In this document: positions 1 through 64,000 of the stretch, in pieces
Position numbering within the stretch: the first letter of the stretch is position 1
How the letters are laid out: every line of letters starts with the position of its first letter
IMG/VR virus record: IMGVR_UViG_3300049781_000059
Location: 10,199-74,198 of that record
From: a virus
Taxonomy: Duplodnaviria; Caudoviricetes
Reading direction: 5' to 3' (one strand)
DNA length: 64,000 nt
The notes under the pieces: model-generated
Seen by the model: only the letters and a program-made list of their open reading frames with translations
Database searches by the model: none
Told to the model about the DNA's origin: nothing
Made by a program: the position numbers and the translations under genes

Positions 1-455
1 CCGGGCGGGCCCGGCTCTCCTTGCGATCCGGGTGGCCCGCCCGGTCCTGCCGGGCCGGTCGCCCCAGCCGGGCCCGGTTCGCCGGCCGGGCCGTCGGTTC
101 CGCTGGCGCCGTCGCTGCCCGGTGCGCCGGACGGTCCCGGTGCGCCGGACGGGCCAGGCGGCCCTGTCGGACCGGGCGCCCCCAGGTCTCCTTGCGGACC
201 TCGTGGTCCGGCGACGCTCTCACCGGGTTCTCCTCTGCTGCCCGGGGGGCCAGCGACAGGGCTCGCCCCGAGGTCTTGCACCTGTGAGGCGAGAGCGTCG
301 CGAGCCTGGTTCGCCGACCGCAAGTCATGGGAGAGCGCGATGACTTGGATGGCGAGCCAGCCCAGTAGGAGCAGGACGACCGCGCCGGTCAGGCCGATGA
401 GCCACTCGGCGCGCGGGAGACGTAGGCCGCGGCGTTTCTGGCGGGTGCCGGTCAT
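1..455 (-). CDS. Membrane-anchored collagen-like protein (3' end off window)
   Basis: Not in the ORF track; translated by hand from ATG 455 (overlaps the upstream stop): [41 protein letters not shown] (TM), a short coiled coil, then Gly-X-Y repeats ([12 protein letters not shown]...[13 protein letters not shown]). Confidence 0.85.
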
Positions 456-802
456 TTCGCGACCACCGCCCAGATCGCGACGGCGGCGGCGAGCAACCCC
501 ATCAGGACGGGCACGATCGCCTGGTAGAGGCGGGCTTGTCGGTCCTTTTCGCGGCGGTCGCGTTCGTCGAGCTGGTACTGCTCGAATGCGGCTTCAACGG
601 CTTCGCGGGTGCTGATCTCTTTCTGTAGGTCTTGTGACAGGGCGGTGATGCGCTGGTCGGTGTGAGCCGACTGGAGGGCGTACACCTCGGCCGACACCAG
701 CCTGTCGAGGCGGCTGTTGATGGACGCCATGCCGTCGCGGAACTCGTGGCGCATGGCGTCCACCGTGCGCCCGAGTTCGCCGACGCTCAGCTCGTCGGGC
801 AC
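452..802 (-). CDS. Coiled-coil protein with C-terminal TM helix (lysis-cassette accessory)
   Basis: 116 aa, charged heptad region followed by [20 protein letters not shown]; directly downstream of the holin. Confidence 0.75.
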
Positions 803-822
803 GGGCTGCTCCGTTCAGAGGG

Positions 823-1179
823 TCAGACGCTGCGTGACGGTCTGGCGGTGGCGGGCGTGGTGGTCGGGGAGACCTGGCCGCGGGTGAGGAGGCTGAGGAC
901 GGCGAGGACGACTGCGTTGAGGGCGCCGATCTTCTCCGGTCCGAGTTCCAGGCCGTAGGCGGCGAGGAGTGCGGCGACGGCGGCGACGAGTCCGGTGAAC
1001 GCCGACGGGGCGATGGGCCGGGTGACAGCGGCGGTGGCGGCGGCGAACACGGCGGAGATGACGGCGACGATCGCGCCGGCCTGTTCGGCGGAGAGGCCGA
1101 ACTGGAAGGTGACGAGCAGGCTCAGGCCGGCGCTGATCGCGGAGATGACGAGCGCCGGCTCTCTCCCGAAGATCTTCAT
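823..1179 (-). CDS. Holin-like multi-TM membrane protein
   Basis: Start reassigned to ATG 1179 (MKIFGREPALVISAISAGLSLLV...); 118 aa with about 4 hydrophobic segments; immediately follows the endolysin. Confidence 0.8.
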   Translation of the reverse strand: MKIFGREPALVISAISAGLSLLVTFQFGLSAEQAGAIVAVISAVFAAATAAVTRPIAPSAFTGLVAAVAALLAAYGLELGPEKIGALNAVVLAVLSLLTRGQVSPTTTPATARPSRSV

Positions 1180-1184
1180 GGTGG

Positions 1185-2201
1185 CTACTTCCAGTAGAGG
1201 CCGCGCACGGTGGCGCTGCTGACGGTGATGGGGGCGGTGTCGTCGGGCGTCGCCGGGTAGTACACGACTTCGAGCCGCACCTTCTCGGCGCGGACGATGG
1301 AGCCCTTGTTGTGGAAGTCGGCGAACGTGTTGCCGTCCGTTGCGGGGCGCTCGAGGAGTGGGCCTGTCCAGCGGGTGTTGTCTGCCCGCAGGTGGTAGAA
1401 CCGGCCCTGGAGTGTCGACCCGGGCGGGAGGACGGCGGTGATCTGCGCCATGGCGTCGTAGGCGACGGCGCCCGTGAGCAGGTCGGTCGTCTCGATGGGG
1501 ATCGTCGTCCACTTCCCCGGGGTGAGCTGCCGGGGCGTGGTGTCGTGCCGGCCGATGGGGTGTGGCATGTCGTCCTCCTGCTCGGGTGTGTCAGGGTTCC
1601 AGCCGGCGGGGTGTTGGAGGCGTTCGTGGACCCGCTCCCGCATCGACGCCATGGTGAAGCCGCGTGGGTCGACCTTTCCGGGCTGCCATTCGAGGTGGCC
1701 GATGACGCTGCGTTCGTTCCAGCCGTGGTGGCGGCACACCGCGGCGGCAGCACGCTCGATCGCTTCCAGTTGGGCGGCGGGCCATGGATCTTCGCCGTCG
1801 CCGAGGTTTTCGCATTCGAAGCCGTAGAAGTGCCGGTTGCCGTCGGTGTTCGCCTCGTTGTCCGGGGGCAGGGCCTGCTCCCCGACGACGGCGCGCAGGA
1901 CGTCGTCGTCGCCGAGCCCGGCGTGGTTGGCGCGGCCGTAGCCGACCAGGTGCACGCGGCCGTCCTTGGTGATGACGCCGTGGCAGAGCGGGCCGGGCAG
2001 GTCGCTGTGTCCGGTGCGGCAGATCTCCACCGTGCGGGCCGTGCCCCGGGTGACGGTGTGGTGGATCATCACGCCGTTCACCGGACCGAAAGGGCCCTTG
2101 TGGTTGCGGTTGTGGTTGCGCCAGTCGCCGACCTCGACGACCGTGAGGCCCTCAGCGCGCAGCGCCTGCAGGAAGCTGCCGGCACCCATCGGGTCGGCCA
2201 T
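1185..2201 (-). CDS. Endolysin, N-acetylmuramoyl-L-alanine amidase (Amidase_2-like)
   Basis: Zn-amidase motifs VMIHHT, ANHAG, GFECEN and IGHLEWQPGKVDP; linker and separate C-terminal domain. Confidence 0.92.
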   Translation of the reverse strand: MADPMGAGSFLQALRAEGLTVVEVGDWRNHNRNHKGPFGPVNGVMIHHTVTRGTARTVEICRTGHSDLPGPLCHGVITKDGRVHLVGYGRANHAGLGDDDVLRAVVGEQALPPDNEANTDGNRHFYGFECENLGDGEDPWPAAQLEAIERAAAAVCRHHGWNERSVIGHLEWQPGKVDPRGFTMASMRERVHERLQHPAGWNPDTPEQEDDMPHPIGRHDTTPRQLTPGKWTTIPIETTDLLTGAVAYDAMAQITAVLPPGSTLQGRFYHLRADNTRWTGPLLERPATDGNTFADFHNKGSIVRAEKVRLEVVYYPATPDDTAPITVSSATVRGLYWK

Positions 2202-2503
2202 CAGGCCACCACCGGCGGTTCGTTGTCGTCCGGCTGTGTCCAGTACCCGGACAGTCGTCGGGCCGTGGCGTCGGGGATTCCGGCTGCGATCAGATCGTCG
2301 TAAGCGTTGTGCGCCTGCTGCTCGTTCTCGAGTCGCGTCTGCTCGCGGACCGTCTCTCGTGCGGCTTCGGCCGCGTCCATCTCGGCCTGATACGTCTCGG
2401 CGGTCACCACTTCCGCGCCTTCAGGCAGCTGCGGTTCGACGCCGTCGCTGGTCTCGGCCATGACGAGGCTGCCGGTCGCGGTTCGGTAGTAGATCGTGGG
2501 CAC
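2201..2503 (-). CDS. Small acidic protein after tail-tip genes (tail-fibre assembly-like)
   Basis: GTG 2503, MPTIYYRTATGSLVMAET..., 100 aa, helical C-half; function inferred from position only. Confidence 0.55.
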   Translation of the reverse strand: MPTIYYRTATGSLVMAETSDGVEPQLPEGAEVVTAETYQAEMDAAEAARETVREQTRLENEQQAHNAYDDLIAAGIPDATARRLSGYWTQPDDNEPPVVA

Positions 2504-2511
2504 GATGCTCC

Positions 2512-3351
2512 TTAGAGGATGATCCCGAAGGCGCGGATGAACGACTGGACCTTGTTGTATTCGGCGCCGCCGAACCCGGCCCCCGCCTGCACGAGCAGGT
2601 TCTGCGTCGCCGACGCGCCGGGCGCCACGGTGAAGTTGAAGACCTTCGTGAGCTGGGTGTGGATGTCGCGCAGGGTGCCGCTTCCGGTGTTTGCGACGCG
2701 CTGCATCTCGTCGCCGGTGATGCCCCACGTTGCGCCGCTGTTGGGTGGCAGGTCTATGTCGACGTCGATCTCTTCCTCGCAGATCACGAACATGGGCCTG
2801 CACGGGTCCGGGTTTGTGATCGTCAGGGCGTGGTGTGCGATCTCGGTGGGGTATGCGGCCGGGACCAGGGTCGGGTCGTTGTTGTCGGTCGTCGACTGCT
2901 GCTGGAAGAACGTTCGGCCGCGCGGCAGTGTCCGCAGGCGGCCGGTGCTGTCGCAGTAGAGGTCGCCGCCTTCGGTGTCGAGGTTGCAGGTGAACGGCCA
3001 TGTGCCGGTCGGGACGACGAGTGGTGTTCCGGTGCTGCCGTTGCCGTTGAGGCCGCAGCCGGAGACGACGGTTGCGCCGCCGCCTGCAGGCACCATCAGC
3101 CCGTCCGGTCCACACACGGCCGCGTTGGCAGGATCAGGGTCGAGGCGTAGCCCGGCAGCCAGCGGTGACGCGGTCGTCCCAGACCCTGCGAGCGTCACGC
3201 ACGAGTCATCGTTCGCGACTTCGAGCGGAGGCGGCGGATCGGCGCTGACGACGACGGGGACGCCCGGCGAGCCGTTGCCTTCAAGAGTGATGCCGGGGCC
3301 AGCAACGAAGGAGCAATTGCAGCGGTCTGTGCCGCATCCGCATCGAGCCAA
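2512..3351 (-). CDS. Minor tail / fibre protein
   Basis: TTG 3351, MARCGCGTDRCNCSF..., 279 aa; repeated (T/L)xGxG(S/T)xxxP shaft-like units and a beta-rich C-terminus. Confidence 0.7.
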   Translation of the reverse strand: MARCGCGTDRCNCSFVAGPGITLEGNGSPGVPVVVSADPPPPLEVANDDSCVTLAGSGTTASPLAAGLRLDPDPANAAVCGPDGLMVPAGGGATVVSGCGLNGNGSTGTPLVVPTGTWPFTCNLDTEGGDLYCDSTGRLRTLPRGRTFFQQQSTTDNNDPTLVPAAYPTEIAHHALTITNPDPCRPMFVICEEEIDVDIDLPPNSGATWGITGDEMQRVANTGSGTLRDIHTQLTKVFNFTVAPGASATQNLLVQAGAGFGGAEYNKVQSFIRAFGIIL

Positions 3352-3380
3352 GGTGATCAACCCTCGAAACTGGGTTCTTG

Positions 3381-3415
3381 GCTCGGCCCACAACCAGCAG
3401 CTAGCACACAGGATA
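3381..3415 (-). promoter_or_regulatory. Conserved late-gene leader element, copy 1, with -10-like TATCCT
   Basis: Plus strand GCTCGGCCCACAACCAGCAG 3381-3400; AGGATA at 3410-3415; 29 nt from the start codon at 3351. Confidence 0.8.
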
Positions 3416-3448
3416 CCCACCGGTCGTCGGCTGCCAGGCGCCTCGCGG

Positions 3449-4171
3449 TCAGCCGTAGAGTTCCAGCATGACGAGCCCGGTGCCGCCAGCGGCGCCATCG
3501 TTGCGGTTACCGCCGATGGACGCCGCGCCGCCTGCTCCGGCTCCGTAGCCGCGCGGCAGTGTGCCGACGCCGTCATTTGAGCGGGCGAAGCCGCCGTAGC
3601 CGAAGCGGGAGTCGCCACCACCGCCGGACACGCCAAGGCCCCCCGACAGTCGGAACGCCGTACCTCCGGCGCTGCCACCGTATGCGAGCTGCCCTGTCCC
3701 CGCTCCCGGGCCCGGCACGCCGACCTGCGTGTTGAGCGTGGTCCCCGACGTCATGTTCGCCGGGGAGCCATCGCCGCCGTTCGCGAGAACAATGCCGGCG
3801 AAGCTGCTGCTACCTCCGGCGCCTCCGGCGTTGTTGCCCTCCCCGCCCGCGCCGCCGGCACCGACAGCGATCGTCTCGACGTCACCGAGCAGGTCCGCCT
3901 CAAGGAGCGACATGGAGTAGCCGCCGCCCGCGCCGCCGGGCCGCGTGATCGCCTCGTCGTTCGCTGCGTCCGCGCCGGCCGATCCCCCGCCGCCGCCCTG
4001 CACCTGTACGCGGATCCTGGCGAGCCACGGGTAATCCTCTTTGCGGAACTGGTAGGTGCCGGGCTCCTTGAAGACGAGGATCTCACGGAGTCCCATCGTG
4101 CCCGGATTGAGGCACAGTTCACCGGCGTCATTCACGTTGAAGTACTCGCCACAGGCGCAGACACTCGCCAC
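3449..4171 (-). CDS. Glycine-rich minor tail protein
   Basis: GTG 4171, MASVCACGEYF...; RIRVQVQGGGGGS, GGAGGGYS, IAVGAGGAGG and GGTGLVMLE motifs typical of phage Gly-rich tail domains. Confidence 0.8.
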   Translation of the reverse strand: MASVCACGEYFNVNDAGELCLNPGTMGLREILVFKEPGTYQFRKEDYPWLARIRVQVQGGGGGSAGADAANDEAITRPGGAGGGYSMSLLEADLLGDVETIAVGAGGAGGEGNNAGGAGGSSSFAGIVLANGGDGSPANMTSGTTLNTQVGVPGPGAGTGQLAYGGSAGGTAFRLSGGLGVSGGGGDSRFGYGGFARSNDGVGTLPRGYGAGAGGAASIGGNRNDGAAGGTGLVMLELYG

Positions 4172-4196
4172 AGCACACCCCGTCCTCGGGAAGTCT

Positions 4197-4231
4197 GCCC
4201 GGCCCACAACCAGCGGCTAAGGGGAAGGGTA
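4197..4231 (-). promoter_or_regulatory. Conserved leader element, copy 2, with -10-like TACCCT
   Basis: GCCCGGCCCACAACCAGCGG 4197-4216; AGGGTA 4226-4231; 25 nt from start 4171. Confidence 0.85.
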
Positions 4232-4250
4232 GCGCCCGTGTTGCTGCTCG

Positions 4251-4805
4251 CTAGGGGGCTGTGGGCGGCTCCGTCGGTGCCGGCTCGTTGACGGGTGGCG
4301 TCTGGGGCAGTGGCACGGCCGTGCAGTGGACGGTGATTCCGGGTCCGGCAGGGATGGTGGGGAGCAGTCCGAGACCGAGAAGGGGGCGGGTGCGCCAGAC
4401 CTGCAGGACGGCGGCCTCGGTTGTGACGTCGAGCAGTGTGACGGTGAGGCTGGTGTTGTCGTCGGGTTCGGTGTCGACTGGCAGTGCGGAGATCACGGGG
4501 GGTGAGGTGAGTGGTGCGGGGAACGTCCACAGGGCGCGGCCTGCGTTGTCGGTGACGGTGAGGCCTGCGAGTGGTGGCGTGCCGGGTGGTCCGGCCGGCC
4601 CGGGCTCGCCCTGGGGTCCGGGGGGTCCGGGCTCGCCGGGTCGTCCTGTGTCGCCCTGGGGGCCGCGCTCGCCGGGTGGTCCGGGTGTTGCTGCTCGCGT
4701 CCGTGCCGATACTTGAGCTGCTCGTGCCTGTTGCCGTACTTCCCGTAGTACGCCCGCCATGGGGCTGTCCGGGTTGCGGCGGGCGGCTGATCCTCGCACT
4801 GCCAT
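4251..4805 (-). CDS. Collagen-like minor tail protein
   Basis: Gly-X-Y run [34 protein letters not shown] followed by a small beta-rich domain. Confidence 0.8.
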
Positions 4806-4806
4806 G

Positions 4807-5814
4807 TCATCCCCCTGCCGGGGCGAGGTGCACGGCGACGGTCTCGCCCGTGCTGTCTTCGGTGACCTTCAGACCGTTGATCTTCATCGACTGGTTGATG
4901 GTGCGGCATGTCCGTGTGGTGGTGACGTCGACGCACCAGCCGGGCACGAGCGATTCGAGGTTGATCGCGGCGTCGGGTGACAGCGTCGCCTCTTGCGAGG
5001 AGATGAACACCGGCGCCGGAAGTGCGCCGCGGCGTCGTGAGCGTGCCGCGGCGTCCGCCGACGCCTGATCAAGGATCGAAGTCTCTTCGACGTACTGCTC
5101 GAGTAGCCCGTAGTACGGGTCTTTGCCGCCCGCGATGCCGAGGGCGCCGTCGCGGCCTTCGACGATCCAGCGGGTTCCGAGGGCGGTGCCGTCCTCGGAC
5201 ACGGTGAGCCCGTCGGGGAAGTCGGCGTCGGTGAGCCGTCCGACGCGCGCCTGGTGGTCCTCCGGCATGAGTAGGATGCGGCGGCCGACGGTGGTGAAGT
5301 CGATGCCTGTTTCGGCGAGTTTCCGCAGGTGATCGCCGGTTTGGCCGATGCTCTGTTCGTACTCGCGGTCGCCGAGGATGCGGGCCCGGCCGATGATTTG
5401 GACTTCGTGTCCGGGGTCGTCCGGTGCGAAGCCGTCGCGGATGAGCCAGGCCGCGATCTCTGTCAGGTCCCGTTGCGTGAAGTGGATCGATTCGTGTGGG
5501 ACGCGGCGGTCGAGCCAGCCGAGCACGTCGACGGCTTGGATTTCGACGCCGTCCGCTGTCCAGTCCGGCAGGATGATGGGCCCTTCCCACACGAAGTGGC
5601 CGTTGCGGTAGATCATCAGGTTGTGTCGCCAGGTGCGGACGTTGGCGAGCGCGGCGCAGCAGCCGCGGTCGGGTTGGATTGTCACGCGGGCTGAGCTGAG
5701 GTCGTCCAGGACTCGTGTCCATTCGACTTTGGTCAGCACGTCCGCCGTGGTGATCGTCGCGCCGTCCCGGTCGACGATCCGCGCCGTGTGTGAGCCGCAG
5801 CCGAGTGTCGTCAT
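4807..5814 (-). CDS. Minor tail protein (Tal/hub-like)
   Basis: ATG 5814, [18 protein letters not shown]...; [15 protein letters not shown] and GWLDRR motifs of actinophage minor tail proteins; second gene after the tape measure. Confidence 0.75.
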
Positions 5815-5840
5815 GCCGGGCCGTCCCTTTCCCTGTGCGT

Positions 5841-5873
5841 GCCCGGCCCACAACCAGCGGCGTGGCAAGTCTA
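5841..5873 (-). promoter_or_regulatory. Conserved leader element, copy 3, with -10-like TAGACT
   Basis: GCCCGGCCCACAACCAGCGG 5841-5860; AGTCTA 5868-5873; 26 nt from start 5814. Confidence 0.85.
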
Positions 5874-7310
5874 GAGTCCTGGCCCGTACTCGAGTCCTGT
5901 GAGCGCGAGCCGGATCGTCGCATCGTCGGCCGGAGTGAAGATCGCGTCGGCGTGGATTGCGACGCAGTACGAGGCGCAGTCGAGCAGCGGGAACGTGAGG
6001 GGTGCGCCGTTGCGGCCGTAGGCGTCCGGTGATCCCTCGCAGACGCCGCCGCACTCGACGATCGCCCGGCCGATCTGCCCGTCGAGGCGGAGTGTGCCAC
6101 CGGCTGGCACATAGGCGATCTCGTAGACGCTGTGCGGGTTGCAGCGCTCGGCGTCGACTACGTCTTCGCACGTCATGCCTTCGTGGTTGTCCGTGCGCTC
6201 GTAGATCTCGACGGTGATCCGGCGCAGGGCCTGACTGCCGGCATAGATTTCGATCATCGGTGCGGCGCCGAACCACCGCGGCCACGCCTCCAGGTCGAGT
6301 TCGAGGTACGTCGAGTTCACGGCGATCGCCCGGCAAAAGCACGTGTCCGGTTCCGGAGGGGCCGGTGGTGTCGGTGTCTGACACCTCGGATCCGCGCACC
6401 GTTCCTGCGGGTCCGGGCATGCGGCGAGCCGGCACGTCTGGTCGCAGGGGGCGTCGCGGTCCAGGACGGACCAGGACACCGCGCAGTCGGCATCGTCCAC
6501 GACCGGCGCCGTCACCGAGTCGGCCGTGCACGCCGCGTCCGGCTCCAGACAGACAGGGCTGCTCGGTGCGGTCGGGCTGCGGTGTACACACCAGGTGATG
6601 CACTCGGCGCCGTCATCGGTGGGCAAGGCCAGGTCCAGGGTCGGTATGGGGTCGGACCACTGCCACGGGGATGCTGCGGTGAGAACGAATTCGACGGTGA
6701 TGATGTCGGCGCCGGAGCTGCATTGGCCGCTGGTGCAGCCGTCGCCGGAGCGGCTCGTCACCCGCGGCCCGTCGATCAGTGCGACGCGGCGCAGTGTCCG
6801 CCGGTGCCGCGCCGCGAACTCGTCTGGGGTGAGGCCCTCGCCGGGACAGCAGTTGTAGATCGTCATGCAGTCGTCGCTGCAGGGGCCGCCGCAGCCTGCG
6901 AGTGCCTGTCGTAGCCAGCGCAGCCCGTACTCGGCGCCGCAGCACGAGGCGCCGAGCAGGAGGCCCGTCACGGTGACGGTGAGGGGTTGGGGGACGGCAG
7001 GGCCGATGACGGCGCCTCCGGCAGCGGACTGCGTCACCGTCCGGGAGACGGGGTTGTCGTCGAGCCCTTCGACGGTGAGGACCAGCAGTCCGGCGAACTC
7101 GCCGGACTCCGGCACGTCCGGGTCATACCAGGGGGCGTTGTCCTCAGCCGGTGTGGTGTAGGGCTCGTCGCCGACGAGTTGCGCGGTGAACGTTTCGCAC
7201 GCGCAGACGCCGATGCTGTCGAGCGGTGACCCGACCGTCTGGAGATACGTCTCGAGCCGGGCCGAGTTGGCGATCTCGACATCGCCGAGCGCGAGGTAGC
7301 CGTCGAGCAT
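5871..7310 (-). CDS. Cys-rich minor tail protein (distal-tail-like)
   Basis: ATG 7310, MLDGYLALGDVEIANSARLETY; first gene after the tape measure; many Cys clusters. Confidence 0.72.
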   Translation of the reverse strand: MLDGYLALGDVEIANSARLETYLQTVGSPLDSIGVCACETFTAQLVGDEPYTTPAEDNAPWYDPDVPESGEFAGLLVLTVEGLDDNPVSRTVTQSAAGGAVIGPAVPQPLTVTVTGLLLGASCCGAEYGLRWLRQALAGCGGPCSDDCMTIYNCCPGEGLTPDEFAARHRRTLRRVALIDGPRVTSRSGDGCTSGQCSSGADIITVEFVLTAASPWQWSDPIPTLDLALPTDDGAECITWCVHRSPTAPSSPVCLEPDAACTADSVTAPVVDDADCAVSWSVLDRDAPCDQTCRLAACPDPQERCADPRCQTPTPPAPPEPDTCFCRAIAVNSTYLELDLEAWPRWFGAAPMIEIYAGSQALRRITVEIYERTDNHEGMTCEDVVDAERCNPHSVYEIAYVPAGGTLRLDGQIGRAIVECGGVCEGSPDAYGRNGAPLTFPLLDCASYCVAIHADAIFTPADDATIRLALTGLEYGPGL

Positions 7311-7333
7311 GGGCGAGCCCTTCAGGATGAGTG

Positions 7334-7373
7334 GCCCGGCCCACAACCAGTCGGCAGCTGTTTGGCAAGTCTA
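7334..7373 (-). promoter_or_regulatory. Conserved leader element, copy 4, with -10-like TAGACT
   Basis: GCCCGGCCCACAACCAGTCGG 7334-7354 (1-nt insertion); AGTCTA 7368-7373; 23 nt from start 7310. Confidence 0.8.
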
Positions 7374-7402
7374 GGCAGCCGGAAGTCCCAGCCTGTCGGC
7401 GT

Positions 7403-10400
7403 CTACATTCCGTAGGCCAGCGCCATGCGGTGCATGACACGGCGGGCCGTCGCGTCGGGGTCGCCGACCGCCGCCATGTTGAAGACGGGGGCGATCGTCA
7501 CTGTCTGCGCGCCACTGCCGCTCCCAGAGGGTTCGGCGCCGATGATGCCCATCAGCCCGGACTGGGCGACGAGCTGCCGCGCCCGCTTGGGTTTCGTCAA
7601 CGGGATGATCACCTCGGGTCCGGCCTCGCCGACGAGTGCGTGCGTGGGCCCCCACACCATGCCGCCCTCCGCGAACGGCAAGTACTTTTTCACGGCGTCG
7701 GGCAGCCCGCTCTTGATCGAGGACATGATCCGCCCGCCGATGTCCCCCAGAGCACCGATGATCTTCCCCGGGAGTCCCGTGAAGAGGCCGACAATCCCGG
7801 AGATCAGACTGGACACGGCGCTCTGCACCCCTCCGACCGCGCTTGTGAAAGCACTGGAGATCTTCGATCCGACCGACGACAGCGCCGATCCGATCTTGCC
7901 GGGCAGTCCCGAGAAGAACGACACGACGGACGAGCCGAAGCTGCGCGCCGCGCCGAGCGCCTGCGTACCGGCCGACGTGACAACCGAGGTGATCTTTCCG
8001 GGCAGCGCCGAAATCGCGGACGCAGCCCGCCCGGGGAGCTGCTGGAAGAACGACGCCGCCGACGACAGGAACCCCGAGATTGCGGAGGTCGCCGTCGAGA
8101 ACGCCGAACTGAGGACGCCGAGCAGCGCCGCGCCCAGCGACTGCAGGGCCGACACGATCCGGCCGGGCAGCTCGGTGAAGATGAACACCACGGCCGCGAT
8201 CGCCGTCAGCAACGCGATCGCGAGTCCGGCGATGGCTTGGACGAACAGATCGACGAGCAGGCCGGGCAGTGCCTGGAGGACGGCGAGGATCTGCCCTGGC
8301 AAGCCCGTGAAGAACGTGATCACCGTCGTGAACGCCGTCGTGATCCACGTGCCGATCGTCGTCACGAGCGTGGAGAAGAACACCGAGATCGTCGACCCCA
8401 GGCTCGACAGCGCCCCGACGATCATCGTCGGCAGGTTCGTGATGAACGTGACCGCGCCGGTCAGGAAGCCGAGCAGCCCGGACAGGACCCCCACCACGGC
8501 GGAGATCACCGGCACGACGGCCTGGATGATCAGCCACGACTCGAAGGCGATCGCCGCCTGGAGCAGCGGCGCGACGATCGAGAGGATCTGCCCGACGAGC
8601 GGCGCCAGGCTCGCCACGAACTCGGCGATCGGCGGGACCAGCGGCAGGATCGCGTCGACCAGCGCCAGGAACACCTGGATCAGCGACGGCAGGATCGGCA
8701 GCAGCGCGCCGATGATCTGGTTGATCAGCGGCAGGAACGCGTTGACGACCTGGATCGCCGCGTCCGCGAGCGCCGTCAGCAGCGGCGCCAGCCCGGTGAT
8801 CACGGACGCGAGCGCCCCACCGAGCGCGGCAGCGAGCGGCAGCAGAGCTTGAGCCACCCGCGCGAAGGCGTCCGCGAGGGGCGGCAGGACCGGCATCAGC
8901 GCGCCGACCAGGGCGGCGATGATCGGCTGGAACAGTGTGACCAGGTTTTGCAGGACCGGCGCGAGGACCGTCGCCAGCGACGCAACGAGCTGGCCGACGA
9001 GCGGCAGGATCGGCGCCAGCGCGGTGATCACTCCGCCGATCGCCTCACCGACCGGGCCCAAGCTGGGGCCGATGACGGCGAAAGCGTCGGCGAGGCCCTG
9101 CGCGACCGCGGACAGGCTCGGGGCGATCGCGGCCAGCGCCGGGCCCAGGGCGTTGACGACGCCGACGATCGCCGGGCCGATCGTCGTGAAGATCGGCATG
9201 AGGGCCGGGGCGATCGCGCCGACCTGCTGCACAAGCGCGGACAGGATCGGCCCGAGCTGCTGCGCGATCGTCCCGACCGTGCGGAAGATGTTGCCGATCG
9301 CGTCCTGGCCGGCGGCGGAGTTGACGAACTCGGCGAACTGGCCGGTGATCCGCTGCAGGTTCGCGAGGAGCCCGCCGCCGGACGCGTTCGCGGCCTGGAA
9401 GACGCCGGAGAGGATCTGCCCGACGTTCGACGCGATCGCGCCGAGTTGCCGGAACACATCGAGCGCCCCGCGGACCTCCTCGACGGCCTGCCCGGACGCG
9501 GCGAGCGTCGACAGCCAGGTTCCGAACTCGGCGCCGATCTGGGCGATGCTCGCGCCGACCTGCGGGCCGAACGCCTCCAGGACGGCGGCGGCGATGTCGA
9601 GGAGACCGGCGGCGACCGGCACGATCGCCGCCTGCAACCCGGAGGCGGCCTGCGTCGTACCCTGAATGATCGTCCGCAGCGGCACGAGTGCCTGCTGTGA
9701 CGCGGCGAACTTGAGGCCCTCGCTGGCTGCCTTGCCGAACTCGGCGGACAGCGCCGCCAGTTCCGTGCGCAGCGGTAGCAGGTTTCGCAGCGCCCCTTCG
9801 ACCTGCCCGGCGAATTGGGCAAAGAACGACTGCTGGATCGCCTGCTGAACGGCCTGGAGTTCGGGCGCCAGCTCCCGCACCGCGCGGACTGCGGTCTGCG
9901 CGGCCGGGGCGAGCTTGTCGAGCGCCTCCTGGAACTCCTCGGCGCTGCCCGTCAACGCCGCCGACAGAGCGTCGGATACGCCGAGGACGGCGAGCCGCAG
10001 CGTGTTGATGGCGACCTGCGCTCCGGCGACGGCAGCGGGCAGCGCGGCGACGATGCCGGCGGCGGGGGCCAGCGCAGCGACGAGCCCGCCGACCGCGGAG
10101 GCGGCGCTCGCCGCGGCGATCCCCACGGCGCCCAGTACGAGAAGCTGCTGCAGCGCCCCGGCGACACGGCCGGCGATGCCGCCGAGGCCGCCCAGCGCAC
10201 GCGTCAGCCGGTCCGAGTCGACATCGACGTCCGCCCGGACCGTGACATCCGGCGGCCGGTAGCCGCGGATGCGCCGGTCGAGGTCGTCGAGGTCCGGGAC
10301 AACACGGATCGAAACCTCTTCGCCGGCGAGCGCCGCGCGGATCCGGTCGACGAAGCCGGTCAGGTCCGGGGCGACCGGCAGGTTGATCGAGCCGAGGCCG

Positions 10401-10651
10401 CGGAGCCCGTCGAGGACTTGGGCGTCGAACCGGGACAGGTCCGGGTCGACACGGACGGACACGGCGGCGGCGTCGAGGCCGCGTTGAATGTTCCGGCGGA
10501 TCTGAGTGCCTGCGTCACGCGTCGCACGGTCCAGGGCGCGTTTGATGCGGAGGCCGACGTCACGGGCGTCAGCGACCGCATCACTGTCGTCGAGCGTGAT
10601 CGTGATGCGCGCGGAGCCGTAGTCCTCGCTGTCACCGGCTGGGGTGGTCAC
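7403..10651 (-). CDS. Tape measure protein
   Basis: 1082 aa Ala/Leu/Gly-rich amphipathic repeats, C-terminal FAEGG...HALVGEAGPEVIIPL; follows the chaperone pair. Confidence 0.93.
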   Translation of the reverse strand: MTTPAGDSEDYGSARITITLDDSDAVADARDVGLRIKRALDRATRDAGTQIRRNIQRGLDAAAVSVRVDPDLSRFDAQVLDGLRGLGSINLPVAPDLTGFVDRIRAALAGEEVSIRVVPDLDDLDRRIRGYRPPDVTVRADVDVDSDRLTRALGGLGGIAGRVAGALQQLLVLGAVGIAAASAASAVGGLVAALAPAAGIVAALPAAVAGAQVAINTLRLAVLGVSDALSAALTGSAEEFQEALDKLAPAAQTAVRAVRELAPELQAVQQAIQQSFFAQFAGQVEGALRNLLPLRTELAALSAEFGKAASEGLKFAASQQALVPLRTIIQGTTQAASGLQAAIVPVAAGLLDIAAAVLEAFGPQVGASIAQIGAEFGTWLSTLAASGQAVEEVRGALDVFRQLGAIASNVGQILSGVFQAANASGGGLLANLQRITGQFAEFVNSAAGQDAIGNIFRTVGTIAQQLGPILSALVQQVGAIAPALMPIFTTIGPAIVGVVNALGPALAAIAPSLSAVAQGLADAFAVIGPSLGPVGEAIGGVITALAPILPLVGQLVASLATVLAPVLQNLVTLFQPIIAALVGALMPVLPPLADAFARVAQALLPLAAALGGALASVITGLAPLLTALADAAIQVVNAFLPLINQIIGALLPILPSLIQVFLALVDAILPLVPPIAEFVASLAPLVGQILSIVAPLLQAAIAFESWLIIQAVVPVISAVVGVLSGLLGFLTGAVTFITNLPTMIVGALSSLGSTISVFFSTLVTTIGTWITTAFTTVITFFTGLPGQILAVLQALPGLLVDLFVQAIAGLAIALLTAIAAVVFIFTELPGRIVSALQSLGAALLGVLSSAFSTATSAISGFLSSAASFFQQLPGRAASAISALPGKITSVVTSAGTQALGAARSFGSSVVSFFSGLPGKIGSALSSVGSKISSAFTSAVGGVQSAVSSLISGIVGLFTGLPGKIIGALGDIGGRIMSSIKSGLPDAVKKYLPFAEGGMVWGPTHALVGEAGPEVIIPLTKPKRARQLVAQSGLMGIIGAEPSGSGSGAQTVTIAPVFNMAAVGDPDATARRVMHRMALAYGM

Positions 10652-10679
10652 CGGGCACCCTCACGAAGTCGTGAATGGT

Positions 10680-10700
10680 GCCCGGCCCAGAACCAGTCGG
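10680..10700 (-). promoter_or_regulatory. Conserved leader element, copy 5
   Basis: GCCCGGCCCAGAACCAGTCGG; 28 nt from the tape-measure start; the nearest -10-like TAATCT lies further away (10732-10737). Confidence 0.75.
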
Positions 10701-10734
10701 CGGCGGCAGCTACTGCGCTGTCGCGATCTCCAGA

Positions 10735-11106
10735 TTATCTGCTACGTGCGCTTCCGAGGCGTGCGTCCTCGTTGGCGACCTGGGACATGAGTGCCTGCGC
10801 GGCGGCAAGGTCAAGGCGCGGCTTGGCCTGCCGTGCCCGGCCCTCACTCGATCTGCTGCCGCGTGCGTGGGGTGGCGGCGCGTACAGTTTCGCCCTGTTG
10901 CGCTGCCGTGCGGTGTCGTCCTCGGCTGCCGCGTCCATGGCGGCTTCGGCCGCGTTCAGCAGACGTTTCAGCGTCCACGTGTGCGGGTCGACGCCTTGGA
11001 GGGCGAGACTCCCGTCGAACGCCTCCCAGCTTGCGGCGAGGCTGTCGCAGATCCGGAAGACGGCATAGTAGGGCGGTTCCCGCCCCCGAACAGTTCGACG
11101 ACCCAT
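10735..11106 (-). CDS. Tail assembly chaperone, frameshift-extended (T-like) frame
   Basis: Minus-1 frame overlapping the 3' part of 10968-11504 (...EPPYYAVFRICDSLAASWEAFDG...); lies between the chaperone and the tape measure; no convincing start of its own. Confidence 0.7.
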   Translation of the reverse strand: MGRRTVRGREPPYYAVFRICDSLAASWEAFDGSLALQGVDPHTWTLKRLLNAAEAAMDAAAEDDTARQRNRAKLYAPPPHARGSRSSEGRARQAKPRLDLAAAQALMSQVANEDARLGSARSR

Positions 11107-11504
11107 TCGAGGAGTTCGACGATCACGCGGCTCGGCAGTCGCAGCGCGTCGACGACGCGTGCGCCTTCGTGCTGGTCGGCGAAGGCGCCCGCCTCGTCGA
11201 AGTCCTGGAAGGAGTCGAGGATCTTGCCGCCTTGGACGACGTCGAGGCGGGTGAAGAACTCGGCGGACTCGGCGAGCATCTGCCGGGCGAGGAACACGCG
11301 CACGGCGCGCATCGTCCGCCGCAGATCGTCCGTGTCGGCAGCGGTCAGGTTCTCCAGGTCGACGCCCTTCGCCTGCTGCGACTGACGCAGTTCGGCGTAG
11401 GCGTCCATGAAGTCGTCGCCGAACACCTCAGGCTCGAACAGGAGCTGGTGTTCGCCGATGGCGGCGACGTGGGGTTCTGTGTTGAGGGCGAACGTCTTCT
11501 GCAC
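10968..11504 (-). CDS. Tail assembly chaperone (G-like)
   Basis: 178 aa, position upstream of the tape measure; ...LLEWVVELFGGGNRPT followed by a low-complexity tail. Confidence 0.78.
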   Translation of the reverse strand: MQKTFALNTEPHVAAIGEHQLLFEPEVFGDDFMDAYAELRQSQQAKGVDLENLTAADTDDLRRTMRAVRVFLARQMLAESAEFFTRLDVVQGGKILDSFQDFDEAGAFADQHEGARVVDALRLPSRVIVELLEWVVELFGGGNRPTMPSSGSATASPQAGRRSTGVSPSKASTRTRGR

Positions 11505-11531
11505 AGGTCTGGTCCCTGTCTCCCGTTCCTC

Positions 11532-11566
11532 GCCCGGCCCACAACCAGCGGCTTGTACGTAGGGTA
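11532..11566 (-). promoter_or_regulatory. Conserved leader element, copy 6, with -10-like TACCCT
   Basis: GCCCGGCCCACAACCAGCGG 11532-11551; AGGGTA 11561-11566; 27 nt from start 11504. Confidence 0.85.
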
Positions 11567-11590
11567 TCTGGCTGGGCCGCTGACCCGGGT

Positions 11591-11968
11591 TCAGCGCCCG
11601 AGTCGCAGGGCGCGCTGCAGGAATGGGTTGGGCCGGGTGCCGGGGTGGCGGACGAGTCGGGTGAAGACGACGTCGCCGCCGACCTGGAAACGGAGGGCCT
11701 TCGCCCGGCGGGGACGGATGAGGTGGGGCCTCGTCCCGTCGATGACGAATCGGACGGCCGGGTGGTCGCAGGTGATGACACCCTGCAGCCCGCGTGGCCC
11801 TTCGGTCACCTGCCAGTCGATGTACTGGCCCATGCTCCCAGGCGCCTCATCCTGCGCGATCCTCGCGACGCGCTCAGTGCGCTGGCTCATCCGCCGGTGG
11901 GCGGCGCCTCCACGAGCGCGTAGCAGGCGTGCGATACGGCCCGGGTCCACGGTCACCTCGACGCTCAC
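11591..11968 (-). CDS. Neck / tail-completion protein (HK97 gp10-like)
   Basis: GTG 11968; VRFVIDGTRPHLIRPRRAKALRF...VRHPGTRPNPFL motif. Confidence 0.75.
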   Translation of the reverse strand: MSVEVTVDPGRIARLLRARGGAAHRRMSQRTERVARIAQDEAPGSMGQYIDWQVTEGPRGLQGVITCDHPAVRFVIDGTRPHLIRPRRAKALRFQVGGDVVFTRLVRHPGTRPNPFLQRALRLGR

Positions 11969-12549
11969 GGTGTCACTCCCTCTTCTGGGCACTTGCAGCC
12001 GGGCAGGGCGACGGTGACGCGCTGCTCCACGCCGACGCAGCCGCCTTCCGGGCCGAGGATGCGGGAGGGGCCGAGGACGAACTTCCGTCCCCGTCGGCTG
12101 GTGCTCGTCGCTGGGAGGCAGCACAGCAGCGCATTCGCGATGACCGCCGTGTCGATGTGGACGGTGCGGGCGGCTGCCGCCTGTTCGTCGCATGATGGCG
12201 GGCAGCCTCGGTCGTCCGGCAGTGGCGCGCACCGCAGCAGCGTGACCACGTATTCGACGGCGGTGACGGGTGGTGGGGTGCAGCCGCGCACGCCCTGCAC
12301 CTCCGCGTCCTGCGCCGGGAAGGTGGACGAGGGGTACATGCGGGCGACGGACACCGACAGCTGGCCGCCGGTCTCCCCCGTACACGGGTCAGCGCACGAG
12401 TCCCAGGCAGGCAGGCCGGGTACGACGCACGCCCGGCAGGGGCAGCCAGGGTAGTCGTCGACCTCGGCGGCGGTTTCGTCGAGTGCAGCGCACACGCAGC
12501 CGAGGATGGCCTGGGCAAGGTCGTGTACGGCGAGGGCCTGCAACGCCAT
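11965..12549 (-). CDS. Cys-rich neck / tail terminator-like protein
   Basis: 194 aa; position in the neck cluster; function inferred from synteny. Confidence 0.6.
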   Translation of the reverse strand: MALQALAVHDLAQAILGCVCAALDETAAEVDDYPGCPCRACVVPGLPAWDSCADPCTGETGGQLSVSVARMYPSSTFPAQDAEVQGVRGCTPPPVTAVEYVVTLLRCAPLPDDRGCPPSCDEQAAAARTVHIDTAVIANALLCCLPATSTSRRGRKFVLGPSRILGPEGGCVGVEQRVTVALPGCKCPEEGVTP

Positions 12550-12558
12550 GAGGGCTCC

Positions 12559-13368
12559 TTACGGCCAGATCTGCGAGCGGGGCCGCCGGTAGTCGGGGCT
12601 GAAGACGCGGCTGGGCGAGGTGAGCCGGTGGGGGTTCGCTGACATGAGCCATAGATCTACGCCGGGCAGGCCGGTGCGCATCTCGGTGTAGAGCAGCGTC
12701 GGGTCTGTGAACTCCTGGTCGACGCCTTGGCGGGAGAGGCGGGTGACGTTCGCGGGCATTTTGCAGCCGCAGGCGCCGCCGCCGTTGCACCCTTTGAGGA
12801 GGTGGCAGACGAGTTCGCTGTAGGCGGCGATCGCGGCGTCGTCCAACGGGAGCCCGATGCGGTAGTGCACGCCGAATGTGCCCGGCTCGCCCAAGGGAGC
12901 GTCGAGTTGCTGGCAGTCGGGCCAGCAGCCGCCGTCGGTACGCACCAGCAGCCCCGGTGAGTCGACGCGGTACGCGGTCTCGGGCAGGGTGACGCCGTCG
13001 ACTTCGACGCCGAGGATGTCGTACACAGGGCCTTCGAGACGGACCTCGCACAGCTCGGTGCAGGAGCAGTCCGAGGCGCAGCCGCACACGGATGCGTTAC
13101 GCCACTGCCCGTCGGAGCCGATATAGGGAATCCACGGTGACCCGTTCGACCAGGACGAGGCGAGCGGCAGGCCGTCGAGGCATCGGCGGCGGCAGGGCCG
13201 CACCGTGTACGGGCAGGAGGGGCCCCAGCGCCGGCCGGACAGGTTGAACAGGATCGTGGTGGCGACCCGCTTCCAGCGTTCCAGGACCGCGTCGTCGGCA
13301 CCCTCGGCCGCGGGGCAACACGAAATATCGAGTGGCCAGGGCTCACAGAGGGGCCGTTGTAGGGCCAC
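12559..13368 (-). CDS. Head-to-tail adaptor-like protein
   Basis: GTG 13368 with AGGAG RBS; LFNLSGRRWGPSCPYTVRPC, LSRQGV and TGLPGVDLWL motifs as in actinophage adaptors. Confidence 0.7.
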   Translation of the reverse strand: MALQRPLCEPWPLDISCCPAAEGADDAVLERWKRVATTILFNLSGRRWGPSCPYTVRPCRRRCLDGLPLASSWSNGSPWIPYIGSDGQWRNASVCGCASDCSCTELCEVRLEGPVYDILGVEVDGVTLPETAYRVDSPGLLVRTDGGCWPDCQQLDAPLGEPGTFGVHYRIGLPLDDAAIAAYSELVCHLLKGCNGGGACGCKMPANVTRLSRQGVDQEFTDPTLLYTEMRTGLPGVDLWLMSANPHRLTSPSRVFSPDYRRPRSQIWP

Positions 13369-13399
13369 GACGTCTCCTAACGGCGGGCGGGGCGGGGGT

Positions 13400-13442
13400 G
13401 TGCGGTGGCCGGACGGGGAACGGGTCCGTGCGGCCACCGCAC
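13400..13442 (-). terminator. Stem-loop after the major tail gene
   Basis: GTGCGGTGGCC (13400-13410) pairs with GGCCACCGCAC (13432-13442). Confidence 0.65.
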
Positions 13443-13469
13443 GATCAGGGGCGCTGACAGCCGGGGCTG

Positions 13470-14156
13470 TTACGGCACCGGGACGGGCACCGCCGCGTAG
13501 TCACACGACGGGACCGGCGGCGGTGTGGTCGTGACGAATGTGCGGCGGTGGCAGGAGCTGTCGAGCGGAGTGAGCATCGGGCCCGGGGTGCCGGCGGCGT
13601 CGGTCGGCTGGACGTTGTAGGGGCCGACGCCCCAGGCACCTCCGGCGCGCGTCGAGCCGGTGATCTGAAGTGTCACCGCCTCCGATCCGATCTCCAGGTC
13701 GCCGAGGAGACCGTTCGTCACCCACGGCAGCAGGAAGTAGATCCACTGTCCTTCGGCGCCTTCGACGCACTCTTCGCCGAGGACTTCCGCCCACAGTTCC
13801 AGGGCGAAGCCGGTGTCGCAGCGGACGCTGCAGGTGTCGAAGCCGATGGGGTTGCCGTCGTAGCCGAGGACGACGGGGTTGCCGGTGAGGATTTCGATCA
13901 GCTCCGGGGACACGCTGTAGACGTTCATCTCCAGGTCGAAGCCTCGGAAGGTGGGGCATCCGCGCTTGAAGCCGCAGACCCTCCCATTCGCCGCCTTGTA
14001 CTCGATGTCTTCGCCTTCGTCGCTGTTGTTGTTCATGGCGAGGCTGGCGAAGCAGTCGAAGACGAAGCCGTTGTCGACGCCGGGGATGGGGTTGCCGCAC
14101 TGGTCGAGCCGGGTGACGCGCATGACGTCGGCGTTGGCTATCAGTGGACAGGACAT
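13470..14156 (-). CDS. Major tail protein
   Basis: MSCPLIANADVMRVTRLDQCGNP; size and position fit an actinophage major tail subunit; has its own leader element and terminator. Confidence 0.8.
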   Translation of the reverse strand: MSCPLIANADVMRVTRLDQCGNPIPGVDNGFVFDCFASLAMNNNSDEGEDIEYKAANGRVCGFKRGCPTFRGFDLEMNVYSVSPELIEILTGNPVVLGYDGNPIGFDTCSVRCDTGFALELWAEVLGEECVEGAEGQWIYFLLPWVTNGLLGDLEIGSEAVTLQITGSTRAGGAWGVGPYNVQPTDAAGTPGPMLTPLDSSCHRRTFVTTTPPPVPSCDYAAVPVPVP

Positions 14157-14182
14157 TGGCCGTAGCTCCTTTGCGTACAGGA

Positions 14183-14215
14183 GCCAGGCCCAAAACCATC
14201 GGCGTAATCAGTCTA
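14183..14215 (-). promoter_or_regulatory. Conserved leader element, copy 7, with -10-like TAGACT
   Basis: GCCAGGCCCAAAACCATCGG 14183-14202; AGTCTA 14210-14215; 26 nt from start 14156. Confidence 0.78.
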
Positions 14216-14313
14216 GCTAGCGGGTGCCGCAACTGGCATGCCGCGTCCGGAGAGGGGCTGGGCGGCGTCTTCACCTTGGGCGTCGCTTGTCGGCACCGTG
14301 GCCTCCTTGACGC

Positions 14314-15438
14314 TCAGTCGGAGATCTTGTGGAGGGACAGTTCGTACTGGTACGGCTGGCTGACGCCGATGTTGTTCGGGATGCCGTTGTAGACCTGGTC
14401 GCCGGTGACGACGTCGCCGACGTTCAGGAGGATCCGCTTCGTGATCGTGTTCGACGTGGCCGTGGGGCCCATCACGAGTGTGGTGGTGCCGTTGATGTCC
14501 TGAGCGTCGTAACCCCACACCATCAGCTCCTGGACCTTGACCGGGGTCCCGTTGACGAGCATCCGGTGATCTGCGTCGATGCTGGCGCTGTGCGTGCCCG
14601 CGGCGGCTCCCGTGGTTTGTACGCCGATGCTGCCGGTCTGCTGGATCTCGTACACGCCGGCTTCCGTTGCGGTGAACGTCTGGACTCCGTCGGCCCACTG
14701 GGGTGAGAGGCGGGCGCCCACGTTGAAGGTGTCCGCCGGTCCTTCCGTCACGTCGATGTCGACGCTGCGGCCGGTGCCTACCGGCGCCGGGCCGCTCCCG
14801 GCCACTGGCGCCACCACAGTCGTGTCGGGCTCAGCGATCGAGTGGACCACGTATGGGTCGCTGGCCGTGCCGGTACCTGTCACGGTCGCTGTAGTGCCGT
14901 CGCCCTGAACGATGGTCGCCGTGCCGCCGCCGGAGCTGGTCGCGTATAGGCGGCCGTCGCTGCCGACGGTCAGCGCGTTACCCGCGTCCGCGGACGGGGC
15001 GACGAGGAGGCCTGTGCCGGCCGCTTCCAGGCCGTTCGGTTCCGGCGCCACGATGACGTCCGCCGTGATCGGGCTGCCGCTCGTGCCGTCACCCGACAGG
15101 TTCACGGTTGGCGTGTCGTTGGCGACGATCGGTGCCACGCCCGCGGGGACACTGAGGACCGCAGCGGTGATCGGGTTGGCGGGCGTACCGTCGCCGGACA
15201 GGTCGACCGTCGGCGTGTCCTGCGTCGCTACCGCCGTCAGACCGCTCCCGCCGCCGCCCGTACCCGGAATCCATGCGGTCCCGTTCCAGACGAGCGTGTT
15301 ACCCGCTGCCGGCGGGGTCGTGCCAGTGTCGACGTCCCCCAGCGCGTTGATCGAGCAGCCGCCGAGCTGTGTACATGCGAACGTGCCGCCGCTGGCCGTA
15401 CCCGAGCCACCGCAGCAACCCCAAGCTTTGGCCCCCAT
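14314..15438 (-). CDS. Gly/Thr-rich structural (fibre or decoration-like) protein
   Basis: MGAKAWGCCGG...; repeats DTPTVxLSGDGTxxxPITA; beta-rich C-terminal domain. Confidence 0.62.
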   Translation of the reverse strand: MGAKAWGCCGGSGTASGGTFACTQLGGCSINALGDVDTGTTPPAAGNTLVWNGTAWIPGTGGGGSGLTAVATQDTPTVDLSGDGTPANPITAAVLSVPAGVAPIVANDTPTVNLSGDGTSGSPITADVIVAPEPNGLEAAGTGLLVAPSADAGNALTVGSDGRLYATSSGGGTATIVQGDGTTATVTGTGTASDPYVVHSIAEPDTTVVAPVAGSGPAPVGTGRSVDIDVTEGPADTFNVGARLSPQWADGVQTFTATEAGVYEIQQTGSIGVQTTGAAAGTHSASIDADHRMLVNGTPVKVQELMVWGYDAQDINGTTTLVMGPTATSNTITKRILLNVGDVVTGDQVYNGIPNNIGVSQPYQYELSLHKISD

Positions 15439-15463
15439 GGGGCTACCTCCTTTGTCGTGGTCT

Positions 15464-15501
15464 TGGGTAGCGGCGCGGCCGACGAGCCGCGCCGCTACCC
15501 A
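15464..15501 (-). terminator. Perfect 16-bp stem-loop
   Basis: TGGGTAGCGGCGCGGC-cgacga-GCCGCGCCGCTACCCA. Confidence 0.75.
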
Positions 15502-15508
15502 CAGCCCG

Positions 15509-18500
15509 TTACGCGCTGGCGCAGCTGCGCACGGTGCCGAGGGGCGTGTAGTCGTTGCCTTGCAGGTCGGTGTCCCTGGTCACGACCGTCCCGTCCAGGT
15601 CCTGCACCCAGCGGATGAACGTGCCCGCGTCATCGCAGAGGGTGATGGGCTGTTCCTGCTTGCACGGGATGATCCGGGTCCCGTCGGGCAACGTGTCGTG
15701 CCGGTTCTCGAACTGGTCCAGGTAGTAGACGTCCCCGGAGCAGCAGACCATCTTCGTCCAGCTGGCCTGCCCTGGGACGGCGTAGGTGAGGATGAAGTGC
15801 GCGATCACGCCCGCACCGTTGCTGGCGTCCGGCTGCGAGGCGTTCTCATTTACCTCGAAGTACAGGAAGTTCTCACCAGCGACGGCGCCCGTGAGGGGGA
15901 CTGGGGCCTGCTTGTACGGTGTCGCCGTCGAGTAGAAGCCGCCGCCGTTCACCCAATCACCGTCGTTGATGCGGTAACGCACCGGCACTTGGTCGGCGTT
16001 CAACGTGGTGATTTCCATCTTGACCGTGCTCAGGTCGGCGGCGGCCGGGATCGTGAACGACGACCGGGCCCACCAGTTCGATGGGTTCGCGATCTGCGGG
16101 CCCTCGCCCGGCAGGCCCGTGCTGACGACCATGGCACCCGCGTGGGGGGCTATCCATCCGGCCGTGGGCGAGTTGGGTTGGCCGTTGTTGCGGGTCGCAG
16201 AGTCCGCGGTCTGCCAGGCAGTGCCGGGGTACTTCTTGTTGTACATCGGGTACCAGGTGGTGACCGCAGACGGGTCGCTGCCTCCGCCCGAGGGTGCCCA
16301 CGTGAAGGTGTCCGCCTCCGTCCCGTCGTCCCGCTTTTCCGGGTTGGACACGAACTGGACTTCGCCGGTCGCGCGCGGCGTGACGCAGATCTGTACCGGT
16401 TCGCAGCACGGCTCGGGTTGGCACAGTACGGCCGCGCCGCGTGGGGTGTAGCTGGTGGCCCCGTCCATCAGGGTGTCGATGACGGCCGTGACCGACCCGT
16501 CACACCCGTGGCAGATGCGCCGCATGAATTGGCCCGGGGGCGTCATCTCGATGGCACCCAGCCACAGAGTGCGCTGTACCCCGCAGACGTCGTGCGTGGC
16601 CGTACCAAGCCAGTCCACGATGACCGATGTGGTGAGGCTGGTGGTGCGCAGCCGTGCGGCCCGCAGCCGGGTCGGGTTGGCCATGTCCGCGCAGATGTTC
16701 GCCTGGTCCTGCTGCGCCGTGACACACAACAGGCCGGTCACTGGGTCGAACGTGTATCCGCTGGGCAGCTCGACCGGTTCCACCGTGGTCGGAAGCTGGA
16801 CGCAGTTGCCGGTGGCGCCCGGCGTGTCGTCGTAGGCCAGGTGGATGCTGAACTCGATCGTCACCGGGACGGACGCGCCGATGGTGTACGCAGTACCCAC
16901 CGTGTTCGGCGCAGGCTCGCCGTTGCCCCACCACGCGCCGTCAGCGTTGGCGATCTTGCTCTGCACCGCCCCCGCCGGACCTGCCGCGTCCCCGCGCACG
17001 GTGTAGACCACGCCGTTGCTGAGTGTCTGTGTGGACGCGTTCAGGATACGGATGGTGGCCGGATCGTCCCCACCGTCGTCGCACAGGACGATCGTTTCGC
17101 AGTCGCTGCACGACGACGTGTCGGGGCACAGGCCGACCACGCCCGACGGGGTGTAGACGGCCGAGCCGTCGAGGGTGGTGTCCCGGACGGACGTCACCTC
17201 ACCGTCACAGTCCCGGCAGATGGTCCGCAGGAAAGGCACCGACGGCACCGTGCTGATCGAACCGGTCCACGATGTGCGGAACGAGCCCTGGAAGGCGTAA
17301 CGGCCGCCGAGCCACGTTGTGGTGAACTCGGACACCGGCCCCAGAGTCCGGAAGCGCGGCGAGTGGGCCAGATCGGGGCTCGCCATGAGAGCCGTCTGTT
17401 GTGCCACCGTGAGGCCGTGGTCTGGGCCCACGGTGACGCGGGACGTGGCGGCGTCGAACGTCCAGCCGGGCGGCAGGAAGACCGGCGTGACGTTCGGCGG
17501 AAGCTGCATCGTGTTGGCGGTCGGACTGGACGCCTGGTAGATGAAGAACACACTGAACTCGGTGACGGTGGGACGAGCCAACGTGAACCGATACGGAAGA
17601 ACCTGTGTCAGCGGGAACGACTCGGGGTTGCCCCACCAGGCACCGTCGGTGTTGCTGATTTCCGACGTGACGGGCGAGCCGAACGAGGACGTAGCGCCAC
17701 TGGTCGATGTCCATCCGATGCCGTTGGACATGGTGCCGCTGCTGACGTTCGCGCCGTAGATCGTGGCCTCGTCGTCGGACTGGCCGTCGCACAGGATCTG
17801 CGACTCGCAGTCGCCGCAGTCTCTTGCCGTCGGGCAGTTGCCGACCGTGCCGAGTACCTGGTACGCCGTGACACCGTCCGGCAGGTAGTCGAGCGTGGTG
17901 TCCGGCAGTCCGTCGCAGCCGTAGGTGATGGCGCGCACGAACGGAACGACTGTGATCAGCGTGGACGTCACCGTCTCAGGACGCACGAGAAGGTCACGCG
18001 TGGTCCCGGCATTCGTTGTCCAGTCGGAGACGCGAATGGTGACCGTGCCGGACGACGGCGCCGTGAACGCGAGCGGCGCCCGGAATCCCAGCGGCCCACT
18101 CGCAGTACTGCCGTTGGACAGGTTCTCGATACGGCTGGCGATGACGGCACTACCGTCAAGGATCTCCAGCAGGTACATGGCCTCAGGCAGCGGCGTGACG
18201 CCCCCGCCGTTACCGTTCCACCCGGCCTGATAGTTGAACTCATACGGCTGGCCCGGCACCACACTGGACACGGTTCCCGTGGCCACACCGTTGACCGGCG
18301 TCTGCCCCTCGGAGAAGACGAGCGTGCCGCTGCTGTTGTAGACGCTGCCCGTCAGCGTGAAGCCGCCGCCCGGTGTGGGGATCGGTGGCTGCTGCGGCGG
18401 GACCGTGTCGCACAGTTCGATCAGTTCCGTGTCGCCGCAGTCGGGCTCGGCCGGGCAGTCGATCGGGTTGGCCGGGATGTAGGGCTGCGTGAAGTCCCCG

Positions 18501-19558
18501 TCGAGCCACGTTCCGAGGAGCGTCGGCGGGGTGTCGCTCGTGGTGCTCACGGCCCACAGCTCGATGTACCGGTTGATGACCGTACTGTCGCCGTTGACGT
18601 CGTCGCAGCCACAGCGTTCGACGACCTGCCGGGCACTCGCCGTGTCGCCAGTCGGGCCGCAGGCGCCGATCTCGCCTTGCACGGCGTAGATGGTGGTGCC
18701 GTCGAGGGTGGTGTCCGTGACGGCGGCAGTGCCGGTGCAGGTGCGGCAGATCGTCCGGAGGAACGGCACGGCCTGTGTCTCGTCGGTCCCGGGCACGCCC
18801 GGCCCGAGGAGGGAGACGTCGTCAACGAGGGCGTCAATGAAGTCGCCGCCCACTTGATCGCTGAAACGGACCGTCATCTCGGTGTCAGTGGCGACGATCG
18901 GCGCGGGGCCGACCACGCCGTCGGCCGGCCACTGCGGGCCGCCGCTCGTTTCCACGGGGGCGACGGTCTCGGAGTAGAGGACCGCACCCGACCCGTCGAC
19001 CACCTCCACGAGGACGCTTTGGGGAGTGGTCCCGCCCGTGCCCCAGATACCGATGCGGGCCGACAGGGTGTAGGTCAGGCCGGGGGTGACGGTCACCGTC
19101 TGCTCGGCCGACCCTGCCGGGTTGTTGTCCGCTGACAGGTCGAGGAACCCAACCGACCCGTCCGGGCTGCTGGACGGGACGTATCGCGCGCCCCCGGTCA
19201 GCGTCCACCCCGAGGTGTCCGCCGCGAAGTTGCCGTTGGTGATGCGCTCGGGGGTCTCACCCGGCGTAGAGGCCGTGGTGACGTCGCACAGGAGCAGCGT
19301 CTCGCACGTGCACGAGTCGGGCGGCGGGCAGGCCTGCAGGGTGCCTTGCGGCACGTAGACGGCTCCCGTTGCGGGGTCGACGGTGCGCGTGCCGATACGG
19401 TCGCCGCTGCTGGCGTCGTAGACCGGCTCCACGAGCACGGTGGCGGCCACGGTGCCGTCGGCGAGGACGTCGCACAGAACGACCGGTTCGACGTCAACGC
19501 GCGCACTGGCCGCCGGATTACTCAACAGGACTGGCTGGCCGCAGCCGCATCCGCTCAC
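15509..19558 (-). CDS. Large modular Cys-repeat protein with inserted carbohydrate-binding-like domains (putative head fibre / adhesin), 1349 aa
   Basis: Start reassigned to GTG 19558 (overlaps the upstream stop), MSGCGCGQPV. Recurrent CETxxLCD...PFLRTICRxCDG...DTTLDG..Y.P.G.V..C units; ERITNGNFAADTSGW resembles the start of CBM4/9- or DUF642-like domains. Confidence 0.75.
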   Translation of the reverse strand: MSGCGCGQPVLLSNPAASARVDVEPVVLCDVLADGTVAATVLVEPVYDASSGDRIGTRTVDPATGAVYVPQGTLQACPPPDSCTCETLLLCDVTTASTPGETPERITNGNFAADTSGWTLTGGARYVPSSSPDGSVGFLDLSADNNPAGSAEQTVTVTPGLTYTLSARIGIWGTGGTTPQSVLVEVVDGSGAVLYSETVAPVETSGGPQWPADGVVGPAPIVATDTEMTVRFSDQVGGDFIDALVDDVSLLGPGVPGTDETQAVPFLRTICRTCTGTAAVTDTTLDGTTIYAVQGEIGACGPTGDTASARQVVERCGCDDVNGDSTVINRYIELWAVSTTSDTPPTLLGTWLDGDFTQPYIPANPIDCPAEPDCGDTELIELCDTVPPQQPPIPTPGGGFTLTGSVYNSSGTLVFSEGQTPVNGVATGTVSSVVPGQPYEFNYQAGWNGNGGGVTPLPEAMYLLEILDGSAVIASRIENLSNGSTASGPLGFRAPLAFTAPSSGTVTIRVSDWTTNAGTTRDLLVRPETVTSTLITVVPFVRAITYGCDGLPDTTLDYLPDGVTAYQVLGTVGNCPTARDCGDCESQILCDGQSDDEATIYGANVSSGTMSNGIGWTSTSGATSSFGSPVTSEISNTDGAWWGNPESFPLTQVLPYRFTLARPTVTEFSVFFIYQASSPTANTMQLPPNVTPVFLPPGWTFDAATSRVTVGPDHGLTVAQQTALMASPDLAHSPRFRTLGPVSEFTTTWLGGRYAFQGSFRTSWTGSISTVPSVPFLRTICRDCDGEVTSVRDTTLDGSAVYTPSGVVGLCPDTSSCSDCETIVLCDDGGDDPATIRILNASTQTLSNGVVYTVRGDAAGPAGAVQSKIANADGAWWGNGEPAPNTVGTAYTIGASVPVTIEFSIHLAYDDTPGATGNCVQLPTTVEPVELPSGYTFDPVTGLLCVTAQQDQANICADMANPTRLRAARLRTTSLTTSVIVDWLGTATHDVCGVQRTLWLGAIEMTPPGQFMRRICHGCDGSVTAVIDTLMDGATSYTPRGAAVLCQPEPCCEPVQICVTPRATGEVQFVSNPEKRDDGTEADTFTWAPSGGGSDPSAVTTWYPMYNKKYPGTAWQTADSATRNNGQPNSPTAGWIAPHAGAMVVSTGLPGEGPQIANPSNWWARSSFTIPAAADLSTVKMEITTLNADQVPVRYRINDGDWVNGGGFYSTATPYKQAPVPLTGAVAGENFLYFEVNENASQPDASNGAGVIAHFILTYAVPGQASWTKMVCCSGDVYYLDQFENRHDTLPDGTRIIPCKQEQPITLCDDAGTFIRWVQDLDGTVVTRDTDLQGNDYTPLGTVRSCASA

Positions 19559-21000
19559 AGTCGTACTCCTTGCGTGTAATTGACGATGACGGTGCCGTCG
19601 GTGGCGGTGATGGTCAGGGGGCCGGTGAGGGAGGCGTCGCCGTCGTGGACGAGGCTCCACGTCGCCGTCTCGCCGTCTCGGAGGGTGCTGGTTCCGTCCG
19701 CTGTCGTGATCGCCCCGGTGCCGTCGTGCGCAATGGCGGTGACGGAGTGGATCAAAGGGGTGGAGGCGGCGTCCCAGGACTGACCCGGGGCGAGTTCCCG
19801 GCGGCGGACCTGCGCACCGAATGCCGCGGGCGCCCCCTGGTCGTCGTCGGCGTCGCAGTCCACCGGGTTCAGAGGGGTGTACGGGCCGCTGAGATCGCAC
19901 AGGTAGGTGCCGAGGGTGCTGACCGTTCCCTGGCAGTCGACGCCGAGCAGCTCGATGTACCAGGTGTCGGCGATGCCGTCCCCGTCGGTGTCGTCGCAGC
20001 GGTCGGCCTGGATGATGTTCTGGGCGCCGCAGTCGCCGTCGCAGAAGCCGACGGTGCCAGCCACCGGGTACGTGCTGCCGTCTGGCGTGTAGTCGGTGTG
20101 CCCGGTGATCTGGCCGTTCTCGTCGCGGGCGTAGTCGCGGAGGAAGCGGCGCACGCTGCCGTCGGCGAGCGTGTCACACAGCACGACAAGGTCCTTCTCC
20201 GGCTGTGTGACACCGGCCGGGCAGGTCGTGATCTCGCCTTGTGGTGTGTACGTCTGGCCGGTAGCGGCGTTGATGAGGCGCACCCCGGATACGCTGCCGT
20301 CCGAGTTGTACGTGTACTCGATCAGGACGAGCCCGAATACGGTGCCGCTGGCAGGGTCGATGTCGCAGAACGTGCCGCCAGTCGACACGCTGCGCGGTTC
20401 ACCGCACGCGACCGTGCCCACTGGCGGCTGCCCGGCCGAGAAGACACCGCTGACCAGGTTCACCCAGCCTTCTTGCCGAACGATGCCGTCGCAGTCGCGG
20501 GTGACGATGGCCGCGATGGGGGTGCCGTCGGCGAGGCACAGGCCGAGCGTCGCCAGCGGCGCCCGCTGATCGGCGCAGTCGGAGCCGCCGTCGCAGGAGC
20601 GGACGTCGCCGACGACGAGGTGCGGTGTCTCCCCGTCGACTTCCACGTCGACGTAGGCGGCGGTGCCGTCGGACAGGAACGTGAACTTCCGCAGGAACGG
20701 GCGGCCGGAGTCGTCGCAGAGCATCTCGGTGTGGCACTGCATCGTGCCCTGCTCGCAGTCGACCGGTGCGACCGGCGTGTACGGCGTCGACGGGTCGTCC
20801 TGGTAGATGACGACGAGTTGGCTCGTGCCGTCCTGCTTGATGCACCACAGTTCGCTGTAGGTGGTGTCGGGCTGGCCGTCGCCGTTGGTGTCGTCGCAGC
20901 GCAGGACACACGTGGTGGTGACGCACGTCGGCGGGCACTCGCATTCCCCGCCGCCGCCTCCCCCGGCGCCGCAGGTGCAGCCGCTGTAGGAGATGGCCAT
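19555..21000 (-). CDS. Cys-rich repeat structural protein with DxxGDG motifs, 481 aa
   Basis: Same repeat units as the downstream gene but without insertions; DDTNGDGQPD and DDTDGDGIAD. Confidence 0.7.
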   Translation of the reverse strand: MAISYSGCTCGAGGGGGGECECPPTCVTTTCVLRCDDTNGDGQPDTTYSELWCIKQDGTSQLVVIYQDDPSTPYTPVAPVDCEQGTMQCHTEMLCDDSGRPFLRKFTFLSDGTAAYVDVEVDGETPHLVVGDVRSCDGGSDCADQRAPLATLGLCLADGTPIAAIVTRDCDGIVRQEGWVNLVSGVFSAGQPPVGTVACGEPRSVSTGGTFCDIDPASGTVFGLVLIEYTYNSDGSVSGVRLINAATGQTYTPQGEITTCPAGVTQPEKDLVVLCDTLADGSVRRFLRDYARDENGQITGHTDYTPDGSTYPVAGTVGFCDGDCGAQNIIQADRCDDTDGDGIADTWYIELLGVDCQGTVSTLGTYLCDLSGPYTPLNPVDCDADDDQGAPAAFGAQVRRRELAPGQSWDAASTPLIHSVTAIAHDGTGAITTADGTSTLRDGETATWSLVHDGDASLTGPLTITATDGTVIVNYTQGVRL

Positions 21001-21398
21001 CAGCTATCCCCCTTGGGGTGGGCTTGGCGGCGGTGGGTGTTCCGGCCGCGTTCGGTGGGGAAGGTGCGCGGGCACAGATCGCAGGCGTAGACGCCGCTGC
21101 CGTCGTCGTCGGGGGTGGGTGCGTCCTCGAGCGGCGCGAAGTCCGGGGCGGGAGCGTTCGGGGTGAACGCCTCTTCGGTGGCCACGCCCAGCAGGTCCCG
21201 GCCCTCGTCGTCCTGGGGTGACACGTACCGGTGCCCGTCGACGAGCGACCCGATCAGCAGCTCTTCCGGCATGTGCGTGAACATGCCTGGGGGGACGGCG
21301 AACTCGCTGTGGGAGCACGTCTCGACCTGCGGGCTCTGGGCGGTCGCCCACCGGGCGAATGCCGCCCGCCGGTCAGGCGCGGGCCGCACTTTGATCAT
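21000..21398 (-). CDS. Protein with C-terminal C2H2-type zinc finger
   Basis: ATG 21398; YACDLCPRTFPTERGRNTHRRQAH = C-x2-C-x3-F-x8-H-x4-H. Confidence 0.75.
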   Translation of the reverse strand: MIKVRPAPDRRAAFARWATAQSPQVETCSHSEFAVPPGMFTHMPEELLIGSLVDGHRYVSPQDDEGRDLLGVATEEAFTPNAPAPDFAPLEDAPTPDDDGSGVYACDLCPRTFPTERGRNTHRRQAHPKGDS

Positions 21399-21400
21399 CG

Positions 21401-22237
21401 TCAGCAGCACGTCGAGATCCTCACTGCCGCCGCCTCACAGCACGCCACCTCGATCACAGAAGTGCGCTCGGCGAGGACGTACCGGTCATTCAGGCGGGTA
21501 TCGATACTCCCGGCCTCGGTGGGCGGGTTGATGTCGAGCGGCCCGCGGCGCACCCGGACCGGGCCCGTCACGTACAGCCACGCCTCCCCGTCGGCGGGCG
21601 CCATGCACGTGGCGCCGCCCACGTTCGTGGCGTACCCGGCGCCGAAGACGACGCCGTTGCCCATGAGGGTCTCCGGGCATTGGGTGTCGCGGGTGCGGGT
21701 GGCGATGTTGCAGCAGCCGAGCAGTGCCGCCGCCCCGGCAGGAATGTGCAGGATGCCTTCGCCGCCGTACTGCTCGGCCAGCCAGCCTTCGAGCGCGGCG
21801 ACGCCCTGCGCGGCCGGGAGCGCCCCCGAGCCGGGGGTGAGGTCGTTGCCTTCGGCCATCGTGCACAGGGCGTTCAGCATGAACCAGGATTCGAGGGCGC
21901 GCTGCTCGCCCATGCGGAGGGTTTCCGCAGCATGCTCTACGGCCTCGTCGTAGGTCATGCCGAACGTGGAGCACGTCGACCCGGCATACACGGTCACCGG
22001 GTCGAACTCGCACACCCCGGGCCGGTCGAAGATCTTCGATGCCGGGTTCGGCACGGTCGGGGGCGGACAGTCCCGCTCCCACGTGTGCGTTTCAGCGCAC
22101 GACAGCGGCACGAACTGGGTGCCGTTCAGTTCGTGCATGTCGGTAACGTCTACGACCTCTACGCACCCGCCGAGGAGGCCGTAGGGGCTGGGATTGCCAC
22201 GGATGGGGTCTACGGTTTTGCGCATCCCTGCCGCCAT
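21401..22237 (-). CDS. Second capsid-type protein (putative pentamer / minor capsid subunit)
   Basis: 278 aa directly after the major capsid gene; PSPYGLL, PVTVYAGSTCS and VVFGAGY motifs resemble the gene at this position in cluster-B-like actinophages. Confidence 0.55.
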   Translation of the reverse strand: MAAGMRKTVDPIRGNPSPYGLLGGCVEVVDVTDMHELNGTQFVPLSCAETHTWERDCPPPTVPNPASKIFDRPGVCEFDPVTVYAGSTCSTFGMTYDEAVEHAAETLRMGEQRALESWFMLNALCTMAEGNDLTPGSGALPAAQGVAALEGWLAEQYGGEGILHIPAGAAALLGCCNIATRTRDTQCPETLMGNGVVFGAGYATNVGGATCMAPADGEAWLYVTGPVRVRRGPLDINPPTEAGSIDTRLNDRYVLAERTSVIEVACCEAAAVRISTCC

Positions 22238-22262
22238 CTGCCTCACGCCCTCTCAAGTCCGG

Positions 22263-22297
22263 GTGCAGCCCCGGCCGGCAGATGGCCGGGGCTGCAC
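22263..22297 (-). terminator. 14-bp stem-loop after the major capsid gene
   Basis: GTGCAGCCCCGGCC-ggcagat-GGCCGGGGCTGCAC. Confidence 0.75.
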
Positions 22298-22308
22298 GCA
22301 CGGGTAGG

Positions 22309-23955
22309 TCAGGCGACGGGGCAGGCGGCCGTGGCGCGCGGTCCGACAGAGCCGTCAGCGCAGACCGGGATGGTGATGGCTCGCGCCTGCGGCCCGCGGT
22401 AGATGAGGGCGTTGCAGGACTCGAAGAACAGGGCGGTCATGTCGTTGGTGCGGAGCAGGGTGCTGTCGTGGATGACCCCGAGGTTGATCTCCGGGCCGCG
22501 GCCCATCTGGAACGCGCCGGCCGGGTAGAGCAGGGCCTGCATGGTGGCTGGCCAGGCGGTGGCGGGGGTGGTGCCGCCGATGTTGGCGGGGACGGCCGGG
22601 GGGAGGCCCTTGACCCACTGGACGCGGACGCCGAGGTCGGCGAACGCGTTCTCGACGCAGTTCTGGTTGAGGGTGCAGACGTCGACGCCGTCGCGGCGGG
22701 CGATGTCGGCGAGGAACATGTTCTTCGCCCAGTACGGCAGGACCAGCTCGAGGCCGATCCGCTCGCAGAGGCTGAACCGTTCGGTCATGTCGGCGATCTG
22801 CAGGGCGAGCGCCCCGTACACGGCGGAGAACGACGCGAACGACGGTGCGGTGGTCACTGCGGTGGCCTTGGTGAGGGCCTGCTGGTACATGGCGGCCTTG
22901 AGACGCATCTCGTAGGCGACCATGGCACGCCGGATGTAGAAGGCGTTCAGCTCGGGGAAGAACCGCTGGGAGAGGATGCCGGCCTGGATGCAGGCGCCGT
23001 AGGCGGTGCAGCGGACTTCGACCGGGTCCACACAGGGGATCTTGAAGCAGGGCTTCGTCGGGTCGCCGTCGACCGCGCTGATGTCGTCGGCTTCGGTCCA
23101 GATCCACGACATCGCGGTGACGTCCAGCTCGGGCGTCATGTAGTAGCGCAGGCCACCACGCGACAGGTTGAGCTCGGGCAGGTCCCACAGGTTGTCGGGA
23201 CACGAGATCTCGGTGAAGTCGTACACCGTCTCGGAGGGGGCGCACCAGCCGCCGGATGCGACGAGGTCGCCGCCCTTGAGGCGCCGCTGGTCGGCGGCCT
23301 TGAGGACCTTGGTGGTGCCCTCTTCCGGGGAGCCCGCATCGTTGATGATCAGGTCCTGCGGGAACGGCAGCTGGTAGGACGCGGCGAGGGCCTTGCCGCC
23401 GTTCGCGACCAGGTTCGCGACCTTGGTGACGGACTCGGTCAGCCCCTCCATGTTCAGCGGGGCGCCCAGGGTGGCGCCGGGGACCTCGGCGGAGGCGACG
23501 ATCGTGACGGCCGGGGTGCCGGAGTTCGGCATCGGCTGCCGCGGCTGCCGCTCACGCACGGTCGCCAGGCTGATGATCGGGCGGCGCACGACAGCAGAGG
23601 ACGCGGCGACTTCCTCGACGGCCGGCTCTTCCGCTTCGGCGGCCGGCTCCTCCTCGTCGACGGCCACGGTCTCGTCGCTGTCGCTGTCGGTGGCGGTGTC
23701 TTCGCCGAGTACCTGCACGGCGAGTTCGTCGAGTTCGGCGACGGCGGCCTGTGCGGCTTCGACGCGGGTGGCCTGCTCGCTGCGCAGGGCTTCGATGCCG
23801 GTGGCCAGCTCGCGCAGGGCGGGCAGGTCGTCGGTGGTGAGGTTCGGGTCGGCACGCCGGGCCTGGAATGCCTCGGTCGCCTGGGTGATGTGAGCGTCGA
23901 GGTCCTCGGCGCTCAGGCTGCTGAAGTCTGTGGGGAGCTCGTAAGGCTCGGCCAT
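22309..23955 (-). CDS. Major capsid protein with N-terminal scaffold-like domain
   Basis: 548 aa; acidic coiled-coil N-terminus, then LVASGGWCAPSETVYD and LPELNLSRGGLRY motifs of cluster-B-like actinophage capsids. Confidence 0.85.
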   Translation of the reverse strand: MAEPYELPTDFSSLSAEDLDAHITQATEAFQARRADPNLTTDDLPALRELATGIEALRSEQATRVEAAQAAVAELDELAVQVLGEDTATDSDSDETVAVDEEEPAAEAEEPAVEEVAASSAVVRRPIISLATVRERQPRQPMPNSGTPAVTIVASAEVPGATLGAPLNMEGLTESVTKVANLVANGGKALAASYQLPFPQDLIINDAGSPEEGTTKVLKAADQRRLKGGDLVASGGWCAPSETVYDFTEISCPDNLWDLPELNLSRGGLRYYMTPELDVTAMSWIWTEADDISAVDGDPTKPCFKIPCVDPVEVRCTAYGACIQAGILSQRFFPELNAFYIRRAMVAYEMRLKAAMYQQALTKATAVTTAPSFASFSAVYGALALQIADMTERFSLCERIGLELVLPYWAKNMFLADIARRDGVDVCTLNQNCVENAFADLGVRVQWVKGLPPAVPANIGGTTPATAWPATMQALLYPAGAFQMGRGPEINLGVIHDSTLLRTNDMTALFFESCNALIYRGPQARAITIPVCADGSVGPRATAACPVA

Positions 23956-23982
23956 GACCGTGTCTCCTGTGACTGCTAGGAG

Positions 23983-24016
23983 ACCCGGCCCACAACCAGC
24001 GGTCGAAAGAATCTTA
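23983..24016 (-). promoter_or_regulatory. Conserved leader element, copy 8, with -10-like TAAGAT
   Basis: ACCCGGCCCACAACCAGCGG 23983-24002; ATCTTA 24011-24016; 27 nt from start 23955. Confidence 0.85.
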
Positions 24017-24023
24017 GCTGTAT

Positions 24024-24054
24024 GGGCGGCTGTGGGGTGGGGCCACAGCCGCCC
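24024..24054 (-). terminator. 12-bp stem-loop just upstream of the capsid promoter
   Basis: GGGCGGCTGTGG-ggtgggg-CCACAGCCGCCC. Confidence 0.7.
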
Positions 24055-24063
24055 GTGCAGCGG

Positions 24064-24375
24064 TTAGCGGGACTTGCGCTTGCGTGGGGCGGGGGCGTCG
24101 CTGGAGTTCGGGGCGGTGGCCGTGTGGTCGGTGCCCGGTTCACCGTCGGTCTCGGTGGTGTCTGCTGCCTCCAGGGTGGCGGCCGGGGCCGCGTCCGGGT
24201 CCGGGGGGACCAGGGTGCTGCCGGGGTAGTTGTCGCGGACGCGCCGCGCGAGGGGCAGGTCGTGTGTCTGGAACGCGGTCCGGCCGTTGCCGCCGTCGAG
24301 TACGACCTGGTAGAGGGTTCGGGCGACTGTTCCGCTGCGCGCCAGGGTGCGTGACGAGCAGGCGCCGCACGCCAT
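24064..24375 (-). CDS. Small head-region protein (MACGAC start)
   Basis: ATG 24375 overlapping the upstream stop; 103 aa with acidic then basic tail. Confidence 0.7.
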   Translation of the reverse strand: MACGACSSRTLARSGTVARTLYQVVLDGGNGRTAFQTHDLPLARRVRDNYPGSTLVPPDPDAAPAATLEAADTTETDGEPGTDHTATAPNSSDAPAPRKRKSR

Positions 24376-24530
24376 CAGGCGCCGCCCTTCGCGACCTCGC
24401 GGACCTCGCCCTGGTGGCGGACTGCCATGGCGTCGGCAGTCGTCTTGTACGGGGTCGGCCCGAACACGCGGGTGCCGTCCTTGACGACCTCGTACTGGAT
24501 CCGGTTCTTGGAACCACAGTTGCAGCCCAC
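24375..24530 (-). CDS. 51-aa head-region microprotein (MGCNCG start)
   Basis: Below the ORF-track cutoff; MGCNCGSKNRIQYEVVKDGTRVFGPTPYKTTADAMAVRHQGEVREVAKGGA; tight packing at both ends. Confidence 0.75.
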   Translation of the reverse strand: MGCNCGSKNRIQYEVVKDGTRVFGPTPYKTTADAMAVRHQGEVREVAKGGA

Positions 24531-24532
24531 GG

Positions 24533-27500
24533 TCAGGCTCCTTCCTGCTGCGGTGCAGCACTGGCGGTCAGGGCGAGGCTGGTCGGTTCGACCAGTGCTG
24601 AGAGGGCTTCGAGTTCGGCGCGTACCTGGGCGCGTTCGGTCTGCCGCTGTGCGAAGGCGTCAGCGAACCGGTCAAGGAACGCGGGGCTGATCAACAGGTC
24701 GGAGGCAGCCTGCACGACATCGGTGACGGGAGCGGTGTCAGGTGCGCGCCCGTGCGAGGGTTCGGGTTCACCGGCCTGTTCGGGGACCGTCTCGTGCTCG
24801 GTGTCGAGTGTCGCAGCGGCAGCGGTGAGCGCGAGGTTGGATCGCTCGACAACCGCGGTCGCTGCCAGATGCGCGGCGGCGGCAAGCCGGTACTCCGGAT
24901 TGAGCGGCGAAGAGTGACCAGGCACCGGCACGGACAGCACCGCCCGCAACTGCCAGCGGCCGTCGCCTGCCTGCGTCATGTGATAGCTGGGCTGGCAGGC
25001 ACGGAACACAGACAGGTCCCAGGACGACAACCAGGGTGCTGCGGCGCCGGAGAACCACATGCCGCCGCTGTTCATGCCGACGGTGACGATCCCTGCAACG
25101 GTCCGGGTGTCGTCGAACTGGCAGCTGGCGGTTTCGCATTCGGCGCCGTCGCGGTGGTGGCCGACGTTCATGGTGATCGCGCCGACTGCGATCTCCGAGC
25201 CGTCGTCGAGGGCGAACCGGGCGCGCAGGAAGTGGCTGGTGTCGATCTGCCCCAGCTTGTCGATCATCACCTTGCGGCCGTGGACGGCATGCGGCACACC
25301 GGCCTGAGCGACCCAGCCGTAGATTCGTCCGTCCTTGTAGTGGACGCCGCCACTGCCGGACGGGAGTTCCTCCTCGGTCGGTTCGGTGAACCAGTCGGCG
25401 GGCATCGGATCCGACTGCTGCATGACCTGCCAGGCGGAGGCTTCCAGCTCACTCATGTCGTCGCCGTCGCTGCTGTCGTCGCCCCACGGGGGCTGGATGC
25501 TCGAGTCGTCGAACGCCGTGGCCAGGCTTTCGTACAGGTCATCGACGCGTTCGCGGATCTGCTCCTGCTCGTCCTCGGGAATGTCGACGCCGCCACGCGC
25601 CCCGGACAGGGCACCGGCGACGGCGTACACGCCACTCGCGACAACCTCCAGCCGCTGGCCGTCACCAGTGTCGAAGACGTCGGCGAAGCCCAGCTTGTAC
25701 GCGGCGAGAGTCGCTGGATCGGCGTCCGGATCGCGGTAGAGGAACGCCCGGCCGAGCCCGTCGGCATCGACCGTTCCGTCGTCGGCGGTGGCCCAGTCGA
25801 GGACGCGGGAGGCTGCGGCGTCGCCGTCCCACTCGACGTCACGGTCGGCATGCACCGGCAGCTCAAGGTCACCGGAGGCCGCCGCTACCATCTCCCCCTC
25901 CGGGATCGACGACGGAGCGGTGTACAGGCCACGGCCGATACGCAGAACCCGGCCCTCACGGACGGCGGTGCGCAGGTGCCGTTTCGTCGTCGACACGGTC
26001 AGGCCGAGGGCTTCGGCGACCTCGCGGGCGCCGACCGGTACCGGTGATGTGCAGACGTGTCCGATGACCCGCTCAAGGTCGTCGCCCGCAGCCGCGGCCA
26101 CTTCCGTGACCGGCTCTTCCTCGTTGGCCGGCTGCTCGGCGGTGGGGTCGGCGTCGAGGACGATGCGGGCCTTGTCGTAGGCAGGCATCGCGACGAGGGT
26201 GGCGCCGCGGACACGGGCGCGGGTGATGCGGATCAGGTAGTCGCCAGCGTGCTCGGTGTGGACGACGGTGCCCGACTGAGGGTTGTCGGGGTCACCGGCC
26301 GCAGCGGTGAGCGCGCCGGGAAACAGGGTGCGGGCGGTGGTGGCGGGGATGCGTCCGCCGGGCCCGGAGATGATGGACGTTGTCCGGGTGCTGCGCTGCA
26401 TTGCGGCGCCGGAGGCGGTCCACTCGGGGGCACTGCTGGCAGTGATCATCCACGCGCCGTCGCCCAGCGACAGGACGGATGCGCGGGCATAGGAGGCTGC
26501 GGCGAGGACAAGGTCGTCGTCCTCGCCCTCGACTTCTTCGCCGCTCGTGTTGTCGCGGAGTTCGATGTCGACGTCGTCGAGGTCGACGGACACGCCGAGC
26601 GGGGCGCCCTGCCGGAGCAGCATCGCCGCCTCAGCACCTGCACGCTGCATCAGGTACAGGACACCGGAGCCGGTGAGGCGCGGGCCGTCGACGCTCATCT
26701 CCTGGATGGCGCCAGCGAGTTCCGCACCGTCGTGGCCGGCTCCCATCTCGTCGGCGTACTGCAGGGGCCAGGGCCCGCCCTCCCAGTAGAGGGAGCCTTC
26801 GGCGAAGACTCTGCCGTCACCGGTCTGCTGCCCGATGAATGCGAGGGCGGCGTCACCGGGGGTGGACCACGTGAGGATGGGTGGCGGGCCGTCCGCCGCG
26901 GCGGCGGTGGTGTGGGATTCGCGCACAGAGCTTCCCTCTCCTGCTGGGCTGGTGGCGTCTCTCTGCTCGGTGCCGGCTCGTGCGAGGGCGAGGACGCATC
27001 GGCAGTTGACGGTGAGAGCGGGCGGGGCGGTGGGGTCGCCGGGGTATGCCATGTCGGTGCCGTCGACGGTGAAGGGGTCGTCGAGGAGTTGCAGTTGGGC
27101 GTCGGTGTCGGCGTGCGCGTCGCGGACACGCTGGTCGTGGCGGGTGATCCACTGTTTGACGAGGGGCCGGTCCGGGCCGGACAGGTCGCGGGCGGCGGCG
27201 AGCGTGGCCGCGTTCCAGGCGCGGGTGGCTTCGGTGCGGGCGATGCGTTCCTCGCGGGTCTCCCCCAGCTGAGTGCCGTCGGCGGCGAACAGGGCCCGCA
27301 GTCGGGCGCGGAGGGCTTCGGTGTCTTCGCCTGCATCCAGGCCCTCAACCAGGGCGGCAACAGCGGCTTCGGTGAGCCGGTCACCGACGGCGCGCAGCAG
27401 GTGCTCGGTCTGCTCGGCGTAGTCGCCCAGGGCTGGCGGGAGGGTGTCGTCGTCGTACCGGCTAGGCAGATCATCCCAGCCGTCGGGCAGCTCGACGTCG

Positions 27501-27742
27501 ACATCGGTCGCGGCCCGGCCGCTGGCAGTCTGGGCGACCCGGAACAGGCGGCGCATGATGCGCGGCACCCGCTCCGACCACATTGTTGCGATACGGCTGA
27601 GAGAGAACCGGGCAGCAACGATTTCCGTTGCATCCTCCAGCTCTGCGGCGATCTCTTCGGCGAGCTCGTCGAGGACCGCGCGGATCTCGTCGGCTACCTG
27701 CTCCTCGGCGGTCTGGAGGAGCTGCTCCAGGTCGTCATCCAC
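24533..27742 (-). CDS. MuF-like minor head domain fused to capsid maturation protease, with internal winged helix, 1069 aa
   Basis: GTG 27742; MuF motifs KQWITRHDQRVRDAH...PGDP...NCRC; protease-like GATLVAMPAY; HTH VAEALGLTVSTTKRHL; WDGDAAASR domain. Confidence 0.8.
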   Translation of the reverse strand: MDDDLEQLLQTAEEQVADEIRAVLDELAEEIAAELEDATEIVAARFSLSRIATMWSERVPRIMRRLFRVAQTASGRAATDVDVELPDGWDDLPSRYDDDTLPPALGDYAEQTEHLLRAVGDRLTEAAVAALVEGLDAGEDTEALRARLRALFAADGTQLGETREERIARTEATRAWNAATLAAARDLSGPDRPLVKQWITRHDQRVRDAHADTDAQLQLLDDPFTVDGTDMAYPGDPTAPPALTVNCRCVLALARAGTEQRDATSPAGEGSSVRESHTTAAAADGPPPILTWSTPGDAALAFIGQQTGDGRVFAEGSLYWEGGPWPLQYADEMGAGHDGAELAGAIQEMSVDGPRLTGSGVLYLMQRAGAEAAMLLRQGAPLGVSVDLDDVDIELRDNTSGEEVEGEDDDLVLAAASYARASVLSLGDGAWMITASSAPEWTASGAAMQRSTRTTSIISGPGGRIPATTARTLFPGALTAAAGDPDNPQSGTVVHTEHAGDYLIRITRARVRGATLVAMPAYDKARIVLDADPTAEQPANEEEPVTEVAAAAGDDLERVIGHVCTSPVPVGAREVAEALGLTVSTTKRHLRTAVREGRVLRIGRGLYTAPSSIPEGEMVAAASGDLELPVHADRDVEWDGDAAASRVLDWATADDGTVDADGLGRAFLYRDPDADPATLAAYKLGFADVFDTGDGQRLEVVASGVYAVAGALSGARGGVDIPEDEQEQIRERVDDLYESLATAFDDSSIQPPWGDDSSDGDDMSELEASAWQVMQQSDPMPADWFTEPTEEELPSGSGGVHYKDGRIYGWVAQAGVPHAVHGRKVMIDKLGQIDTSHFLRARFALDDGSEIAVGAITMNVGHHRDGAECETASCQFDDTRTVAGIVTVGMNSGGMWFSGAAAPWLSSWDLSVFRACQPSYHMTQAGDGRWQLRAVLSVPVPGHSSPLNPEYRLAAAAHLAATAVVERSNLALTAAAATLDTEHETVPEQAGEPEPSHGRAPDTAPVTDVVQAASDLLISPAFLDRFADAFAQRQTERAQVRAELEALSALVEPTSLALTASAAPQQEGA

Positions 27743-27935
27743 GGCGGACCTCCGGGTCGTCGGGGTCGTCGCAGATGATGCAGCCGGTGACGGTGCCGAC
27801 GACCGTGACACCGTCCGCGCCGATGGCCAGCACGTCGGCAGTGAAGGCGGTGTACGCCTTGCAGACGGCGCACCACAGGTCGCCCTGGACGTTGGCCACG
27901 TCCAGACTGAGGGTCGCGGTCTGTCGCCTGTTCAT
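27735..27935 (-). CDS. Small zinc-ribbon protein
   Basis: ATG 27935, 66 aa, WCAVC...CIIC. Confidence 0.65.
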   Translation of the reverse strand: MNRRQTATLSLDVANVQGDLWCAVCKAYTAFTADVLAIGADGVTVVGTVTGCIICDDPDDPEVRRG

Positions 27936-29632
27936 GCCGCGCTCGCCTGGCACGGGTTGCGCATGATCCGGGCGGTGTCCGCGAAACTGTGCGGCTGGCG
28001 GGCGGCGACCAGGTCGCGGGCGTAGTCGTCGAGCTGCCGCGTCAGACAGTCCGCGTCGAGCCCATACCGGGCGGCGATCTCCGGGACCCGCACCCACGCA
28101 CCGTCGAACAGGCGCCACTCGTCGACCAGCGCCGGGTCCACTGGGAACACCGTGTGAAGCTCGGCGGGGACGATCTCCCGGGCGCGGGCCCGCTCCGAGC
28201 GCGGGCAGACGGGACGATTCCGCAGACGGGTACCGGCAGCGTAGAGGGCACTCCAGATGATGCCGTCGACAGCAGCGAGGACGTCAGCCGGAAGGTCCAG
28301 CGGGGCGGGGACTGCAGCCGCCGGCAGGGTGTCGGGCAGGTCTTGGGTTTCGCTCACGGGCAGACTCGTCACGGTGCGGTCCTCGTTGTCGGTCGCTTCG
28401 CTGTCGGCGGCGGGGCTGTTGGGGGCGTCGGTTTCGGAGAAGCCGGTTTCGCGGCGGGCAGCGACGTCCGAGATCAGGCCGGCTTGGAAGGCTTCGAGGG
28501 CGGTCGCGGCACGGTTGGCCTGTACGCGGAGCTGGCTGGTGTCATGCCAGACAAGCCACTCCGCTGCATCGGTGACGCCCTGGGCCTCGAGGAGGGGGCG
28601 TAGCCACTGTGTGGTGAGGGCGTTCGAGACGAGGGTGAGGCGTGGCTCGACGCCGAGACGAACACCCTCAGCGGATGCGAGCCAGGCCCCCCAATGGTTG
28701 AGGCTGCCCATCCCCAGAAGCACTTCTGGAGGGGTCTCCAAGCCGGTGGCGAAGCGGCGGATGCATTCGTCCCGCAGCTTGATCGCGATCTCGTCGAAGT
28801 CCGACTCGAACTTGAGGTGCTGGATCTGCCCGATCATTTCCCCGGGGATCTGCAGGATGATCGGCACCGTGGCCGCCGCGGACTCGGGTTCGCGGTAGGC
28901 GGTGGATGCGACTTCCATGAACACGTCGACGATGTCGTCCTGCGCCTCCTGGCCGGGCGCGGTGGGGAAGGAGACACCGTTCGGCATGAACACGACGCCG
29001 CGGCCGACGAGCCGGGAGCGGGCAGCAGCGGCCACTGCGGCGTTGAGGAGCCGGAGTTCCTCAAGAACAACCAGTGAGGACCGGACCGGGCTGTCGGCTT
29101 CGATGTGACGGCGGGGATGCGGATCCCACACGCGGATCGCGACCGGAGTGTCGGGGTCGACGGCGGCGTCGGCGTCGTAGGGCGGGATCTCGACTTCGGC
29201 GCCGTCGATCTCCGCGGTCATGGTGCCCTGCTGCTGCTTGACTTCCGCGACGGACAGCACCCTCCAGTCCGCTTCGCCGGTGTCCGTCGGGCGGATGATG
29301 ATCCAGGCTTCGCCTGCGACGACGAGGTGCGGGCCGAACTCGGCGAGGAACTGGGACTGGCCGCCGGCTCCGCCCGCGACCTGGGAGACGATCTCTGCTG
29401 CCGGGTGGCCGTCCGGGGCCTTCTCGACGGTGCCGTCTTCGAGGCGCCGGCCGGCGTAGAGGCGGGCGCCGCCCATGGCGTTGCCGATCCAGGTCGCGGC
29501 GAACCGGACTTCGGGGATGACGCCGAAGAGGTCCCAGGCGTTCTCCTGCCAGCCGCCTCCGGTGCTGGTGGTCTGCCTGCCGAGTTTGCGGGAGGTGAAC
29601 CGGGCCGCGGCGGCCGTGAGTTGGCGGATCAC
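27932..29632 (-). CDS. Portal protein
   Basis: GTG 29632, 566 aa; WQENAWDLFGVIPEVRFAATWIGNAMG and NHWGAW motifs; lies between terminase and protease. Confidence 0.85.
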   Translation of the reverse strand: MIRQLTAAAARFTSRKLGRQTTSTGGGWQENAWDLFGVIPEVRFAATWIGNAMGGARLYAGRRLEDGTVEKAPDGHPAAEIVSQVAGGAGGQSQFLAEFGPHLVVAGEAWIIIRPTDTGEADWRVLSVAEVKQQQGTMTAEIDGAEVEIPPYDADAAVDPDTPVAIRVWDPHPRRHIEADSPVRSSLVVLEELRLLNAAVAAAARSRLVGRGVVFMPNGVSFPTAPGQEAQDDIVDVFMEVASTAYREPESAAATVPIILQIPGEMIGQIQHLKFESDFDEIAIKLRDECIRRFATGLETPPEVLLGMGSLNHWGAWLASAEGVRLGVEPRLTLVSNALTTQWLRPLLEAQGVTDAAEWLVWHDTSQLRVQANRAATALEAFQAGLISDVAARRETGFSETDAPNSPAADSEATDNEDRTVTSLPVSETQDLPDTLPAAAVPAPLDLPADVLAAVDGIIWSALYAAGTRLRNRPVCPRSERARAREIVPAELHTVFPVDPALVDEWRLFDGAWVRVPEIAARYGLDADCLTRQLDDYARDLVAARQPHSFADTARIMRNPCQASAA

Positions 29633-29952
29633 TCCGCATCCCACGTGTTGTCGCGCCGGTTGAGCAGGGCTTGGAGGCCGGCGACGGCGAACCAGAGCAG
29701 CCCGAACTGGATGATCGGGTTGTCGCGCCAGAACCACCAGGCGGTGAGGACAGCTCCGGACAGCCAGAAGCCGAGGCAGTAGATGCAGGAGATGAGCTGC
29801 ATGAGGAGGCTACGCGGCTTGCTGTCGATCTTGTTGGCGTGCCAGGTGGCGAGGCGGTGGCGGGCGGGGTCGAGGATGGTGTCGTGGACGCCGAGTTGGG
29901 TGGCGCGGTAGGACGCAGCGCCGAGGAGCGCGAGTTCCGGGAGTGAGATCAA
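29629..29952 (-). CDS. DUF1360-like membrane protein
   Basis: YRATQLGVHDTIL...LISCIYCLGFW; two or three TM segments. Confidence 0.7.
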   Translation of the reverse strand: MISLPELALLGAASYRATQLGVHDTILDPARHRLATWHANKIDSKPRSLLMQLISCIYCLGFWLSGAVLTAWWFWRDNPIIQFGLLWFAVAGLQALLNRRDNTWDAE

Positions 29953-30059
29953 GGCCGCCCCCTGGTGGAGATCCTCCGGTGTCGGCGCCCACTATAAGCC
30001 TATGGCCGGAAAACCTTCTCTCACAGGCCCCTTGAGCAGGAATATCTTCACGACGGGGG

Positions 30060-31433
30060 TTACTTTCCGAAGACCGGCCGCGCATAGCGCGACGCCGCCG
30101 CCGAACCCCCCGACGCGCGCCTGGCAGGCGACTGCACACGCCCCTCCCCCACCAGGTCCACCGCGGCGACCATGTACCGCATCGCGTCCATGCCGTGGTC
30201 ATCCTTCTTCAGCGGCTGCTCCTTCAACCCCCCGGCCGCGCCCGGCTTGACCGCCCACACATAGCCGTTGATTTCCTGGGCGGTGGACGTCGGCTTGCCC
30301 GCGTCGGCGAGGTCCTGGTCTCGGTCGACTACGGAGTCCCGCAGGATGAACAGGCGCGGCTTGCCGTCACCGGCCGGGCGGATCCGGGTCTGCACGGCCT
30401 GAATGCCTGGGGAGACCGTCTTCTTTGCGGCGGTCGTGACGAAGCCCGAGTGCCTTTCGAAGGTGGCCCGGTCTTCGGCGTCGTGGTCGCAGACCACCAC
30501 GACGGGGTGCGGTTCGCCGGTCTCGCCGATGATCCGCTTTACCTGCTTGGCGTGATCCTCGGCGAGCACTCGTGTCCTGTAGATCTCCCGGTACAGGTAC
30601 AGGCGCCCATCCCCGTCTTGCGCCCACCACTGGATCACCATGGGGTTCGTGAAGCCGAAGTCGATCGACATGTACCGCTGCCAGGCATCCGGGATGTCAA
30701 AGCGTTCGATGATGTGGACGGCGTCCTGCCACTCGTCGTAGATCACACCTTCGGCACTGACCCAGTTCCCCCAGCGCAGCCGCTGGTAGCGCGGCCCGGT
30801 GAGGCTGTCCAGGCGCTCCAGGTAGGCCTGGCCGTACTCGGTCCATTCGCCGTTCTGGTAGAGACGCGGGTTGTCCTCGTGCCGGCTGTAGAGGATGCGG
30901 CACCGGCCGGCGTCCGCCCTCAGTTTCAAGTGGTGGCTGGGAGGGCCGGGGTTGGTACACATGATCAGCCGCTGGAGTGGGAGAACTCCATTGCGGAGGC
31001 GGGAGATGATCGTGTCGAGGTCTTCGGCTGTTACCTCGATCGCTTCATCGACCAGCACAAGATCGAACTCGGTGGACAGTAGCTTGGTTGGTCGATCAAG
31101 ACCGCCGACCACGATGACGCTGCCGTTGGCGTACCGGTAGCTGGCGGGCTCCTGCGCCGACCCGCCAAAGAAGTGCAGCAGACCTGCGTCGATGGCCTCC
31201 TTCGCGACCTTCTCCCGAAAGCTGACGAGCGTCGACGAGGTGAGAGACGCATGGGTTTTACGCACGATCAACGCGCGGGATTTCGGATTGCCGAGGCACT
31301 GCAGGTGCACGTACATGAGCGCGCCCACACTCTTGCCGGTGCCGGCCGCGCCAGAGAGCAGCACTTCGGTGTCCGTGGATCGGAAGAGTTCCCGGACGGC
31401 TCCCCGGGCCTCGAATGTGACGGTGTCAGCCAT
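30060..31433 (-). CDS. terL: Terminase large subunit
   Basis: Walker A GAAGTGKS, Walker B VLVDEA, nuclease SIDFGFTNP and DDHGMDAMRY. Confidence 0.95.
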   Translation of the reverse strand: MADTVTFEARGAVRELFRSTDTEVLLSGAAGTGKSVGALMYVHLQCLGNPKSRALIVRKTHASLTSSTLVSFREKVAKEAIDAGLLHFFGGSAQEPASYRYANGSVIVVGGLDRPTKLLSTEFDLVLVDEAIEVTAEDLDTIISRLRNGVLPLQRLIMCTNPGPPSHHLKLRADAGRCRILYSRHEDNPRLYQNGEWTEYGQAYLERLDSLTGPRYQRLRWGNWVSAEGVIYDEWQDAVHIIERFDIPDAWQRYMSIDFGFTNPMVIQWWAQDGDGRLYLYREIYRTRVLAEDHAKQVKRIIGETGEPHPVVVVCDHDAEDRATFERHSGFVTTAAKKTVSPGIQAVQTRIRPAGDGKPRLFILRDSVVDRDQDLADAGKPTSTAQEINGYVWAVKPGAAGGLKEQPLKKDDHGMDAMRYMVAAVDLVGEGRVQSPARRASGGSAAASRYARPVFGK

Positions 31434-31920
31434 CGCTTGCGTCGTCTGCGAGGCCGATGATCTCGTATCGGACTCCGCCGGATACGTCGATCTTCTTTCG
31501 GGCGTCGAGGCCGAAGAGGCGCCGGTAGCTTTCGCGTACCTTGACGAGCCGGTCGATCGCGGCGAGTTTCGGGCCGTCGTCGCGTAGCGGGGTGCCGTCG
31601 TCGTCGGTGACGATGCGGCCGTGGGACACCATGACGTGATCGCGGTTCAGGATGTCCAGGGCTTCCTCGTAGAGACTGTCGAGGCGGGCGGCTTCGTGTT
31701 TGATGAGGGCTTCGGCGGGGCCTTGGACGATGTCGCGTAGGGCGCGTTGGATGGCTTGGCGGGCGCTGGATTTGTCGGTGTAGCCGAGTTCGTCGGCGAT
31801 GTCTTGCAGTTTCCAGCCTTGTGCGCGGAGTTCGGCTGCGCGGGCGTCGCGTTCTGCGGTTTCGGAGGTGCGTATGTAGCGGCCTTTGCCGTCTCGGGCA
31901 TTGTCGGGCGGTGGTGTCAC
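31426..31920 (-). CDS. Terminase small subunit-like HTH protein
   Basis: AAELRAQGWKLQDIADELGY HTH; immediately upstream of terL. Confidence 0.7.
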   Translation of the reverse strand: MTPPPDNARDGKGRYIRTSETAERDARAAELRAQGWKLQDIADELGYTDKSSARQAIQRALRDIVQGPAEALIKHEAARLDSLYEEALDILNRDHVMVSHGRIVTDDDGTPLRDDGPKLAAIDRLVKVRESYRRLFGLDARKKIDVSGGVRYEIIGLADDASDG

Positions 31921-32045
31921 GGTGCCGCCTCCGCTCAGGGGTTACTGGCTGATCACCTCAGATGGTAACGACCCCGGTTCTGGGCGCGGAGTACGCCATG
32001 CGTGAGGGCCCGCACCTGGCACAGTGCAGGCCCTCGGCGGGGCGG

Positions 32046-32357
32046 TCACTTCTCGGTGGCGCGGTCGGCTGACGGCTGGAAACCGCAGGAGCAGAGCGCG
32101 CCCTCGCGGACGTAGCAGCCCTTGTGGTGACCGGCGAACACGTCGTTCGCGGTCGACTCGATAGCGTCGGCGAGTCCGAAGAGGCTCAGGGCGATCGTCC
32201 CGGACCACGTGTGGGCCTCCCTGCGAACAACCTCGGCGTCGCCGCGTGCGACGGCTTCGCTGAGGTATTCGCGCACGCGGTCTGCATCCCATGCCGGTAG
32301 CAGGATCAGGTTCTCCTGTACGACGCGGATGGCCTCTGTCACGGTCGGGGTGCTCAT
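32046..32357 (-). CDS. Hypothetical protein
   Basis: 103 aa, GGAG RBS, C-terminal HHKGC...CSC. Confidence 0.6.
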   Translation of the reverse strand: MSTPTVTEAIRVVQENLILLPAWDADRVREYLSEAVARGDAEVVRREAHTWSGTIALSLFGLADAIESTANDVFAGHHKGCYVREGALCSCGFQPSADRATEK

Positions 32358-32367
32358 GGTCGATCTC

Positions 32368-32484
32368 CTACTCCTCGTCGTCTTCCTGCTCGCTGCGCCA
32401 GGTGTCGCACCCCTGGCAGTGCTCGTCGTGCTCCTGGTTTTCAGTCCCGCAGGACTCGCAGGTCCACATGGCGGGTGTCCTCAC
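32368..32484 (-). CDS. 38-aa RanBP2-type zinc-finger microprotein
   Basis: Translated by hand: MRTPAMWTCESCGTENQEHDEHCQGCDTWRSEQEDDEE = W-x-C-x2-C-x3-N-x6-C-x2-C; GTGA overlap with the upstream gene. Confidence 0.7.
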   Translation of the reverse strand: MRTPAMWTCESCGTENQEHDEHCQGCDTWRSEQEDDEE

Positions 32485-32750
32485 TTCTCGATGGCGTGGT
32501 TGGTGGCAAGGGGCAGCACGGCGGCGAGGACCGCGCGGACGCTGTCGGCGGAGAGCGCTCCTGCGGCACGCACCCCAGCCATGACGAGATCGTGCGGAAC
32601 GTCCTCAGGGCGCATCTGCTGCGGCCTGGGCTGGGAGGCGGGCGCGGAGGCCAGGAGAGCGTCCAGATTGGCGTGAGCCCTGGGCGTACTGAGTCCGGCC
32701 TGGGTCAGGTATCCAATCAGGCGGGCGCGGTGCGCCTCGTAGTCGCTCAC
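32481..32750 (-). CDS. Hypothetical protein
   Basis: GTG 32750, 89 aa, tight operon packing. Confidence 0.55.
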   Translation of the reverse strand: MSDYEAHRARLIGYLTQAGLSTPRAHANLDALLASAPASQPRPQQMRPEDVPHDLVMAGVRAAGALSADSVRAVLAAVLPLATNHAIEK

Positions 32751-32752
32751 GA

Positions 32753-33001
32753 TCAGTCCCCTTTCTCGTCTGCGTTCTGGATGCCGATGACGGCGATGTC
32801 GCCCCGGCTGATCTGGTACCGACACCCGTCGACTTCGGCCGTGATCCCGTCGGGGCCCGCTTCGGTGATCTCATAGACGCGGTCCCGGTCCTTGCGGGTG
32901 GCGGCGCGCGGGAACCGCACCCCGGCGCCCACGGCGTAGCGGCGGCCGTCGATCTCGAACACGGATACCTCCGTGGACCGGCCAGTGTGGAGTGCAGTCA
33001 C
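32753..33001 (-). CDS. Hypothetical protein (small beta-rich)
   Basis: 82 aa, overlaps the upstream stop. Confidence 0.55.
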   Translation of the reverse strand: MTALHTGRSTEVSVFEIDGRRYAVGAGVRFPRAATRKDRDRVYEITEAGPDGITAEVDGCRYQISRGDIAVIGIQNADEKGD

Positions 33002-33222
33002 TTCCGGGCGTCCCCGATCTCGATGACTTCGAGCTGCTTGTCAACGGGGAGTTGGTGGAGGAACGCTGCATCCCCGTAGGCCGCCTCCTTGGAGGCATGG
33101 GCCTCCTCGGCGGTCGTGGCGGTGAAGGCAATCCAGGAGGCGGTGCACCACGGTTCGTCGCCAGCGTTGAAGTGGTGCATGATGCCGTGGCTGAAGCACC
33201 AGGCGTAGATGGTCTTGCGCAT
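32998..33222 (-). CDS. Hypothetical protein
   Basis: ATG 33222, MRKTIYAWCFSHG, 74 aa. Confidence 0.6.
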   Translation of the reverse strand: MRKTIYAWCFSHGIMHHFNAGDEPWCTASWIAFTATTAEEAHASKEAAYGDAAFLHQLPVDKQLEVIEIGDARK

Positions 33223-33224
33223 GA

Positions 33225-33410
33225 TCAGTCCTCGTCTTCCAGTTCGTCGAGGAAGACGCCATAGCTGTTCTGGCACTCGTTCTTGGCCTCGTCCATTGGT
33301 CCGTCCTCGTCTCGGTCGAAGTGTGCGCGGTCGGCGGCAGCCGCCTCAGCGGGCGACTCATCCCAGACGGGGCCAGGCTCGACCAGCGGACCGTCAGGCA
33401 GGGGGGTCAC
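33225..33410 (-). CDS. Small acidic hypothetical protein
   Basis: 61 aa, GTGA overlap. Confidence 0.5.
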   Translation of the reverse strand: MTPLPDGPLVEPGPVWDESPAEAAAADRAHFDRDEDGPMDEAKNECQNSYGVFLDELEDED

Positions 33411-33625
33411 GGCAGCTCGTTTCGCTGGAGGTCGAAGCTGAGCATCACCGCGTCGGCGAGGTACGGGCTGACTTCGACGACTTGGCGGCGGATCTCGGTC
33501 ATGGCATCGAAGCGGCTCATGCCCGGCGTCGGTGTCCAGTGGCCGTTGCGCTCCTGTGCACTCAGGCCGACCGCGTTGTGTGTCAGGAAGGACATGTGCC
33601 AGAAGTGGGATCCCTGCTCTGTCAC
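33407..33625 (-). CDS. Hypothetical protein
   Basis: GTG 33625, 72 aa, GTGA overlap. Confidence 0.55.
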   Translation of the reverse strand: MTEQGSHFWHMSFLTHNAVGLSAQERNGHWTPTPGMSRFDAMTEIRRQVVEVSPYLADAVMLSFDLQRNELP

Positions 33626-33849
33626 GGTGTCTCCTTGGGGATCTCGTCGGCGGTCACGGTTTCGAACCAACGCCAGAGGCCGTTCTCCCACTGCTCCACC
33701 TTTGCGGTGCAGGCGGGGCTGTCGAAGATGACGGGCAGGTCGGTGCGGATGAACGCGTAGGTCTTCGCCTCGCTGGTGAACGAGTACGTGGCCTGGGTCT
33801 CCAAGGTCGAGACGATCACCCGCCACGGCTTACGCGGCTTCGCGGTCAC
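33622..33849 (-). CDS. Hypothetical protein
   Basis: 75 aa, overlapping start/stop packing. Confidence 0.6.
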   Translation of the reverse strand: MTAKPRKPWRVIVSTLETQATYSFTSEAKTYAFIRTDLPVIFDSPACTAKVEQWENGLWRWFETVTADEIPKETP

Positions 33850-34112
33850 GGCTGCGGCTCCTTGGGCGTCTCTTCGCGGATGACGATGATCGCGGCGCGG
33901 TGGTTTTCCATCCCGGCTTCCCGGTCGGTGGCCCGCTTCGACGACATGTCGATGACGTAGCCGCCGATGCTCCAGCCCCGGTGCCGCTTGTCGGGACTGT
34001 CGTCGAAGATGGCGGTGTCGTAGTAGTCGGCGGCGATCCGGATCGTGGAAACGGTGAGCTGCTTATCGCCGTAGATGACGGGACGTTGGGCGACGATCTG
34101 GGGTACGGCCAC
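33846..34112 (-). CDS. Hypothetical protein
   Basis: 88 aa with GGAGG RBS. Confidence 0.6.
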   Translation of the reverse strand: MAVPQIVAQRPVIYGDKQLTVSTIRIAADYYDTAIFDDSPDKRHRGWSIGGYVIDMSSKRATDREAGMENHRAAIIVIREETPKEPQP

Positions 34113-34122
34113 GGTGGGCCTC

Positions 34123-34383
34123 CTATCGGGTCAGGCTGGGCAGGTCGGCCCAGCGGACGGCAAGTCGGGGATCGTGCGCGGCCAGCACCTTCGACGCGCG
34201 GGCGAGCCGCTGGTGCAGCAGTTCGCGGGCTTCCGCGTACTGCGGGCCGGTGCAGCGGGTGAGCAGCCGGCCCGCCTCCGCCGCATCAGCCACCGCAGCC
34301 TGCACCTGGGGCGGGAGCTGGGCGGCGACCCGGTCCGCGATGCCGTTTGGGACCGGGACGCCGGTGCGCAGCGGGGTGATCAC
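34123..34383 (-). CDS. Hypothetical helical protein
   Basis: 86 aa, GTGA overlap. Confidence 0.55.
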   Translation of the reverse strand: MITPLRTGVPVPNGIADRVAAQLPPQVQAAVADAAEAGRLLTRCTGPQYAEARELLHQRLARASKVLAAHDPRLAVRWADLPSLTR

Positions 34384-34598
34384 TGGGTTCCCTCTGGGAC
34401 GACGGTGACGGTCTCGTCCATGTGCAAGGTCTGGCGGCTGTCGTCGCCTCTGCGGTCCCAGCCGAGCACGAGATGGGCGACGCCCGCCTGCCAGTCACGA
34501 TCGATGGCGGTGATGTACATGACCCGCCCGTAGCTGACGATGCGGTCCGTGCGAATGAGCTGACTGACCTGCTTTGTGGTCATGGTCTCGTTGGTCAC
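34380..34598 (-). CDS. Hypothetical protein (SH3-like size and pattern)
   Basis: 72 aa with GGAG RBS. Confidence 0.55.
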   Translation of the reverse strand: MTNETMTTKQVSQLIRTDRIVSYGRVMYITAIDRDWQAGVAHLVLGWDRRGDDSRQTLHMDETVTVVPEGTQ

Positions 34599-34631
34599 GG
34601 GGATCTCCGGCCGGTAGTGAGAGGTGGGTGG

Positions 34632-34997
34632 TCAGGCGATGTAGTGCGGGATTCGGGACTTGCAAGCGGGTCGACCGTGTTCTCCTTCGCGGAGGAGGGC
34701 GAAGTCGGCGCCTGGACGGCAGGCGGGGTGGTGGTGGCGGCATTCAGCGTTGTTGCCGACCGTGACAACGGGTCCGGTGATCTGTTTCCAGCAGCTCCAG
34801 CACACTTCATCGGGGACATGCCAGGTCCCGAAGGTGGGGTGTACGTACTCGGTCGGGATGCCAATGAACGCGGCCTCGTATGCCCAGGCGTCGGCGCGGG
34901 AGGTCCAGGCATCGGCGTCGGCCACTCGGTCGCCAGCCATCCGGGCAGCGTCCATGAGGTCGCTGACGTGCCGGTGGAGACGGTAGGGGTCCGGCAT
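34632..34997 (-). CDS. Hypothetical Cys/His-containing protein
   Basis: ATG 34997 with AGGAG RBS; CWSC...CRHHHPAC. Confidence 0.6.
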   Translation of the reverse strand: MPDPYRLHRHVSDLMDAARMAGDRVADADAWTSRADAWAYEAAFIGIPTEYVHPTFGTWHVPDEVCWSCWKQITGPVVTVGNNAECRHHHPACRPGADFALLREGEHGRPACKSRIPHYIA

Positions 34998-35005
34998 CAG
35001 ATCTC

Positions 35006-35344
35006 CTAGGCGGCGAGCGACAGTCGGGCGGCGGCGAGTTTGAACTCCATCCGGCGCGGGCGGTAGGCGGCGGCGATCACCGCGACCTGCATGGGCGTGT
35101 ACCGCTGACAGTCCCGCATGCGCTGCCCGCGGTGGATACGGCCCGGGATGCCGACGACACCAAGCTTGGCGGCGACCTTGCGGAGGGTGCCGACCATGCT
35201 GCGGGCGTCGCGCGGGGCGAGGCCCTGGGCGATGGCGTGGGAGGCGAGGGTGCCGGTGCCGCGACGGTTGATGCGGGCCCGGGCGCGGGTGGTGCGGGTC
35301 CGGGCTTTGAGTGTGGCGCGGCGGACGCGGTTCGAGGTGATCAT
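35006..35344 (-). CDS. Highly basic hypothetical protein
   Basis: 112 aa, Arg/Ala-rich; ends YRPRRMEFKLAAARL. Confidence 0.6.
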   Translation of the reverse strand: MITSNRVRRATLKARTRTTRARARINRRGTGTLASHAIAQGLAPRDARSMVGTLRKVAAKLGVVGIPGRIHRGQRMRDCQRYTPMQVAVIAAAYRPRRMEFKLAAARLSLAA

Positions 35345-35404
35345 GCGGGTCCCCCTTGGTGTGGATCTGCGGTGGATCGGTGGGCCCGGCCTCCCCCGGG
35401 CGGG

Positions 35405-35752
35405 TCAGGCGGGGATGACGCAGATGTCGCTGCCGCCGAGGAACCGGGTGTCGGCGGCCGTGGTCCGGACGATGCGGAGCGGCTGGCCGTCGCGGTTGGT
35501 GACGTGCCATTCCTCGACGGTGCCGCCCTCGGCGAGGGTTTCGGCAATGTCGGCCTCGGCCTTGGTGATCGTGTGGTGGCCCCACGGGCTGCCGTAGCAG
35601 TCGTAGTTGGCGACGACGGCGGGCTCCGGCTCGGGCTCGACGACCGGGGCGGGGGTGGGGGTGTTGAGGTCGCGGATCGGCTGCGGGTCGATCGGGGCGA
35701 GGACGATCGCCGTTCCGATGATGGTGGCGGTGGCGAGTTCGTAGGTGTCCAT
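35405..35752 (-). CDS. Hypothetical protein, first gene of the leftward small-gene operon
   Basis: ATG 35752 with GGGAG RBS, 115 aa. Confidence 0.6.
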   Translation of the reverse strand: MDTYELATATIIGTAIVLAPIDPQPIRDLNTPTPAPVVEPEPEPAVVANYDCYGSPWGHHTITKAEADIAETLAEGGTVEEWHVTNRDGQPLRIVRTTAADTRFLGGSDICVIPA

Positions 35753-35859
35753 GTGCGCTCCCGTGTTGGCTTCTTGGCCATCAGTGCCGACTGGCAACTC
35801 ACTAGCGATCATGTGTTGCGCTGCCGACACCTCAGACAGTAGCGCTGAGGCATGGGCAC

Positions 35860-35881
35860 CGCAACCCTCTTGCGATACATT
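35860..35881 (+). promoter_or_regulatory. Palindromic operator plus -10 of a probable leaderless promoter
   Basis: CGCAA-ccctc-TTGCG 35860-35874; TACATT 35876-35881 ends 6 nt before ATG 35888. Confidence 0.55.
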
Positions 35882-35887
35882 GATGTC

Positions 35888-36169
35888 ATGACGTCGACCC
35901 CGCCCACCCTCGAAGAGATCGCCGCAGCTGGCACGCGCCGACAACGCGACGCCGACCGACTCAAGAAGTCCAGCGACGAACTGCGCGAACTCGTCCTCGC
36001 CGCCCTCCGCGAGGGCCACCTGAAACCCACCGAGGTCGCCAAAGCCTCCGGCTGGACCGGCGCGCACGTCCGCAAGATGGCTCGCGACGCCGGAATCGAG
36101 CCGGACGAGCGGTACAGGGAGCGGGCAGAGCGACTCCGCAAAGCCCAAGCAACAGAGGAGTCCGCATGA
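35888..36169 (+). CDS. HTH DNA-binding protein
   Basis: LVLAALREGHLKPTEVAKASGWTGAHVRKMAR; divergent from the small-gene operon. Confidence 0.75.
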   Translation: MTSTPPTLEEIAAAGTRRQRDADRLKKSSDELRELVLAALREGHLKPTEVAKASGWTGAHVRKMARDAGIEPDERYRERAERLRKAQATEESA

Positions 36170-36519
36170 TCGACGGCCTACCCGAGTGGCTGACCACGCA
36201 GCTCGACATCGACGAGGCGAAGGCCCGCGCCTGCTCCGGCAACGGTGAGTGGACGGCGCGCGACATCGCAGTCTTCGGCGCTGACCTGTCCCCCGGAGTG
36301 CGCGAGCACATGGCCGCCCACGATCCGGCGCGGGTGCTGCGCGAGATCGACGCCAAGCGGCAGATCATCGACCTGCACCGCAGCGGCCAGCACCATCAGT
36401 GCCGCACGGGCGAGCATGACGACGGATACGCGAAGTGGGTCGGCATCTGTACGACACTGCGCTTGCTCGCCCTGCCCTACGCGGACCGGCCCGGCTACCG
36501 CAACGAGTGGCGCCCGTGA
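36166..36519 (+). CDS. DUF6221-like protein
   Basis: HDPARVLREIDAKRQII...LRLLALPYADRPGYRNEWRP. Confidence 0.7.
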   Translation: MIDGLPEWLTTQLDIDEAKARACSGNGEWTARDIAVFGADLSPGVREHMAAHDPARVLREIDAKRQIIDLHRSGQHHQCRTGEHDDGYAKWVGICTTLRLLALPYADRPGYRNEWRP

Positions 36520-36647
36520 CCGCAATCTACCTGCCCGACTCGGGGAGTCTCCCGCCGTGGGTGGGCATCGTCGTCGGCACGGTCGTCCTGGCGCTGGCCG
36601 GGCTGCGCGTGTACCGGCTGTGGCGGGCATGGCGGCGCCGCAGGTAG
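36516..36647 (+). CDS. 43-aa single-TM microprotein
   Basis: GTGA overlap; WVGIVVGTVVLALAGL followed by an Arg-rich tail. Confidence 0.55.
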   Translation: MTAIYLPDSGSLPPWVGIVVGTVVLALAGLRVYRLWRAWRRRR

Positions 36648-36701
36648 CCGGCTTCCCCCAATCCTGCCCCGCCCACCTTCCGGGCGGGGCAGACTGCTGT
36701 C

Positions 36702-36893
36702 ATGGCGATCCGGGTGAGCGTCCAGGCGGCGACCGAGGACGAGTGCGTCGAGGGCTTGGCCCGCCTGGTCGATGCCGGGTTCCAGCCGGTGATGATGCCC
36801 CGGTACATGACCGACGGACGGTGGATGGCACGCGCGGTGCCCACGGCGAAGGCCCCGGCCGGGGATGGTCGGGGCCTCGGCGTCGCCGACTAG
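36702..36893 (+). CDS. Hypothetical protein
   Basis: 63 aa. Confidence 0.5.
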   Translation: MAIRVSVQAATEDECVEGLARLVDAGFQPVMMPRYMTDGRWMARAVPTAKAPAGDGRGLGVAD

Positions 36894-36914
36894 TACAGGG
36901 CAGGGGCCGGAACG

Positions 36915-37265
36915 CTACTGCTGGCTGGCCGTCGTCGACTCGGTGTGCGTCCACTCCCGGTGCTCTTGCCGCGCGTAGCCGATCGGGTCTTCGATCCAGT
37001 GGGCTGGCGGAATGGGGCCGAGGCCGGTGCCGTGTACGAGGTCGTGATCGACGAGTTCGCGGGCGTACAGGGCGGCGTAGATGATTTGGTCGCTTACCCA
37101 GTCGGGTTGGGTGGGGTGTTCGGATAGGCGGTCGATCACGGCCGCCCGGCGGATCAGGAATTCGCGTTGCAGGGACTCGCCGTCTGGCTCCAGCCTGAAG
37201 ATCTCCAGCCGTTGCACGGCGTACAGCTCAGTCAGCAGGTGCACGATCTGACAATTGCCTTCCAT
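36915..37265 (-). CDS. Hypothetical helical protein
   Basis: 116 aa with less GC-biased codons than its neighbours. Confidence 0.55.
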   Translation of the reverse strand: MEGNCQIVHLLTELYAVQRLEIFRLEPDGESLQREFLIRRAAVIDRLSEHPTQPDWVSDQIIYAALYARELVDHDLVHGTGLGPIPPAHWIEDPIGYARQEHREWTHTESTTASQQ

Positions 37266-37287
37266 GGGGGTGATCCTCTCGCGGGTG

Positions 37288-37319
37288 CGCCCCGCCCCAT
37301 ATGTTCGCGGGGCGGGGCG
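37288..37319 (-). terminator. 11-bp stem-loop
   Basis: CGCCCCGCCCC-atatgttcgc-GGGGCGGGGCG. Confidence 0.6.
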
Positions 37320-37362
37320 TCTCGAATGTGCTGGTCGGCGGTCTACTGCAGGAGAGTTGCTG

Positions 37363-37572
37363 TTAGCCGATGCGGCGGGCGCTGGATCGGACGATCCGGC
37401 CGGCCTTCATCTCGGGGTGCTTGCTGATGATCATCCCTTTTGCTTCGGCGATCAGGTCGGCCTCCGTGGGCAGCGATCCGCCCCCTCCGGTGACGCTGAT
37501 CGTGTCGTTGTATTCGGCGAAACGATCGCCTTTCTCCATGCGGACGTGCACGGCCCAAGTCGTGTGCTGCAT
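37363..37572 (-). CDS. Hypothetical protein
   Basis: 69 aa, GGAGG RBS. Confidence 0.6.
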   Translation of the reverse strand: MQHTTWAVHVRMEKGDRFAEYNDTISVTGGGGSLPTEADLIAEAKGMIISKHPEMKAGRIVRSSARRIG

Positions 37573-37712
37573 TTTTCCCTCCGGGTGGTTTGTACGGTCA
37601 TGGTTTCGCGGTGCAGGGTTGTCGTCGGGGCCGCAGGACCCGACGGGGCGTGATGGCGGTCACATTCCGCCCCTTGTTGGCTGCGGCCACTAGGCGGACT
37701 CGGGTCTCGGCT

Positions 37713-37875
37713 TCAGTCGCCAACCATGCCCGCGGCGTTGAAGCGGTCGGTGACCGCGCCAAGCTGGACGATCGCGTCCAGGCCGACCGCCGCGGTTGGT
37801 GCGTCGGCGATGAAGGTAACTGCGTCGCCGAGCTGGCGGATGAGGTCGACAGCGGTGACCGCCCCGGGGGGGCAT
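37713..37875 (-). pseudogene. Small gene shifted by one extra base in a C7 run
   Basis: ATG (TGATG overlap) then 7 C; removing one C gives MPPGAVTAVDLIRQLGDAVTFIAD...GMVGD* with host-like codons. Confidence 0.45.
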
Positions 37876-38177
37876 CAGTCCCACACCCAGTTCTCGCCGG
37901 CCTTCGCAGCGCGCTGTGCCGCGCTCGCGAGGAGGTTTGCGAACTGGCCCCACTCGGGGCCCATCGTCCGGCTGCGGGCCGCCTTGGCCAGGAGGACGGC
38001 GACGCGCCCAGCCTGCGCGGGCGGAGTGTGGACGGGTGTGTACAGCCGCCCGTCGAAGAGGTAGGCGACCTCCCGCCACTCGGCACCGGTGAGGGCGTGA
38101 GCGAGATGCTGACCGAGGTTGGCGATGGTGAGCGCGGACCGGGTGGACGGCACTCCGTGGCTGATGCTGATTCCCAT
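37875..38177 (-). CDS. Hypothetical protein
   Basis: 100 aa, TGATG coupling, ends GENWVWD. Confidence 0.65.
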   Translation of the reverse strand: MGISISHGVPSTRSALTIANLGQHLAHALTGAEWREVAYLFDGRLYTPVHTPPAQAGRVAVLLAKAARSRTMGPEWGQFANLLASAAQRAAKAGENWVWD

Positions 38178-38401
38178 CAGAGCCCCCTCTTTGCGGCCTT
38201 CTTGAAACGCTTCGGGAGCTGGCTCTCGGTGTCGATGACGGCCTGGTTGAGCCGCTGGTACTCGGCGGTTTCGTGGATGATTCCGGCTGCGGCTTCGCGG
38301 GCCGTGTTCTCGGCGAGGGCGGCCGACGCCTGGTGGTGGGCGGCGATGAGCCGGTTCTCGTCGGCGTACACGTTGAGCTCTTCGGGGGTGGGCTTGGGCA
38401 T
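38177..38401 (-). CDS. Hypothetical protein
   Basis: 74 aa with AGGAG RBS. Confidence 0.65.
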   Translation of the reverse strand: MPKPTPEELNVYADENRLIAAHHQASAALAENTAREAAAGIIHETAEYQRLNQAVIDTESQLPKRFKKAAKRGL

Positions 38402-38409
38402 GGCTTCTC

Positions 38410-38622
38410 CTATCGGGTGGGGACGTGCTTCTGGTTGGGGTCGTGTTCGGCGTGGTAGGAGGCTGCGGTGACGGCTCCGAAGGAGCTGTTGTAGGGCGTG
38501 TTCTGGAGGTCGGGGCAGCCGGAGCAGATGACGCGGTATTCGTCGGCCTCGTAGTCGGCTTGGGCGTAGACGAAGCTCCCGTCGGGCGCTTCGAGGATCC
38601 GGCTGATGCGTTCGAAAGCCAC
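38410..38622 (-). CDS. Hypothetical Zn-binding-like protein
   Basis: GTG 38622 with AGGAG RBS; ICSGC...HAEH. Confidence 0.55.
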   Translation of the reverse strand: MAFERISRILEAPDGSFVYAQADYEADEYRVICSGCPDLQNTPYNSSFGAVTAASYHAEHDPNQKHVPTR

Positions 38623-38629
38623 GGGTCTC

Positions 38630-39130
38630 CTACTGGCTGCGAGTGTGGGCGTGGCGGGCGGCGCGGTCGAACGCGCGGAGGGCGGGGCTGGCGCTGGCCT
38701 GCTGCGCGTTCCAGCTGGGGATCGTCTCCGCGTGGGCGAACTGGTCCTGGATGGCGTCAAGGAGGGCGACGCACGCGTCGTGGGCGAGGTCCCGGTCGCC
38801 GCGGGCTTCGAGCCGGATGGCCTGGATGGGGCAGACGGCGCCCGTCTCGTCGAACACGGCGTCGCGACACCAGCCGACCGTCTCGATCCGCAGCCGGGCC
38901 CGGTGGAGCAGGTCGGCCAGCGGTGCCCGGTACGGGGACGGGGCGGCGTCCGGCGTGGGCAGGGTCTCGGCGATGTGCGGGATGGGGTCGGCTCCGGGCA
39001 GGTGCGCCGTGTTCACCTCGAAGGCGACCGACGCCTCGGCCAGGCGCACGCTCATGGCGGCTTCGACCAGGGCGAGCCGGGCGTCGAGGTCGAGGACGGG
39101 CGCCGTGGGTGCGATCGTCGCCGTACTCAT
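38630..39130 (-). CDS. Hypothetical protein (DUF6197-like)
   Basis: ATG 39130; GWCRDA...VCPIQAI...IPSWN motif. Confidence 0.6.
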   Translation of the reverse strand: MSTATIAPTAPVLDLDARLALVEAAMSVRLAEASVAFEVNTAHLPGADPIPHIAETLPTPDAAPSPYRAPLADLLHRARLRIETVGWCRDAVFDETGAVCPIQAIRLEARGDRDLAHDACVALLDAIQDQFAHAETIPSWNAQQASASPALRAFDRAARHAHTRSQ

Positions 39131-39312
39131 CGGCGGGCCTTGCCGTTGTCGCACTTCTTGGGGCAGGGCACCCGACGCTGCACCCCGCCGAACGCGGTGA
39201 ACAAGACACCGTTCCCGCGGCAACACCAGCACAGGCGGCGGGCCTGGACTTGCTCGGGTGAGAGGCGGCCGTTCTGCGCCTCCCATTCCTGGTCGGTCAT
39301 GGTCTGGGGCAT
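39127..39312 (-). CDS. Small zinc-finger-like protein
   Basis: CWCCRGNG...CPKKCDNG, DnaJ-like CxxCxGxG pattern. Confidence 0.6.
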   Translation of the reverse strand: MPQTMTDQEWEAQNGRLSPEQVQARRLCWCCRGNGVLFTAFGGVQRRVPCPKKCDNGKARR

Positions 39313-39352
39313 GATGAGGGTCTCCTCGTCGATCTTCGGGTGGGCGTGGGGA

Positions 39353-39396
39353 CCGGGGCGCCCCTGTGGCTGCCAGGCTGTGAAGGGGCGCCCCGG
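39353..39396 (-). terminator. 13-bp stem-loop
   Basis: CCGGGGCGCCCCT...AGGGGCGCCCCGG. Confidence 0.6.
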
Positions 39397-39402
39397 GCGT
39401 AG

Positions 39403-39816
39403 TCAGACGCGCCAGACGCCGGGGCGCCGCCGGGTCTTCGGGTTGGAGGTCTGCCGGGCCTGCTTCTCCAGACCGCGCAGCTCCGCCTCGTCCAAGATCC
39501 CCTCGTAGTCGTCGTTGCCGAGCGGGCCGGCGACCTGGGGGGCCCGGTCGCCGATGTAGCGGGCGCCGCGGGGCGGCTCGGTGTAGACCGTGCCGCAGTT
39601 GCTGAGCAGCGTCGTCGGCGAGTAGTGGCCGGTGGTCCAGTTGGCGCTGCCCCAGGACCGACCGGTGAACGTGTGCTTGTTGTAGACGCGCTCCGACCCG
39701 AGGCCCCAGTCGCGGCCCTCGGCGACCGTGTACACGGTGGTGCCCTTGCCGCGCCGGTTCAGGTAGCGGGTGAGGTCCCGGGCGCCCCTGTTGTTGGGCT
39801 CGAACTTCTCAGACAT
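39403..39816 (-). CDS. Hypothetical protein
   Basis: 137 aa with GGAG RBS. Confidence 0.65.
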   Translation of the reverse strand: MSEKFEPNNRGARDLTRYLNRRGKGTTVYTVAEGRDWGLGSERVYNKHTFTGRSWGSANWTTGHYSPTTLLSNCGTVYTEPPRGARYIGDRAPQVAGPLGNDDYEGILDEAELRGLEKQARQTSNPKTRRRPGVWRV

Positions 39817-39861
39817 GCGATGATCTCCATTTCTGGTTTGTGGTGGTTTGTTCCTATTGGG

Positions 39862-40575
39862 TCAGATCGCTTGGCGGCGTTGAGCTACCGAGGGCCGCGC
39901 CGTTCGGCGCCTGGTTCTCCGGGGCGGGCGCCGCTCAAGCAAGTCGGCCAACGTCTCCTGGAGCGCGTTGAGACGAAAGCCGCGGACTCTGGGCTGCCCA
40001 TCGACGAGGGTCAGTTGTGCCACCGGAACGTCGATCACTTCTTCGGCCATGGCGGCAGCGAGAAGCTTCCCGACTCTGCATGAGTAGAGGTGGTCACTCT
40101 CTCCGTCGACGCGCACATACGCCTGGTCGACGGTGGCCATGTAGGCAAAGACTTCCCGCTTCGTGACGTTCCCCCGGCCGGTCAACTTCGCGGCGTCGAT
40201 CAGGTGGTTGATCAGCATCTTCTTGCCGGTCAGGTAGGTGATTTGTGGCGCTACGTAGTCGTGCTCAGCGTCCGCTCTCTCGGCGTGGGTCACGTAGCCC
40301 ATCAGCACAGCGGCAGACGCGACGACCGCGGCGGGGTTCTCGTCGCCGAAGTCGAACCATTCGCCGTGGATGCGGTAGGGGGCGAACCGCTTATGCAGAT
40401 CGCGCTCTAGCGACTGCCCGCCGCGTGTCTTCCAGATGAGGTACAGAGGCAACGGTGAGCCGGTCTGCAGCTCGGCTATCCGAGATTCCACGGTGCTCGC
40501 GACGCCGATCTTGACCGGCCGAGCCCCCAGGGTCCCGACTAGGTAGACCCACCGACTCTCCTGACTGCTTTCCAC
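39862..40575 (-). CDS. GIY-YIG (T5orf172/MUG113-like) nuclease with TraB-like C-terminal winged helix
   Basis: WVYLV...PVKIGVA...SRIAELQTGSP...LERDLHKRFAPYRIHGEWF; the C-terminus aligns by eye with the end of the adjacent FtsK protein. Confidence 0.75.
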   Translation of the reverse strand: MESSQESRWVYLVGTLGARPVKIGVASTVESRIAELQTGSPLPLYLIWKTRGGQSLERDLHKRFAPYRIHGEWFDFGDENPAAVVASAAVLMGYVTHAERADAEHDYVAPQITYLTGKKMLINHLIDAAKLTGRGNVTKREVFAYMATVDQAYVRVDGESDHLYSCRVGKLLAAAMAEEVIDVPVAQLTLVDGQPRVRGFRLNALQETLADLLERRPPRRTRRRTARPSVAQRRQAI

Positions 40576-40782
40576 TCTCTCCTCCAGGGAGCGTTTTGTG
40601 ACACTTTGAGCACGTGCTAGCCGCTGCTCATCCTCAAGAACTTGCAGGTCAGCGCTGCTGAGCCATTCGCTGGGCTGCCGCTATCGAGCAGCGTCATAGC
40701 TTCGACCCAGCGGCACCCTTAGCGACGCCGACCTGCGGTGATGCGACGTCGAGCAGCCCTTAGCGGGGGGATACTCTTCGCA
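40576..40782. other. Candidate cis-acting locus of transfer (clt-like intergenic region)
   Basis: 207-bp non-coding gap directly after the FtsK/TraB gene, with short repeats CCCTTAGCG x2, CGAGCAGC x2 and CGCTGCT x2. Confidence 0.3.
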
Positions 40783-43014
40783 TTACGGGCGCAGATGGAC
40801 CGCCAGATCGTCTCGCCTGTAGCCACGTGGATTCGACATCCCGTCCCAAGCGCCAAGCTGAACTGGCTTGCCGACGGTCTCGGCGAGGGCACTCTTCAAC
40901 GTCTCTCCATCCATGCCCCCGTGAGCGTCCGGAGCGTGCTCAGCCAGGGCCGCGGCGAGTACTTCTGTGCGCATTCGGTCCACGCCTCGCTTGTCCATCA
41001 CGTCGACCGCGTCGCTGATGAGTTCCATGACTTCGTCGGCGTCCGACCCGGCGGGCGGCTCGGCGTCGCACAGGCGCAGCAGTTGCTCCCATGTGAGGAG
41101 CGAGACGGGTGCGGGCCTCTTCAGGTCGCCGTTCTTGTCGAACTCGGCCTCCACGTACTCGGGCAGGTCGACGCTCCGCATCCCGTCGAGGCTGTCCTGA
41201 TCGGGGTCGAGCAGTCCGGCCTCCAGTCGTTCGGCGGCGAGCTTCCGCAGCACATCGGACGGCGCTTCGTGGATGGCGTACTCGATCGGCTCGTCGGGCA
41301 TCCCGGGCACGCCCTGGATGAAGATGTGGCCGGCATCCTTGGGGTCGGTGTCGGTGGCGGGACTGAGCTTGTGCGGCAGGTAGCCCGCACGGACTGCGTC
41401 GTCGCCGAACACGGCCCGGGTGTCGCCGACCTTGCACGGGCCGACAGCGGTGAGGGCCATCATCTGGGCCATGTTCTCGCCGAGGTAGCGGGTGGTGCCG
41501 CCCTGTGAGGCGTACTGCACCTGGATCAGTTCCTTGCGGCCAACCAGCATCAGGTCGAAAGCGAGGAGCTTGCCGAGATCGGACAGCTTCGGAAACTCGT
41601 CGATGAAGATCGTGACGGCGGGGCGTTCGACGCTGGGCTTCCACGTCTTGCCCATGCCGAACTTCTTACGCAGCCGGGCCCTCACCTTCGACATGACCAG
41701 GAAGAACAGCAGGACCGATTCGATCTGCTCGTTGGAGCGGGCAGTGATCCGGACGGCATCCCCGAGGTCTTCGAGGCCGTCACCGTGCGGGTCGCAGTCG
41801 ATGGTGATGTTGTCCCGGCAGGCGGTAACGCCCTCGCCGAGGGCCTGGAGGATGCCGGTCTTGCCGCCGCCGGACGCGGCAACCCACAGGCCCATGACGC
41901 CGGCCAGGGACACTTCGAGCGGGTCGCCGCCGACGCTGGTGCCGATCCGGAACCGGTCGGTGATCGACAGGGACTTGGGGGCGCGGTACGGCAGGCCGGG
42001 GGCGGTGGCGAACGGATCACCGTCGACGAGGCGGAGGATGGCGCAGGCCCGGCGGGCGCGGATCGGCTGGGGGCGGACGCCGTTGGTGGGCAGGTCGAAC
42101 TTGGTTTCCAGCGCACCCGACTTCGCAATGATCGTCTCGGGCGTGCCTTCATCGACGCGGACGACGCACTGCCAGCCCCACGGCTGCCGCTGCACGTCCG
42201 CCACCTCAACGATCGGCACACCCTCGGCACGGGCAGCGAGAAGCACGCATTCAGCGAGCTGCTGCGGCGTGGACACGTTCCGGAGCGGGAACGGCTTGGC
42301 GCCTTCGGCGAGCTGCTCGACGTTCATGACGACGTGCGATCCGACGCTCATCGCTCCCCCGGCCTGCATCGGATCCGCCAGGAACGTGGCGGGCAGGCTG
42401 GCCGGGGCCTCCCCGAAAGGGGCATCGGCCTGACGCGGCTGGAACGGACGAGAGATCAGGTACCAGGCGAAGCCGGCCGCAGTGCTGGCCGCAAGCAGGA
42501 GCAGCGGCTGACCGGTCGCGGCCTGCTCAATCACGGTACCGAGCACGGGCATGGTGGCGACGCCGCCACCGGCAACCGCAGCGGCCCGGCCCATCTTCTT
42601 GCCGCTGCGCGCCGCGTTGATCTCACGGTCGGTGGGCGGCAACACGATGGTCGCCTGAAGCGCGGCGAGCTTGGCCTCCTCCTGGGCGGCACGCCCGGCG
42701 AGGCTGGACAGGGTGGCGGCGCTGACGTTGTCCCCCTGCATCTTGGCGTACTCGAAGCGTCCGTGGGCTTCGGCGACGATCCGCTGCTGCTGGGCGACCT
42801 TGTCGGCGTGCTTGCGGTTCTTGCGCTCGGTGGCGGCCTGGATGATGTCGACGTGGTCGAGGTCGTTGCCGGCCAGCCAGTCCTTCGTGCGGGCCGACGC
42901 ATGTGCGCGCTGCTCGGCGAACGCTTCCTTGATTCGCTGCTTGCGCGGGACGGTGGGCGGCTCGGTGGGCATGGGTGGGATCTGCTGCTCGACGGGCTCA
43001 GTCTCGGTGGCCAC
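40783..43014 (-). CDS. traB: FtsK/SpoIIIE-family conjugative DNA translocase (TraB-like)
   Basis: N-terminal coiled coil, TM pair, Walker A AASGGGKTG, Walker B IFIDEFP, VGRK...SQ, C-terminal wHTH ending RGYRRDDL. Confidence 0.85.
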   Translation of the reverse strand: MATETEPVEQQIPPMPTEPPTVPRKQRIKEAFAEQRAHASARTKDWLAGNDLDHVDIIQAATERKNRKHADKVAQQQRIVAEAHGRFEYAKMQGDNVSAATLSSLAGRAAQEEAKLAALQATIVLPPTDREINAARSGKKMGRAAAVAGGGVATMPVLGTVIEQAATGQPLLLLAASTAAGFAWYLISRPFQPRQADAPFGEAPASLPATFLADPMQAGGAMSVGSHVVMNVEQLAEGAKPFPLRNVSTPQQLAECVLLAARAEGVPIVEVADVQRQPWGWQCVVRVDEGTPETIIAKSGALETKFDLPTNGVRPQPIRARRACAILRLVDGDPFATAPGLPYRAPKSLSITDRFRIGTSVGGDPLEVSLAGVMGLWVAASGGGKTGILQALGEGVTACRDNITIDCDPHGDGLEDLGDAVRITARSNEQIESVLLFFLVMSKVRARLRKKFGMGKTWKPSVERPAVTIFIDEFPKLSDLGKLLAFDLMLVGRKELIQVQYASQGGTTRYLGENMAQMMALTAVGPCKVGDTRAVFGDDAVRAGYLPHKLSPATDTDPKDAGHIFIQGVPGMPDEPIEYAIHEAPSDVLRKLAAERLEAGLLDPDQDSLDGMRSVDLPEYVEAEFDKNGDLKRPAPVSLLTWEQLLRLCDAEPPAGSDADEVMELISDAVDVMDKRGVDRMRTEVLAAALAEHAPDAHGGMDGETLKSALAETVGKPVQLGAWDGMSNPRGYRRDDLAVHLRP

Positions 43015-43041
43015 GGGCCGATGTCCTTCCGGGGTCGGGGG

Positions 43042-43065
43042 GCGGGGCCCCGGTCGGGGCCCCGC
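43042..43065 (-). terminator. 10-bp stem-loop between the membrane gene and traB
   Basis: GCGGGGCCCC-ggtc-GGGGCCCCGC. Confidence 0.5.
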
Positions 43066-43078
43066 GGGTGGGCGTGGC

Positions 43079-43672
43079 CTAGAAGCCGGACCAAACGTTG
43101 CCGAGGCCGACGCCGACGGATCCGCCGAGCTGCTGAACGAGGGGGCCGACGAACGTCGGGGCGAGGTACACGCCGAGGGCGATGCATGCGGCGGCCTGCA
43201 CGAACTTCATCGAACCCCGCTTGATCATGACGATCACGCCGATCAGCAGGCCGACGCCGACGGCGACCGTGACGCCGATGGCCCCGCCACCGGCCTGGGT
43301 CTGGTACTGCTGCTGGGTTCCGGCGGGCATCTGCTGCTGCGGGTTGGTCAGCTGCGCACCGGTGCCGCCGTCGGGGGTGAGCCCGTTGGTGATGCCATCA
43401 CTGCTGCCGGGCTCGGTGTCGGCCCGGAAACCGGCGACGACGGCGACCTGCTTGTCGGTGGCGTGGTGGCCGTAGCCGCCCATACCGCTGATCCGGATCG
43501 TGCGCCCGTCCGGCATGGTGACCGGCGCGGTCACGGCCCGCTCGACGACCGACTCGGAGACGGCAGCGGACGCCGGCGACGGGGCGGCCAGGGTGACGGT
43601 GGCGGCACCGCCGAGGACAGCAACCGCGGCACTGCCCGACACGGCGATACGACGAAGGGTGCTGGTGGTCAT
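43079..43672 (-). CDS. Secreted / membrane protein (Spd-like transfer accessory)
   Basis: ATG 43672; signal peptide ending ASA, Gln-rich linker, two C-terminal TM helices; directly upstream of traB. Confidence 0.6.
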   Translation of the reverse strand: MTTSTLRRIAVSGSAAVAVLGGAATVTLAAPSPASAAVSESVVERAVTAPVTMPDGRTIRISGMGGYGHHATDKQVAVVAGFRADTEPGSSDGITNGLTPDGGTGAQLTNPQQQMPAGTQQQYQTQAGGGAIGVTVAVGVGLLIGVIVMIKRGSMKFVQAAACIALGVYLAPTFVGPLVQQLGGSVGVGLGNVWSGF

Positions 43673-43683
43673 GATGATCTCTC

Positions 43684-43911
43684 CTAGCCGTGAAGGGTGA
43701 AGTCGGACGCTTGAGCGGAATGGATCGGGATGCCGATCTGGCGGGCGCAGTAGACGCGCATCTCCTCGAGCACATCCACGCCGGTGCGGGTGTCGCCAGG
43801 GGCGACGTTGTAGGTGCCGTTGCACGGCCAGCGACCGTTGCCGGCTTTGCGCACGGTCAACGTCCAGCGGTAGATGCCAGGCGGCAGAGGCTTGTTCATG
43901 GGGTACGACAC
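43684..43911 (-). CDS. Hypothetical protein
   Basis: 75 aa with AGGAG RBS. Confidence 0.55.
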   Translation of the reverse strand: MSYPMNKPLPPGIYRWTLTVRKAGNGRWPCNGTYNVAPGDTRTGVDVLEEMRVYCARQIGIPIHSAQASDFTLHG

Positions 43912-43929
43912 GGGGTGTCTCCTGGTTGG

Positions 43930-45267
43930 TCAGTCGGTGGTGGGGGTTTCCGCCCTTACCGCGTCGCGGAGGCGGATGGCGTATTTGGTGCGGCAGCCGA
44001 CGGCTTCGCGGACGTTGCGCGCGGAGAGCCGGTCGGTTCCGCCGAGGGCTTCAGCGAGGGCGCGAACCTTGATCAGGTCGGCTTCTTCGAGGGGGCGATC
44101 CGAGTCCGGATCGACGGCGAGGCGAGGGGCCCGCTTCCCTTTACCCACAAGGGTTGTGGGGGCTTCGCGGCGCTTGCTGGAGCGAGCCCGTGACCCTCCC
44201 CCCGCAGGGCCGCCCGAGGGGCCTTCTGTGGGCGTTCCAGTGGGTCCGTCGTCACCGTTGTTCGGGCCGAGCAAGTCCGCGAGAAGCAGGCCGACGGCAA
44301 CACTCTCGGGGCTGGTGTCGTAGTCCTCCAGCACCGTGGCGACAGCCTCTCGGGCGGCCTCCTTCGACGCGAGAGATTCAGCCGTGATCGACAACGGCAG
44401 GGCGTGCACCGTGTCCCACGCCTGGGCCCACGCAGCCTCCCGGCTGATCGCCCCCGTCGGGTAGGCAGCCATGATCCGCCGGTACTCGTCGAACTCCGGC
44501 TCGAACAGCTCCTGCCGCAGCTCGTCCTCGGCCTGCTCGACCGCCTTCCGCTCCCGCTCCGCCTTCGCCTGCTCCCGTGCGGCTCGTCGGTCGCGGGCGC
44601 GCTGCTTCAGGTCGCGTCCGTCCTCGGCGGCCTTGGTCTCCAGGAACTGGCGGACCTCGGCGAGGAGCGGGCCGATCATCGAGGTGGCGGCGAGGGCGTA
44701 GCCGGCGACCGACCCGAACTCGGTGACGCCGTGCGCGTAGTTGATCCATCCGGCGATCGACGCGAGCGAAGCGGTCAGCAGCCAGAACGGCCAGCGCGGG
44801 AGCCCCTTGCGGTGCGCCCACCGGGTGCCCATGACGCCGACCCAGGCGAGGAGTTCGAGGAAGAACGGGACCGGGGCGAGCGTCCAGGCGGGGCCGGCGT
44901 CCTTGTCGGTCTTGTGGTGGAGGCCGAGGAAGTAGGAGATCTGGGCGGGGAGGGCGGCGAGCAGACCGAGGGCCATGACGACGTTGACGAGGATCTTGAA
45001 GGTGGTGCCGTCGTCGTCGCGCTTCTCCCGACGCTTCGCCTTGCGGGCGGCCTTGTCGTCCTTCGCGGCCTCGGCCACTGCGGCGAGCTGGTTGCGGAGC
45101 TTGGTCTGCTTGAGCTGCTCGGCCAGCTTGGAGGTCTCGGTTGCGGCGGCTGCGGTCTCGGCGGCCTTCGCGGCAGCCGCGGCTTCGGCCTTGATCCGGG
45201 CGGTCTCGGCCTTCGTCTTGGCTACGTCGGCGTCACGCTCCTCCCAGGAACGGTATCCGCTGGTCAT
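43930..45267 (-). CDS. Spd-like multi-TM coiled-coil protein with C-terminal HTH (DUF2637-like)
   Basis: ATG 45267; coiled coil, about 4 TM segments, coiled coil, terminal LSARNVREAVGCRTKYAIRLRD. Confidence 0.7.
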   Translation of the reverse strand: MTSGYRSWEERDADVAKTKAETARIKAEAAAAAKAAETAAAATETSKLAEQLKQTKLRNQLAAVAEAAKDDKAARKAKRREKRDDDGTTFKILVNVVMALGLLAALPAQISYFLGLHHKTDKDAGPAWTLAPVPFFLELLAWVGVMGTRWAHRKGLPRWPFWLLTASLASIAGWINYAHGVTEFGSVAGYALAATSMIGPLLAEVRQFLETKAAEDGRDLKQRARDRRAAREQAKAERERKAVEQAEDELRQELFEPEFDEYRRIMAAYPTGAISREAAWAQAWDTVHALPLSITAESLASKEAAREAVATVLEDYDTSPESVAVGLLLADLLGPNNGDDGPTGTPTEGPSGGPAGGGSRARSSKRREAPTTLVGKGKRAPRLAVDPDSDRPLEEADLIKVRALAEALGGTDRLSARNVREAVGCRTKYAIRLRDAVRAETPTTD

Positions 45268-45320
45268 GGCTGTCCTTCCAGGACTCGGTGGGGGTGACTG
45301 TGGGTGGTGCAGTGGGGTTG

Positions 45321-45512
45321 TCAGCGCCGCCGGCGGGTGGAGCGGTAGCCGAACGGGCCGGGCAGGTCGTAGCTGGTGGTTGCCTGGCCGGTGCTGGACC
45401 ATGTGCGCTTGGGTCCGCCCTTCGGTCCAACGGTGATCGACCAGGACCGGCGGTTGATGTTGATGCGGACGCCGGGCAGGATCCGGAAGCTCCTGCGGAA
45501 CGTGATCGGCAC
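45321..45512 (-). CDS. DUF4236-like small basic protein
   Basis: GTG 45512, MPITFRRSFRILPGVRININRRSWSITVG. Confidence 0.75.
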   Translation of the reverse strand: MPITFRRSFRILPGVRININRRSWSITVGPKGGPKRTWSSTGQATTSYDLPGPFGYRSTRRRR

Positions 45513-45517
45513 GGCGG

Positions 45518-45706
45518 TCACGCCTTCCAGAGCTGGATGTTGGTGACGGTGAGGCCCTGCTGGGAGTAGCGGGCCTGGACGATGCGGCGCGCCCCGGTGT
45601 GGCCCTCGGAGCTGCCGACGGTCACGTCGCCCTCGCGGACGCTGGTCCGGTCGGTGCTGAGGTCGATCACATCGGCCGTGTAGCGGTACGTCGTGGTGTA
45701 GCTCAT
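45518..45706 (-). CDS. Hypothetical protein
   Basis: ATG 45706, 62 aa, GAAGG RBS. Confidence 0.55.
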   Translation of the reverse strand: MSYTTTYRYTADVIDLSTDRTSVREGDVTVGSSEGHTGARRIVQARYSQQGLTVTNIQLWKA

Positions 45707-45793
45707 AAGGTTCCTTCCGGTCGGGTGGGTGGTGCGGAGTGCCCCGGGCCGGTTCCGATCCGGCAGCGTCACGCCGGGGCCGGGGCTGAGGGG

Positions 45794-45961
45794 TCAGTGC
45801 TTCTTGCACTTGCCTCGGGCGCAGCGAGTGCAGCCGGTGTCGATCTGGCGGCGGACGGGGGCGATCACCGCGTTGGCGACGGAGTCCCCGGCCTTGCCTC
45901 CGACCTTGTGGAGGGCAGCGGCTGCGTTGTCGAGCTTCTCGGCGGCCTTGCGTCCGAACAT
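45794..45961 (-). CDS. 55-aa protein with C-terminal CxxC...C-H cluster
   Basis: Translated by hand: MFGRKAAEKLDNAAAALHKVGG...GCTRCARGKCKKH; GAGG RBS. Confidence 0.6.
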   Translation of the reverse strand: MFGRKAAEKLDNAAAALHKVGGKAGDSVANAVIAPVRRQIDTGCTRCARGKCKKH

Positions 45962-46275
45962 GGCGTTCCTCTCGGTTGGTGAGTGGTGGTCGGTGCGCGC
46001 CCTGGCCTGCTTCGAGGCGGTAGACCCGTGATCGGCCGACCAGGACTGGGTGCCGGGCGCGGCGGGGGTTTCCGCGCCCGGCAGTCTCGAGGTGGCGTGT
46101 CACCACCAGATCGACTCCTTCTTCGGGACGATCTGGCCGCCGTGATCACCACCCATGTGGGCCACACACTGCGGACAGTCCTCGCGCGGGCCGAGCCTGC
46201 GGTGAATATCCGGGTCATAGGCGTGGGTCCAGCACTGGCGGCACTCGCCCGGCGGCACCGGGCGACGCAAAGCCA

Positions 46276-46509
46276 TCAGGCGGCGGCCGGGTAGTCGAAG
46301 CCGTCGAGCTGGTCGAGGAGGTCCCGGTCGCGGCCGGCGGCGAGCTTGATCTCCGCCATGCGGACCCGGTTGCCGGCCTGGCGGGCGGCGGCGTAGTCGG
46401 CGAACAGGTCGGAGATCGACAGGACCGGCAGGTCGACGACGAGCGTCGCAGCGCGGGCGGCACCACCGTCACGGACGGCGTGATCGGCGGAAAACAGAAA
46501 CGGAGACAT
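46276..46509 (-). CDS. Hypothetical protein
   Basis: 77 aa. Confidence 0.5.
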   Translation of the reverse strand: MSPFLFSADHAVRDGGAARAATLVVDLPVLSISDLFADYAAARQAGNRVRMAEIKLAAGRDRDLLDQLDGFDYPAAA

Positions 46510-46677
46510 GACGGTGCCCTTTCAGGGGTGCAAGAGGTGGGTGGGGGTGGAATGCCGCGGCCGGCGGGACGGGGGTTGGACACCGCCGACCGCGGCGGTC
46601 TAGAGGGCTTCAGCCCTGAGGGTGAGGGCGAGGCGGCCTGACGGGCAGAGGCTCCTTGGCCCGCTCGTGCTCGGCCA

Positions 46678-46842
46678 TCACGCGGCCTGGTGCAGGTGCT
46701 GGCAGCGGTCCCGCCAGTTCAGGTGGATCGGGCAGGTCACCCGCTGGTCGACGGGTGTCTCCCGGGCCGTCTCCTGGTACAGACGCAGCAGCAGGTCGTC
46801 GGAGGCGTCCGCGGGAATGGCGGCGATCGTCGAGTTCGCCAT
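46678..46842 (-). CDS. 54-aa hypothetical protein
   Basis: TGATG coupling; ...TCPIHLNWRDRCQHLH. Confidence 0.55.
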   Translation of the reverse strand: MANSTIAAIPADASDDLLLRLYQETARETPVDQRVTCPIHLNWRDRCQHLHQAA

Positions 46843-47114
46843 CACACGCCCCCATCCCGGAGGAAGGCTTCGAAGTCGCGCACCACGTCTTCGATGTCGG
46901 CGTCGTCCACGGCCGGCAGCCCCGACGCGTCACCGTTCAACCGGTCGGTGATTCGCTTCAGGTCCGCCTCGGACAGCCACACGTCGCCGACGTACCGGCC
47001 ATCCGAGAGGCGCAACGTCACCATCCCGGCCCGGTCACCGTCGTTCGGGGACGTGGCCACCAACGCGTGATACAAGGCGAAGACCAGCAGGTCCCGCTCG
47101 CCGGGGGCGGCCAT
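46842..47114 (-). CDS. Hypothetical protein
   Basis: ATG 47114, 90 aa, TGATG coupling. Confidence 0.6.
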   Translation of the reverse strand: MAAPGERDLLVFALYHALVATSPNDGDRAGMVTLRLSDGRYVGDVWLSEADLKRITDRLNGDASGLPAVDDADIEDVVRDFEAFLRDGGV

Positions 47115-47419
47115 CACGCGCCGCCGATCAGGTCGAGCCGGCCCGCCTTGGCGAGGACCGCGTGCGCGGCGGCCATGACGTCCTCGGCGTCCGCCAACGA
47201 CCGGGCATCCAGATCCGACATGCGACCGGACTCGGCAAGCCCGGCGAGCTGCGCGGCGTGCACGGCAGCCGTCTCGTACTCGGCAACCGCCTGCACCAGC
47301 GGGAAGTGCGGCAGCGCCTTGGCCAGCGCGGCGGCGGCCTTCGGCGGCAGCGGGGCGGTCGGCGTTGCGACCGCGTGGTCGGCGCGCGTCTGCGCACCGA
47401 TAAGATCGGTGGTAGCCAC
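47114..47419 (-). CDS. Hypothetical Ala-rich protein, first gene of the transfer-side operon
   Basis: GTG 47419 with AAGGAG RBS, 101 aa. Confidence 0.65.
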   Translation of the reverse strand: MATTDLIGAQTRADHAVATPTAPLPPKAAAALAKALPHFPLVQAVAEYETAAVHAAQLAGLAESGRMSDLDARSLADAEDVMAAAHAVLAKAGRLDLIGGA

Positions 47420-47549
47420 AGGATCTCCTTCGTAGAACCTGGTGGTTAGGCCCTGGCCAGGGAGTGGAGTCCCTGAGCTGGGGCCGTCTTCGTTTGTGGG
47501 TGCTGGTGGAGCAGCACACGTGTCCCAGCCGAGCCGGTGGAGCGACTCA

Positions 47550-47598
47550 GTGGCACTCCACTCAAGGTAGCGCCAACCCTGGCGCGTGGCAATCCACT
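47550..47598. promoter_or_regulatory. Paired operator-like repeats in a divergent promoter region
   Basis: GTGGCACTCCACT at 47550 and GTGGCAATCCACT at 47586 (36-bp spacing, each quasi-palindromic). Confidence 0.55.
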
Positions 47599-47614
47599 GT
47601 GGGACTCTTCTTTC

Positions 47615-47821
47615 ATGCCAGCCGGAATCCACCTCAAGACAGCCCGCACCTTCCGCCCCGACAGCCCCGAGCTGTACGAGAAGGCGAAGGCTGCCGTCGG
47701 CGAGGTGGGCTCGACGATGAACGAGCACATCAACGGCTTCCTGCGCTGGCTCACGCACGAGACGGACGAACTCCCCTCCCGCCCGCCGGCCAAAGCCAAG
47801 CAGGGGGAGAAGTCGCCGTGA
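47615..47821 (+). CDS. Small DNA-binding protein (ribbon-helix-helix-like)
   Basis: ATG 47615; ARTFRPDSPELYEKAKAAVGEVGSTMNEHINGFLRWL strand-helix-helix pattern. Confidence 0.6.
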   Translation: MPAGIHLKTARTFRPDSPELYEKAKAAVGEVGSTMNEHINGFLRWLTHETDELPSRPPAKAKQGEKSP

Positions 47822-47992
47822 ACTGCTTCCGCGAGAACCTTCATGCCGTCCAGCCAACGCCCAACGCGCGCGCGGCAGAAGGTCACGCCGAGGACACCAA
47901 CACGCCATAACTGCCCCGCCCCGACACGGCGGTGACACCAGCCTGTCGCCGCCCCGCCAGACCCGAGCGCCACGAGCACGGGAGCCGTCACA

Positions 47993-48631
47993 GTGGACGT
48001 CGTAGAGACCTGGACCGGAAGATCCGCATGCCTCCTACAGCAGGCGATGCGGATGACGAACGAGGCGTTCGCCGAACACCTCGGCATCTCGGAGCGCACC
48101 ATCAGCCGGTGGCACGCCAGCCCCGAGATGGTTCACCGGACCGAGGTACAGCAGATCTTGGACATCGCGCACAGGGAGGCGAAGGACGACGTGAGACACC
48201 GCTTCGCGCTCCTGCTGCGCCCGCCCGCACCGCGCATCGAGGCGCAGGCGCTGCGGGTAGCCATAGCGGTCGTGGTCCGCGGTGATGACATCCTGCTGGT
48301 GTGCCGTCGCGGCGACGGCGAGCTGCGCTGGCAGTTCCCTGCGGGCATGGTCAAGCCGGGTGCAGCGCCTGAGACGGTCGCAGTGCAGGAGACGCACGGT
48401 GAGACCGGGGTGCACTGCACGATCCGCGAGCAGCTCGGCGAACGCGTCCACCCGGTCACAGGCGTTGTGGCCTCGTACTACCTAGCTGATCATCTGGCGG
48501 GCGACGCCTCCAACCGGGACCCGCTCGAGAACGTGGACGTCACCTGGGTGCCGCGCGCGGCCCTGACCCGCTTCATCCCCGCAGACCAGATCTTCCCGCC
48601 CATCCTCAGCGCCCTGGAGGCCATCGCATGA
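47993..48631 (+). CDS. XRE-type HTH fused to a degenerate Nudix domain
   Basis: MTNEAFAEHLGISERTISRW HTH; Nudix box GMVKPGAAPETVAVQETHGETGV lacks several conserved residues. Confidence 0.8.
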   Translation: MDVVETWTGRSACLLQQAMRMTNEAFAEHLGISERTISRWHASPEMVHRTEVQQILDIAHREAKDDVRHRFALLLRPPAPRIEAQALRVAIAVVVRGDDILLVCRRGDGELRWQFPAGMVKPGAAPETVAVQETHGETGVHCTIREQLGERVHPVTGVVASYYLADHLAGDASNRDPLENVDVTWVPRAALTRFIPADQIFPPILSALEAIA

Positions 48632-49041
48632 CGACCGAGACCACCACCGAGAAGCCCGGCATCTCCGCCGCCATCATCGTCCAGGACGGCAAGGTGCTCA
48701 TGGTGCGCCGCCGGATCTCCGAAGGCGAGCTCATGTGGCAGTTCCCGGCGGGCGCGATCGAGGACGGCGAGGTCGCAGAGGAGGCTGCGGTGCGGGAGAC
48801 GGTCGAGGAGACCGGCCTGGTCGTCACCGCCACGAAGCTGCTCGGTGAGCGCGTTCACCCGAAGACCGGCCGGTTGATGTCGTACACGGCCTGCACGCCG
48901 GTGCAGGGTGAGGCGCGCGTGGCGGACGAGGACGAGCTGGATGCGGTCGCCTGGGTCGCCCACTCGGAGATCAGCGACTACGTGCCCTACGGCCTGTTCG
49001 GGCCCGTCCAGGAGTATCTCGACGCGGTCCTGCCGCACTAG
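48628..49041 (+). CDS. Nudix hydrolase
   Basis: Canonical box GAIEDGEVAEEAAVRETVEETGL; ATGA-coupled to the upstream gene. Confidence 0.92.
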   Translation: MTTETTTEKPGISAAIIVQDGKVLMVRRRISEGELMWQFPAGAIEDGEVAEEAAVRETVEETGLVVTATKLLGERVHPKTGRLMSYTACTPVQGEARVADEDELDAVAWVAHSEISDYVPYGLFGPVQEYLDAVLPH

Positions 49042-49148
49042 CGGGCACCGCTTTCGCGCCAATGATTCGATCTTGCCCGCCAGTGCTCGACGACCCCAAA
49101 ACGGACCTAACGTCCCGGGTCTCTTACTTCCGCCGGGGAAAGTAGAAG

Positions 49149-49173
49149 CTAACGGAGCAAGTGATTCCGTTAG
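49149..49173. promoter_or_regulatory. Inverted-repeat operator candidate
   Basis: CTAACGGA-N9-TCCGTTAG in an AT-richer intergenic stretch. Confidence 0.45.
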
Positions 49174-49271
49174 ACGTGTTAGCTCTCATCCGTATGTTGT
49201 CGGTGCTACGGCGGCCGGATAGCAACGCCGTGCACCGACGGCTACGTTGTGCCTCACCCCACCTGAAACGC

Positions 49272-49329
49272 GAACGGCCGGGCGGTGGCGACCGCCCGGC
49301 CAGTTCGACCAGCGAGTGGCGACTCGCTG
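49272..49329 (+). promoter_or_regulatory. Twin hairpins with identical GGCG loops (structured leader or small RNA)
   Basis: GGCCGGGCGGT-GGCG-ACCGCCCGGCC (49276-49301) and CAGCGAGT-GGCG-ACTCGCTG (49310-49329). Confidence 0.6.
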
Positions 49330-49366
49330 ACCTGTAACCCCGACCCCGTCAAGGATGGAGTTCTCC

Positions 49367-49660
49367 ATGAAGAGTAGCGGCACCGCGTCGTTAACGCGCG
49401 CCTCTTTGTCGACAGATCACCTCATGAACGCCCCGCTCGACGACCTCCTCGCGGAGTACGACGTAGACCTGGTGGTGATCGAGGCGGACCCGGGCTTCAC
49501 GGGCGGCACCTTCGCCCGCCCGGACGGCTCGCTGCTGTTCGTGCGCCCTTCGGGCCGGCCTGAGGTGGAGTGGGAGATCACGGCGCGGGCTCTGCTGGGT
49601 CGGGCGTTGCGGGTGGCGTTGCCGCCGCTGCCGGCGCCGTTCGAGGTGACGGAGCTGTAG
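49367..49660 (+). CDS. Hypothetical protein with TTA at codon 9
   Basis: ATG 49367 after GGAG; TTA at 49391-49393 in frame; alternative start at 49424. Confidence 0.6.
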   Translation: MKSSGTASLTRASLSTDHLMNAPLDDLLAEYDVDLVVIEADPGFTGGTFARPDGSLLFVRPSGRPEVEWEITARALLGRALRVALPPLPAPFEVTEL

Positions 49661-49714
49661 GTCGTCCATGCGATCGGCCCGACAGGGATTCGCCTGCCGG
49701 GCCGATCGCCGTCT

Positions 49715-50590
49715 CTACCGCCGCCAGACGTTGACCTTTTCCGTCGATAGGAGCGGTGCCCCCTCCGGGCCCTTCACGTGCGAAGGCACCCACGTCTGTC
49801 TGCGCAGCGTCCGGGCAGGGCCGTAGGGCTGGTTCCGCCAGTGCCCGGAGACGATCCACCTGTGCTTGTAGTGCCGACCGCTGCCCGCCTCGGGGTCGCG
49901 GTCCTGCGGCGTGTACTGGCGGCGCAGGTCAACGACGGTCACATCGGGGGTGGGCAGTCCGTCTCGGGCGTCGGCGCGCGCCGTGGGCTTGTCGGCATGT
50001 TCTCTGGTGCGGTCGATGAGCAGCGGCTGCTGCATGAGGAGCCAGGCGGAGGCCAAGGCGGCAACGACGGTCTGAGGAAGCTGATCGTCGATCTCCGCGA
50101 GGGACAGGGGTTCGTCGGTGATCGGGATTGTGCTCCCGTAGATCGGAAGCAGGGGCGGCATGCGGGTCTCGTCCAGCGTGTACAACTGGGCGAGCGGCTG
50201 CATCTCCGCGACCAGTCGCGCCCGCGACATCAGCAGCCACAGCATCATCTCTCCGTCATGCGGGCCCCACGCGCACGCCTCGACCGGGATCTGCACTCCC
50301 TGGGCGTCCATGTGGCCGACGCCACCCTGCCAGTACAGCAGCCCACAGGGGGCCGGCCGGTCTGAGGTCGCCCAGCGTGCCGCTGCGAGCTGCTGCCCGG
50401 CGTGCACGGCGAGGGCGCCCATGTCTTCCTGAACCCAGAACAGGTCGCCGACTTCCAGGATGGAGGCCAGGGCGTCCAGGCCGGGCGCGACTGCCGGGCT
50501 GGTCTTGGAGCGCAGGGAGGACTCCGAATCCCGAAGGTGCCGCAGCGTCTGCCGCCGCACCTTCGGGAGCTGGGAGGGGCGCAGGGTCAC
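49715..50590 (-). CDS. Conserved phage protein with C-terminal HRWxVSGHWR...GP...KGP motif
   Basis: 291 aa, GTGA overlap with the upstream gene. Confidence 0.65.
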   Translation of the reverse strand: MTLRPSQLPKVRRQTLRHLRDSESSLRSKTSPAVAPGLDALASILEVGDLFWVQEDMGALAVHAGQQLAAARWATSDRPAPCGLLYWQGGVGHMDAQGVQIPVEACAWGPHDGEMMLWLLMSRARLVAEMQPLAQLYTLDETRMPPLLPIYGSTIPITDEPLSLAEIDDQLPQTVVAALASAWLLMQQPLLIDRTREHADKPTARADARDGLPTPDVTVVDLRRQYTPQDRDPEAGSGRHYKHRWIVSGHWRNQPYGPARTLRRQTWVPSHVKGPEGAPLLSTEKVNVWRR

Positions 50591-51243
50591 TTGCCGCTCT
50601 TCTCGTAATCGTCGAGACGCCGCGCGATCAGGGAACGGCCCTTGTCGGCAATAGCCTTGACCGTGGGCTCCTTGATCTCGACCCTCTTGGCCAGCACCGC
50701 CTGCCCGCCACGCCCCCAGGAGTCGATCATCTTGGCGAAGGCGATCTGTCGGCGCTGAGTGGCCTGCTGGTAACTCTCCTCGGCCTTACTGAACTGCTCG
50801 TGCGCCCACTCCGCGGCGATCAGACGCGCGGTGTGGTTCCTGCTGGCGCCGTCGTACATCTCTTTGGCGGAGATGCCGTCGACGTCGGTCTCGTCCCAGA
50901 TGGGGAGCTCTTCACCTTCCTCGTCGTAGGACGGCATGGCACCGGCCGTGGCGCCGCGCACCCACTCCTCGTAGGCGGCGATGGCCTCGTCGAGGTCGTC
51001 GGTGTCCTGGAAGTCGCACTCACTGGGGCCGCTGTCGAAGATGATCCAACGGTGTTCGCCGTTGGGGTCGGTGTAGGGCATCACGGCAAGGTGGTATTCC
51101 TTCTGCCCGATCTCGTCGAGGCTGAAGGTTTCGCGCACCTCGTCGCGGCGGCCGAGGGCGGCGTCGATGGCGGCCTCGAAGTCGTCTTCCTGGTCGGCGT
51201 CGATGTCGATGCCCTGGATGCTGGAGCGGATGACGCGGAGCAT
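50587..51243 (-). CDS. Very acidic protein with C-terminal HTH-like segment
   Basis: ATG 51243; about 37 D/E in the first ~132 residues by hand count; GGQAVLAKRVEIKEPTVKAIA. Confidence 0.7.
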   Translation of the reverse strand: MLRVIRSSIQGIDIDADQEDDFEAAIDAALGRRDEVRETFSLDEIGQKEYHLAVMPYTDPNGEHRWIIFDSGPSECDFQDTDDLDEAIAAYEEWVRGATAGAMPSYDEEGEELPIWDETDVDGISAKEMYDGASRNHTARLIAAEWAHEQFSKAEESYQQATQRRQIAFAKMIDSWGRGGQAVLAKRVEIKEPTVKAIADKGRSLIARRLDDYEKSGK

Positions 51244-51292
51244 GGTGCCCCCCCCTTCTTCGGGTGGGCTGTTCCCTCCCGACACCCCAAAC

Positions 51293-51330
51293 TTAGCACC
51301 CCCCTAACCCGTAAGGCAAGGGGGGTACTA
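51293..51330. promoter_or_regulatory. Inverted-repeat operator / divergent promoter
   Basis: TTAGCACCCCC ... GGGGGTACTAA (1 mismatch). Confidence 0.55.
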
Positions 51331-51491
51331 AGAATGCAGCTCCAACCCCGCTGCGCCACCTCGTTGGGGCGCCTGGTGCCCGCGGGGCGCCCGCCGTTCT
51401 GTGGCCCCGCCCACATTGCCCGCATCCGGCTTGCCGTACTGCCCGGTACCCCAGGAGCCTGCTGCCCCCAACGCCGCACCCGGGGGACGCC

Positions 51492-51815
51492 GTGATCGCC
51501 TGCCCGTCGCCGAAATGCTCCTCACCGAACGTCGCCGACCTGCCGCACTACTGGCAGTCGCTGCCCGCCGAGTCACCGTTGAAGGCGAAGTACGCACCGC
51601 CGGCCCGGCCGAAGGTGTCGTACTGGGCGGCGCTGGCCGCGGTCGCCGTCGGCATCCTGGTCCTCGTGGAGGGCGGCGTCCTCCTCGGCCTGCTGCTCGT
51701 CGTGGGCGGGGCTGGCTGGGCCGCGGTCGTGTACAAGGCGGTGCAGTGGGCGGAGGCGCAGCGGGCGGCGTGGGAGCAGTCGCACGTCTGCCTCGCCTGC
51801 ACCGGCACGTTCTGA
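51492..51815 (+). CDS. Two-TM membrane protein flanked by CxxC-type motifs
   Basis: CPSPKC, TM pair, CLAC. Confidence 0.65.
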   Translation: MIACPSPKCSSPNVADLPHYWQSLPAESPLKAKYAPPARPKVSYWAALAAVAVGILVLVEGGVLLGLLLVVGGAGWAAVVYKAVQWAEAQRAAWEQSHVCLACTGTF

Positions 51816-51959
51816 CCTGTCGAAGCCCCGCGCCTTTCCGCATGGGTGACGAGGCTTTGCTGGCGGTGACGGTTTGTGACGTGTTGGTGGCGGGTGCGTG
51901 ATATCTGTACTCGTGCGGGCTCGATTGGCCGCTCCGTCTGCGTCCTTGTGGGGGTTTCT

Positions 51960-52550
51960 GTGCGTAGGTTCGCCGTGTCTGTTGCTGTTGCTGCCGCTGT
52001 CGGGTTGCTTGCCGGGTGCGGCGGTGACGGGGACGCTGACGCGAAGGGCGGCGGCTCGGCCGCGAAGCCGGACACGGCGGCGTGCGAGAAGGCTGTGACG
52101 GAGCAGGTGAAGAAGTCGATGGGCGGGGACAAGACGGCGAAGGATGCCGACTTGCCTGCGTCGTGCGCCGGGTTGGACAAGGCGACGAAGGAGAAGATCG
52201 CGGAGCGGGCGGCGGCTGCTGCGGTCGGGGATGCGCTGAGTGGTGGGGAGAAGGAGTCGTCGGAGGAGCCGGACGCGAAAGCCGATGTGAAGGTCACCGG
52301 CTGTTCGAAGGACGAGTTCGGCTATCCGGTGGCGAAGCTTGAGGTCGTCAACTCCACGGCGAAGAAGCAGGACATGAATGTGCAGGTGTCCTTCAATGGC
52401 CCGGACGGTACGCGTCTGGCGGAGGGCGGGACGGTCGTGACCGCGCTGGAGCCGGGGCAGAAGGCGAAGGAGGACGCGATGGGGCTGAAGGAGGTTTCGG
52501 GCAAGTTCACGTGCAAGATCAGCAACGTGGACCGCTGGGAATCCCAGTAA
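51960..52550 (+). CDS. Lipoprotein (moron; superinfection-exclusion candidate)
   Basis: GTG 51960, MRRFAVSVAVAAAVGLLAGC lipobox; C-terminal beta-sandwich-like domain. Confidence 0.8.
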   Translation: MRRFAVSVAVAAAVGLLAGCGGDGDADAKGGGSAAKPDTAACEKAVTEQVKKSMGGDKTAKDADLPASCAGLDKATKEKIAERAAAAAVGDALSGGEKESSEEPDAKADVKVTGCSKDEFGYPVAKLEVVNSTAKKQDMNVQVSFNGPDGTRLAEGGTVVTALEPGQKAKEDAMGLKEVSGKFTCKISNVDRWESQ

Positions 52551-52619
52551 ACGGACCGTGGTCCGCATACAGCTGCGCCCCCACCAAACGGCGGGGCGCT
52601 GCTGTGTTGCGGCGGTCGG

Positions 52620-52731
52620 GTGCGGGGCCGGATTTGAACCGGCGACATGCGCCAAGGGGGTGCCACGTGCCGTGAGGCGGGCCTCGATCCCTACTCCCTG
52701 GACAGCTCTGGCCGCTGAGCTACCCGCCTCA
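52620..52731 (-). ncRNA. tRNA-like RNA with expanded central region
   Basis: D-arm TA-GCTC-AGCGGCCA-GAGC, T-arm GCCGG-TTCAAAT-CCGGC, 5-bp acceptor GCGGG/CCCGC; about 61 nt lies between the D- and T-arms; no canonical anticodon loop. Confidence 0.65.
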
Positions 52732-52748
52732 GCAGGATGGCATGGCCG

Positions 52749-52976
52749 TCAAGCCGGGCGAGGGTTGTACTCGTAGTGTTCGATGGACCCCTCCGGAAGC
52801 TCTGCTATCTCTCTCGCCGCCTGCTCCGCGCGCTGCTTGGCCTTCTCCTTGGTGCGGGCGAAGCCGCTGCGGGTGCCACGTCCGGGGAGGGTGGCCATCC
52901 AAAACCAGTGCCAGCCGCTGATCCAGTCGGTGAGGTCCTTGTTGGTGCGTTCGACGATGGTGATCCGAGCGGTCAC
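52749..52976 (-). CDS. Hypothetical protein
   Basis: GTG 52976, 75 aa, GTGA overlap. Confidence 0.6.
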   Translation of the reverse strand: MTARITIVERTNKDLTDWISGWHWFWMATLPGRGTRSGFARTKEKAKQRAEQAAREIAELPEGSIEHYEYNPRPA

Positions 52977-53431
52977 GACTGCTCCTTCGGCTGGTGCTGG
53001 CCGATGGGTGCGATGGCGTCGTGGGCGGGCCAGGTGAGCGTGCCGTCTCGGTGCCGCCCGTCGTGGCCGACAGGCAGGGTGCAGCACTCGTCTCCTAGGG
53101 CATTGAAGGCACTGCTGCCCGCCTGACATGGGGTGGGCACGGGCTCGTAAGTTGCGCAGAAGATGTCGTCTCGGCAGGGATAGAACTCGCCCGCGACGCC
53201 CTTGATGATCCAGTCGTCGAGGCCGGCGGTCATCGTTCCTTCGAGGGTGCGGATGCTGATCGAGTGCGGGGTGTCGCCATCGTGTTCTGCGCAGCGGTCG
53301 GGGTTCGAGCAGGTGTAGCTCGCGGTCGCTCCGTGGCTGAGAATCCAGTCGATGATGCGGGTGGCGCCTTCTGCGGTGCCGTCCCACTGCGCGGCTTCGA
53401 TCTCGACGGGCTTCTTGCGGAACTTGGGCAT
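52973..53431 (-). CDS. Conserved phage protein (KKPVEIEA...EFYPC..DIF..TYE family) with Cys/His extension
   Basis: ATG 53431 with AGGAG RBS. Confidence 0.7.
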   Translation of the reverse strand: MPKFRKKPVEIEAAQWDGTAEGATRIIDWILSHGATASYTCSNPDRCAEHDGDTPHSISIRTLEGTMTAGLDDWIIKGVAGEFYPCRDDIFCATYEPVPTPCQAGSSAFNALGDECCTLPVGHDGRHRDGTLTWPAHDAIAPIGQHQPKEQS

Positions 53432-53433
53432 GG

Positions 53434-53778
53434 TCACTGCTCCTTGGTCTGGTCTGCGGGCGGCCGGATCGCGTTGTGAAGTTCGACGAGCCGGGCGTCC
53501 CACCAGCGGGCGATGCTCGCGCCGAGCGGTGGCGGGCCGGCTTTCACCCACCGCTCGTACAGGGCGATGACGCGACTCACGTCCTGCTCGGCGGATCGGT
53601 GGAGTGCGGCGAAGACACGGGTGGTCTTCTCGGCCTCGGTCGCTTCGGTCGTCTCCGTCTGGTCGTGGCCGGGGCAGTGGACGGGGTTCATGCCGGGCTG
53701 CGGCTCCCAGTCGTGCGGCGGATGCGGCTGGCGGAGCGTGGCAGTCGAGCAGGGCAGGCTGGTCGGGAGGTCGGTCAT
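53434..53778 (-). CDS. Hypothetical protein
   Basis: 114 aa, ATGA overlap. Confidence 0.55.
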   Translation of the reverse strand: MTDLPTSLPCSTATLRQPHPPHDWEPQPGMNPVHCPGHDQTETTEATEAEKTTRVFAALHRSAEQDVSRVIALYERWVKAGPPPLGASIARWWDARLVELHNAIRPPADQTKEQ

Positions 53779-54010
53779 GCTGCGCTCCTGGGCTGGTCGG
53801 GCTGGATGCTGATCACAAGGTCCACGCCGCAGAGACCGAGGATGCCTTCGGCCCAGGTGAGGGTGAGGGTGGCGCGGCCGGTGAGCATGTGCAGAGGTGC
53901 TTGGTGGACACGCCGAACTGGCGGGCGACCTCGGCCTGGGAGATGCGGGCGTCGGCGAGTGCCTGACGAACGAGGGCGCGCAACTGGTCCTCGGCGGGAA
54001 GGTCGGTCAT
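53775..54010 (-). pseudogene. XRE-type HTH gene with a 1-nt frameshift
   Basis: ISQAEVARQFGVSTKHL in one frame continues as HMLTGRATLTLTWAEGIL in another; the 236-nt span is one base short of a whole number of codons. Confidence 0.65.
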
Positions 54011-54345
54011 GCGGCTTCCTTCCGCTGCTGTCGCCGCTCGGCCCGGTAGGCGCGCTCCCCTTCGGGGCAGCCTTGCTGGCAGGCCCACGGGTCCTCGCCG
54101 CGGCGGACGTGCGCGGTGAAGCCGGCGTGGTCGCCGTGGCGTTCACGACGCAGGATCCCGGCGACGTGGGCGAGGTGTACGGCGTTGGTGATGTTGGTGG
54201 CGCCGAGTTTCCGGGCCAGTCGGAGCGCCATCTTGGAGACGCTCTTCTCCTGGTAGCCGAGTTCAGCGGCGATCGTGGCGTAGGTCTGGCCGGCTGCGGC
54301 CCTGCGGAGTACCTCGAGTTCGTTGTCGGTGAGGAGCGGAGTCAC
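54007..54345 (-). CDS. LuxR-type HTH regulator
   Basis: LTDNELEVLRRAAAGQTYATIAAELG...LARKLGATNITNAV; HG...C...C tail. Confidence 0.82.
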   Translation of the reverse strand: MTPLLTDNELEVLRRAAAGQTYATIAAELGYQEKSVSKMALRLARKLGATNITNAVHLAHVAGILRRERHGDHAGFTAHVRRGEDPWACQQGCPEGERAYRAERRQQRKEAA

Positions 54346-54533
54346 GGTGTCCTCCGCCGGTGTCCGGGCTGGATGATGACGCGGCCGTTGACGTCGAGTA
54401 GTCCGTCGGCGCGGGCGAGGAGCAGCAGGGCGCGGCGAAGGACGGACCCGGGCCGGTCACCGCGGCGGCTGTAGGCGGCGAGGATCGCGGCACTGCCGTC
54501 ATCAGGCTGCCGACGCAGCGGCTGGCGCGTCAC
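54342..54533 (-). CDS. Hypothetical protein
   Basis: GTG 54533, 63 aa. Confidence 0.5.
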   Translation of the reverse strand: MTRQPLRRQPDDGSAAILAAYSRRGDRPGSVLRRALLLLARADGLLDVNGRVIIQPGHRRRTP

Positions 54534-55744
54534 AACGCATCCTCGTCGTCGGCAACGAACGGCACCGACGCCTCGGGCTTGATCGCCCGCCACAGGTGCA
54601 GGTCGACCGGGCGGCCGTCCAGGATGAGGAACATGCAGGCGCGGACCGCTTGCCCGTCGATGGCCTGGGCCGCCCGAGCGAACTCGCCTCGGTCTCCTGA
54701 GAGGTGGGCGATCTTCTGGTACTCCTCCGTCACTCGCTCGGCGAGCACGGCTGCCTGCTCTTCGAGTCGAGCGACGACGGAGCGAACCCAGGTGTCGAAC
54801 TCGTCGGGCACGGTCTCCAGCAGCGCGTCGAGCGGCCCGCGGTCCGCGCCGGCCAGGGCGGCGACCTCGACGACGGTGCAGCCGAGGGCCTTGGCCACGT
54901 GCTTCGGCGGCTGGCCGGCGTACTTCTGCATGCCAAGCATCCGCCAGATGTCCCGCTCGTTGATCCCGGTCAGGATTTTGTGGAGGCGGACGTACTCGGC
55001 GAGCTTCGCCTTGGCACGGACTCCGTTGGCGTAGCGGATGACGTAGCCCTCGGCGTGCATGCCGCTCGCCGGCTGGCCGTCGGGACGGGAGTTGGCCTCG
55101 GTGCGCTTCAGCAACTCGGGAAGCGGTATCGCGGGCCAGGAGCGGACGACTGTGCCGATGTCCTGCCAGTCTGGCGCGGCATAGGAGAGACGGATCTCCC
55201 GGCCGGTGGCGTCAAACGCCGCAAGCAGGACGAGATCGCGGCGCCTGCCGTAGTCGACCACGATCCGGTTCTCCGGATAGATGATCTCGGCGAGGTAGGT
55301 GACGCCGGGCGTCAGCAGGAAGGTGTCGCCCTCGTCGAGCCAGGCCTGCGCCCACTGGGCCTGCTCGCTGGTGAAGGAGCCCTTGGAGGCCACGTGCCAG
55401 CGGCCGTCGTAATGGAAAACGATCCCGAGCGAGCCGTCGACCTTGTCGTACACCTCGAACGACTCGTCGTCCGGAAGCGGAGGCGCATAGTCGAAGCCGT
55501 GACCGTGCTCGCCGACGTTGAAGAACTTCGGGAACGGCCAGGCGACTATCTCGCCAGTCTTGTCGTCGGCGATGAGGCCGCGGCACTGGAGGGTGGCTGT
55601 GGTCCAGGCGCGGGAGTATTGGGCGGCCCGCGTGTAGGTGTAGATCGACAGCGGCAGGGCGGGGTGTTGTCTGCGGCTGACGTGGCCGGCGTCGATGGCG
55701 GCGGCGAGTTCGGCGGGCGGGATGAGGGTGTCGAGCTGGGTCAC
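54530..55744 (-). CDS. RNA ligase (T4 Rnl1-like)
   Basis: GTG 55744; CRGLI, FPKFFN, motif I KVDGSLG, AEIIYP, EGYV, KAK. Confidence 0.9.
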   Translation of the reverse strand: MTQLDTLIPPAELAAAIDAGHVSRRQHPALPLSIYTYTRAAQYSRAWTTATLQCRGLIADDKTGEIVAWPFPKFFNVGEHGHGFDYAPPLPDDESFEVYDKVDGSLGIVFHYDGRWHVASKGSFTSEQAQWAQAWLDEGDTFLLTPGVTYLAEIIYPENRIVVDYGRRRDLVLLAAFDATGREIRLSYAAPDWQDIGTVVRSWPAIPLPELLKRTEANSRPDGQPASGMHAEGYVIRYANGVRAKAKLAEYVRLHKILTGINERDIWRMLGMQKYAGQPPKHVAKALGCTVVEVAALAGADRGPLDALLETVPDEFDTWVRSVVARLEEQAAVLAERVTEEYQKIAHLSGDRGEFARAAQAIDGQAVRACMFLILDGRPVDLHLWRAIKPEASVPFVADDEDAL

Positions 55745-55902
55745 AGGTAGCTCCCGATCGGGTCGATGTCGGTGATCGAATGGAGTTGCACGGCGGTCAA
55801 TCCTTGGCCGCGGAGGTCGCGGAGCCGGGGGTCGTCGGGGGTGGTGTCGTCGAGTTCGCCGTCGGTCCACAGCGGGTCGCACGGGGGCGGGTCGGCGGTC
55901 AC
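55741..55902 (-). CDS. Small hypothetical protein
   Basis: GTG 55902, 53 aa, overlapping packing. Confidence 0.45.
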   Translation of the reverse strand: MTADPPPCDPLWTDGELDDTTPDDPRLRDLRGQGLTAVQLHSITDIDPIGSYL

Positions 55903-56138
55903 GGGACACGCCTGGTGGGTTGGCTGCGGCGGATCTCGTCTTCGGTGAAGCCGAGTTGGCGGTCGTACCGGTCGCAGGACCGGTCGAGGAGGCGCCCGGG
56001 GATCAGGTGGATGTGCAGCCACGGGTAGCGCACCCGGTATGCCTTGCGGCCGAGGGCGGCGGGGTCGTACAGCAAGTGCATGAACTCGTGCCAGCCGGTG
56101 TGGAGATGGTGCTCCATGCGGCTGCGGGTGTGAGTCAC
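55899..56138 (-). CDS. Hypothetical protein
   Basis: 79 aa with AGGAG RBS. Confidence 0.55.
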   Translation of the reverse strand: MTHTRSRMEHHLHTGWHEFMHLLYDPAALGRKAYRVRYPWLHIHLIPGRLLDRSCDRYDRQLGFTEDEIRRSQPTRRVP

Positions 56139-56221
56139 GACTACTCCTGATGATCGAAAGCTCTGTGCGCCTCTGTGAGGCTCTGGGGAGGGTTCCGGCT
56201 GACTCGGAGCCGCCGGATGGG

Positions 56222-56257
56222 GCGAGGGGCGCCACAGCGGCGTACAGCGCCCCTCGC
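56222..56257 (-). terminator. 11-bp stem-loop
   Basis: GCGAGGGGCGC...GCGCCCCTCGC. Confidence 0.5.
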
Positions 56258-56262
56258 GGGCG

Positions 56263-56898
56263 TCACACGGGCGGAGGCGGCGACTGCGCCCCGTCCTGCC
56301 GCGCCCCGGCGGCGTCGCCCTCGGGTAGCCAGGGCAACGCCTGGCCGTAGACGTGGGCGCCGTCCCAGCCGGGGCAGTCGTGACAGCCGTTGGGGATCGT
56401 CATGTTCGAGGCGTCGGTCCAGTGGCGGTCTTCGGCGTGGCCGCACCAGCAACCGGTCTCGGCGGGCTGTGTCTCGTCGGCCATACGGCGCAGCAGGGCG
56501 GCGCCGTAGCGGACGTACCGGTCCGTGCCGGGGCCGGTATAGGTGGCGTCGATCGCGTCAGCCCCCTCGTGGAGGGCGGCGCGTCGGTCGGTGGTCGCAG
56601 GCAGCACGGCGGCCTGTGCCAGGACGGCACGGACCGCGTTCCGCAGGCCCTCCCCCTCGTCCGCGAAGTGCTGTTCAGCGAACGGGGTGATCGCGTACAG
56701 CGCGTCGTACAGGGTGTCGGACAGGGCTTCCAGCGCGGTCTGGTCGGCGGGCGGCAGCGACACGGCAGACACGGCGTCGTAGGCGGCCAGCAGCTCCTCC
56801 GGCGTCGCATAGCCGACGCCCTGGCAGTACGAGAAGTCGAGCGCGTCCAGCAACTGCTCACGCAGAGCGCTCCGGTCGGTGGTGGTCGGGTCGGTCAT
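56263..56898 (-). CDS. Hypothetical protein with C-terminal CxCxH...CxxC
   Basis: ATG 56898 with AGGAG RBS, 211 aa. Confidence 0.6.
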   Translation of the reverse strand: MTDPTTTDRSALREQLLDALDFSYCQGVGYATPEELLAAYDAVSAVSLPPADQTALEALSDTLYDALYAITPFAEQHFADEGEGLRNAVRAVLAQAAVLPATTDRRAALHEGADAIDATYTGPGTDRYVRYGAALLRRMADETQPAETGCWCGHAEDRHWTDASNMTIPNGCHDCPGWDGAHVYGQALPWLPEGDAAGARQDGAQSPPPPV

Positions 56899-56987
56899 GG
56901 GTTCTCCTGTGGGTACGGTGCGGGCACGGCCCTGGCGGATAGCCGCCGCCAGGGCCGGCGGGTTGGGGTGGGTTTCCGGCACACCGG

Positions 56988-57356
56988 TCACCCGGCGGCG
57001 GGGCTGCCTGCGGCGTTGATCTGGCGGGCCACGGCGAGGGGGTGCGGGGCGACGGTCTCCTGCCAGCCGGGGTGCGTGTTCGCGTCGAGCGATGCGGCCG
57101 TGACGTCCAGCCAGTCGGCGAGGGCGGTGCCGACACCCGGGTGCATGGCGGCGATGTACGGCGCGGACGGCTTCGGCTGCTCAAGGTCATCGAGCGTCTC
57201 GCAGAGGATCACGTCGGTGGCGGGGCTGAAGACGGCCTGCGGGTAGCCGTTCGGGTTGTGCACGGTCCACGGCCCCGGGTGCTGCTCGGCCATCGCCGTG
57301 GCGAGGCGGCGCAGCTTGTCGGCTGCAGTGCGGAGTTCGTCGGCGGGCGTGGTCAC
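56988..57356 (-). CDS. Ead/Ea22-like phage protein
   Basis: HPGPW...YIAAMHPGVGTALADWL. Confidence 0.6.
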   Translation of the reverse strand: MTTPADELRTAADKLRRLATAMAEQHPGPWTVHNPNGYPQAVFSPATDVILCETLDDLEQPKPSAPYIAAMHPGVGTALADWLDVTAASLDANTHPGWQETVAPHPLAVARQINAAGSPAAG

Positions 57357-57562
57357 GGGGTTCCTCCGGGGCAGTTGTGTGCGGGGTGGGATTGCCGCAT
57401 GGATTGGGCGGCGGCATGATCCGGGCAGTCCGCGCGGATCGCGGCGGCCAGCACCAGGCCGCATGGGGCCTTCGCGCACGGGCAGGCGGCCTCCAGGCGG
57501 GTGCCGTCGAAGTCGCGGCCCAGGTGGTCGCCAGCCCACTGACGGGCGGGTGAGGTTGGCAT
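57353..57562 (-). CDS. Small Cys/His-rich protein
   Basis: ATG 57562; CPCAKAPCGL...CPDH...H...C. Confidence 0.55.
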   Translation of the reverse strand: MPTSPARQWAGDHLGRDFDGTRLEAACPCAKAPCGLVLAAAIRADCPDHAAAQSMRQSHPAHNCPGGTP

Positions 57563-57629
57563 CAGGTCTCCCAGCGGTAGAGTCCGCGGCAGACCCGGGC
57601 GCGGTAACGGCGCGCCCGGGTCGCCGCGT

Positions 57630-57998
57630 TCACGGGGTGGGGGCGGGCTGGTTGGCCAGCTCGAGGAGCACGTCGACGTGGCAGGGCATCTCAAGCGGGC
57701 ACCAGCACATGAGGTCCCGGCCAGCGAGTTCGACGCGAGCGCGGACTGCGAAACCGACGGTGCGCTCGGCGTACTCGCGGTACAGGCCGACGGCCATGAC
57801 GTGGGCAGCGTGCTGGTTGTCGGTACTCGCCGCCCACTCGGGAGTTGGCGTGCCTTCGCCAGCCCAGTTGACGGCCCAGCCGGTGCGGGTCTGGACGACA
57901 ACCCACGGGTTGCCCCACCGGGTGCCGCGGCCGACGTAGCGGGCCTTGTCGGGTGCGCGCCAGCCCTTCGTGCGGCGGCGCTGGATTCGTTCGGGCAT
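57630..57998 (-). CDS. DUF4326-like protein
   Basis: RYVGRGTRWGNPW...LAGRDLMCWC...CHVDVL. Confidence 0.8.
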   Translation of the reverse strand: MPERIQRRRTKGWRAPDKARYVGRGTRWGNPWVVVQTRTGWAVNWAGEGTPTPEWAASTDNQHAAHVMAVGLYREYAERTVGFAVRARVELAGRDLMCWCPLEMPCHVDVLLELANQPAPTP

Positions 57999-58192
57999 CA
58001 GATGCTCCCTAGGGTGGGTTGGAAGTGGGTCAGTTCGATCTTGGTCTGGCCCGGGATGGGTTCGACCGGGGGTTTGGCGGCCCGTGCCGGTGTTCGGGCC
58101 GGGGCCGGGTTGAGGCGGCGGAAACACACCGGGCCCAGGCCCGATGGCGACGGGCGGCGCAGACGGCGGCCACACGCCGCACAGCGGGACAT
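57998..58192 (-). CDS. DUF6011-like zinc-binding protein
   Basis: CAACGRRL...GLGPVC. Confidence 0.7.
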   Translation of the reverse strand: MSRCAACGRRLRRPSPSGLGPVCFRRLNPAPARTPARAAKPPVEPIPGQTKIELTHFQPTLGSI

Positions 58193-59142
58193 CAAGCCGC
58201 CTCCGCGATGGGCCGCCGCTCGCTGACGCCGGCAGCCGCGCGGATGACGGCGTCAGCGAGCGGCGGCGGAACGGCGTTGCCGACGGCGAGGTACTGCTGG
58301 CCCTGCCCGCCGTGGAACTCGAGCTCCGGCCGGAAGCCCTGCAGGGCGGCGCATTCGGCGACGGTCGGCCGCAGGTGCGGGGCGCCGCGGTCGCGCCAGG
58401 CCGGGGTGCCGATGTGGCGTTTCATGGCCTGGCGGGTGCCGTTGCCGAACGGCTCCGCTCCCCCGGTGTAGGTGCCGCCGCCGGTGACGGACGGGGCCGG
58501 GCGCCGGGTGTAGCCCCAGCCGACGACGTCCGCCATCGACACCCGGGCCGGCTGGCCGAGGCCCCCGTGCGTCGGTGCGGGCAGGTCGACCGAGCGGGTC
58601 CGGGAGGCGATGAGGACGGCCCGCCTGCGGGTCTGGCCGAGCCCGTGGTCGGCGGCGTCGAGGACGTCGGCGACCGCGCTGTACCCCCACCGCCGGAGGA
58701 TCTCCGCGTACTGCTGCCACACCGGGAGCACCGAAGGCACCTGCTCCATGCAGATCCATTCGGGCATCAGGTCGTAGTGCCAGCGCATCGGTTCGGCGGT
58801 GAGGATGCTGCGTTCGTCGCGGCAGGCGGCGCCGATGGCCGCGCGGGTGTCCTTGCCCCGGGACAGGTCTTCGATCGCCTGGTGGACGAGCGGCAGGTCG
58901 AGGAGGCCAAGTTTCTTGCCGGACTTGTTGAAGCCGGGGCACGGCGGCGAGTCGATCTTGCCGGTGGTGCGGCCCTTGAACGGCCACGTCGGGTACTGGG
59001 TAACGTCGCACTGGACCGTGGCGTGCCCGGCGCCGCGGCGCGTCTGGCAGGCCGCCGTGTTCAACTCGAGGCCGATGTCCGACAGGCCGAGGCCGACGAG
59101 GGCCTCCGTCCAGCCGATACCGGCAAACCCGTGAACGATCAT
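58192..59142 (-). CDS. DNA (cytosine-5) methyltransferase
   Basis: ATG 59142; FAGIG (motif I), SPPCPGF (IV), MEQV (VI), QTRRRA (VIII), LQGF and VGNAVPP (IX-X). Confidence 0.88.
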   Translation of the reverse strand: MIVHGFAGIGWTEALVGLGLSDIGLELNTAACQTRRGAGHATVQCDVTQYPTWPFKGRTTGKIDSPPCPGFNKSGKKLGLLDLPLVHQAIEDLSRGKDTRAAIGAACRDERSILTAEPMRWHYDLMPEWICMEQVPSVLPVWQQYAEILRRWGYSAVADVLDAADHGLGQTRRRAVLIASRTRSVDLPAPTHGGLGQPARVSMADVVGWGYTRRPAPSVTGGGTYTGGAEPFGNGTRQAMKRHIGTPAWRDRGAPHLRPTVAECAALQGFRPELEFHGGQGQQYLAVGNAVPPPLADAVIRAAAGVSERRPIAEAA

Positions 59143-59384
59143 GCGGCGTTCCCTTCCCGCGGCCGGTGCTGGGCGGACAGGTCGGTGTCGCAGTAGAAGC
59201 CGATCGTGAGGTGCATGCCGTAGTTCTCGACGACCTTCCACACGGCGGGCGCGGTGCACGGCGGGCGTCCGTCCTGCTCACGCTGGTAGTTGGTCATGCA
59301 GTCGGCGAGATCGCTGTAGTCGGGCAGCACCCAGCCGCCAGGGCGGTGATGGACGTGGACGGTGGGCTTACGGCGGCGGCTCAT
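59139..59384 (-). CDS. Hypothetical Cys-containing protein
   Basis: 81 aa, ATGA overlaps. Confidence 0.55.
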   Translation of the reverse strand: MSRRRKPTVHVHHRPGGWVLPDYSDLADCMTNYQREQDGRPPCTAPAVWKVVENYGMHLTIGFYCDTDLSAQHRPREGNAA

Positions 59385-59665
59385 GCGGCGTCTCCGATCT
59401 GACGGTGGGTGGTGGTGCTGTTGGGGTTGCCGCCGCAGCGGGCGCAGGTGCAGGCGTCCGGCGGCGGAGTCGGGCCGGTGGAGGCGGTGCCCAACGGCCA
59501 GCCGCCGGTGTGGGCAATGCGGTAGCCAGCCGCCGGGACCGCGGTGAGGGCGGGCATGGCGGGGGCCTCGGGTGCGACGGTGCGTCCGGTGATGTGCCGC
59601 AGGTAGTCGCGGAAGTCGCCCTGCTTTCGCAGCTCGGCGATCTCTTCCGGGGTGAGGTCGCTCAT
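59381..59665 (-). CDS. Hypothetical protein
   Basis: ATG 59665; HTGGWP...CTCARC. Confidence 0.55.
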   Translation of the reverse strand: MSDLTPEEIAELRKQGDFRDYLRHITGRTVAPEAPAMPALTAVPAAGYRIAHTGGWPLGTASTGPTPPPDACTCARCGGNPNSTTTHRQIGDAA

Positions 59666-59934
59666 GACGCCCACAGCCCCTCGCCCGCCGGAAGCAGGCC
59701 GATCAGGTAGCTAATCGCGGCGTGCCAGGCTTCCTCGGACTCGAGGTGGGGGTGGGCGCCGGTATCCCGATCCCAGCCGACCAGCGGCCGTATGGCGGGA
59801 CGCAGGGTTCGCGACCAGTAGATCGAGAAGGACCACATCGGATTCGTCTCGGCGGTCGCCGCCTCGAGGCGAACAGCCTCTTCGAGTTCCGCCAGCCGCG
59901 GCTCTACCGCGACCAGTTCGGGCCAGGTGATCAC
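59662..59934 (-). CDS. Hypothetical protein
   Basis: 90 aa; VGWDR...SEEAWH. Confidence 0.6.
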   Translation of the reverse strand: MITWPELVAVEPRLAELEEAVRLEAATAETNPMWSFSIYWSRTLRPAIRPLVGWDRDTGAHPHLESEEAWHAAISYLIGLLPAGEGLWAS

Positions 59935-59948
59935 AGAGCTTCTCCTTG

Positions 59949-61316
59949 TCAGTATTCGCGGCCGATGGACTGGAGCCGGCCGTAGTGGCCCTGGAAGGCG
60001 AGGGTCACGATGCGGCCAGAGATGCCGTTGCGGTTCTTCGCGACGATCAAGTCGATCTCGCCGGTACGGTCCGGGGCGCGTTCACTGACGGGCAGGTCCG
60101 GATCGGGGGCCGGTGGCGTGTGCATCAAGACGATGACGTTGGAGTCCTGCTCGATCGCCGACGAGTCCTTGAAGTCGGTGACGAGCGGCGCCCGCCCGAC
60201 AGAGCCGCGGTTGAACTGGGCAAGGGCGACGATGGGAATCTCGAACTCCATCGCCAGGAGCTTCAGACCACGGCTGATCATCGCGACTTCCTGCGCCCGG
60301 TTGGCGTTGCTGCCCGCCCCCTCAGGGCTCATGAGCTGGAGGTAGTCGGCGACGACGATGGCTGCCGGGTTGCTATGGCCGGCCATCCACCGGAGCCGGG
60401 CCCGAATTTTCGAGATGGTGAGGTTCGGCGAGTCGTCGAGGATGAAGTTGCGGGCGTTCTGCATACGGTCGTTGACCTTGATGACCTTGGCCCAGTCGTG
60501 ATCATTGAGCTTGCGGCGGATCAGCCTGTCGAGGTCGACGCTGGCTTCTGCAGCGGTGAGGCGGGCCATGAGCTCGCTGCCGCCCATCTCCATGGAGGCG
60601 ACCAAGGCGGGCCGATTGCGGCGGATCGCAACGTGCGCGGCGAGGTTCATGCCGAACAGGGACTTGCCGCCACCGGTCGCCGCCCCCACGGTGATCAACT
60701 GGCCGGGCTTGAGTTCGACGACCTCGTTCAGGTCGTGCCAGGGAGTGTCGAGGGCGCGCGGGTCCTTACCAGCCTCCAATTCGTCAAGGAAGGTCGCCCA
60801 CCGGTCGCCGACGGACAGCTTCACCTCGAGCGGTGAGGCGCCGGTGGCAGCTCCCTGGAACTCAGCCATGGCGTCGTCGAGGATCTCGGCGGCACTGTCC
60901 TGCTGCACGTAGGCGCGGGCTGCGGCCCGATTGGACGTTTCGATGACGGTTCGCAGGAGGGCTTTGTCGCGGACGATTTCGGCGTACCGCTCGACGTGGG
61001 AAGTGGTGGGCACGGCCTGCACCAGCCGGTGGAGGTAGGTACTGCCGCCGATCCTGTTGAGGTCTCCGGTGCGAGCGAGTTCCTCGCCGACGGTGATGGG
61101 GTCGACCTTGGGGCTTCGGCTGCGGCTGTACACGCTGGTGATCGCGCTGAAGATCGCTTCGTGTGCGGGCCGGTAGAAGGCGGTCGGCTCGACGATGGCA
61201 ATGGCGCGGTCGATGACGTGCTGCGACAAGAGCATGCTGCCGAGGACTGCCTGTTCGGCTTCGAAGTCGTGGGGTGGGGTGCGGTCGAGGTCGTCGGGCT
61301 GGTCGGTGTCATTCAC
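59949..61316 (-). CDS. dnaB: Replicative DNA helicase
   Basis: PPHDFEAEQAVLG, Walker A GAATGGGKS, SMEMG, VADYLQL, LAQFNR, IEQDSN, IVAKNRNG. Confidence 0.95.
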   Translation of the reverse strand: MNDTDQPDDLDRTPPHDFEAEQAVLGSMLLSQHVIDRAIAIVEPTAFYRPAHEAIFSAITSVYSRSRSPKVDPITVGEELARTGDLNRIGGSTYLHRLVQAVPTTSHVERYAEIVRDKALLRTVIETSNRAAARAYVQQDSAAEILDDAMAEFQGAATGASPLEVKLSVGDRWATFLDELEAGKDPRALDTPWHDLNEVVELKPGQLITVGAATGGGKSLFGMNLAAHVAIRRNRPALVASMEMGGSELMARLTAAEASVDLDRLIRRKLNDHDWAKVIKVNDRMQNARNFILDDSPNLTISKIRARLRWMAGHSNPAAIVVADYLQLMSPEGAGSNANRAQEVAMISRGLKLLAMEFEIPIVALAQFNRGSVGRAPLVTDFKDSSAIEQDSNVIVLMHTPPAPDPDLPVSERAPDRTGEIDLIVAKNRNGISGRIVTLAFQGHYGRLQSIGREY

Positions 61317-62299
61317 GCGGCAGTGTCCTTACGGGTCTTGGGGTGGCAGTCGGGACAGGGGTAGAGCGCGCGGAGGCCGTTGTCGTCTTCGTGCTGGCGC
61401 ATGCGGGTGATCTCGTCGCAGTCGGGGTCGCCGCAGTAGGGCGGCTTGTCGTTCGCTCGGCTGCTCTGCTCCGCGGGGCGGGGGCGCCAGGGGGATCCGG
61501 GCGGTGGTGCGTCGTACTCGCGCCAGATGTCGATCAGCAGGGTCCCGAACTTGATCGGGTTGCGCGGGTTCCAGCGAGTGCCGGCAAGGTGGACGAGGTA
61601 CGGGATGCCGTGGCTCTTCATGAGCTGCTGGACGATGACCCATTGGAGGTTGCTCATGCGGGTCCAGCTGACGGCGATGCCCTTGACGCCGAGGGCGTCG
61701 ATGAGGGGCTTGGCCCAGTCGGGCACTCGGGTGCTGCCTGCCTGCGTGCCTACGTAGTTAGAAAGCTTTGGTGGAAGTGTGCTTCCGGTCGTTCCTTCCT
61801 GACCTGCGGTTTCTTGTTGCGGTGATTCGACGGACCGGGTGGAAGTGTGCTTCCGGTCGGTCCGGGTGGAAGTGTGCTTCCGGTCGTTCGGCCCTGACCT
61901 GCGGGTTCGGGACTTTCCGGGGGTGTTACCGGCGGTTGACCGACCGGAAGTGGGCTTCCGCCCGGTCGACCGACCGGAAGTGGGCTTCCAGTCGGTCGAC
62001 TTCAGTTCGCGCCTCTTCTCGCAGGCCAGGTCCCATACGAGGGGTCGCCGGTCCGGCGGGAAGTGGTCGACGAGCGCGGGGTCACCAGCGCGGATCAGGC
62101 CGGCCTTCTCCAGGGCCGTCAGGTCGTTACGGACGGCCCTGTCTGACTTGCGGGCGTACTCGGCGAGCAGCTCCTGGGAGGGGTATGCGCCCCGCCCCTC
62201 CTTGTCGGCATGACGAGCCAGCCCGATCAGGACCGGGATCCAGTGCGGCGACACGTCGGGCGCCGACTCAATCACCCACATCAGGGCCTCTTTACTCAC
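61313..62299 (-). CDS. Replication initiator (N-terminal HTH) containing the origin iterons
   Basis: MSKEALMWV...LIGLARHADKEGRGAYPSQELLAEY; C-terminal CGDPDC...CPDCHP; coupled to dnaB. Confidence 0.82.
   Translation of the reverse strand: MSKEALMWVIESAPDVSPHWIPVLIGLARHADKEGRGAYPSQELLAEYARKSDRAVRNDLTALEKAGLIRAGDPALVDHFPPDRRPLVWDLACEKRRELKSTDWKPTSGRSTGRKPTSGRSTAGNTPGKSRTRRSGPNDRKHTSTRTDRKHTSTRSVESPQQETAGQEGTTGSTLPPKLSNYVGTQAGSTRVPDWAKPLIDALGVKGIAVSWTRMSNLQWVIVQQLMKSHGIPYLVHLAGTRWNPRNPIKFGTLLIDIWREYDAPPPGSPWRPRPAEQSSRANDKPPYCGDPDCDEITRMRQHEDDNGLRALYPCPDCHPKTRKDTAA
61773..61989. repeat. Five palindromic iterons GGAAG-TG(T/G)G-CTTCC (putative origin)
   Basis: Copies at 61773, 61841 and 61868 (TGTG) and at 61946 and 61976 (TGGG); CTGACCTGCGG at 61799 and 61894. 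Confidence 0.8.
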
Positions 62300-62408
62300 G
62301 GAAGTCTCTTCTCAAGGAGGGGTGCCTCTTGGAATTGATCAGCTGTTGTGGGACAGCCCTCATGGGGGCGGGTGGGCCCCAAGATGCGGGGCTTCACCTG
62401 CCCCTGAA

Positions 62409-62452
62409 TTGTACAACCCGGCGGCCTGTACAAGCGAGCGGTTGTGTATCCT
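62409..62452 (+). promoter_or_regulatory. TGTACA operator pair plus -10 of a leaderless promoter
   Basis: TTGTACAA 62409-62416, TGTACA 62427-62432, TATCCT 62447-62452 ending 6 nt before ATG 62459. Confidence 0.65.
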
Positions 62453-62458
62453 GGTCGC

Positions 62459-62758
62459 ATGAGTGAGACCGGGATTCGACAGATGGGCGTCTCGGATGCC
62501 CGCGCGAACATGACCGAGGTCATTGCCGAGGTGCGCCTCCTCGGCCAGCCCGTCGCGCTCACTCGCCGGGACAAGCCGCAGGCCATGCTCATTTCCATGG
62601 ACCGCTGGAAGGCCGCCGTCCTCGACGCCGAGGTCCGCCCCTTCCATGACGACGTCATCCGCCGGCTCAAGACCCTGCTTGAGGACAAGGAGTTCGCCGA
62701 CGTCCTTGAGCGCAAGGACCCGACACTGCGCGAGGTTCTCGACAACGACCTGCTCTGA
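62459..62758 (+). CDS. Phd/YefM-family antitoxin-like regulator (orphan)
   Basis: MGVSDARANMTEVIAEV...VALTRRDKPQAMLIS. Confidence 0.82.
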   Translation: MSETGIRQMGVSDARANMTEVIAEVRLLGQPVALTRRDKPQAMLISMDRWKAAVLDAEVRPFHDDVIRRLKTLLEDKEFADVLERKDPTLREVLDNDLL

Positions 62759-62778
62759 CATCCCCCCCCCTCCTCCGG

Positions 62779-62800
62779 GCCCCGCTTCGGCGGGGCTTTT
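62779..62800 (+). terminator. Rho-independent terminator
   Basis: GCCCCGC-TTCG-GCGGGGC-TTTT. Confidence 0.85.
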
Positions 62801-62860
62801 GTCGTGTGCGGGTGTCTGTGCCACGTGCTGGGTGTGTTTGGTCAGTGGTGGCGGCCGTGG

Positions 62861-63106
62861 TTAGGCGGCGGCTCGGTGGTGGAGGTCGCGGCGTTCTTGT
62901 TCGGTGAGGCCGCCCCAGATGCCGGTGTCTTGGCCGGTGGTGAGGGCCCATTGGAGGCACTGGTCTCTGACGGGGCAGCGGCGGCAGACGGCTTTGGCTT
63001 CGTCGATGACGGTCGCCCAGTAGGGTCCGATGTCGGATTTGGGGAACCACTGGTCGGGGATGTTTTCGCTGGTGCAGGCGGCGCGGTGCCGCCAGTCGCT
63101 GGTCAC
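62861..63106 (-). CDS. whiB: WhiB-family transcription factor
   Basis: GTG 63106; WRHRAAC...WFP...AKAVCRRCPVRDQCLQWAL...GIWGGLTEQER (4 Cys plus GIWGG). Confidence 0.93.
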   Translation of the reverse strand: MTSDWRHRAACTSENIPDQWFPKSDIGPYWATVIDEAKAVCRRCPVRDQCLQWALTTGQDTGIWGGLTEQERRDLHHRAAA

Positions 63107-64000
63107 GCGGCGACCTCCAGCTCCGGCTCTGCGGCGGCCTGCTTCTTCCGGTCGCGTTTCTGGCCGGTGCGCCAGTCCTGGACGATCTGCCGGACGGTGG
63201 AGATGGAGACCTCGCCGTTGAGCCGGTCGACGATCTGCTCGGGCGGGTGGCTGCACCAGGCGAGGTGCTCGATCTCCTCGCGGCGCAACTGTGCGCGCTC
63301 GAAGAAGTTGAGGGCGCGGTCCGCCTCGTCTGGGTCGAAGGTGGGGTCGTTGATGTTGCCCATGTCCTCCCACCACTGCGGATCGCGCCAGCCTTCGCGT
63401 TTGGCCCGCTTGCGTGAGGTGGTAGCCGCGGACTTGCGGCTGGTGATGGGCGGCTGCACGGCGAGCCAGTCGTAGGCGGCTGCGATGCGGTCGGCGGTCA
63501 TTCCGCGGACGTTGAGCGCACCGTTGAGAACGTCGTTGATGACGCTGTGGTCGACATCGGACTCTTCCGCGAGGCCAGTGATCGTGTGGCCGATGGCCAG
63601 CAGTGCCTGGATGCGTCGCCGGGTGCCGGTAGCGTCGACGATGCGTCCGGGCGCCGACCGGTATTTGACGGCGAGGATGCGGTCCGCGACGCTGCGCCGG
63701 ACCTTCTCCTGTCCGTTGAGCAGGCGGGCGATGGTGGAGCTGGAGCAGTGGGCTGCGCGGCAGATGCGCGGCCATCCCATGCCGTCAGCGAGGAGGTTGC
63801 GCAGGTGGTCGGCGATGGGGGCGGCCGGGACGCGGACGGGTTGGCCGGACATGTTGGCGAGGGCGCGGAGTGCGTCGGCCTTCACCTTGGCGTCCCGGCA
63901 GGGCTGGCACTTGCAGCCCGGGATGCCCTGGCTGGGCCGGCCTGTGCCCCGTGCGGAGGTGCCGTGGGGCGGGAGCGGGCTGCGTTGTCCCCGGGTGGGG
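63103..64000 (-). CDS. Multi-HTH DNA-binding protein (5' end off window)
   Basis: The frame is open to the window end; HG...GCKCQPCR, two XRE-like HTHs (GWPRICRAAHCSSSTIARLL; HTITGLAEESDVDHSVINDVL) and a third at the C-terminus. Confidence 0.72.
   Translation of the reverse strand, partial: PTRGQRSPLPPHGTSARGTGRPSQGIPGCKCQPCRDAKVKADALRALANMSGQPVRVPAAPIADHLRNLLADGMGWPRICRAAHCSSSTIARLLNGQEKVRRSVADRILAVKYRSAPGRIVDATGTRRRIQALLAIGHTITGLAEESDVDHSVINDVLNGALNVRGMTADRIAAAYDWLAVQPPITSRKSAATTSRKRAKREGWRDPQWWEDMGNINDPTFDPDEADRALNFFERAQLRREEIEHLAWCSHPPEQIVDRLNGEVSISTVRQIVQDWRTGQKRDRKKQAAAEPELEVAA

Follow-up and report, generated by a model that had tools for sequence, protein, structure and literature searches.

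A repeated, covarying stem-loop in the late-gene leaders of an actinomycete phage

The structural module and its repeated element

The window, i.e. the whole 64,000-nucleotide stretch of viral DNA that was analysed, carries the virion genes of a Caudoviricetes phage of Streptomyces type on its minus strand. The leaders of eight of these genes harbour a short element of one and the same layout, each copy being accompanied by a predicted promoter. The features of this region are as follows, from high to low coordinates.

29997 to 30002, minus strand: TAGGCT, a predicted -10-only promoter without hairpin, preceding the DUF1360, portal, Zn ribbon, MuF and P0003 genes
27735 to 27935, minus strand: P0001, a 66-aa acidic zinc-ribbon protein (CxxC...CxxC) between portal and MuF
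24375 to 24530, minus strand: P0003, a 51-aa MxCxC..KNR protein whose gene lies just 5' of the first hairpin-bearing promoter
24011 to 24016, minus strand: -10 hexamer TAAGAT, 7 nt 5' of copy 8, with a 12-bp hairpin immediately 5' of the hexamer
23983 to 24003, minus strand: hairpin copy 8, leader of the major capsid gene (22309-23955, phrog_777); 34.4 bits with the covariance model; variant ACCGC...GGGT, outermost pair A-U
14183 to 14203, minus strand: hairpin copy 7, leader of the major tail protein gene (13470-14156, phrog_792); -10 TAGACT at 14210-14215; variant A-1/U12, a compensated pair
11532 to 11552, minus strand: hairpin copy 6, leader of a 178-aa gene in the chaperone position (10968-11504); -10 TACCCT at 11561-11566
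10732 to 10737, minus strand: TAATCT, the -10 of copy 5, with a hairpin between hexamer and element
10680 to 10701, minus strand: hairpin copy 5, 22 nt with a bulge of two bases (GA), leader of the tape measure gene (7403-10651)
7334 to 7355, minus strand: hairpin copy 4, 22 nt, leader of a 479-aa tail gene (5871-7310); -10 TAGACT at 7368-7373
5841 to 5861, minus strand: hairpin copy 3, leader of a minor tail gene (4807-5814); -10 TAGACT at 5868-5873
4197 to 4217, minus strand: hairpin copy 2, leader of a Gly-rich tail fibre gene (3449-4171); -10 TACCCT at 4226-4231
3381 to 3401, minus strand: hairpin copy 1, leader of a 282-aa tail gene (2512-3360); -10 TATCCT at 3410-3415; variant GCTGC...CGAGC, a compensated U-A pair

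The core TGGTTNTGGGCC has eight exact matches in the window, exclusively on the minus strand (at 3385, 4201, 5845, 7338, 10684, 11536, 14187 and 23987). This count is reached by none of 100 shuffles, and the full 74,198-bp record holds no core copy beyond the eight. The first-pass annotation had reported eight copies in one orientation, each ahead of a structural gene, and both points are upheld: the genes downstream are those for the capsid, the major tail protein, the chaperone-position protein, the tape measure and four tail-tip proteins. The full element is 21 nt long, gCCGCTGGTTnTGGGCCGGGC, and 22 nt in copies 4 and 5, which have one extra bulged base. Copies span the region from the capsid gene to the tail tip, each 20-28 nt 5' of a start codon. 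A position weight matrix scored them at 26.6-31.6 bits, clear of the runner-up site at 15.7 bits, and found no copy in the early region; with a covariance model, they score 25-36 bits versus 20.5 bits for the runner-up. A ninth match with one mismatch, at 27340, lies within the portal/MuF reading frame, scores 10 bits and is attributed to chance.

The stem-loop and its promoter context

Read on the sense strand, the 21-mer is a stem-loop of eight pairs; two bulges lie on its 5' side, and it is closed by an N-U-R triloop. Position numbers run from the T of TGGTT; on this scale the pairs are -5:15, -4:14, -3:13, -1:12, 1:11, 2:10, 3:9 and 4:8, with G-2 and U0 bulged. Four of them covary, G-C changing to A-U and C-G to U-A or G-C. 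Across 363 copies, A14 and A13 occur with a T partner only (9/9 and 11/11, respectively), A-5 is paired with T15 in 12 of 15 cases, and all four -1:12 variants are compensated. Fisher tests for covariation in this set yielded p = 6e-15, 3e-13 and 3e-8, and slid partners were non-significant. Moreover, 96.1% of the cells are paired, and double-changed cells number 28 versus 7.2 ± 3.3 in shuffles (as many are attained in 0/500 of them). For the covariation score, the copies give 0.311, versus 0.186 for shuffles and 0.008-0.133 for slid partners, and half-changed copies contain 85 G.U wobbles versus 3 mismatches. Compensatory changes beyond both the shuffled and the slid controls, with nearly wobble-only intermediates, are the mark of a conserved cis-regulatory RNA hairpin. 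Because the pairs covary and the half-changes are nearly all G.U wobbles, the evidence points to an element that acts as RNA rather than as a double-stranded DNA operator. The earlier suggestions of an RNA-binding factor or an antiterminator loading site are favoured by this covariation, as it implies a single-stranded nucleic acid of the sense strand. The unbulged minimum-energy register of the hairpin displays no covariation. In isolation, the hairpin folds worse than its own shuffles (z +0.8), the stem being worth -5 kcal/mol.

The TAnnnT hexamers previously described upstream of the element are confirmed, namely TATCCT, TACCCT (twice), TAGACT (three times) and TAAGAT, 6-8 nt 5' of the 21-mer and 12 nt in copy 4. 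Copy 5, which had been left without a hexamer, has TAATCT 30 nt upstream with an intervening hairpin, a layout found again in the orthologous tape-measure leaders of relatives; with it, hexamers accompany 8/8 copies. Of 243 IMG/VR copies, 203 have a TANNNT hexamer whose first base falls between -25 and -17, over a background near zero; C occupies the fifth position in 195 of 205 hexamers. Once these copies are anchored on the hexamer, the sequence upstream holds no information content for a -35; a TTGACA-like -35 is absent 16-18 bp upstream, and a consensus promoter scan returned 0 promoters. Judged against host sigma-70 (HrdB)-type promoters, the -10 is present and the -35 is lacking, and the promoters are best read from sequence as host-type and -10 only (TAnnCT). 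The TAGGCT at 29997-30002 is a promoter of the same type existing without the element.

As it lies downstream of a -10-only promoter, the element would be transcribed into the 5' leader, with a predicted start site at or a few bases before the stem-loop. This part of the earlier proposal stands. An effect bound to a fixed place in the initially transcribed sequence, which had been proposed along with it, is disfavoured because the distance between -10 and element varies (6-11 nt, rising to about 30 nt with an inserted hairpin) and because some copies stand in tandem.

Within some leaders, the element can also take part in a competing fold. In copy 5, its 3' CCGGGC doubles as the 5' arm of a predicted 16-bp hairpin spanning the SD and the GTG start (-31.9 kcal/mol, z -3.8). 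For 6 of the 8 window leaders, the fold of minimum energy is the one with the competing pairing (z -1.1 to -3.8), and complementary arms of the CCGGGC/GCCCGG type occur in 22/22 collected tape-measure leaders (G.U allowed, one arm shorter). Furthermore, three-way compensations are seen in the major-tail leader of the window and the L073 tape-measure leader, as well as at position U15 of capsid leaders. Forcing the element hairpin has a median cost of 8 kcal/mol, and the hairpin would therefore need help to persist. Among 337 leaders, the competing pairing is weakly enriched (67% vs 59% in shuffles, p = 0.06), and complementarity of pre-start regions to the element is not higher in element-bearing genes than in control genes. 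A general sequestration of ribosome sites by the element was rejected on these two results, and because of them the fold switch may be restricted to some genes; the competing fold appears clear only in tape-measure, major-tail and capsid leaders.

Distribution of the element and search for a partner

More than 360 copies of identical layout are present in IMG/VR proviruses, actinomycete genomes and the isolated phage TurkishDelight. Carriers amount to about 2.5% of the sampled Streptomyces species (~1 in 40), with the copies residing within prophages. Loop variants of the element occur in cluster BG phages and a Rhodococcus phage; in the Rhodococcus phage Tonitrus, the hairpin stands in the capsid leader with one flipped G:C pair and one A:U pair. 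The possibility that the motif is equally common at host genes was not borne out, since host-genome copies are confined to prophages and host genes are devoid of the element. A relaxed bipartite DNA motif, GCTGG-N5-GGCCGGG, gave counts at host genes equal to those of the reversed control. Matches to an 18-mer outside actinobacteria (Brevundimonas and others) are single, coding and without a hexamer, and were rejected. Searches for the hairpin gave no match in Saccharomonospora phage PIS 136, in mycobacteriophage Suffolk (B1) or in a Streptomyces rrn leader. Additionally, Rfam 15 produced no gathering-score match over the whole window and, at E <= 5 over 3300-24100, just chance miRNA and snoRNA matches elsewhere than the element; no paper describing the motif was found in the literature.

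Copy positions are syntenic in 14 genomes, at the genes for the capsid, the major tail protein, the chaperone, the tape measure and the tail. The carriers have only this structural module in common, and its flanks differ. The module is mosaic, with different tail-tip genes behind the element in different genomes. In >360 copies, from phages with proteins of 30-55% identity, the element keeps its 12 apical bases and both bulges without variation, the apical sequence being the same across phages of several host genera.

WhiB, the LuxR HTH, the C2H2 and the multi-HTH proteins had been put forward as partners, and none is conserved among carriers: 4 complete multi-copy records lack WhiB, and the other three are missing from other carriers (tblastn). 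The replication initiator and the terminase are not common to carriers either (tblastn), and no early-region protein is. TurkishDelight and the window phage have identical elements, yet no repressor or other early-region DNA-binding regulator in common. P0001 co-occurs with multi-copy elements but lies inside the shared module; it is acidic and is missing from the cluster BG phages carrying the loop variant. P0003 has a basic N-terminus, and we infer only from its position and co-occurrence that it is a candidate partner. Pairing with 16S rRNA was rejected, as the best duplex (-31.5 kcal/mol, vs -29.5 ± 2.3 for shuffled elements) is equalled by 15% of the shuffles. No outlying duplex was found in the genome for a phage antisense or small RNA partner. 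A tRNA-like RNA at 52620-52731 was also rejected as antisense; it reaches -31.5 kcal/mol, which places it at about the 1st to 5th percentile among all windows.

Possible roles and comparison with known systems

The element is real and conserved, and it is a control element of late mRNAs that has apparently gone undescribed. Its likeliest role, in which we place about even confidence, is that of a promoter-proximal leader hairpin bound by a putative trans-acting factor and governing virion-gene expression. The eight late genes, or the short groups they head, would be separate transcription units, each with its own promoter and ordered as a hairpin ending the upstream gene, a -10-only TAnnCT promoter, the transcript start and the 21-nt RNA stem-loop. 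The invariant bulges and apical part would serve as the docking site for the factor, which may come from the host or from a gene of the shared structural module. Alone, the hairpin would be weak, and in many leaders its 3' half could pair with the ribosome site and the start codon region. Factor binding or co-transcriptional trapping of the hairpin might keep the ribosome site open, and the translation of virion genes would then be switched on jointly, in a mode that may be likened to Com on Mu mom mRNA or to a RAT/antiterminator pair. Alternatively, the same hairpin might load an elongation or antitermination factor. The promoter beside every copy suits a role coupled to transcription no less than a role in translation. 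A more specific proposal is advanced only tentatively: the hairpin would be the common operator of one RNA-binding factor (a small module protein such as P0003, or a core host component) that selects one of two mutually exclusive folds in the leaders and thereby gates the whole set of virion genes jointly, at the level of translation or of elongation. Such a portable late-gene regulon would travel with the structural module across several actinomycete genera, with no dedicated early regulator.

A site for processive antitermination or elongation-factor loading seems rather unlikely. The nascent hairpin would act like lambda boxB/nut, or on RNA polymerase like HK022 put, with the polymerase passing hairpin-rich intergenic regions and resisting Rho. 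Every copy lies within ~45 nt of a promoter and none deep in an operon, and hairpins close the upstream genes directly 5' of the late promoters. Moreover, the invariant apex across host genera and the lack of a phage regulator in common would fit a conserved host partner (RNA polymerase, Nus factors). However, no N-like gene was identified and no second conserved, boxA-like box in the element flanks; U-tract terminators are not predicted, the host rrn leader has nothing element-like, and the element is far smaller than put (~70 nt). The units are short and have their own promoters, so that a need for read-through is not obvious.

It is also doubtful that the hairpin acts in cis only, 0-5 nt from the RNA 5' end and without a dedicated factor, by shielding late mRNAs from RNases that depend on the 5' end (RNase E or J) or by pacing RNA polymerase. 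The 6-11 nt gap to the -10 does put the hairpin at the predicted 5' end of mRNAs for the most abundant virion proteins, and tape-measure leaders with a displaced element have a different hairpin at the 5' terminus. A stabiliser requires a stem alone, yet here the apex and bulges are invariant, and the stem itself is weak (-5 kcal/mol) and below its shuffles in stability. Tandem second copies and tape-measure copies, furthermore, are not 5'-terminal.

Very unlikely is a double-stranded DNA site, be it a stoperator-like repressor operator just 3' of the -10 or an activator site for promoters that lack a -35. The copies are indeed asymmetric, intergenic and in one orientation, and they overlap the predicted +1 to +21, a frequent place for operators, at promoters of that kind. 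However, the covariation allows G.T half-changes and not C.A, which is unexpected for duplex recognition; TurkishDelight and the window phage share identical elements and no repressor, the -10 spacing is variable, and early regions and host genes are free of the element. A main role as a recombination linker is highly improbable: identical 21-mers at gene boundaries could allow single tail-gene swaps as in the PeSL cassettes of T4-type phages, in keeping with a mosaic module that is common to carriers between differing flanks and has variable tail-tip genes behind the element, but the hairpin covariation and the fixed place between -10 and ribosome site would stay unexplained, and swapping would be a side effect at best.

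The element offers a concrete handle on the timing and dosage of actinophage late genes, which are largely unexplained, as are the repeat motifs SAS and ESAS. Its presence in the culturable temperate isolate TurkishDelight (S. scabiei), in cluster BG phages and in Streptomyces prophages makes its partner and role approachable. Additionally, it marks the starts of late transcription units and can thus aid annotation, and promoter plus leader form a compact part for Streptomyces expression work.

Several known systems resemble the element in part. The SAS/ESAS motifs of Cluster K mycobacteriophages are short, asymmetric, co-oriented repeats 5' of many gene starts, with a partner that is unknown, and they are absent from the host and conserved across subclusters (Pope et al. 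2011, PMC3203893). SAS measures 13 bp, contains a ribosome-binding sequence (AGGAG), is separated from the start codon by 3-7 bp and is found at non-structural genes only, and the inverted repeats of ESAS have no RNA-type compensation (PMC3203893). The present element is likewise short, asymmetric, co-oriented at gene starts and absent from host genes. Unlike SAS, it is 21 nt long, stands 20-28 nt from the start codon with the ribosome-binding sequence separate from it, is linked to a -10, belongs to structural, late genes only and has clear covariation.

In Cluster A mycobacteriophages and R4-like Streptomyces phages, the immunity repressor binds stoperators, duplex DNA sites distributed genome-wide. 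PMC3203893 sets such sites apart from SAS. The element resembles stoperators in its many asymmetric intergenic copies co-oriented with transcription, whereas its covariation is of the RNA type, its copies are confined to late genes from the capsid gene to the tail tip, and its carriers have no repressor in common. In lambda, nut boxB occurs in two copies per phage at early promoters, together with a boxA element and the N protein, and HK022 put is a cis-acting RNA of ~70 nt with two hairpins; in both cases, a conserved small hairpin just 3' of a phage promoter acts as RNA on the polymerase that made it. The element is also a small conserved hairpin predicted to be transcribed just 3' of a phage promoter, but it occurs in 8-10 copies at late genes, and boxA and an N-like gene were not found. 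In the Com/Mu mom and BglG/SacY RAT switches, a protein-binding RNA site overlaps an arm of a stabler hairpin, which either occludes the ribosome site or is a terminator; each has a single target gene and a known protein whose binding redirects the fold. The element similarly overlaps an arm of a stabler competing hairpin in the predicted folds, whereas it has many targets, and its competing fold is clear in tape-measure, major-tail and capsid leaders only. Finally, the PeSL of T4-type phages are promoter and stem-loop units flanking early accessory genes, with a terminator-like stem-loop 5' of the promoter. Like them, the element forms a repeated promoter/stem-loop unit bounding single genes where gene content varies; unlike them, its hairpin lies 3' of the promoter, in the leaders of virion genes.

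The element and its promoter in the structural module

The window (bases 10199–74198 of the 74,198-bp IMG/VR virus record; G+C content about 69%) carries a siphovirus structural module on its minus strand. The capsid protein shares 48–54% identity with its counterparts in Streptomyces phages Xkcd426, Mischief19, TurkishDelight, phiSAJS1, and TP1604/YDN12, and about 30% with Gordonia, Microbacterium, Rhodococcus, and cluster B-sized mycobacteriophage capsids.

Structural module of the window in gene order (all minus strand)
DUF1360 membrane protein
Portal
27735–27935 (-), P0001: 66-aa acidic CxxC...CxxC zinc-ribbon protein between portal and MuF; TurkishDelight homologue gp12
MuF-type head morphogenesis gene
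24375–24530 (-), P0003: 51-aa MxCxC protein beginning MGCNCG..KNR, encoded immediately ahead of the capsid promoter
548-aa major capsid protein
Several virion proteins
Major tail protein
Chaperone-position gene
Tape measure
Tail-tip genes
Amidase

The eight repeats in one orientation described in the first-pass annotation are borne out. The core TGGTTNTGGGCC occurs eight times, on the minus strand only (in the elements at 3381, 4197, 5841, 7334, 10680, 11532, 14183, and 23983), a count matched by 0 of 100 shuffles, and no extra core copy exists anywhere in the whole 74,198-bp record. The full element comprises 21 nt (gCCGCTGGTTnTGGGCCGGGC), and in the window its core lies 24–32 nt before the start codon. 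The eight copies score 26.6–31.6 bits with a weight matrix, against at most 15.7 bits for all else, and 25–36 bits with a covariance model, against 20.5 bits for the next best. The latter match (GCTGCTCGTCGTGGGCGGGGC, 51692–51712, plus strand) lies within a plus-strand reading frame and is probably due to chance; a one-mismatch core match at 27340 falls within a coding region and is a chance match.

The TAnnnT hexamers reported upstream are likewise present: six copies have one 6–8 nt before the 21-mer, copy 4 (7334, 479-aa tail gene) has one 12 nt before it, and copy 5 (10680, tape measure) has TAATCT 30 nt upstream with a hairpin between them. Among 243 unique IMG/VR copies, a TANNNT hexamer starts at -25 to -17 from the core in 203 and almost nowhere else in the surrounding 160-nt windows. 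Its consensus is TA[ACG][AC]CT (fifth base C in 195/205), the gap to the element is mostly 6–11 nt, and no conservation was seen in the -35 region upstream of the hexamer. Copies without a close hexamer are mostly second tandem members or tape-measure leaders with a hairpin between the -10 box and the element. A consensus scan returned zero canonical promoters and zero U-tract terminators.

Promoters of the same type also occur without the element, as at TAGGCT (29997–30002) ahead of the portal operon and at many TAnnCTGG sites in cluster BG phages. In TP1604, Xkcd426, and Mischief19 of this cluster, such -10-only promoters stand about 35 nt before many structural genes, and their leaders are C- and A-rich and G-poor. 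GC-rich hairpins lacking U-tracts close upstream genes immediately before -10 hexamers (window 23900–24070 and 11560–11620; Rhodococcus phage Tonitrus, locus L292, 17140–17190), so the unit order is read as hairpin, promoter, leader hairpin, gene.

Distribution in phages and host genomes

The exact 17-mer is found in 97 IMG/VR contig stretches, mostly several times per contig and in a single orientation at each locus. In 33 records searched whole, multi-copy carriers hold 3–10 copies on one strand, and the reversed control pattern is essentially absent. An exact 18-mer occurs in Streptomyces, Kitasatospora, Embleya, Nonomuraea, Planotetraspora, Planomonospora, Sphaerisporangium, and Micromonospora genomes, where the hexamer-element-start codon layout is kept; matches in Brevundimonas and other non-actinomycetes were single, coding, and without hexamer, and were discarded. 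Within whole host genomes the element is limited to one 15–35-kb cluster, and elsewhere in them a relaxed bipartite pattern is not commoner than its reversed control. At least three clustered copies are present in 10 of 401 sampled Streptomyces species genomes, with singletons near control level.

Nine copies are present in TurkishDelight (NC_073473), an isolated temperate phage of S. scabiei: tandem pairs precede the major tail and the tape measure genes, and single copies precede the capsid, the chaperone, and each of three tail genes. Syntenic positions across 14 genomes are the capsid (12), major tail (16), chaperone (14), and tape measure (10), besides minor tail genes and at times the amidase. 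Tandem pairs in relatives lie 38–39 nt apart in major-tail leaders and 23–26 nt apart in tape-measure leaders (L107, 18518/18557 and 22909/22935; also G023, G028, and G018), and only the first copy has a -10 hexamer. Window positions 3449–29991, with the DUF1360 gene at one end and the tail fibre gene at the other, are the sole part common to 13 other element-bearing genomes, whose terminase, replication, and regulatory genes differ from those of the window record; thus, the module moves as a unit with its promoters and hairpins.

Covariation and competing folds

Counting from the T of TGGTT, the hairpin has pairs -5:15, -4:14, -3:13, -1:12, 1:11, 2:10, 3:9, and 4:8, bulges G-2 and U0, and triloop N-U-R. 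Among 363 unique-context copies, A14 always occurs with T at -4 (9/9) and A13 with T at -3 (11/11), T15 is partnered at -5 by A in 12 copies and G in 7, and in all four -1:12 variants Watson-Crick pairing is restored by the partner. Copies changed on one side alone comprise 85 with T-G or G-T, three with A-C, and none with C-A. Fisher tests gave p = 6e-15, 3e-13, and 3e-8, compared with 0.015 to 1.0 for partners slid by one or two positions. Since compensated variants precede several different gene families, they do not represent one inherited event. With the structure (((.(.((((...)))))))) imposed on 48 different 21-mers, 96.1% of cells are paired and four pairs have changed on both sides. 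Double-changed cells number 28 versus 7.2 +/- 3.3 in shuffles (0/500 reach 28), and the covariation score is 0.311 versus 0.186 for shuffles and 0.008–0.133 for slid registers; the unbulged minimum-energy register shows zero covariation and was rejected. The wobble-only intermediates on the sense strand indicate that the element acts as a single-stranded sense nucleic acid. A transcription bubble spans about 12 nt, too small for a 21-nt hairpin to form inside, and RNA is therefore the reasonable reading.

The central five bases, which form the hairpin's apex (pairs 3:9 and 4:8 together with the triloop), vary as TTGTG, TTCTG, TGCTA, TGTTA, and CGTTA, even within a single prophage, with U6 alone common to all versions. 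The cluster BG phages TP1604, Xkcd426, and Mischief19 carry a CGTTA-type variant ahead of the major tail and capsid genes, and the form in their tape-measure leader has diverged further. In these phages a hairpin variant (GCYGCTGGCGTTAGGCCGGGTC) is limited to these three leaders. In the Tonitrus capsid leader (L292 17246–17266), the hairpin lies 11 nt downstream of a TACAGT hexamer; pair -4:14 is inverted to G:C, and -1:12 has become A:U. The Tonitrus major-tail leader has the TACAGT hexamer without a hairpin. The hairpin was not found in PIS 136, mycobacteriophage Suffolk, or one Streptomyces rrn leader.

The isolated 21-mer is weak (-5.3 kcal/mol, z = +0.8 versus shuffles). Compared with shuffled controls, whole leaders show reduced pairing in the 5' half of the element and increased pairing of its last bases with sequence further downstream. 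In six of eight window leaders, the minimum-energy fold joins the element's 3' half to the ribosome-binding site/start codon region. Window leader z-scores run from -1.1 to -3.8, strongest for the tape measure (-31.9 kcal/mol) and major tail protein. Complementary arms of the CCGGGC(A)ACC...GG(T)TGCCCGG type are present in 22/22 collected tape-measure leaders, with some G.U wobbles and one shorter arm, and the full-length arms overlap the start codon. Hairpins of major-tail and capsid leaders differ in sequence and keep a constant shape. Where the element varies, both alternative pairing partners follow: U12 of the window major-tail copy is matched by A-1 within the hairpin and by a downstream A within the alternative fold, A12 and A13 of locus L073 are likewise matched in both folds, and of the 18 copies with U15, mainly in capsid leaders, 14 have this base paired to a downstream A. 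Over 337 leaders, the competing fold is slightly commoner than in shuffles (67% vs 59%, p = 0.06) and the mean z-score is -0.67. Complementarity to the element in pre-start regions of element-bearing genes is not above that of control genes. Pairing is stronger between the 5' and 3' arms of one leader than between arms swapped across leaders (-13.9 vs -12.5 kcal/mol). Forcing the covariation-supported hairpin costs a median of 8 kcal/mol, and it is present in 0.9% of minimum-energy folds. Support for a two-fold switch is thus good at some genes, with its generality unproven.

Candidate partners, interpretation, and known systems

All 873 open frames in the record were matched against TurkishDelight and 12 complete multi-copy records: universality was confined to the stretch from about 29991 to 3449 and did not extend to the terminase gene; beyond it only WhiB recurs (8/13). 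The WhiB protein proposed earlier as a partner does not hold up, as the domain is absent from four complete records with 6–10 copies each. What TurkishDelight has in common with the window phage is limited to the structural module, a WhiB protein (38% identity), and a replication initiator N-terminus; no match exists between their repressors or between their other HTH proteins. An HTH_36 protein with a C-terminal Cys cluster (61313–62299, minus strand), 40% identical at its N-terminus to TurkishDelight gp71, adjoins a 455-aa putative DnaB-like helicase (59949–61316, minus strand; translation read by eye), and is probably a replication initiator rather than a late-gene regulator. Pairing with 16S rRNA or other phage transcripts was ruled out by complementarity tests.

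The acidic P0001 is encoded in 18/18 complete multi-copy records and is absent from 3/4 single-copy records and from cluster BG phages (by direct search in Xkcd426; TP1604 and Mischief19 have no annotated gene between overlapping portal and MuF). Relatives of P0003 occupy the same location in TurkishDelight (gp16 N-terminus), TP1604 (gp12), Xkcd426 (gp13), Mischief19 (gp13), Tonitrus (gp28), and PIS 136 (PIS_021). Both are candidate partners and stay leads only, because shared module ancestry confounds them.

The data show a promoter-linked, phage-restricted leader RNA hairpin, kept by covariation with bulges and apex invariant, which starts late structural transcription units. The simplest interpretation is that a factor docks there; at least in tape-measure, major-tail, and capsid leaders, this docking would set whether the ribosome site is open or closed. 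A serious rival is that an elongation or antitermination factor loads at the hairpin, and another is a purely cis-acting 5' stabiliser; a duplex DNA operator is unlikely. The closest known systems are the still unexplained Cluster K SAS/ESAS repeats (PMC3203893), nut/boxB, Com-mom, and stoperators, and the element stands apart from each of them in sequence, position, and defining features.

Follow-up and report, generated by a model that had tools for sequence, protein, structure and literature searches.

In the 64,000-nucleotide stretch of viral DNA analysed here (the window), gene A encodes what is probably a virion-borne, multivalent glycan adhesin, putatively stapled by disulfides, that affects host range; this reading draws on sequence comparison and structural models. 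Protein A is predicted to be a string of beta-meander units of ~49 aa, each bounded by two invariant cysteines, in which the models place a socket, a fixed insertion site, at the tip of the unit's first hairpin. In filled units the hairpin strands are predicted to be lengthened into a two-stranded stalk bearing an autonomous beta-sandwich of 155–207 aa at its tip. We hypothesize that A and its coupled partner B form an appendage on the particle surface of a siphovirus of Streptomyces type (Woodruffvirus/BG-cluster-like), and that the task of this appendage is to bind glycans of the host cell envelope. The conserved Cys-rich N-terminus would anchor the protein to the particle, and several binding domains per chain would permit multivalent, reversible adsorption.

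Gene A and its reading frame

The minus-strand frame of gene A has a GC3 of 0.88. An overlapping plus-strand ORF at 14912–19135 (1407 aa) was rejected as a shadow ORF, with a GC3 of 0.63 versus 0.88 for gene A. Translation begins at a GTG (19558) with an AAGGAG ribosome-binding site ahead of it, and this start overlaps the stop of the upstream gene B as GTGA; gene B is translationally coupled to gene A. The Cys motif immediately after the GTG is kept in homologues. Codon usage of the frame, the ribosome-binding site, the GTGA overlap and the mapping of units and inserts confirm both the reality of gene A and the layout of repeats and inserts that the original prediction had given it (Table 1).

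Table 1 Features of the scaffold locus in the window, with residue numbers referring to protein A
Feature	Position	Strand	Description and evidence
Gene B, 481 aa	19555..21000	-	Scaffold-only paralogue of A: units, two type-2 units, ~85-aa C-terminal domain
Gene A, 1349 aa	15509..19558	-	Putative display protein: 7 scaffold units, one type-2 unit, 5 inserted domains; GC3, translation, PHROG 18824 (E 4e-64), start context
Residues 1-77	19328..19558	-	N-terminal GCxCG-type Cys motif and uninterrupted unit 1; candidate virion anchor
Unit 2 N-half, residues 78-91	19286..19327	-	Linker with CxC, ends in LCD; model strand 84-98
Insert 1, residues 92-264	18767..19285	-	Predicted CBM-type beta jelly roll; structural superposition
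Unit 2 C-half, residues 265-300	18659..18766	-	PFLR..C..C..C; HMM match 265-300; model strand 258-272
Type-2 unit, residues 301-368	18455..18658	-	Acidic D-x-x-G-D motif; model strands 309-359, pLDDT ~90
Insert 2, residues 384-538	17945..18409	-	Distant paralogue of insert 1 by BLASTP; family F2 with insert 1
Insert 3, residues 591-774	17237..17788	-	Family F0; paralogue of insert 4
Insert 4, residues 827-1009	16532..17080	-	Family F0; mostly-beta domain; AF2 block pLDDT 71-96
Insert 5, residues 1059-1265	15764..16384	-	Family F3; predicted galactose-binding-domain-like jelly roll
Unit 7, residues 1300-1346	15521..15661	-	Uninterrupted terminal unit; HMM match 1314-1346
Fibre-like gene, 374 aa	14314..15438	-	Downstream of A; optional partner

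Scaffold units and inserted domains

The two cysteines of the base unit are invariant in 34 diverse units. A profile of the unit's C-terminal half matches protein A six times (residues 46-77, 265-300, 539-575, 775-811, 1010-1046 and 1314-1346; per-unit E-values 1e-3 to 3e-19) and gene B three times. We defined a two-Cys scaffold-unit family (alignment A4) as proteins with tandem ~49-aa units bearing L-C-D near the start, F-L-R, D-x-x-L-D-G, Y-x-P-x-G and a terminal Cys. Both A and B belong to it, and they are all that a search of their own genome returned. The motif first proposed for the repeat needs one correction: its CxxC motifs, one in the linker and one following FLR, proved to be associated with inserts and lie outside the base unit.

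Five units are interrupted, and the positions originally given for the five inserts were all reproduced within 3 nt. Inserts 3 and 4, already taken for paralogues on shared motifs, are 38% identical over 184 aa (E 7e-32), while insert 2 is a distant relative of insert 1 (BLASTP 34% identity, E 8e-4). The type-2 unit of A occurs twice in gene B. Residues 1-77 are the best-conserved part of A among the gene-2 homologues (~64% mean identity, alignment depth >50). At its other end, protein A stops at unit 7 and lacks the C-terminal domain of most family members, the profile of which matches gene B alone in the window; attachment or tip of A may thus differ from theirs.

Predicted folds of units and inserts

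AlphaFold2 models were built for residues 1-385 and 775-1349, spanning inserts 1, 4 and 5, with mean pLDDT of 82.7 and 88.5, respectively. The modelled inserts are separate beta-sandwiches, each lying between two predicted strands of equal length and register. In unit 2, the residue numbers of the modelled strands 84-98 and 258-272 add up to 356 at either end, as expected of a single antiparallel register, and in the insert-4 unit those of strands 819-827 and 1010-1017 add up to 1836-1837, again an antiparallel register. Cysteine pairs would share these registers (85+271=356; 817+1019 = 820+1016 = 1836); strand pairing and Cys-Cys proximity were read from secondary-structure extents and sequence register. 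In appearance, the models agree with the beads-on-a-string shape proposed at the outset.

The CBM4/9-like start noted earlier in insert 1 is borne out at the level of fold. The modelled insert superposes on TmCBM61 (2xom) with a VIA-align Z of 14.4 (rmsd 2.7 A, 137/145 residues), on CBM16/4/22/36 at Z 11-13, and on the phage fibre-tip domains of CBA120 TSP4 and Kp7 gp52 at Z 12-13. Against Pfam CBM_4_9 (PF02018) it stayed below the gathering cut-off (19.2 versus 25.9 bits, E 1.6e-3, residues 106-185). The models thus indicate a CBM-type, galactose-binding-domain-like beta jelly-roll fold for insert 1, which makes binding putative; a shared fold alone is no proof of sugar binding. For insert 5 (model 289-488), Z reached 8.0-8.4 to GH2 N-terminal sugar-binding domains and 6.5-7.4 to CBM35/36/61, to be read against the tool's typical best background of Z 7-8. 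Inserts 3 and 4 had no convincing fold match, the best for insert 4 being the N-domain of the Sgo0707 adhesin at Z 7.2, which defines no clear known fold. Jelly-roll folds like those of carbohydrate-binding modules are predicted for insert 1 and, more tentatively, for at least one further insert of the five, probably for two. The suggestion that the inserts bind glycans is supported in part, as a putative function, for inserts 1 and 5 by likeness of fold and for insert 2 by homology; inserts 3 and 4 gave it no clear fold match.

Foldseek of the 575-residue model against the PDB returned just low-TM multi-domain noise (TM ~0.15), and phmmer of A against PDB sequences found nothing at E<=1. The ESM Atlas held no usable feature match for B, whose own model there was poor (pLDDT 0.57). 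A BFVD search returned the protein's own family members, with PIS_002 and Xkcd426 gp17/gp18 as the top viral matches, and otherwise weak fibre-like matches.

Homologues and exchange of cassettes

The sole family matched by A (E 4.3e-64, in five stretches) and B (E 4.1e-175) was PHROG 18824, of function unknown. Its members, Streptomyces phage Xkcd426 gp17/gp18, Mischief19 gp18 and Saccharomonospora phage PIS 136 PIS_002, are true homologues; they are annotated as hypothetical, and the sources searched give no architecture or function for them. Pfam holds no model for the scaffold unit or for most inserts, and scanning 31 diverse members of the family against Pfam revealed nothing recurrent. 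No described equivalent was found in the literature on Streptomyces phages that was searched, in keeping with the original remark that no family of this architecture was known. A tblastn search of 50,697 phage records with A gave no match at E 1e-5; the same search with the scaffold-only B recovered Xkcd426, Mischief19 and PIS 136. In IMG/VR, a pattern search with the single sequence of A was negative, and relatives were recovered with an alignment of B homologues. The comparison covered ~120 homologues and 73 loci. At E<=1e-3 the scaffold-unit family as a whole comprises 700 representatives, each standing for a cluster at 50% identity; many lie in prophages, and every name that databases give to a member is 'hypothetical protein'.

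Among 133 family representatives, the number of large inserts per protein ranges from zero to six, which puts the five of A near the maximum. At this one loop, homologues carry different inserts, in differing number and order, and their architectures are mosaic. We found 47 filled sockets with an empty counterpart and 208 socket pairs holding unrelated inserts, in both cases at flank identities of at least 65% and at best 94%. Sockets with near-identical flanks are therefore filled, empty or swapped, and the modular scaffold of the original prediction, with inserts that change in number and identity at one loop, is upheld against an invariant co-linear arrangement. The commonest cassette family in the homologues is F0, to which inserts 3 and 4 belong, although F0 may lump subfamilies (clustering used 70% mutual coverage; single linkage merged all inserts). 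We hypothesize that cassettes are exchanged by recombination at the conserved socket flanks, which would re-target host range.

Cysteine pairs across the inserts

Counted in the N-terminal half and at the start of the C-terminal half, cysteines are mostly (1,0) in uninterrupted units versus (2,1) or (3,2) in insert-bearing units. By this comparison, extra cysteines are gained or lost in matched pairs across the insert. We propose that the stalk is stapled at its base by one or two extra pairs, drawn from a CxxC before and a CxxC after the insert, which most likely become disulfides once the cell has lysed. The disulfide stabilization originally suggested is consistent with this paired gain and loss and with the precedent of the disulfide-rich Jabs virion described below, and the bonds in A are best regarded as putative.

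The CxxC...CxxC quartets could instead be Cys4 zinc sites, akin to zinc-ribbon knuckles, that stabilize the stalk already in the reducing cytoplasm, where phage assembly happens. Such a site would suit the arrangement of the four cysteines, which make up two CxxC motifs where a two-stranded ribbon ends, the outer Cys of each lying just beyond the predicted strands. We consider it unlikely, however, because quartets occur in 22% of filled sockets and single pairs are commoner (30% of insert-bearing units). Unit 3 of A is among the latter, keeping only C374 and C548, outer with outer, and two cysteines are too few for a Cys4 site. Unit 2 has CxC rather than CxxC, the two invariant cysteines of every unit are likewise a lone pair, and the related virion type is demonstrably disulfide-rich.

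Genomic neighbourhood and probable location on the virion

The order portal, MuF, capsid, p779, p30321, scaffold genes and tail tube is held in ~70 loci. Gene A lies between capsid and tail genes, as first reported, with the capsid on one side and the tail tube on the other. The downstream 374-aa gene, which has no Pfam or PHROG match, encodes a protein with a Cys/Gly motif at its N-terminus and a short motif, present twice, that contains S-G-D-G-T; a homologue sits beside scaffold genes in ~20 loci, including the tail-tip locus L064.

Sequence comparison shows that gene A varies far more than the virion genes beside it: its N-terminus is conserved, and the remainder turns over much faster than those genes. 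In the nearest phages (loci L024-L026), identity to the window amounts to 88% for the capsid, 93% for p779 and 94-96% for the tail tube. Only residues 1-92 of A are well matched there, at ~65% (62-66% over the first 92-99 aa), and the rest is 31-47% identical or unmatched; across gene-2 homologues the first 77-92 aa are 62-75% identical. A thus presents the pattern of tail fibres, in which a conserved N-terminal attachment region precedes a rapidly diverging distal part.

Some phage head proteins, such as Hoc and the head fibres of phi29, enhance adsorption from the head. A protein of the same architecture might be attached to the capsid and act likewise, forming head fibres or decorating the vertices, and the scaffold genes do follow directly on the capsid hexamer gene, p779 (the probable penton gene) and a small conserved gene, ahead of the tail-tube gene. 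This phage group, however, has an atypical gene order, with the tail tube ahead of the adaptor and the Xkcd426 tape measure close to the terminase. Moreover, PIS 136 and locus L064 carry a family member after the tape-measure and minor-tail genes. The Jabs capsid, of the same two-protein layout, is undecorated, and the binding proteins of that phage are disulfide-linked to Dit. The head fibre of the original prediction therefore seems improbable, and attachment to the tail is somewhat likelier than to the head.

A non-virion role is very doubtful. The scaffold genes could be moron-like accessory genes with products that work inside or at the surface of a host cell, whether infected or lysogenic, for instance in superinfection exclusion or in binding cell-wall material at lysis. 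The island is optional, highly variable and missing from related Gordonia phages, and is thus dispensable for virion assembly; family copies are frequent in prophages, and a strong hairpin lies 3' of gene A. Yet A and B have no signal peptide or N-terminal membrane segment, the genes are co-oriented and translationally coupled within the late structural operon, the conserved N-terminus with a variable remainder is typical of fibres, and two lineages hold the same family at the tail-fibre position. The virion-borne glycan adhesin remains the reading that we favour.

Comparison with known systems

In the RTX adhesins MpIBP, FrhA and that of Aeromonas, ligand-binding split domains emerge within an extender repeat and project sideways from the stalk (PMC5550230, PMC10865825, PMC12077191). 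They resemble A in their beads-on-a-string design and in carrying several different binding domains per chain. Their repeats, however, are ~100-aa Ca-rigidified Ig-like domains unrelated in sequence to the ~49-aa two-Cys unit, and they are type-1-secreted surface proteins of Gram-negative bacteria, whereas A is encoded by a phage. No RTX or Big Pfam family was found in A, B or the 31 representatives, and we regard these adhesins as an analogue in design only.

Siphophages of lactic acid bacteria carry CBMs inserted in evolved Dit, Tal extensions, the neck passage structure (NPS) and tail-tube (MTP) extensions (PMC6669499, PMC7533335). As is proposed for A, the modules lie in loops of virion proteins, vary between close phages and serve, in those phages, saccharide-based adhesion. 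The proteins that host them (Dit, Tal, MTP, NPS) have their own assembly roles and take one or two insertions each, unlike the putative dedicated repeat scaffold of A with its many equivalent sockets.

Mycobacteriophage Jabs is likewise an actinophage with a two-capsid-protein layout. It has separate hexon and penton proteins with no capsid decoration, a virion cross-linked by disulfides, receptor-binding proteins on Dit included, and peripheral binding proteins with CBM-like domains (10.64898/2026.07.24.740622). Its binding proteins are trimeric rods and heterotrimers; the part of the report available describes neither a two-Cys repeat scaffold nor domain-in-loop display.

We tentatively put forward a broader reading, in which an undescribed ~49-aa disulfide-bounded fold with many equivalent hairpin sockets might serve as a plug-and-play display scaffold. 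Actinophages would move autonomous binding cassettes into and out of the sockets through recombination at the conserved flanks, and, following lysis, N-terminal Cys motifs would fasten the whole appendage covalently to the particle. Host range might then be set combinatorially, by a system that differs from tail-fibre tip swapping, DGR mutagenesis and evolved-Dit insertions.

Significance

Host recognition by phages of Streptomyces and other actinomycetes is poorly understood, and this family is common in these phages yet entirely unannotated. The paired-Cys pattern would also add to recent work in which actinophage virions proved to be rich in disulfides. If our reading is correct, the natural scaffold is compact and tolerates insertion of whole domains, and could be used in protein engineering and in re-targeting laboratory phages. 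It would also reveal a new route to multivalent phage adhesins, through a dedicated repeat scaffold with one fixed insertion loop per unit, and would identify a major and readily recognizable determinant of host range.

Repeat layout of gene A

The window is ~69% G+C, and the minus-strand frame of gene A has a third-position GC of 0.88. An overlapping plus-strand ORF reaches only 0.63 and was rejected as a shadow. Gene A opens with a GTG at 19558 that is preceded by AAGGAG and overlaps, as GTGA, the TGA of gene B, the upstream gene for a 481-aa scaffold-only paralogue; the conserved N-terminal Cys motif of the homologues starts directly downstream of this GTG. Start context and motif together therefore uphold the 1349 residues originally predicted for protein A.

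The scaffold is built of two-Cys repeats of ~49 aa (units), and a profile built on their C-terminal halves matched six times in A and three times in B. Stretches separating these matches are either short linkers or long inserts, each long stretch following immediately upon a linker ending L-C-D. The five long stretches of A agree within 3 nt with the five inserts of the original prediction, and inserts 3 and 4 are indeed paralogues as it proposed (38% identity, E 7e-32); inserts 1 and 2 are distant paralogues (E 8e-4). A further repeat, the type-2 unit, has one copy in A and two in B; the copies are 74–80% identical over 54 nt at the DNA level (family D1). Its loop is an acidic D-x-x-G-D-G-x-x-D, reminiscent of calcium-binding loops.

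Positions of features in the window and in two related loci
Feature	Sequence	Position	Strand	Remark
Gene A	window	15509–19558	−	1349 aa
Gene B	window	19555–21000	−	481 aa
C-terminal domain of B	window	19555–19845	−	~85 aa
Type-2 unit, A	window	18455–18658	−	residues 301–368
Type-2 unit, B	window	19855–20010	−
Type-2 unit, B	window	20755–20905	−
Rejected ORF	window	14912–19135	+	overlaps gene A
Hairpin	window	15465–15500	−	15-bp stem
374-aa gene	window	14314–15438	−
phrog_779 gene	window	21401–22246	−	281 aa
Distal tail-fibre ORF	window	2512–3678	−
Scaffold gene	locus L064	9917–12898
PIS_002	Saccharomonospora phage PIS 136 (L076)	8728–11553

Unit fold, socket and proposed cysteine staples

Alignment of 34 diverse uninterrupted units gave a consensus of 49 positions in which no unit departs from an L, the first Cys, a late Gly, or the last Cys, and D, F, R, D, G, and Y hardly vary. 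AlphaFold2 models were built on purpose-made alignments of 69 sequences for residues 775–1349 of A (mean pLDDT 88.5) and 81 sequences for residues 1–385 (mean pLDDT 82.7). In the models the uninterrupted unit is a small meander (unit 1: strands 26–31, 37–47, 54–60, and 73–75), and in filled units the insert parts the first two strands, which agree in length and register. Strands 84–98 and 258–272 comprise 15 residues each, their end positions summing to 356 at both ends, and positions in strands 819–827 and 1010–1017 sum to 1836–1837. This match in length and register agrees with the expectation that the halves flanking an insert form one unit.

The extra cysteines of filled units fall on the same register (85 + 271 = 356; 817 + 1019 = 820 + 1016 = 1836), as expected if an antiparallel ribbon carried two cross-strand pairs; we infer such pairing from the sequence and the extents of the strands. 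Among ~890 units from homologues, uninterrupted ones mostly lack extra Cys, and insert-bearing ones mostly have one per side (30%) or two per side (22%), which implies that these staples are gained and lost as pairs, in agreement with register-based pairing. That the extra cysteines instead make up Cys4 zinc sites is unlikely, given that filled units with a single Cys pair exist, such as unit 3 of A (C374 and C548); this single-pair state argues for disulfides. A 2026 preprint on mycobacteriophage Jabs describes about 1,700 disulfides across the virion, some linking receptor-binding proteins to Dit (10.64898/2026.07.24.740622), which makes post-lysis disulfide formation plausible, by analogy, in an actinophage virion. 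A short Gly/Cys motif is found at the N-terminus of B, A, the 374-aa protein, and PIS_002, the scaffold-family protein of phage PIS 136. In the distal part of the tail-fibre region, one ORF contains an internal R-C-G-C-G...C-N-C cluster similar to the motifs near the N-termini of A and B and may belong to the same cysteine cross-linking scheme.

Modular exchange among homologues

The unit profile retrieved 700 proteins at E ≤ 1e-3 from 1.84 billion cluster representatives; 133 of these contain 4–13 units and 0–6 large inserts each, 16 of the 133 having no large insert. Long homologues (n = 50, 843–2109 aa) and B-like homologues (n = 79) are without exception named hypothetical, and a Pfam scan of 31 family representatives recognized nothing recurrent. 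Architectures are mosaic, with insert cassette families (F0, F1, F2, F3, F8–F11, and others) recurring in varying number and order. Variation falls at the same loop, as the original prediction had anticipated: the socket, the fixed insertion site at the tip of the first hairpin, is empty, filled, or differently filled between near-identical flanks. Empty counterparts were found for 47 filled sockets, at no less than 65% identity over 35 flanking residues, and the best such pair, at 94% flank identity, has a 7-residue turn in place of 172 residues. A further 208 pairs of filled sockets with flanks at least 65% identical (94% at best) hold inserts without detectable mutual similarity. Socket flanks are also repeated as DNA within A (60–88% over 25–60 nt), which could lend modest support to recombination. 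Support is thus good both for the scaffold architecture and for its evolution by modules.

In fibres and receptor-binding proteins of phages the N-terminus is usually conserved and the remainder changes fast. Relative to the nearest contigs (L024–L026), identity is 89–92% for terminase, 87–88% for portal, 88% for capsid, 93% for phrog_779, and 94–96% for tail tube. It is 74–77% for the N-terminal and 53–56% for the C-terminal part of B, and 62–66% for the first 92–99 residues of A and 31–47% for the rest, where L026 has no match. By sequence comparison, A shows this usual fibre signature.

The inserted domains

In structural superposition, insert 1 (residues 92–264) matches TmCBM61 with a Z of 14.4 (2.7 Å, 137 of 145 residues), covering the whole CBM domain; it also matches CBM16, CBM4, CBM22, and CBM36 (Z 11–13) and the distal domains of two phage proteins, CBA120 tailspike 4 and the Klebsiella phage Kp7 fibre gp52 (Z 12–13). 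The CBM4/9-like character first assigned to this insert holds for its fold, but its sequence falls under the Pfam CBM_4_9 cut-off. Insert 5 may resemble CBM35/36/61 and the galactose-binding-like N-domains found in GH2 enzymes, but its Z values of at most 8.4 lie at the top of the background range given for the tool. Insert 4 (and insert 3 by homology) is a well-predicted, mostly-beta domain for which structure comparison yielded no convincing fold match (best Z 7.2).

Genomic setting

The record is a 74,198-bp IMG/VR virus contig rated complete by CheckV, and A and B are the only unit-bearing genes of the genome. Transcription order, all on the minus strand, is large terminase, portal, MuF/protease fusion, 548-aa capsid protein, phrog_779, phrog_30321, B, A, 374-aa gene, major tail protein, adaptor, phrog_810, tape measure, minor tail and fibre genes, and endolysin. 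Streptomyces phage Xkcd426 (Woodruffvirus, cluster BG) has a 'major capsid hexamer protein' with which the 548-aa capsid protein shares 48% identity; members of the scaffold family are also encoded by Xkcd426 and by phage Mischief19. The gene order is conserved in about 70 related loci, drawn from 22 actinomycete genomes (among them Streptomyces, Kitasatospora, Nonomuraea, Streptosporangium, Planotetraspora, and Planomonospora) and 51 IMG/VR contigs. Most have two consecutive scaffold genes (gene 1 and gene 2, the type to which A belongs), often with a third, small one added. Gordonia phage Bakery has capsid, phrog_779 homologue, small gene, and tail tube with no scaffold genes between, indicating that these form an optional island. 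In two lineages, L064 and PIS 136, a scaffold gene follows the tape-measure and minor-tail genes, so the family is found at two places within the structural module.

Two to four proteins per locus, in nearly every locus (L002–L074), share a C-terminal domain of ~85 aa. It closes genes 1 and 2, the small third one-unit ORF, and even some unit-less proteins, and it forms the C-terminal end of 93 of 133 family representatives. It is present in B and missing from A and the nearest relatives of A. Possible roles are those of an anchor, tip, or assembly domain. In three loci (L012, L016, and L017) gene 2 lacks this domain and a separate small ORF, of one unit plus the domain, begins no more than a few bases from the gene-2 stop, which suggests a split gene, frameshift, or recoding site.

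A few bases past the gene A stop lies a hairpin with a perfect GC-rich stem and a 6-nt loop, without a T-run; AAAGGAGG comes next, and then the start codon (ATG) of the 374-aa gene. Possible functions of the hairpin are those of a terminator/attenuator or of a stabiliser of the mRNA that sets expression levels inside the operon. Pfam and PHROG searches with the 374-aa protein returned no match. Its A/B-like N-terminal motif, two short S-G-D-G-T-containing motif copies, and beta-rich C-terminus make it look like a fibre. Homologues adjoin scaffold genes in about 20 loci, including the tail-tip locus L064, and are missing from L024–L026.

Proposed virion location and function

According to the Jabs preprint, the capsid of that phage has separate hexon and penton proteins of 594 and 257 aa and no decoration proteins, and the virion has CBM-like binding domains (10.64898/2026.07.24.740622). 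The present phage has proteins of 548 and 281 aa, a likeness by size and layout only. The phrog_779 protein, encoded directly after the 548-aa capsid protein and hypothetical in all phage records seen, resembles the Jabs penton MCPp (T=9 capsid of two capsid proteins) in size and position. By analogy, the capsid of Jabs, reported as undecorated, weakens the head fibre originally proposed, and a capsid location for the scaffold proteins is rather unlikely. We somewhat favour the tail or neck; a non-structural role is improbable.

Within the literature searched, no description of this family was found, in line with the original prediction. Analogous designs are the split domains of RTX adhesins (PMC5550230, PMC10865825, PMC12077191) and, in phages that infect lactic acid bacteria, the CBMs inserted into Dit, Tal, and NPS (PMC6669499, PMC7533335). 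The family is new in detail and belongs among CBM-carrying phage adhesion proteins, an already known kind. Context, fold, and evolutionary pattern suggest that A is probably a virion-borne, multivalent glycan adhesin, which would set or widen host range through glycan adhesion.
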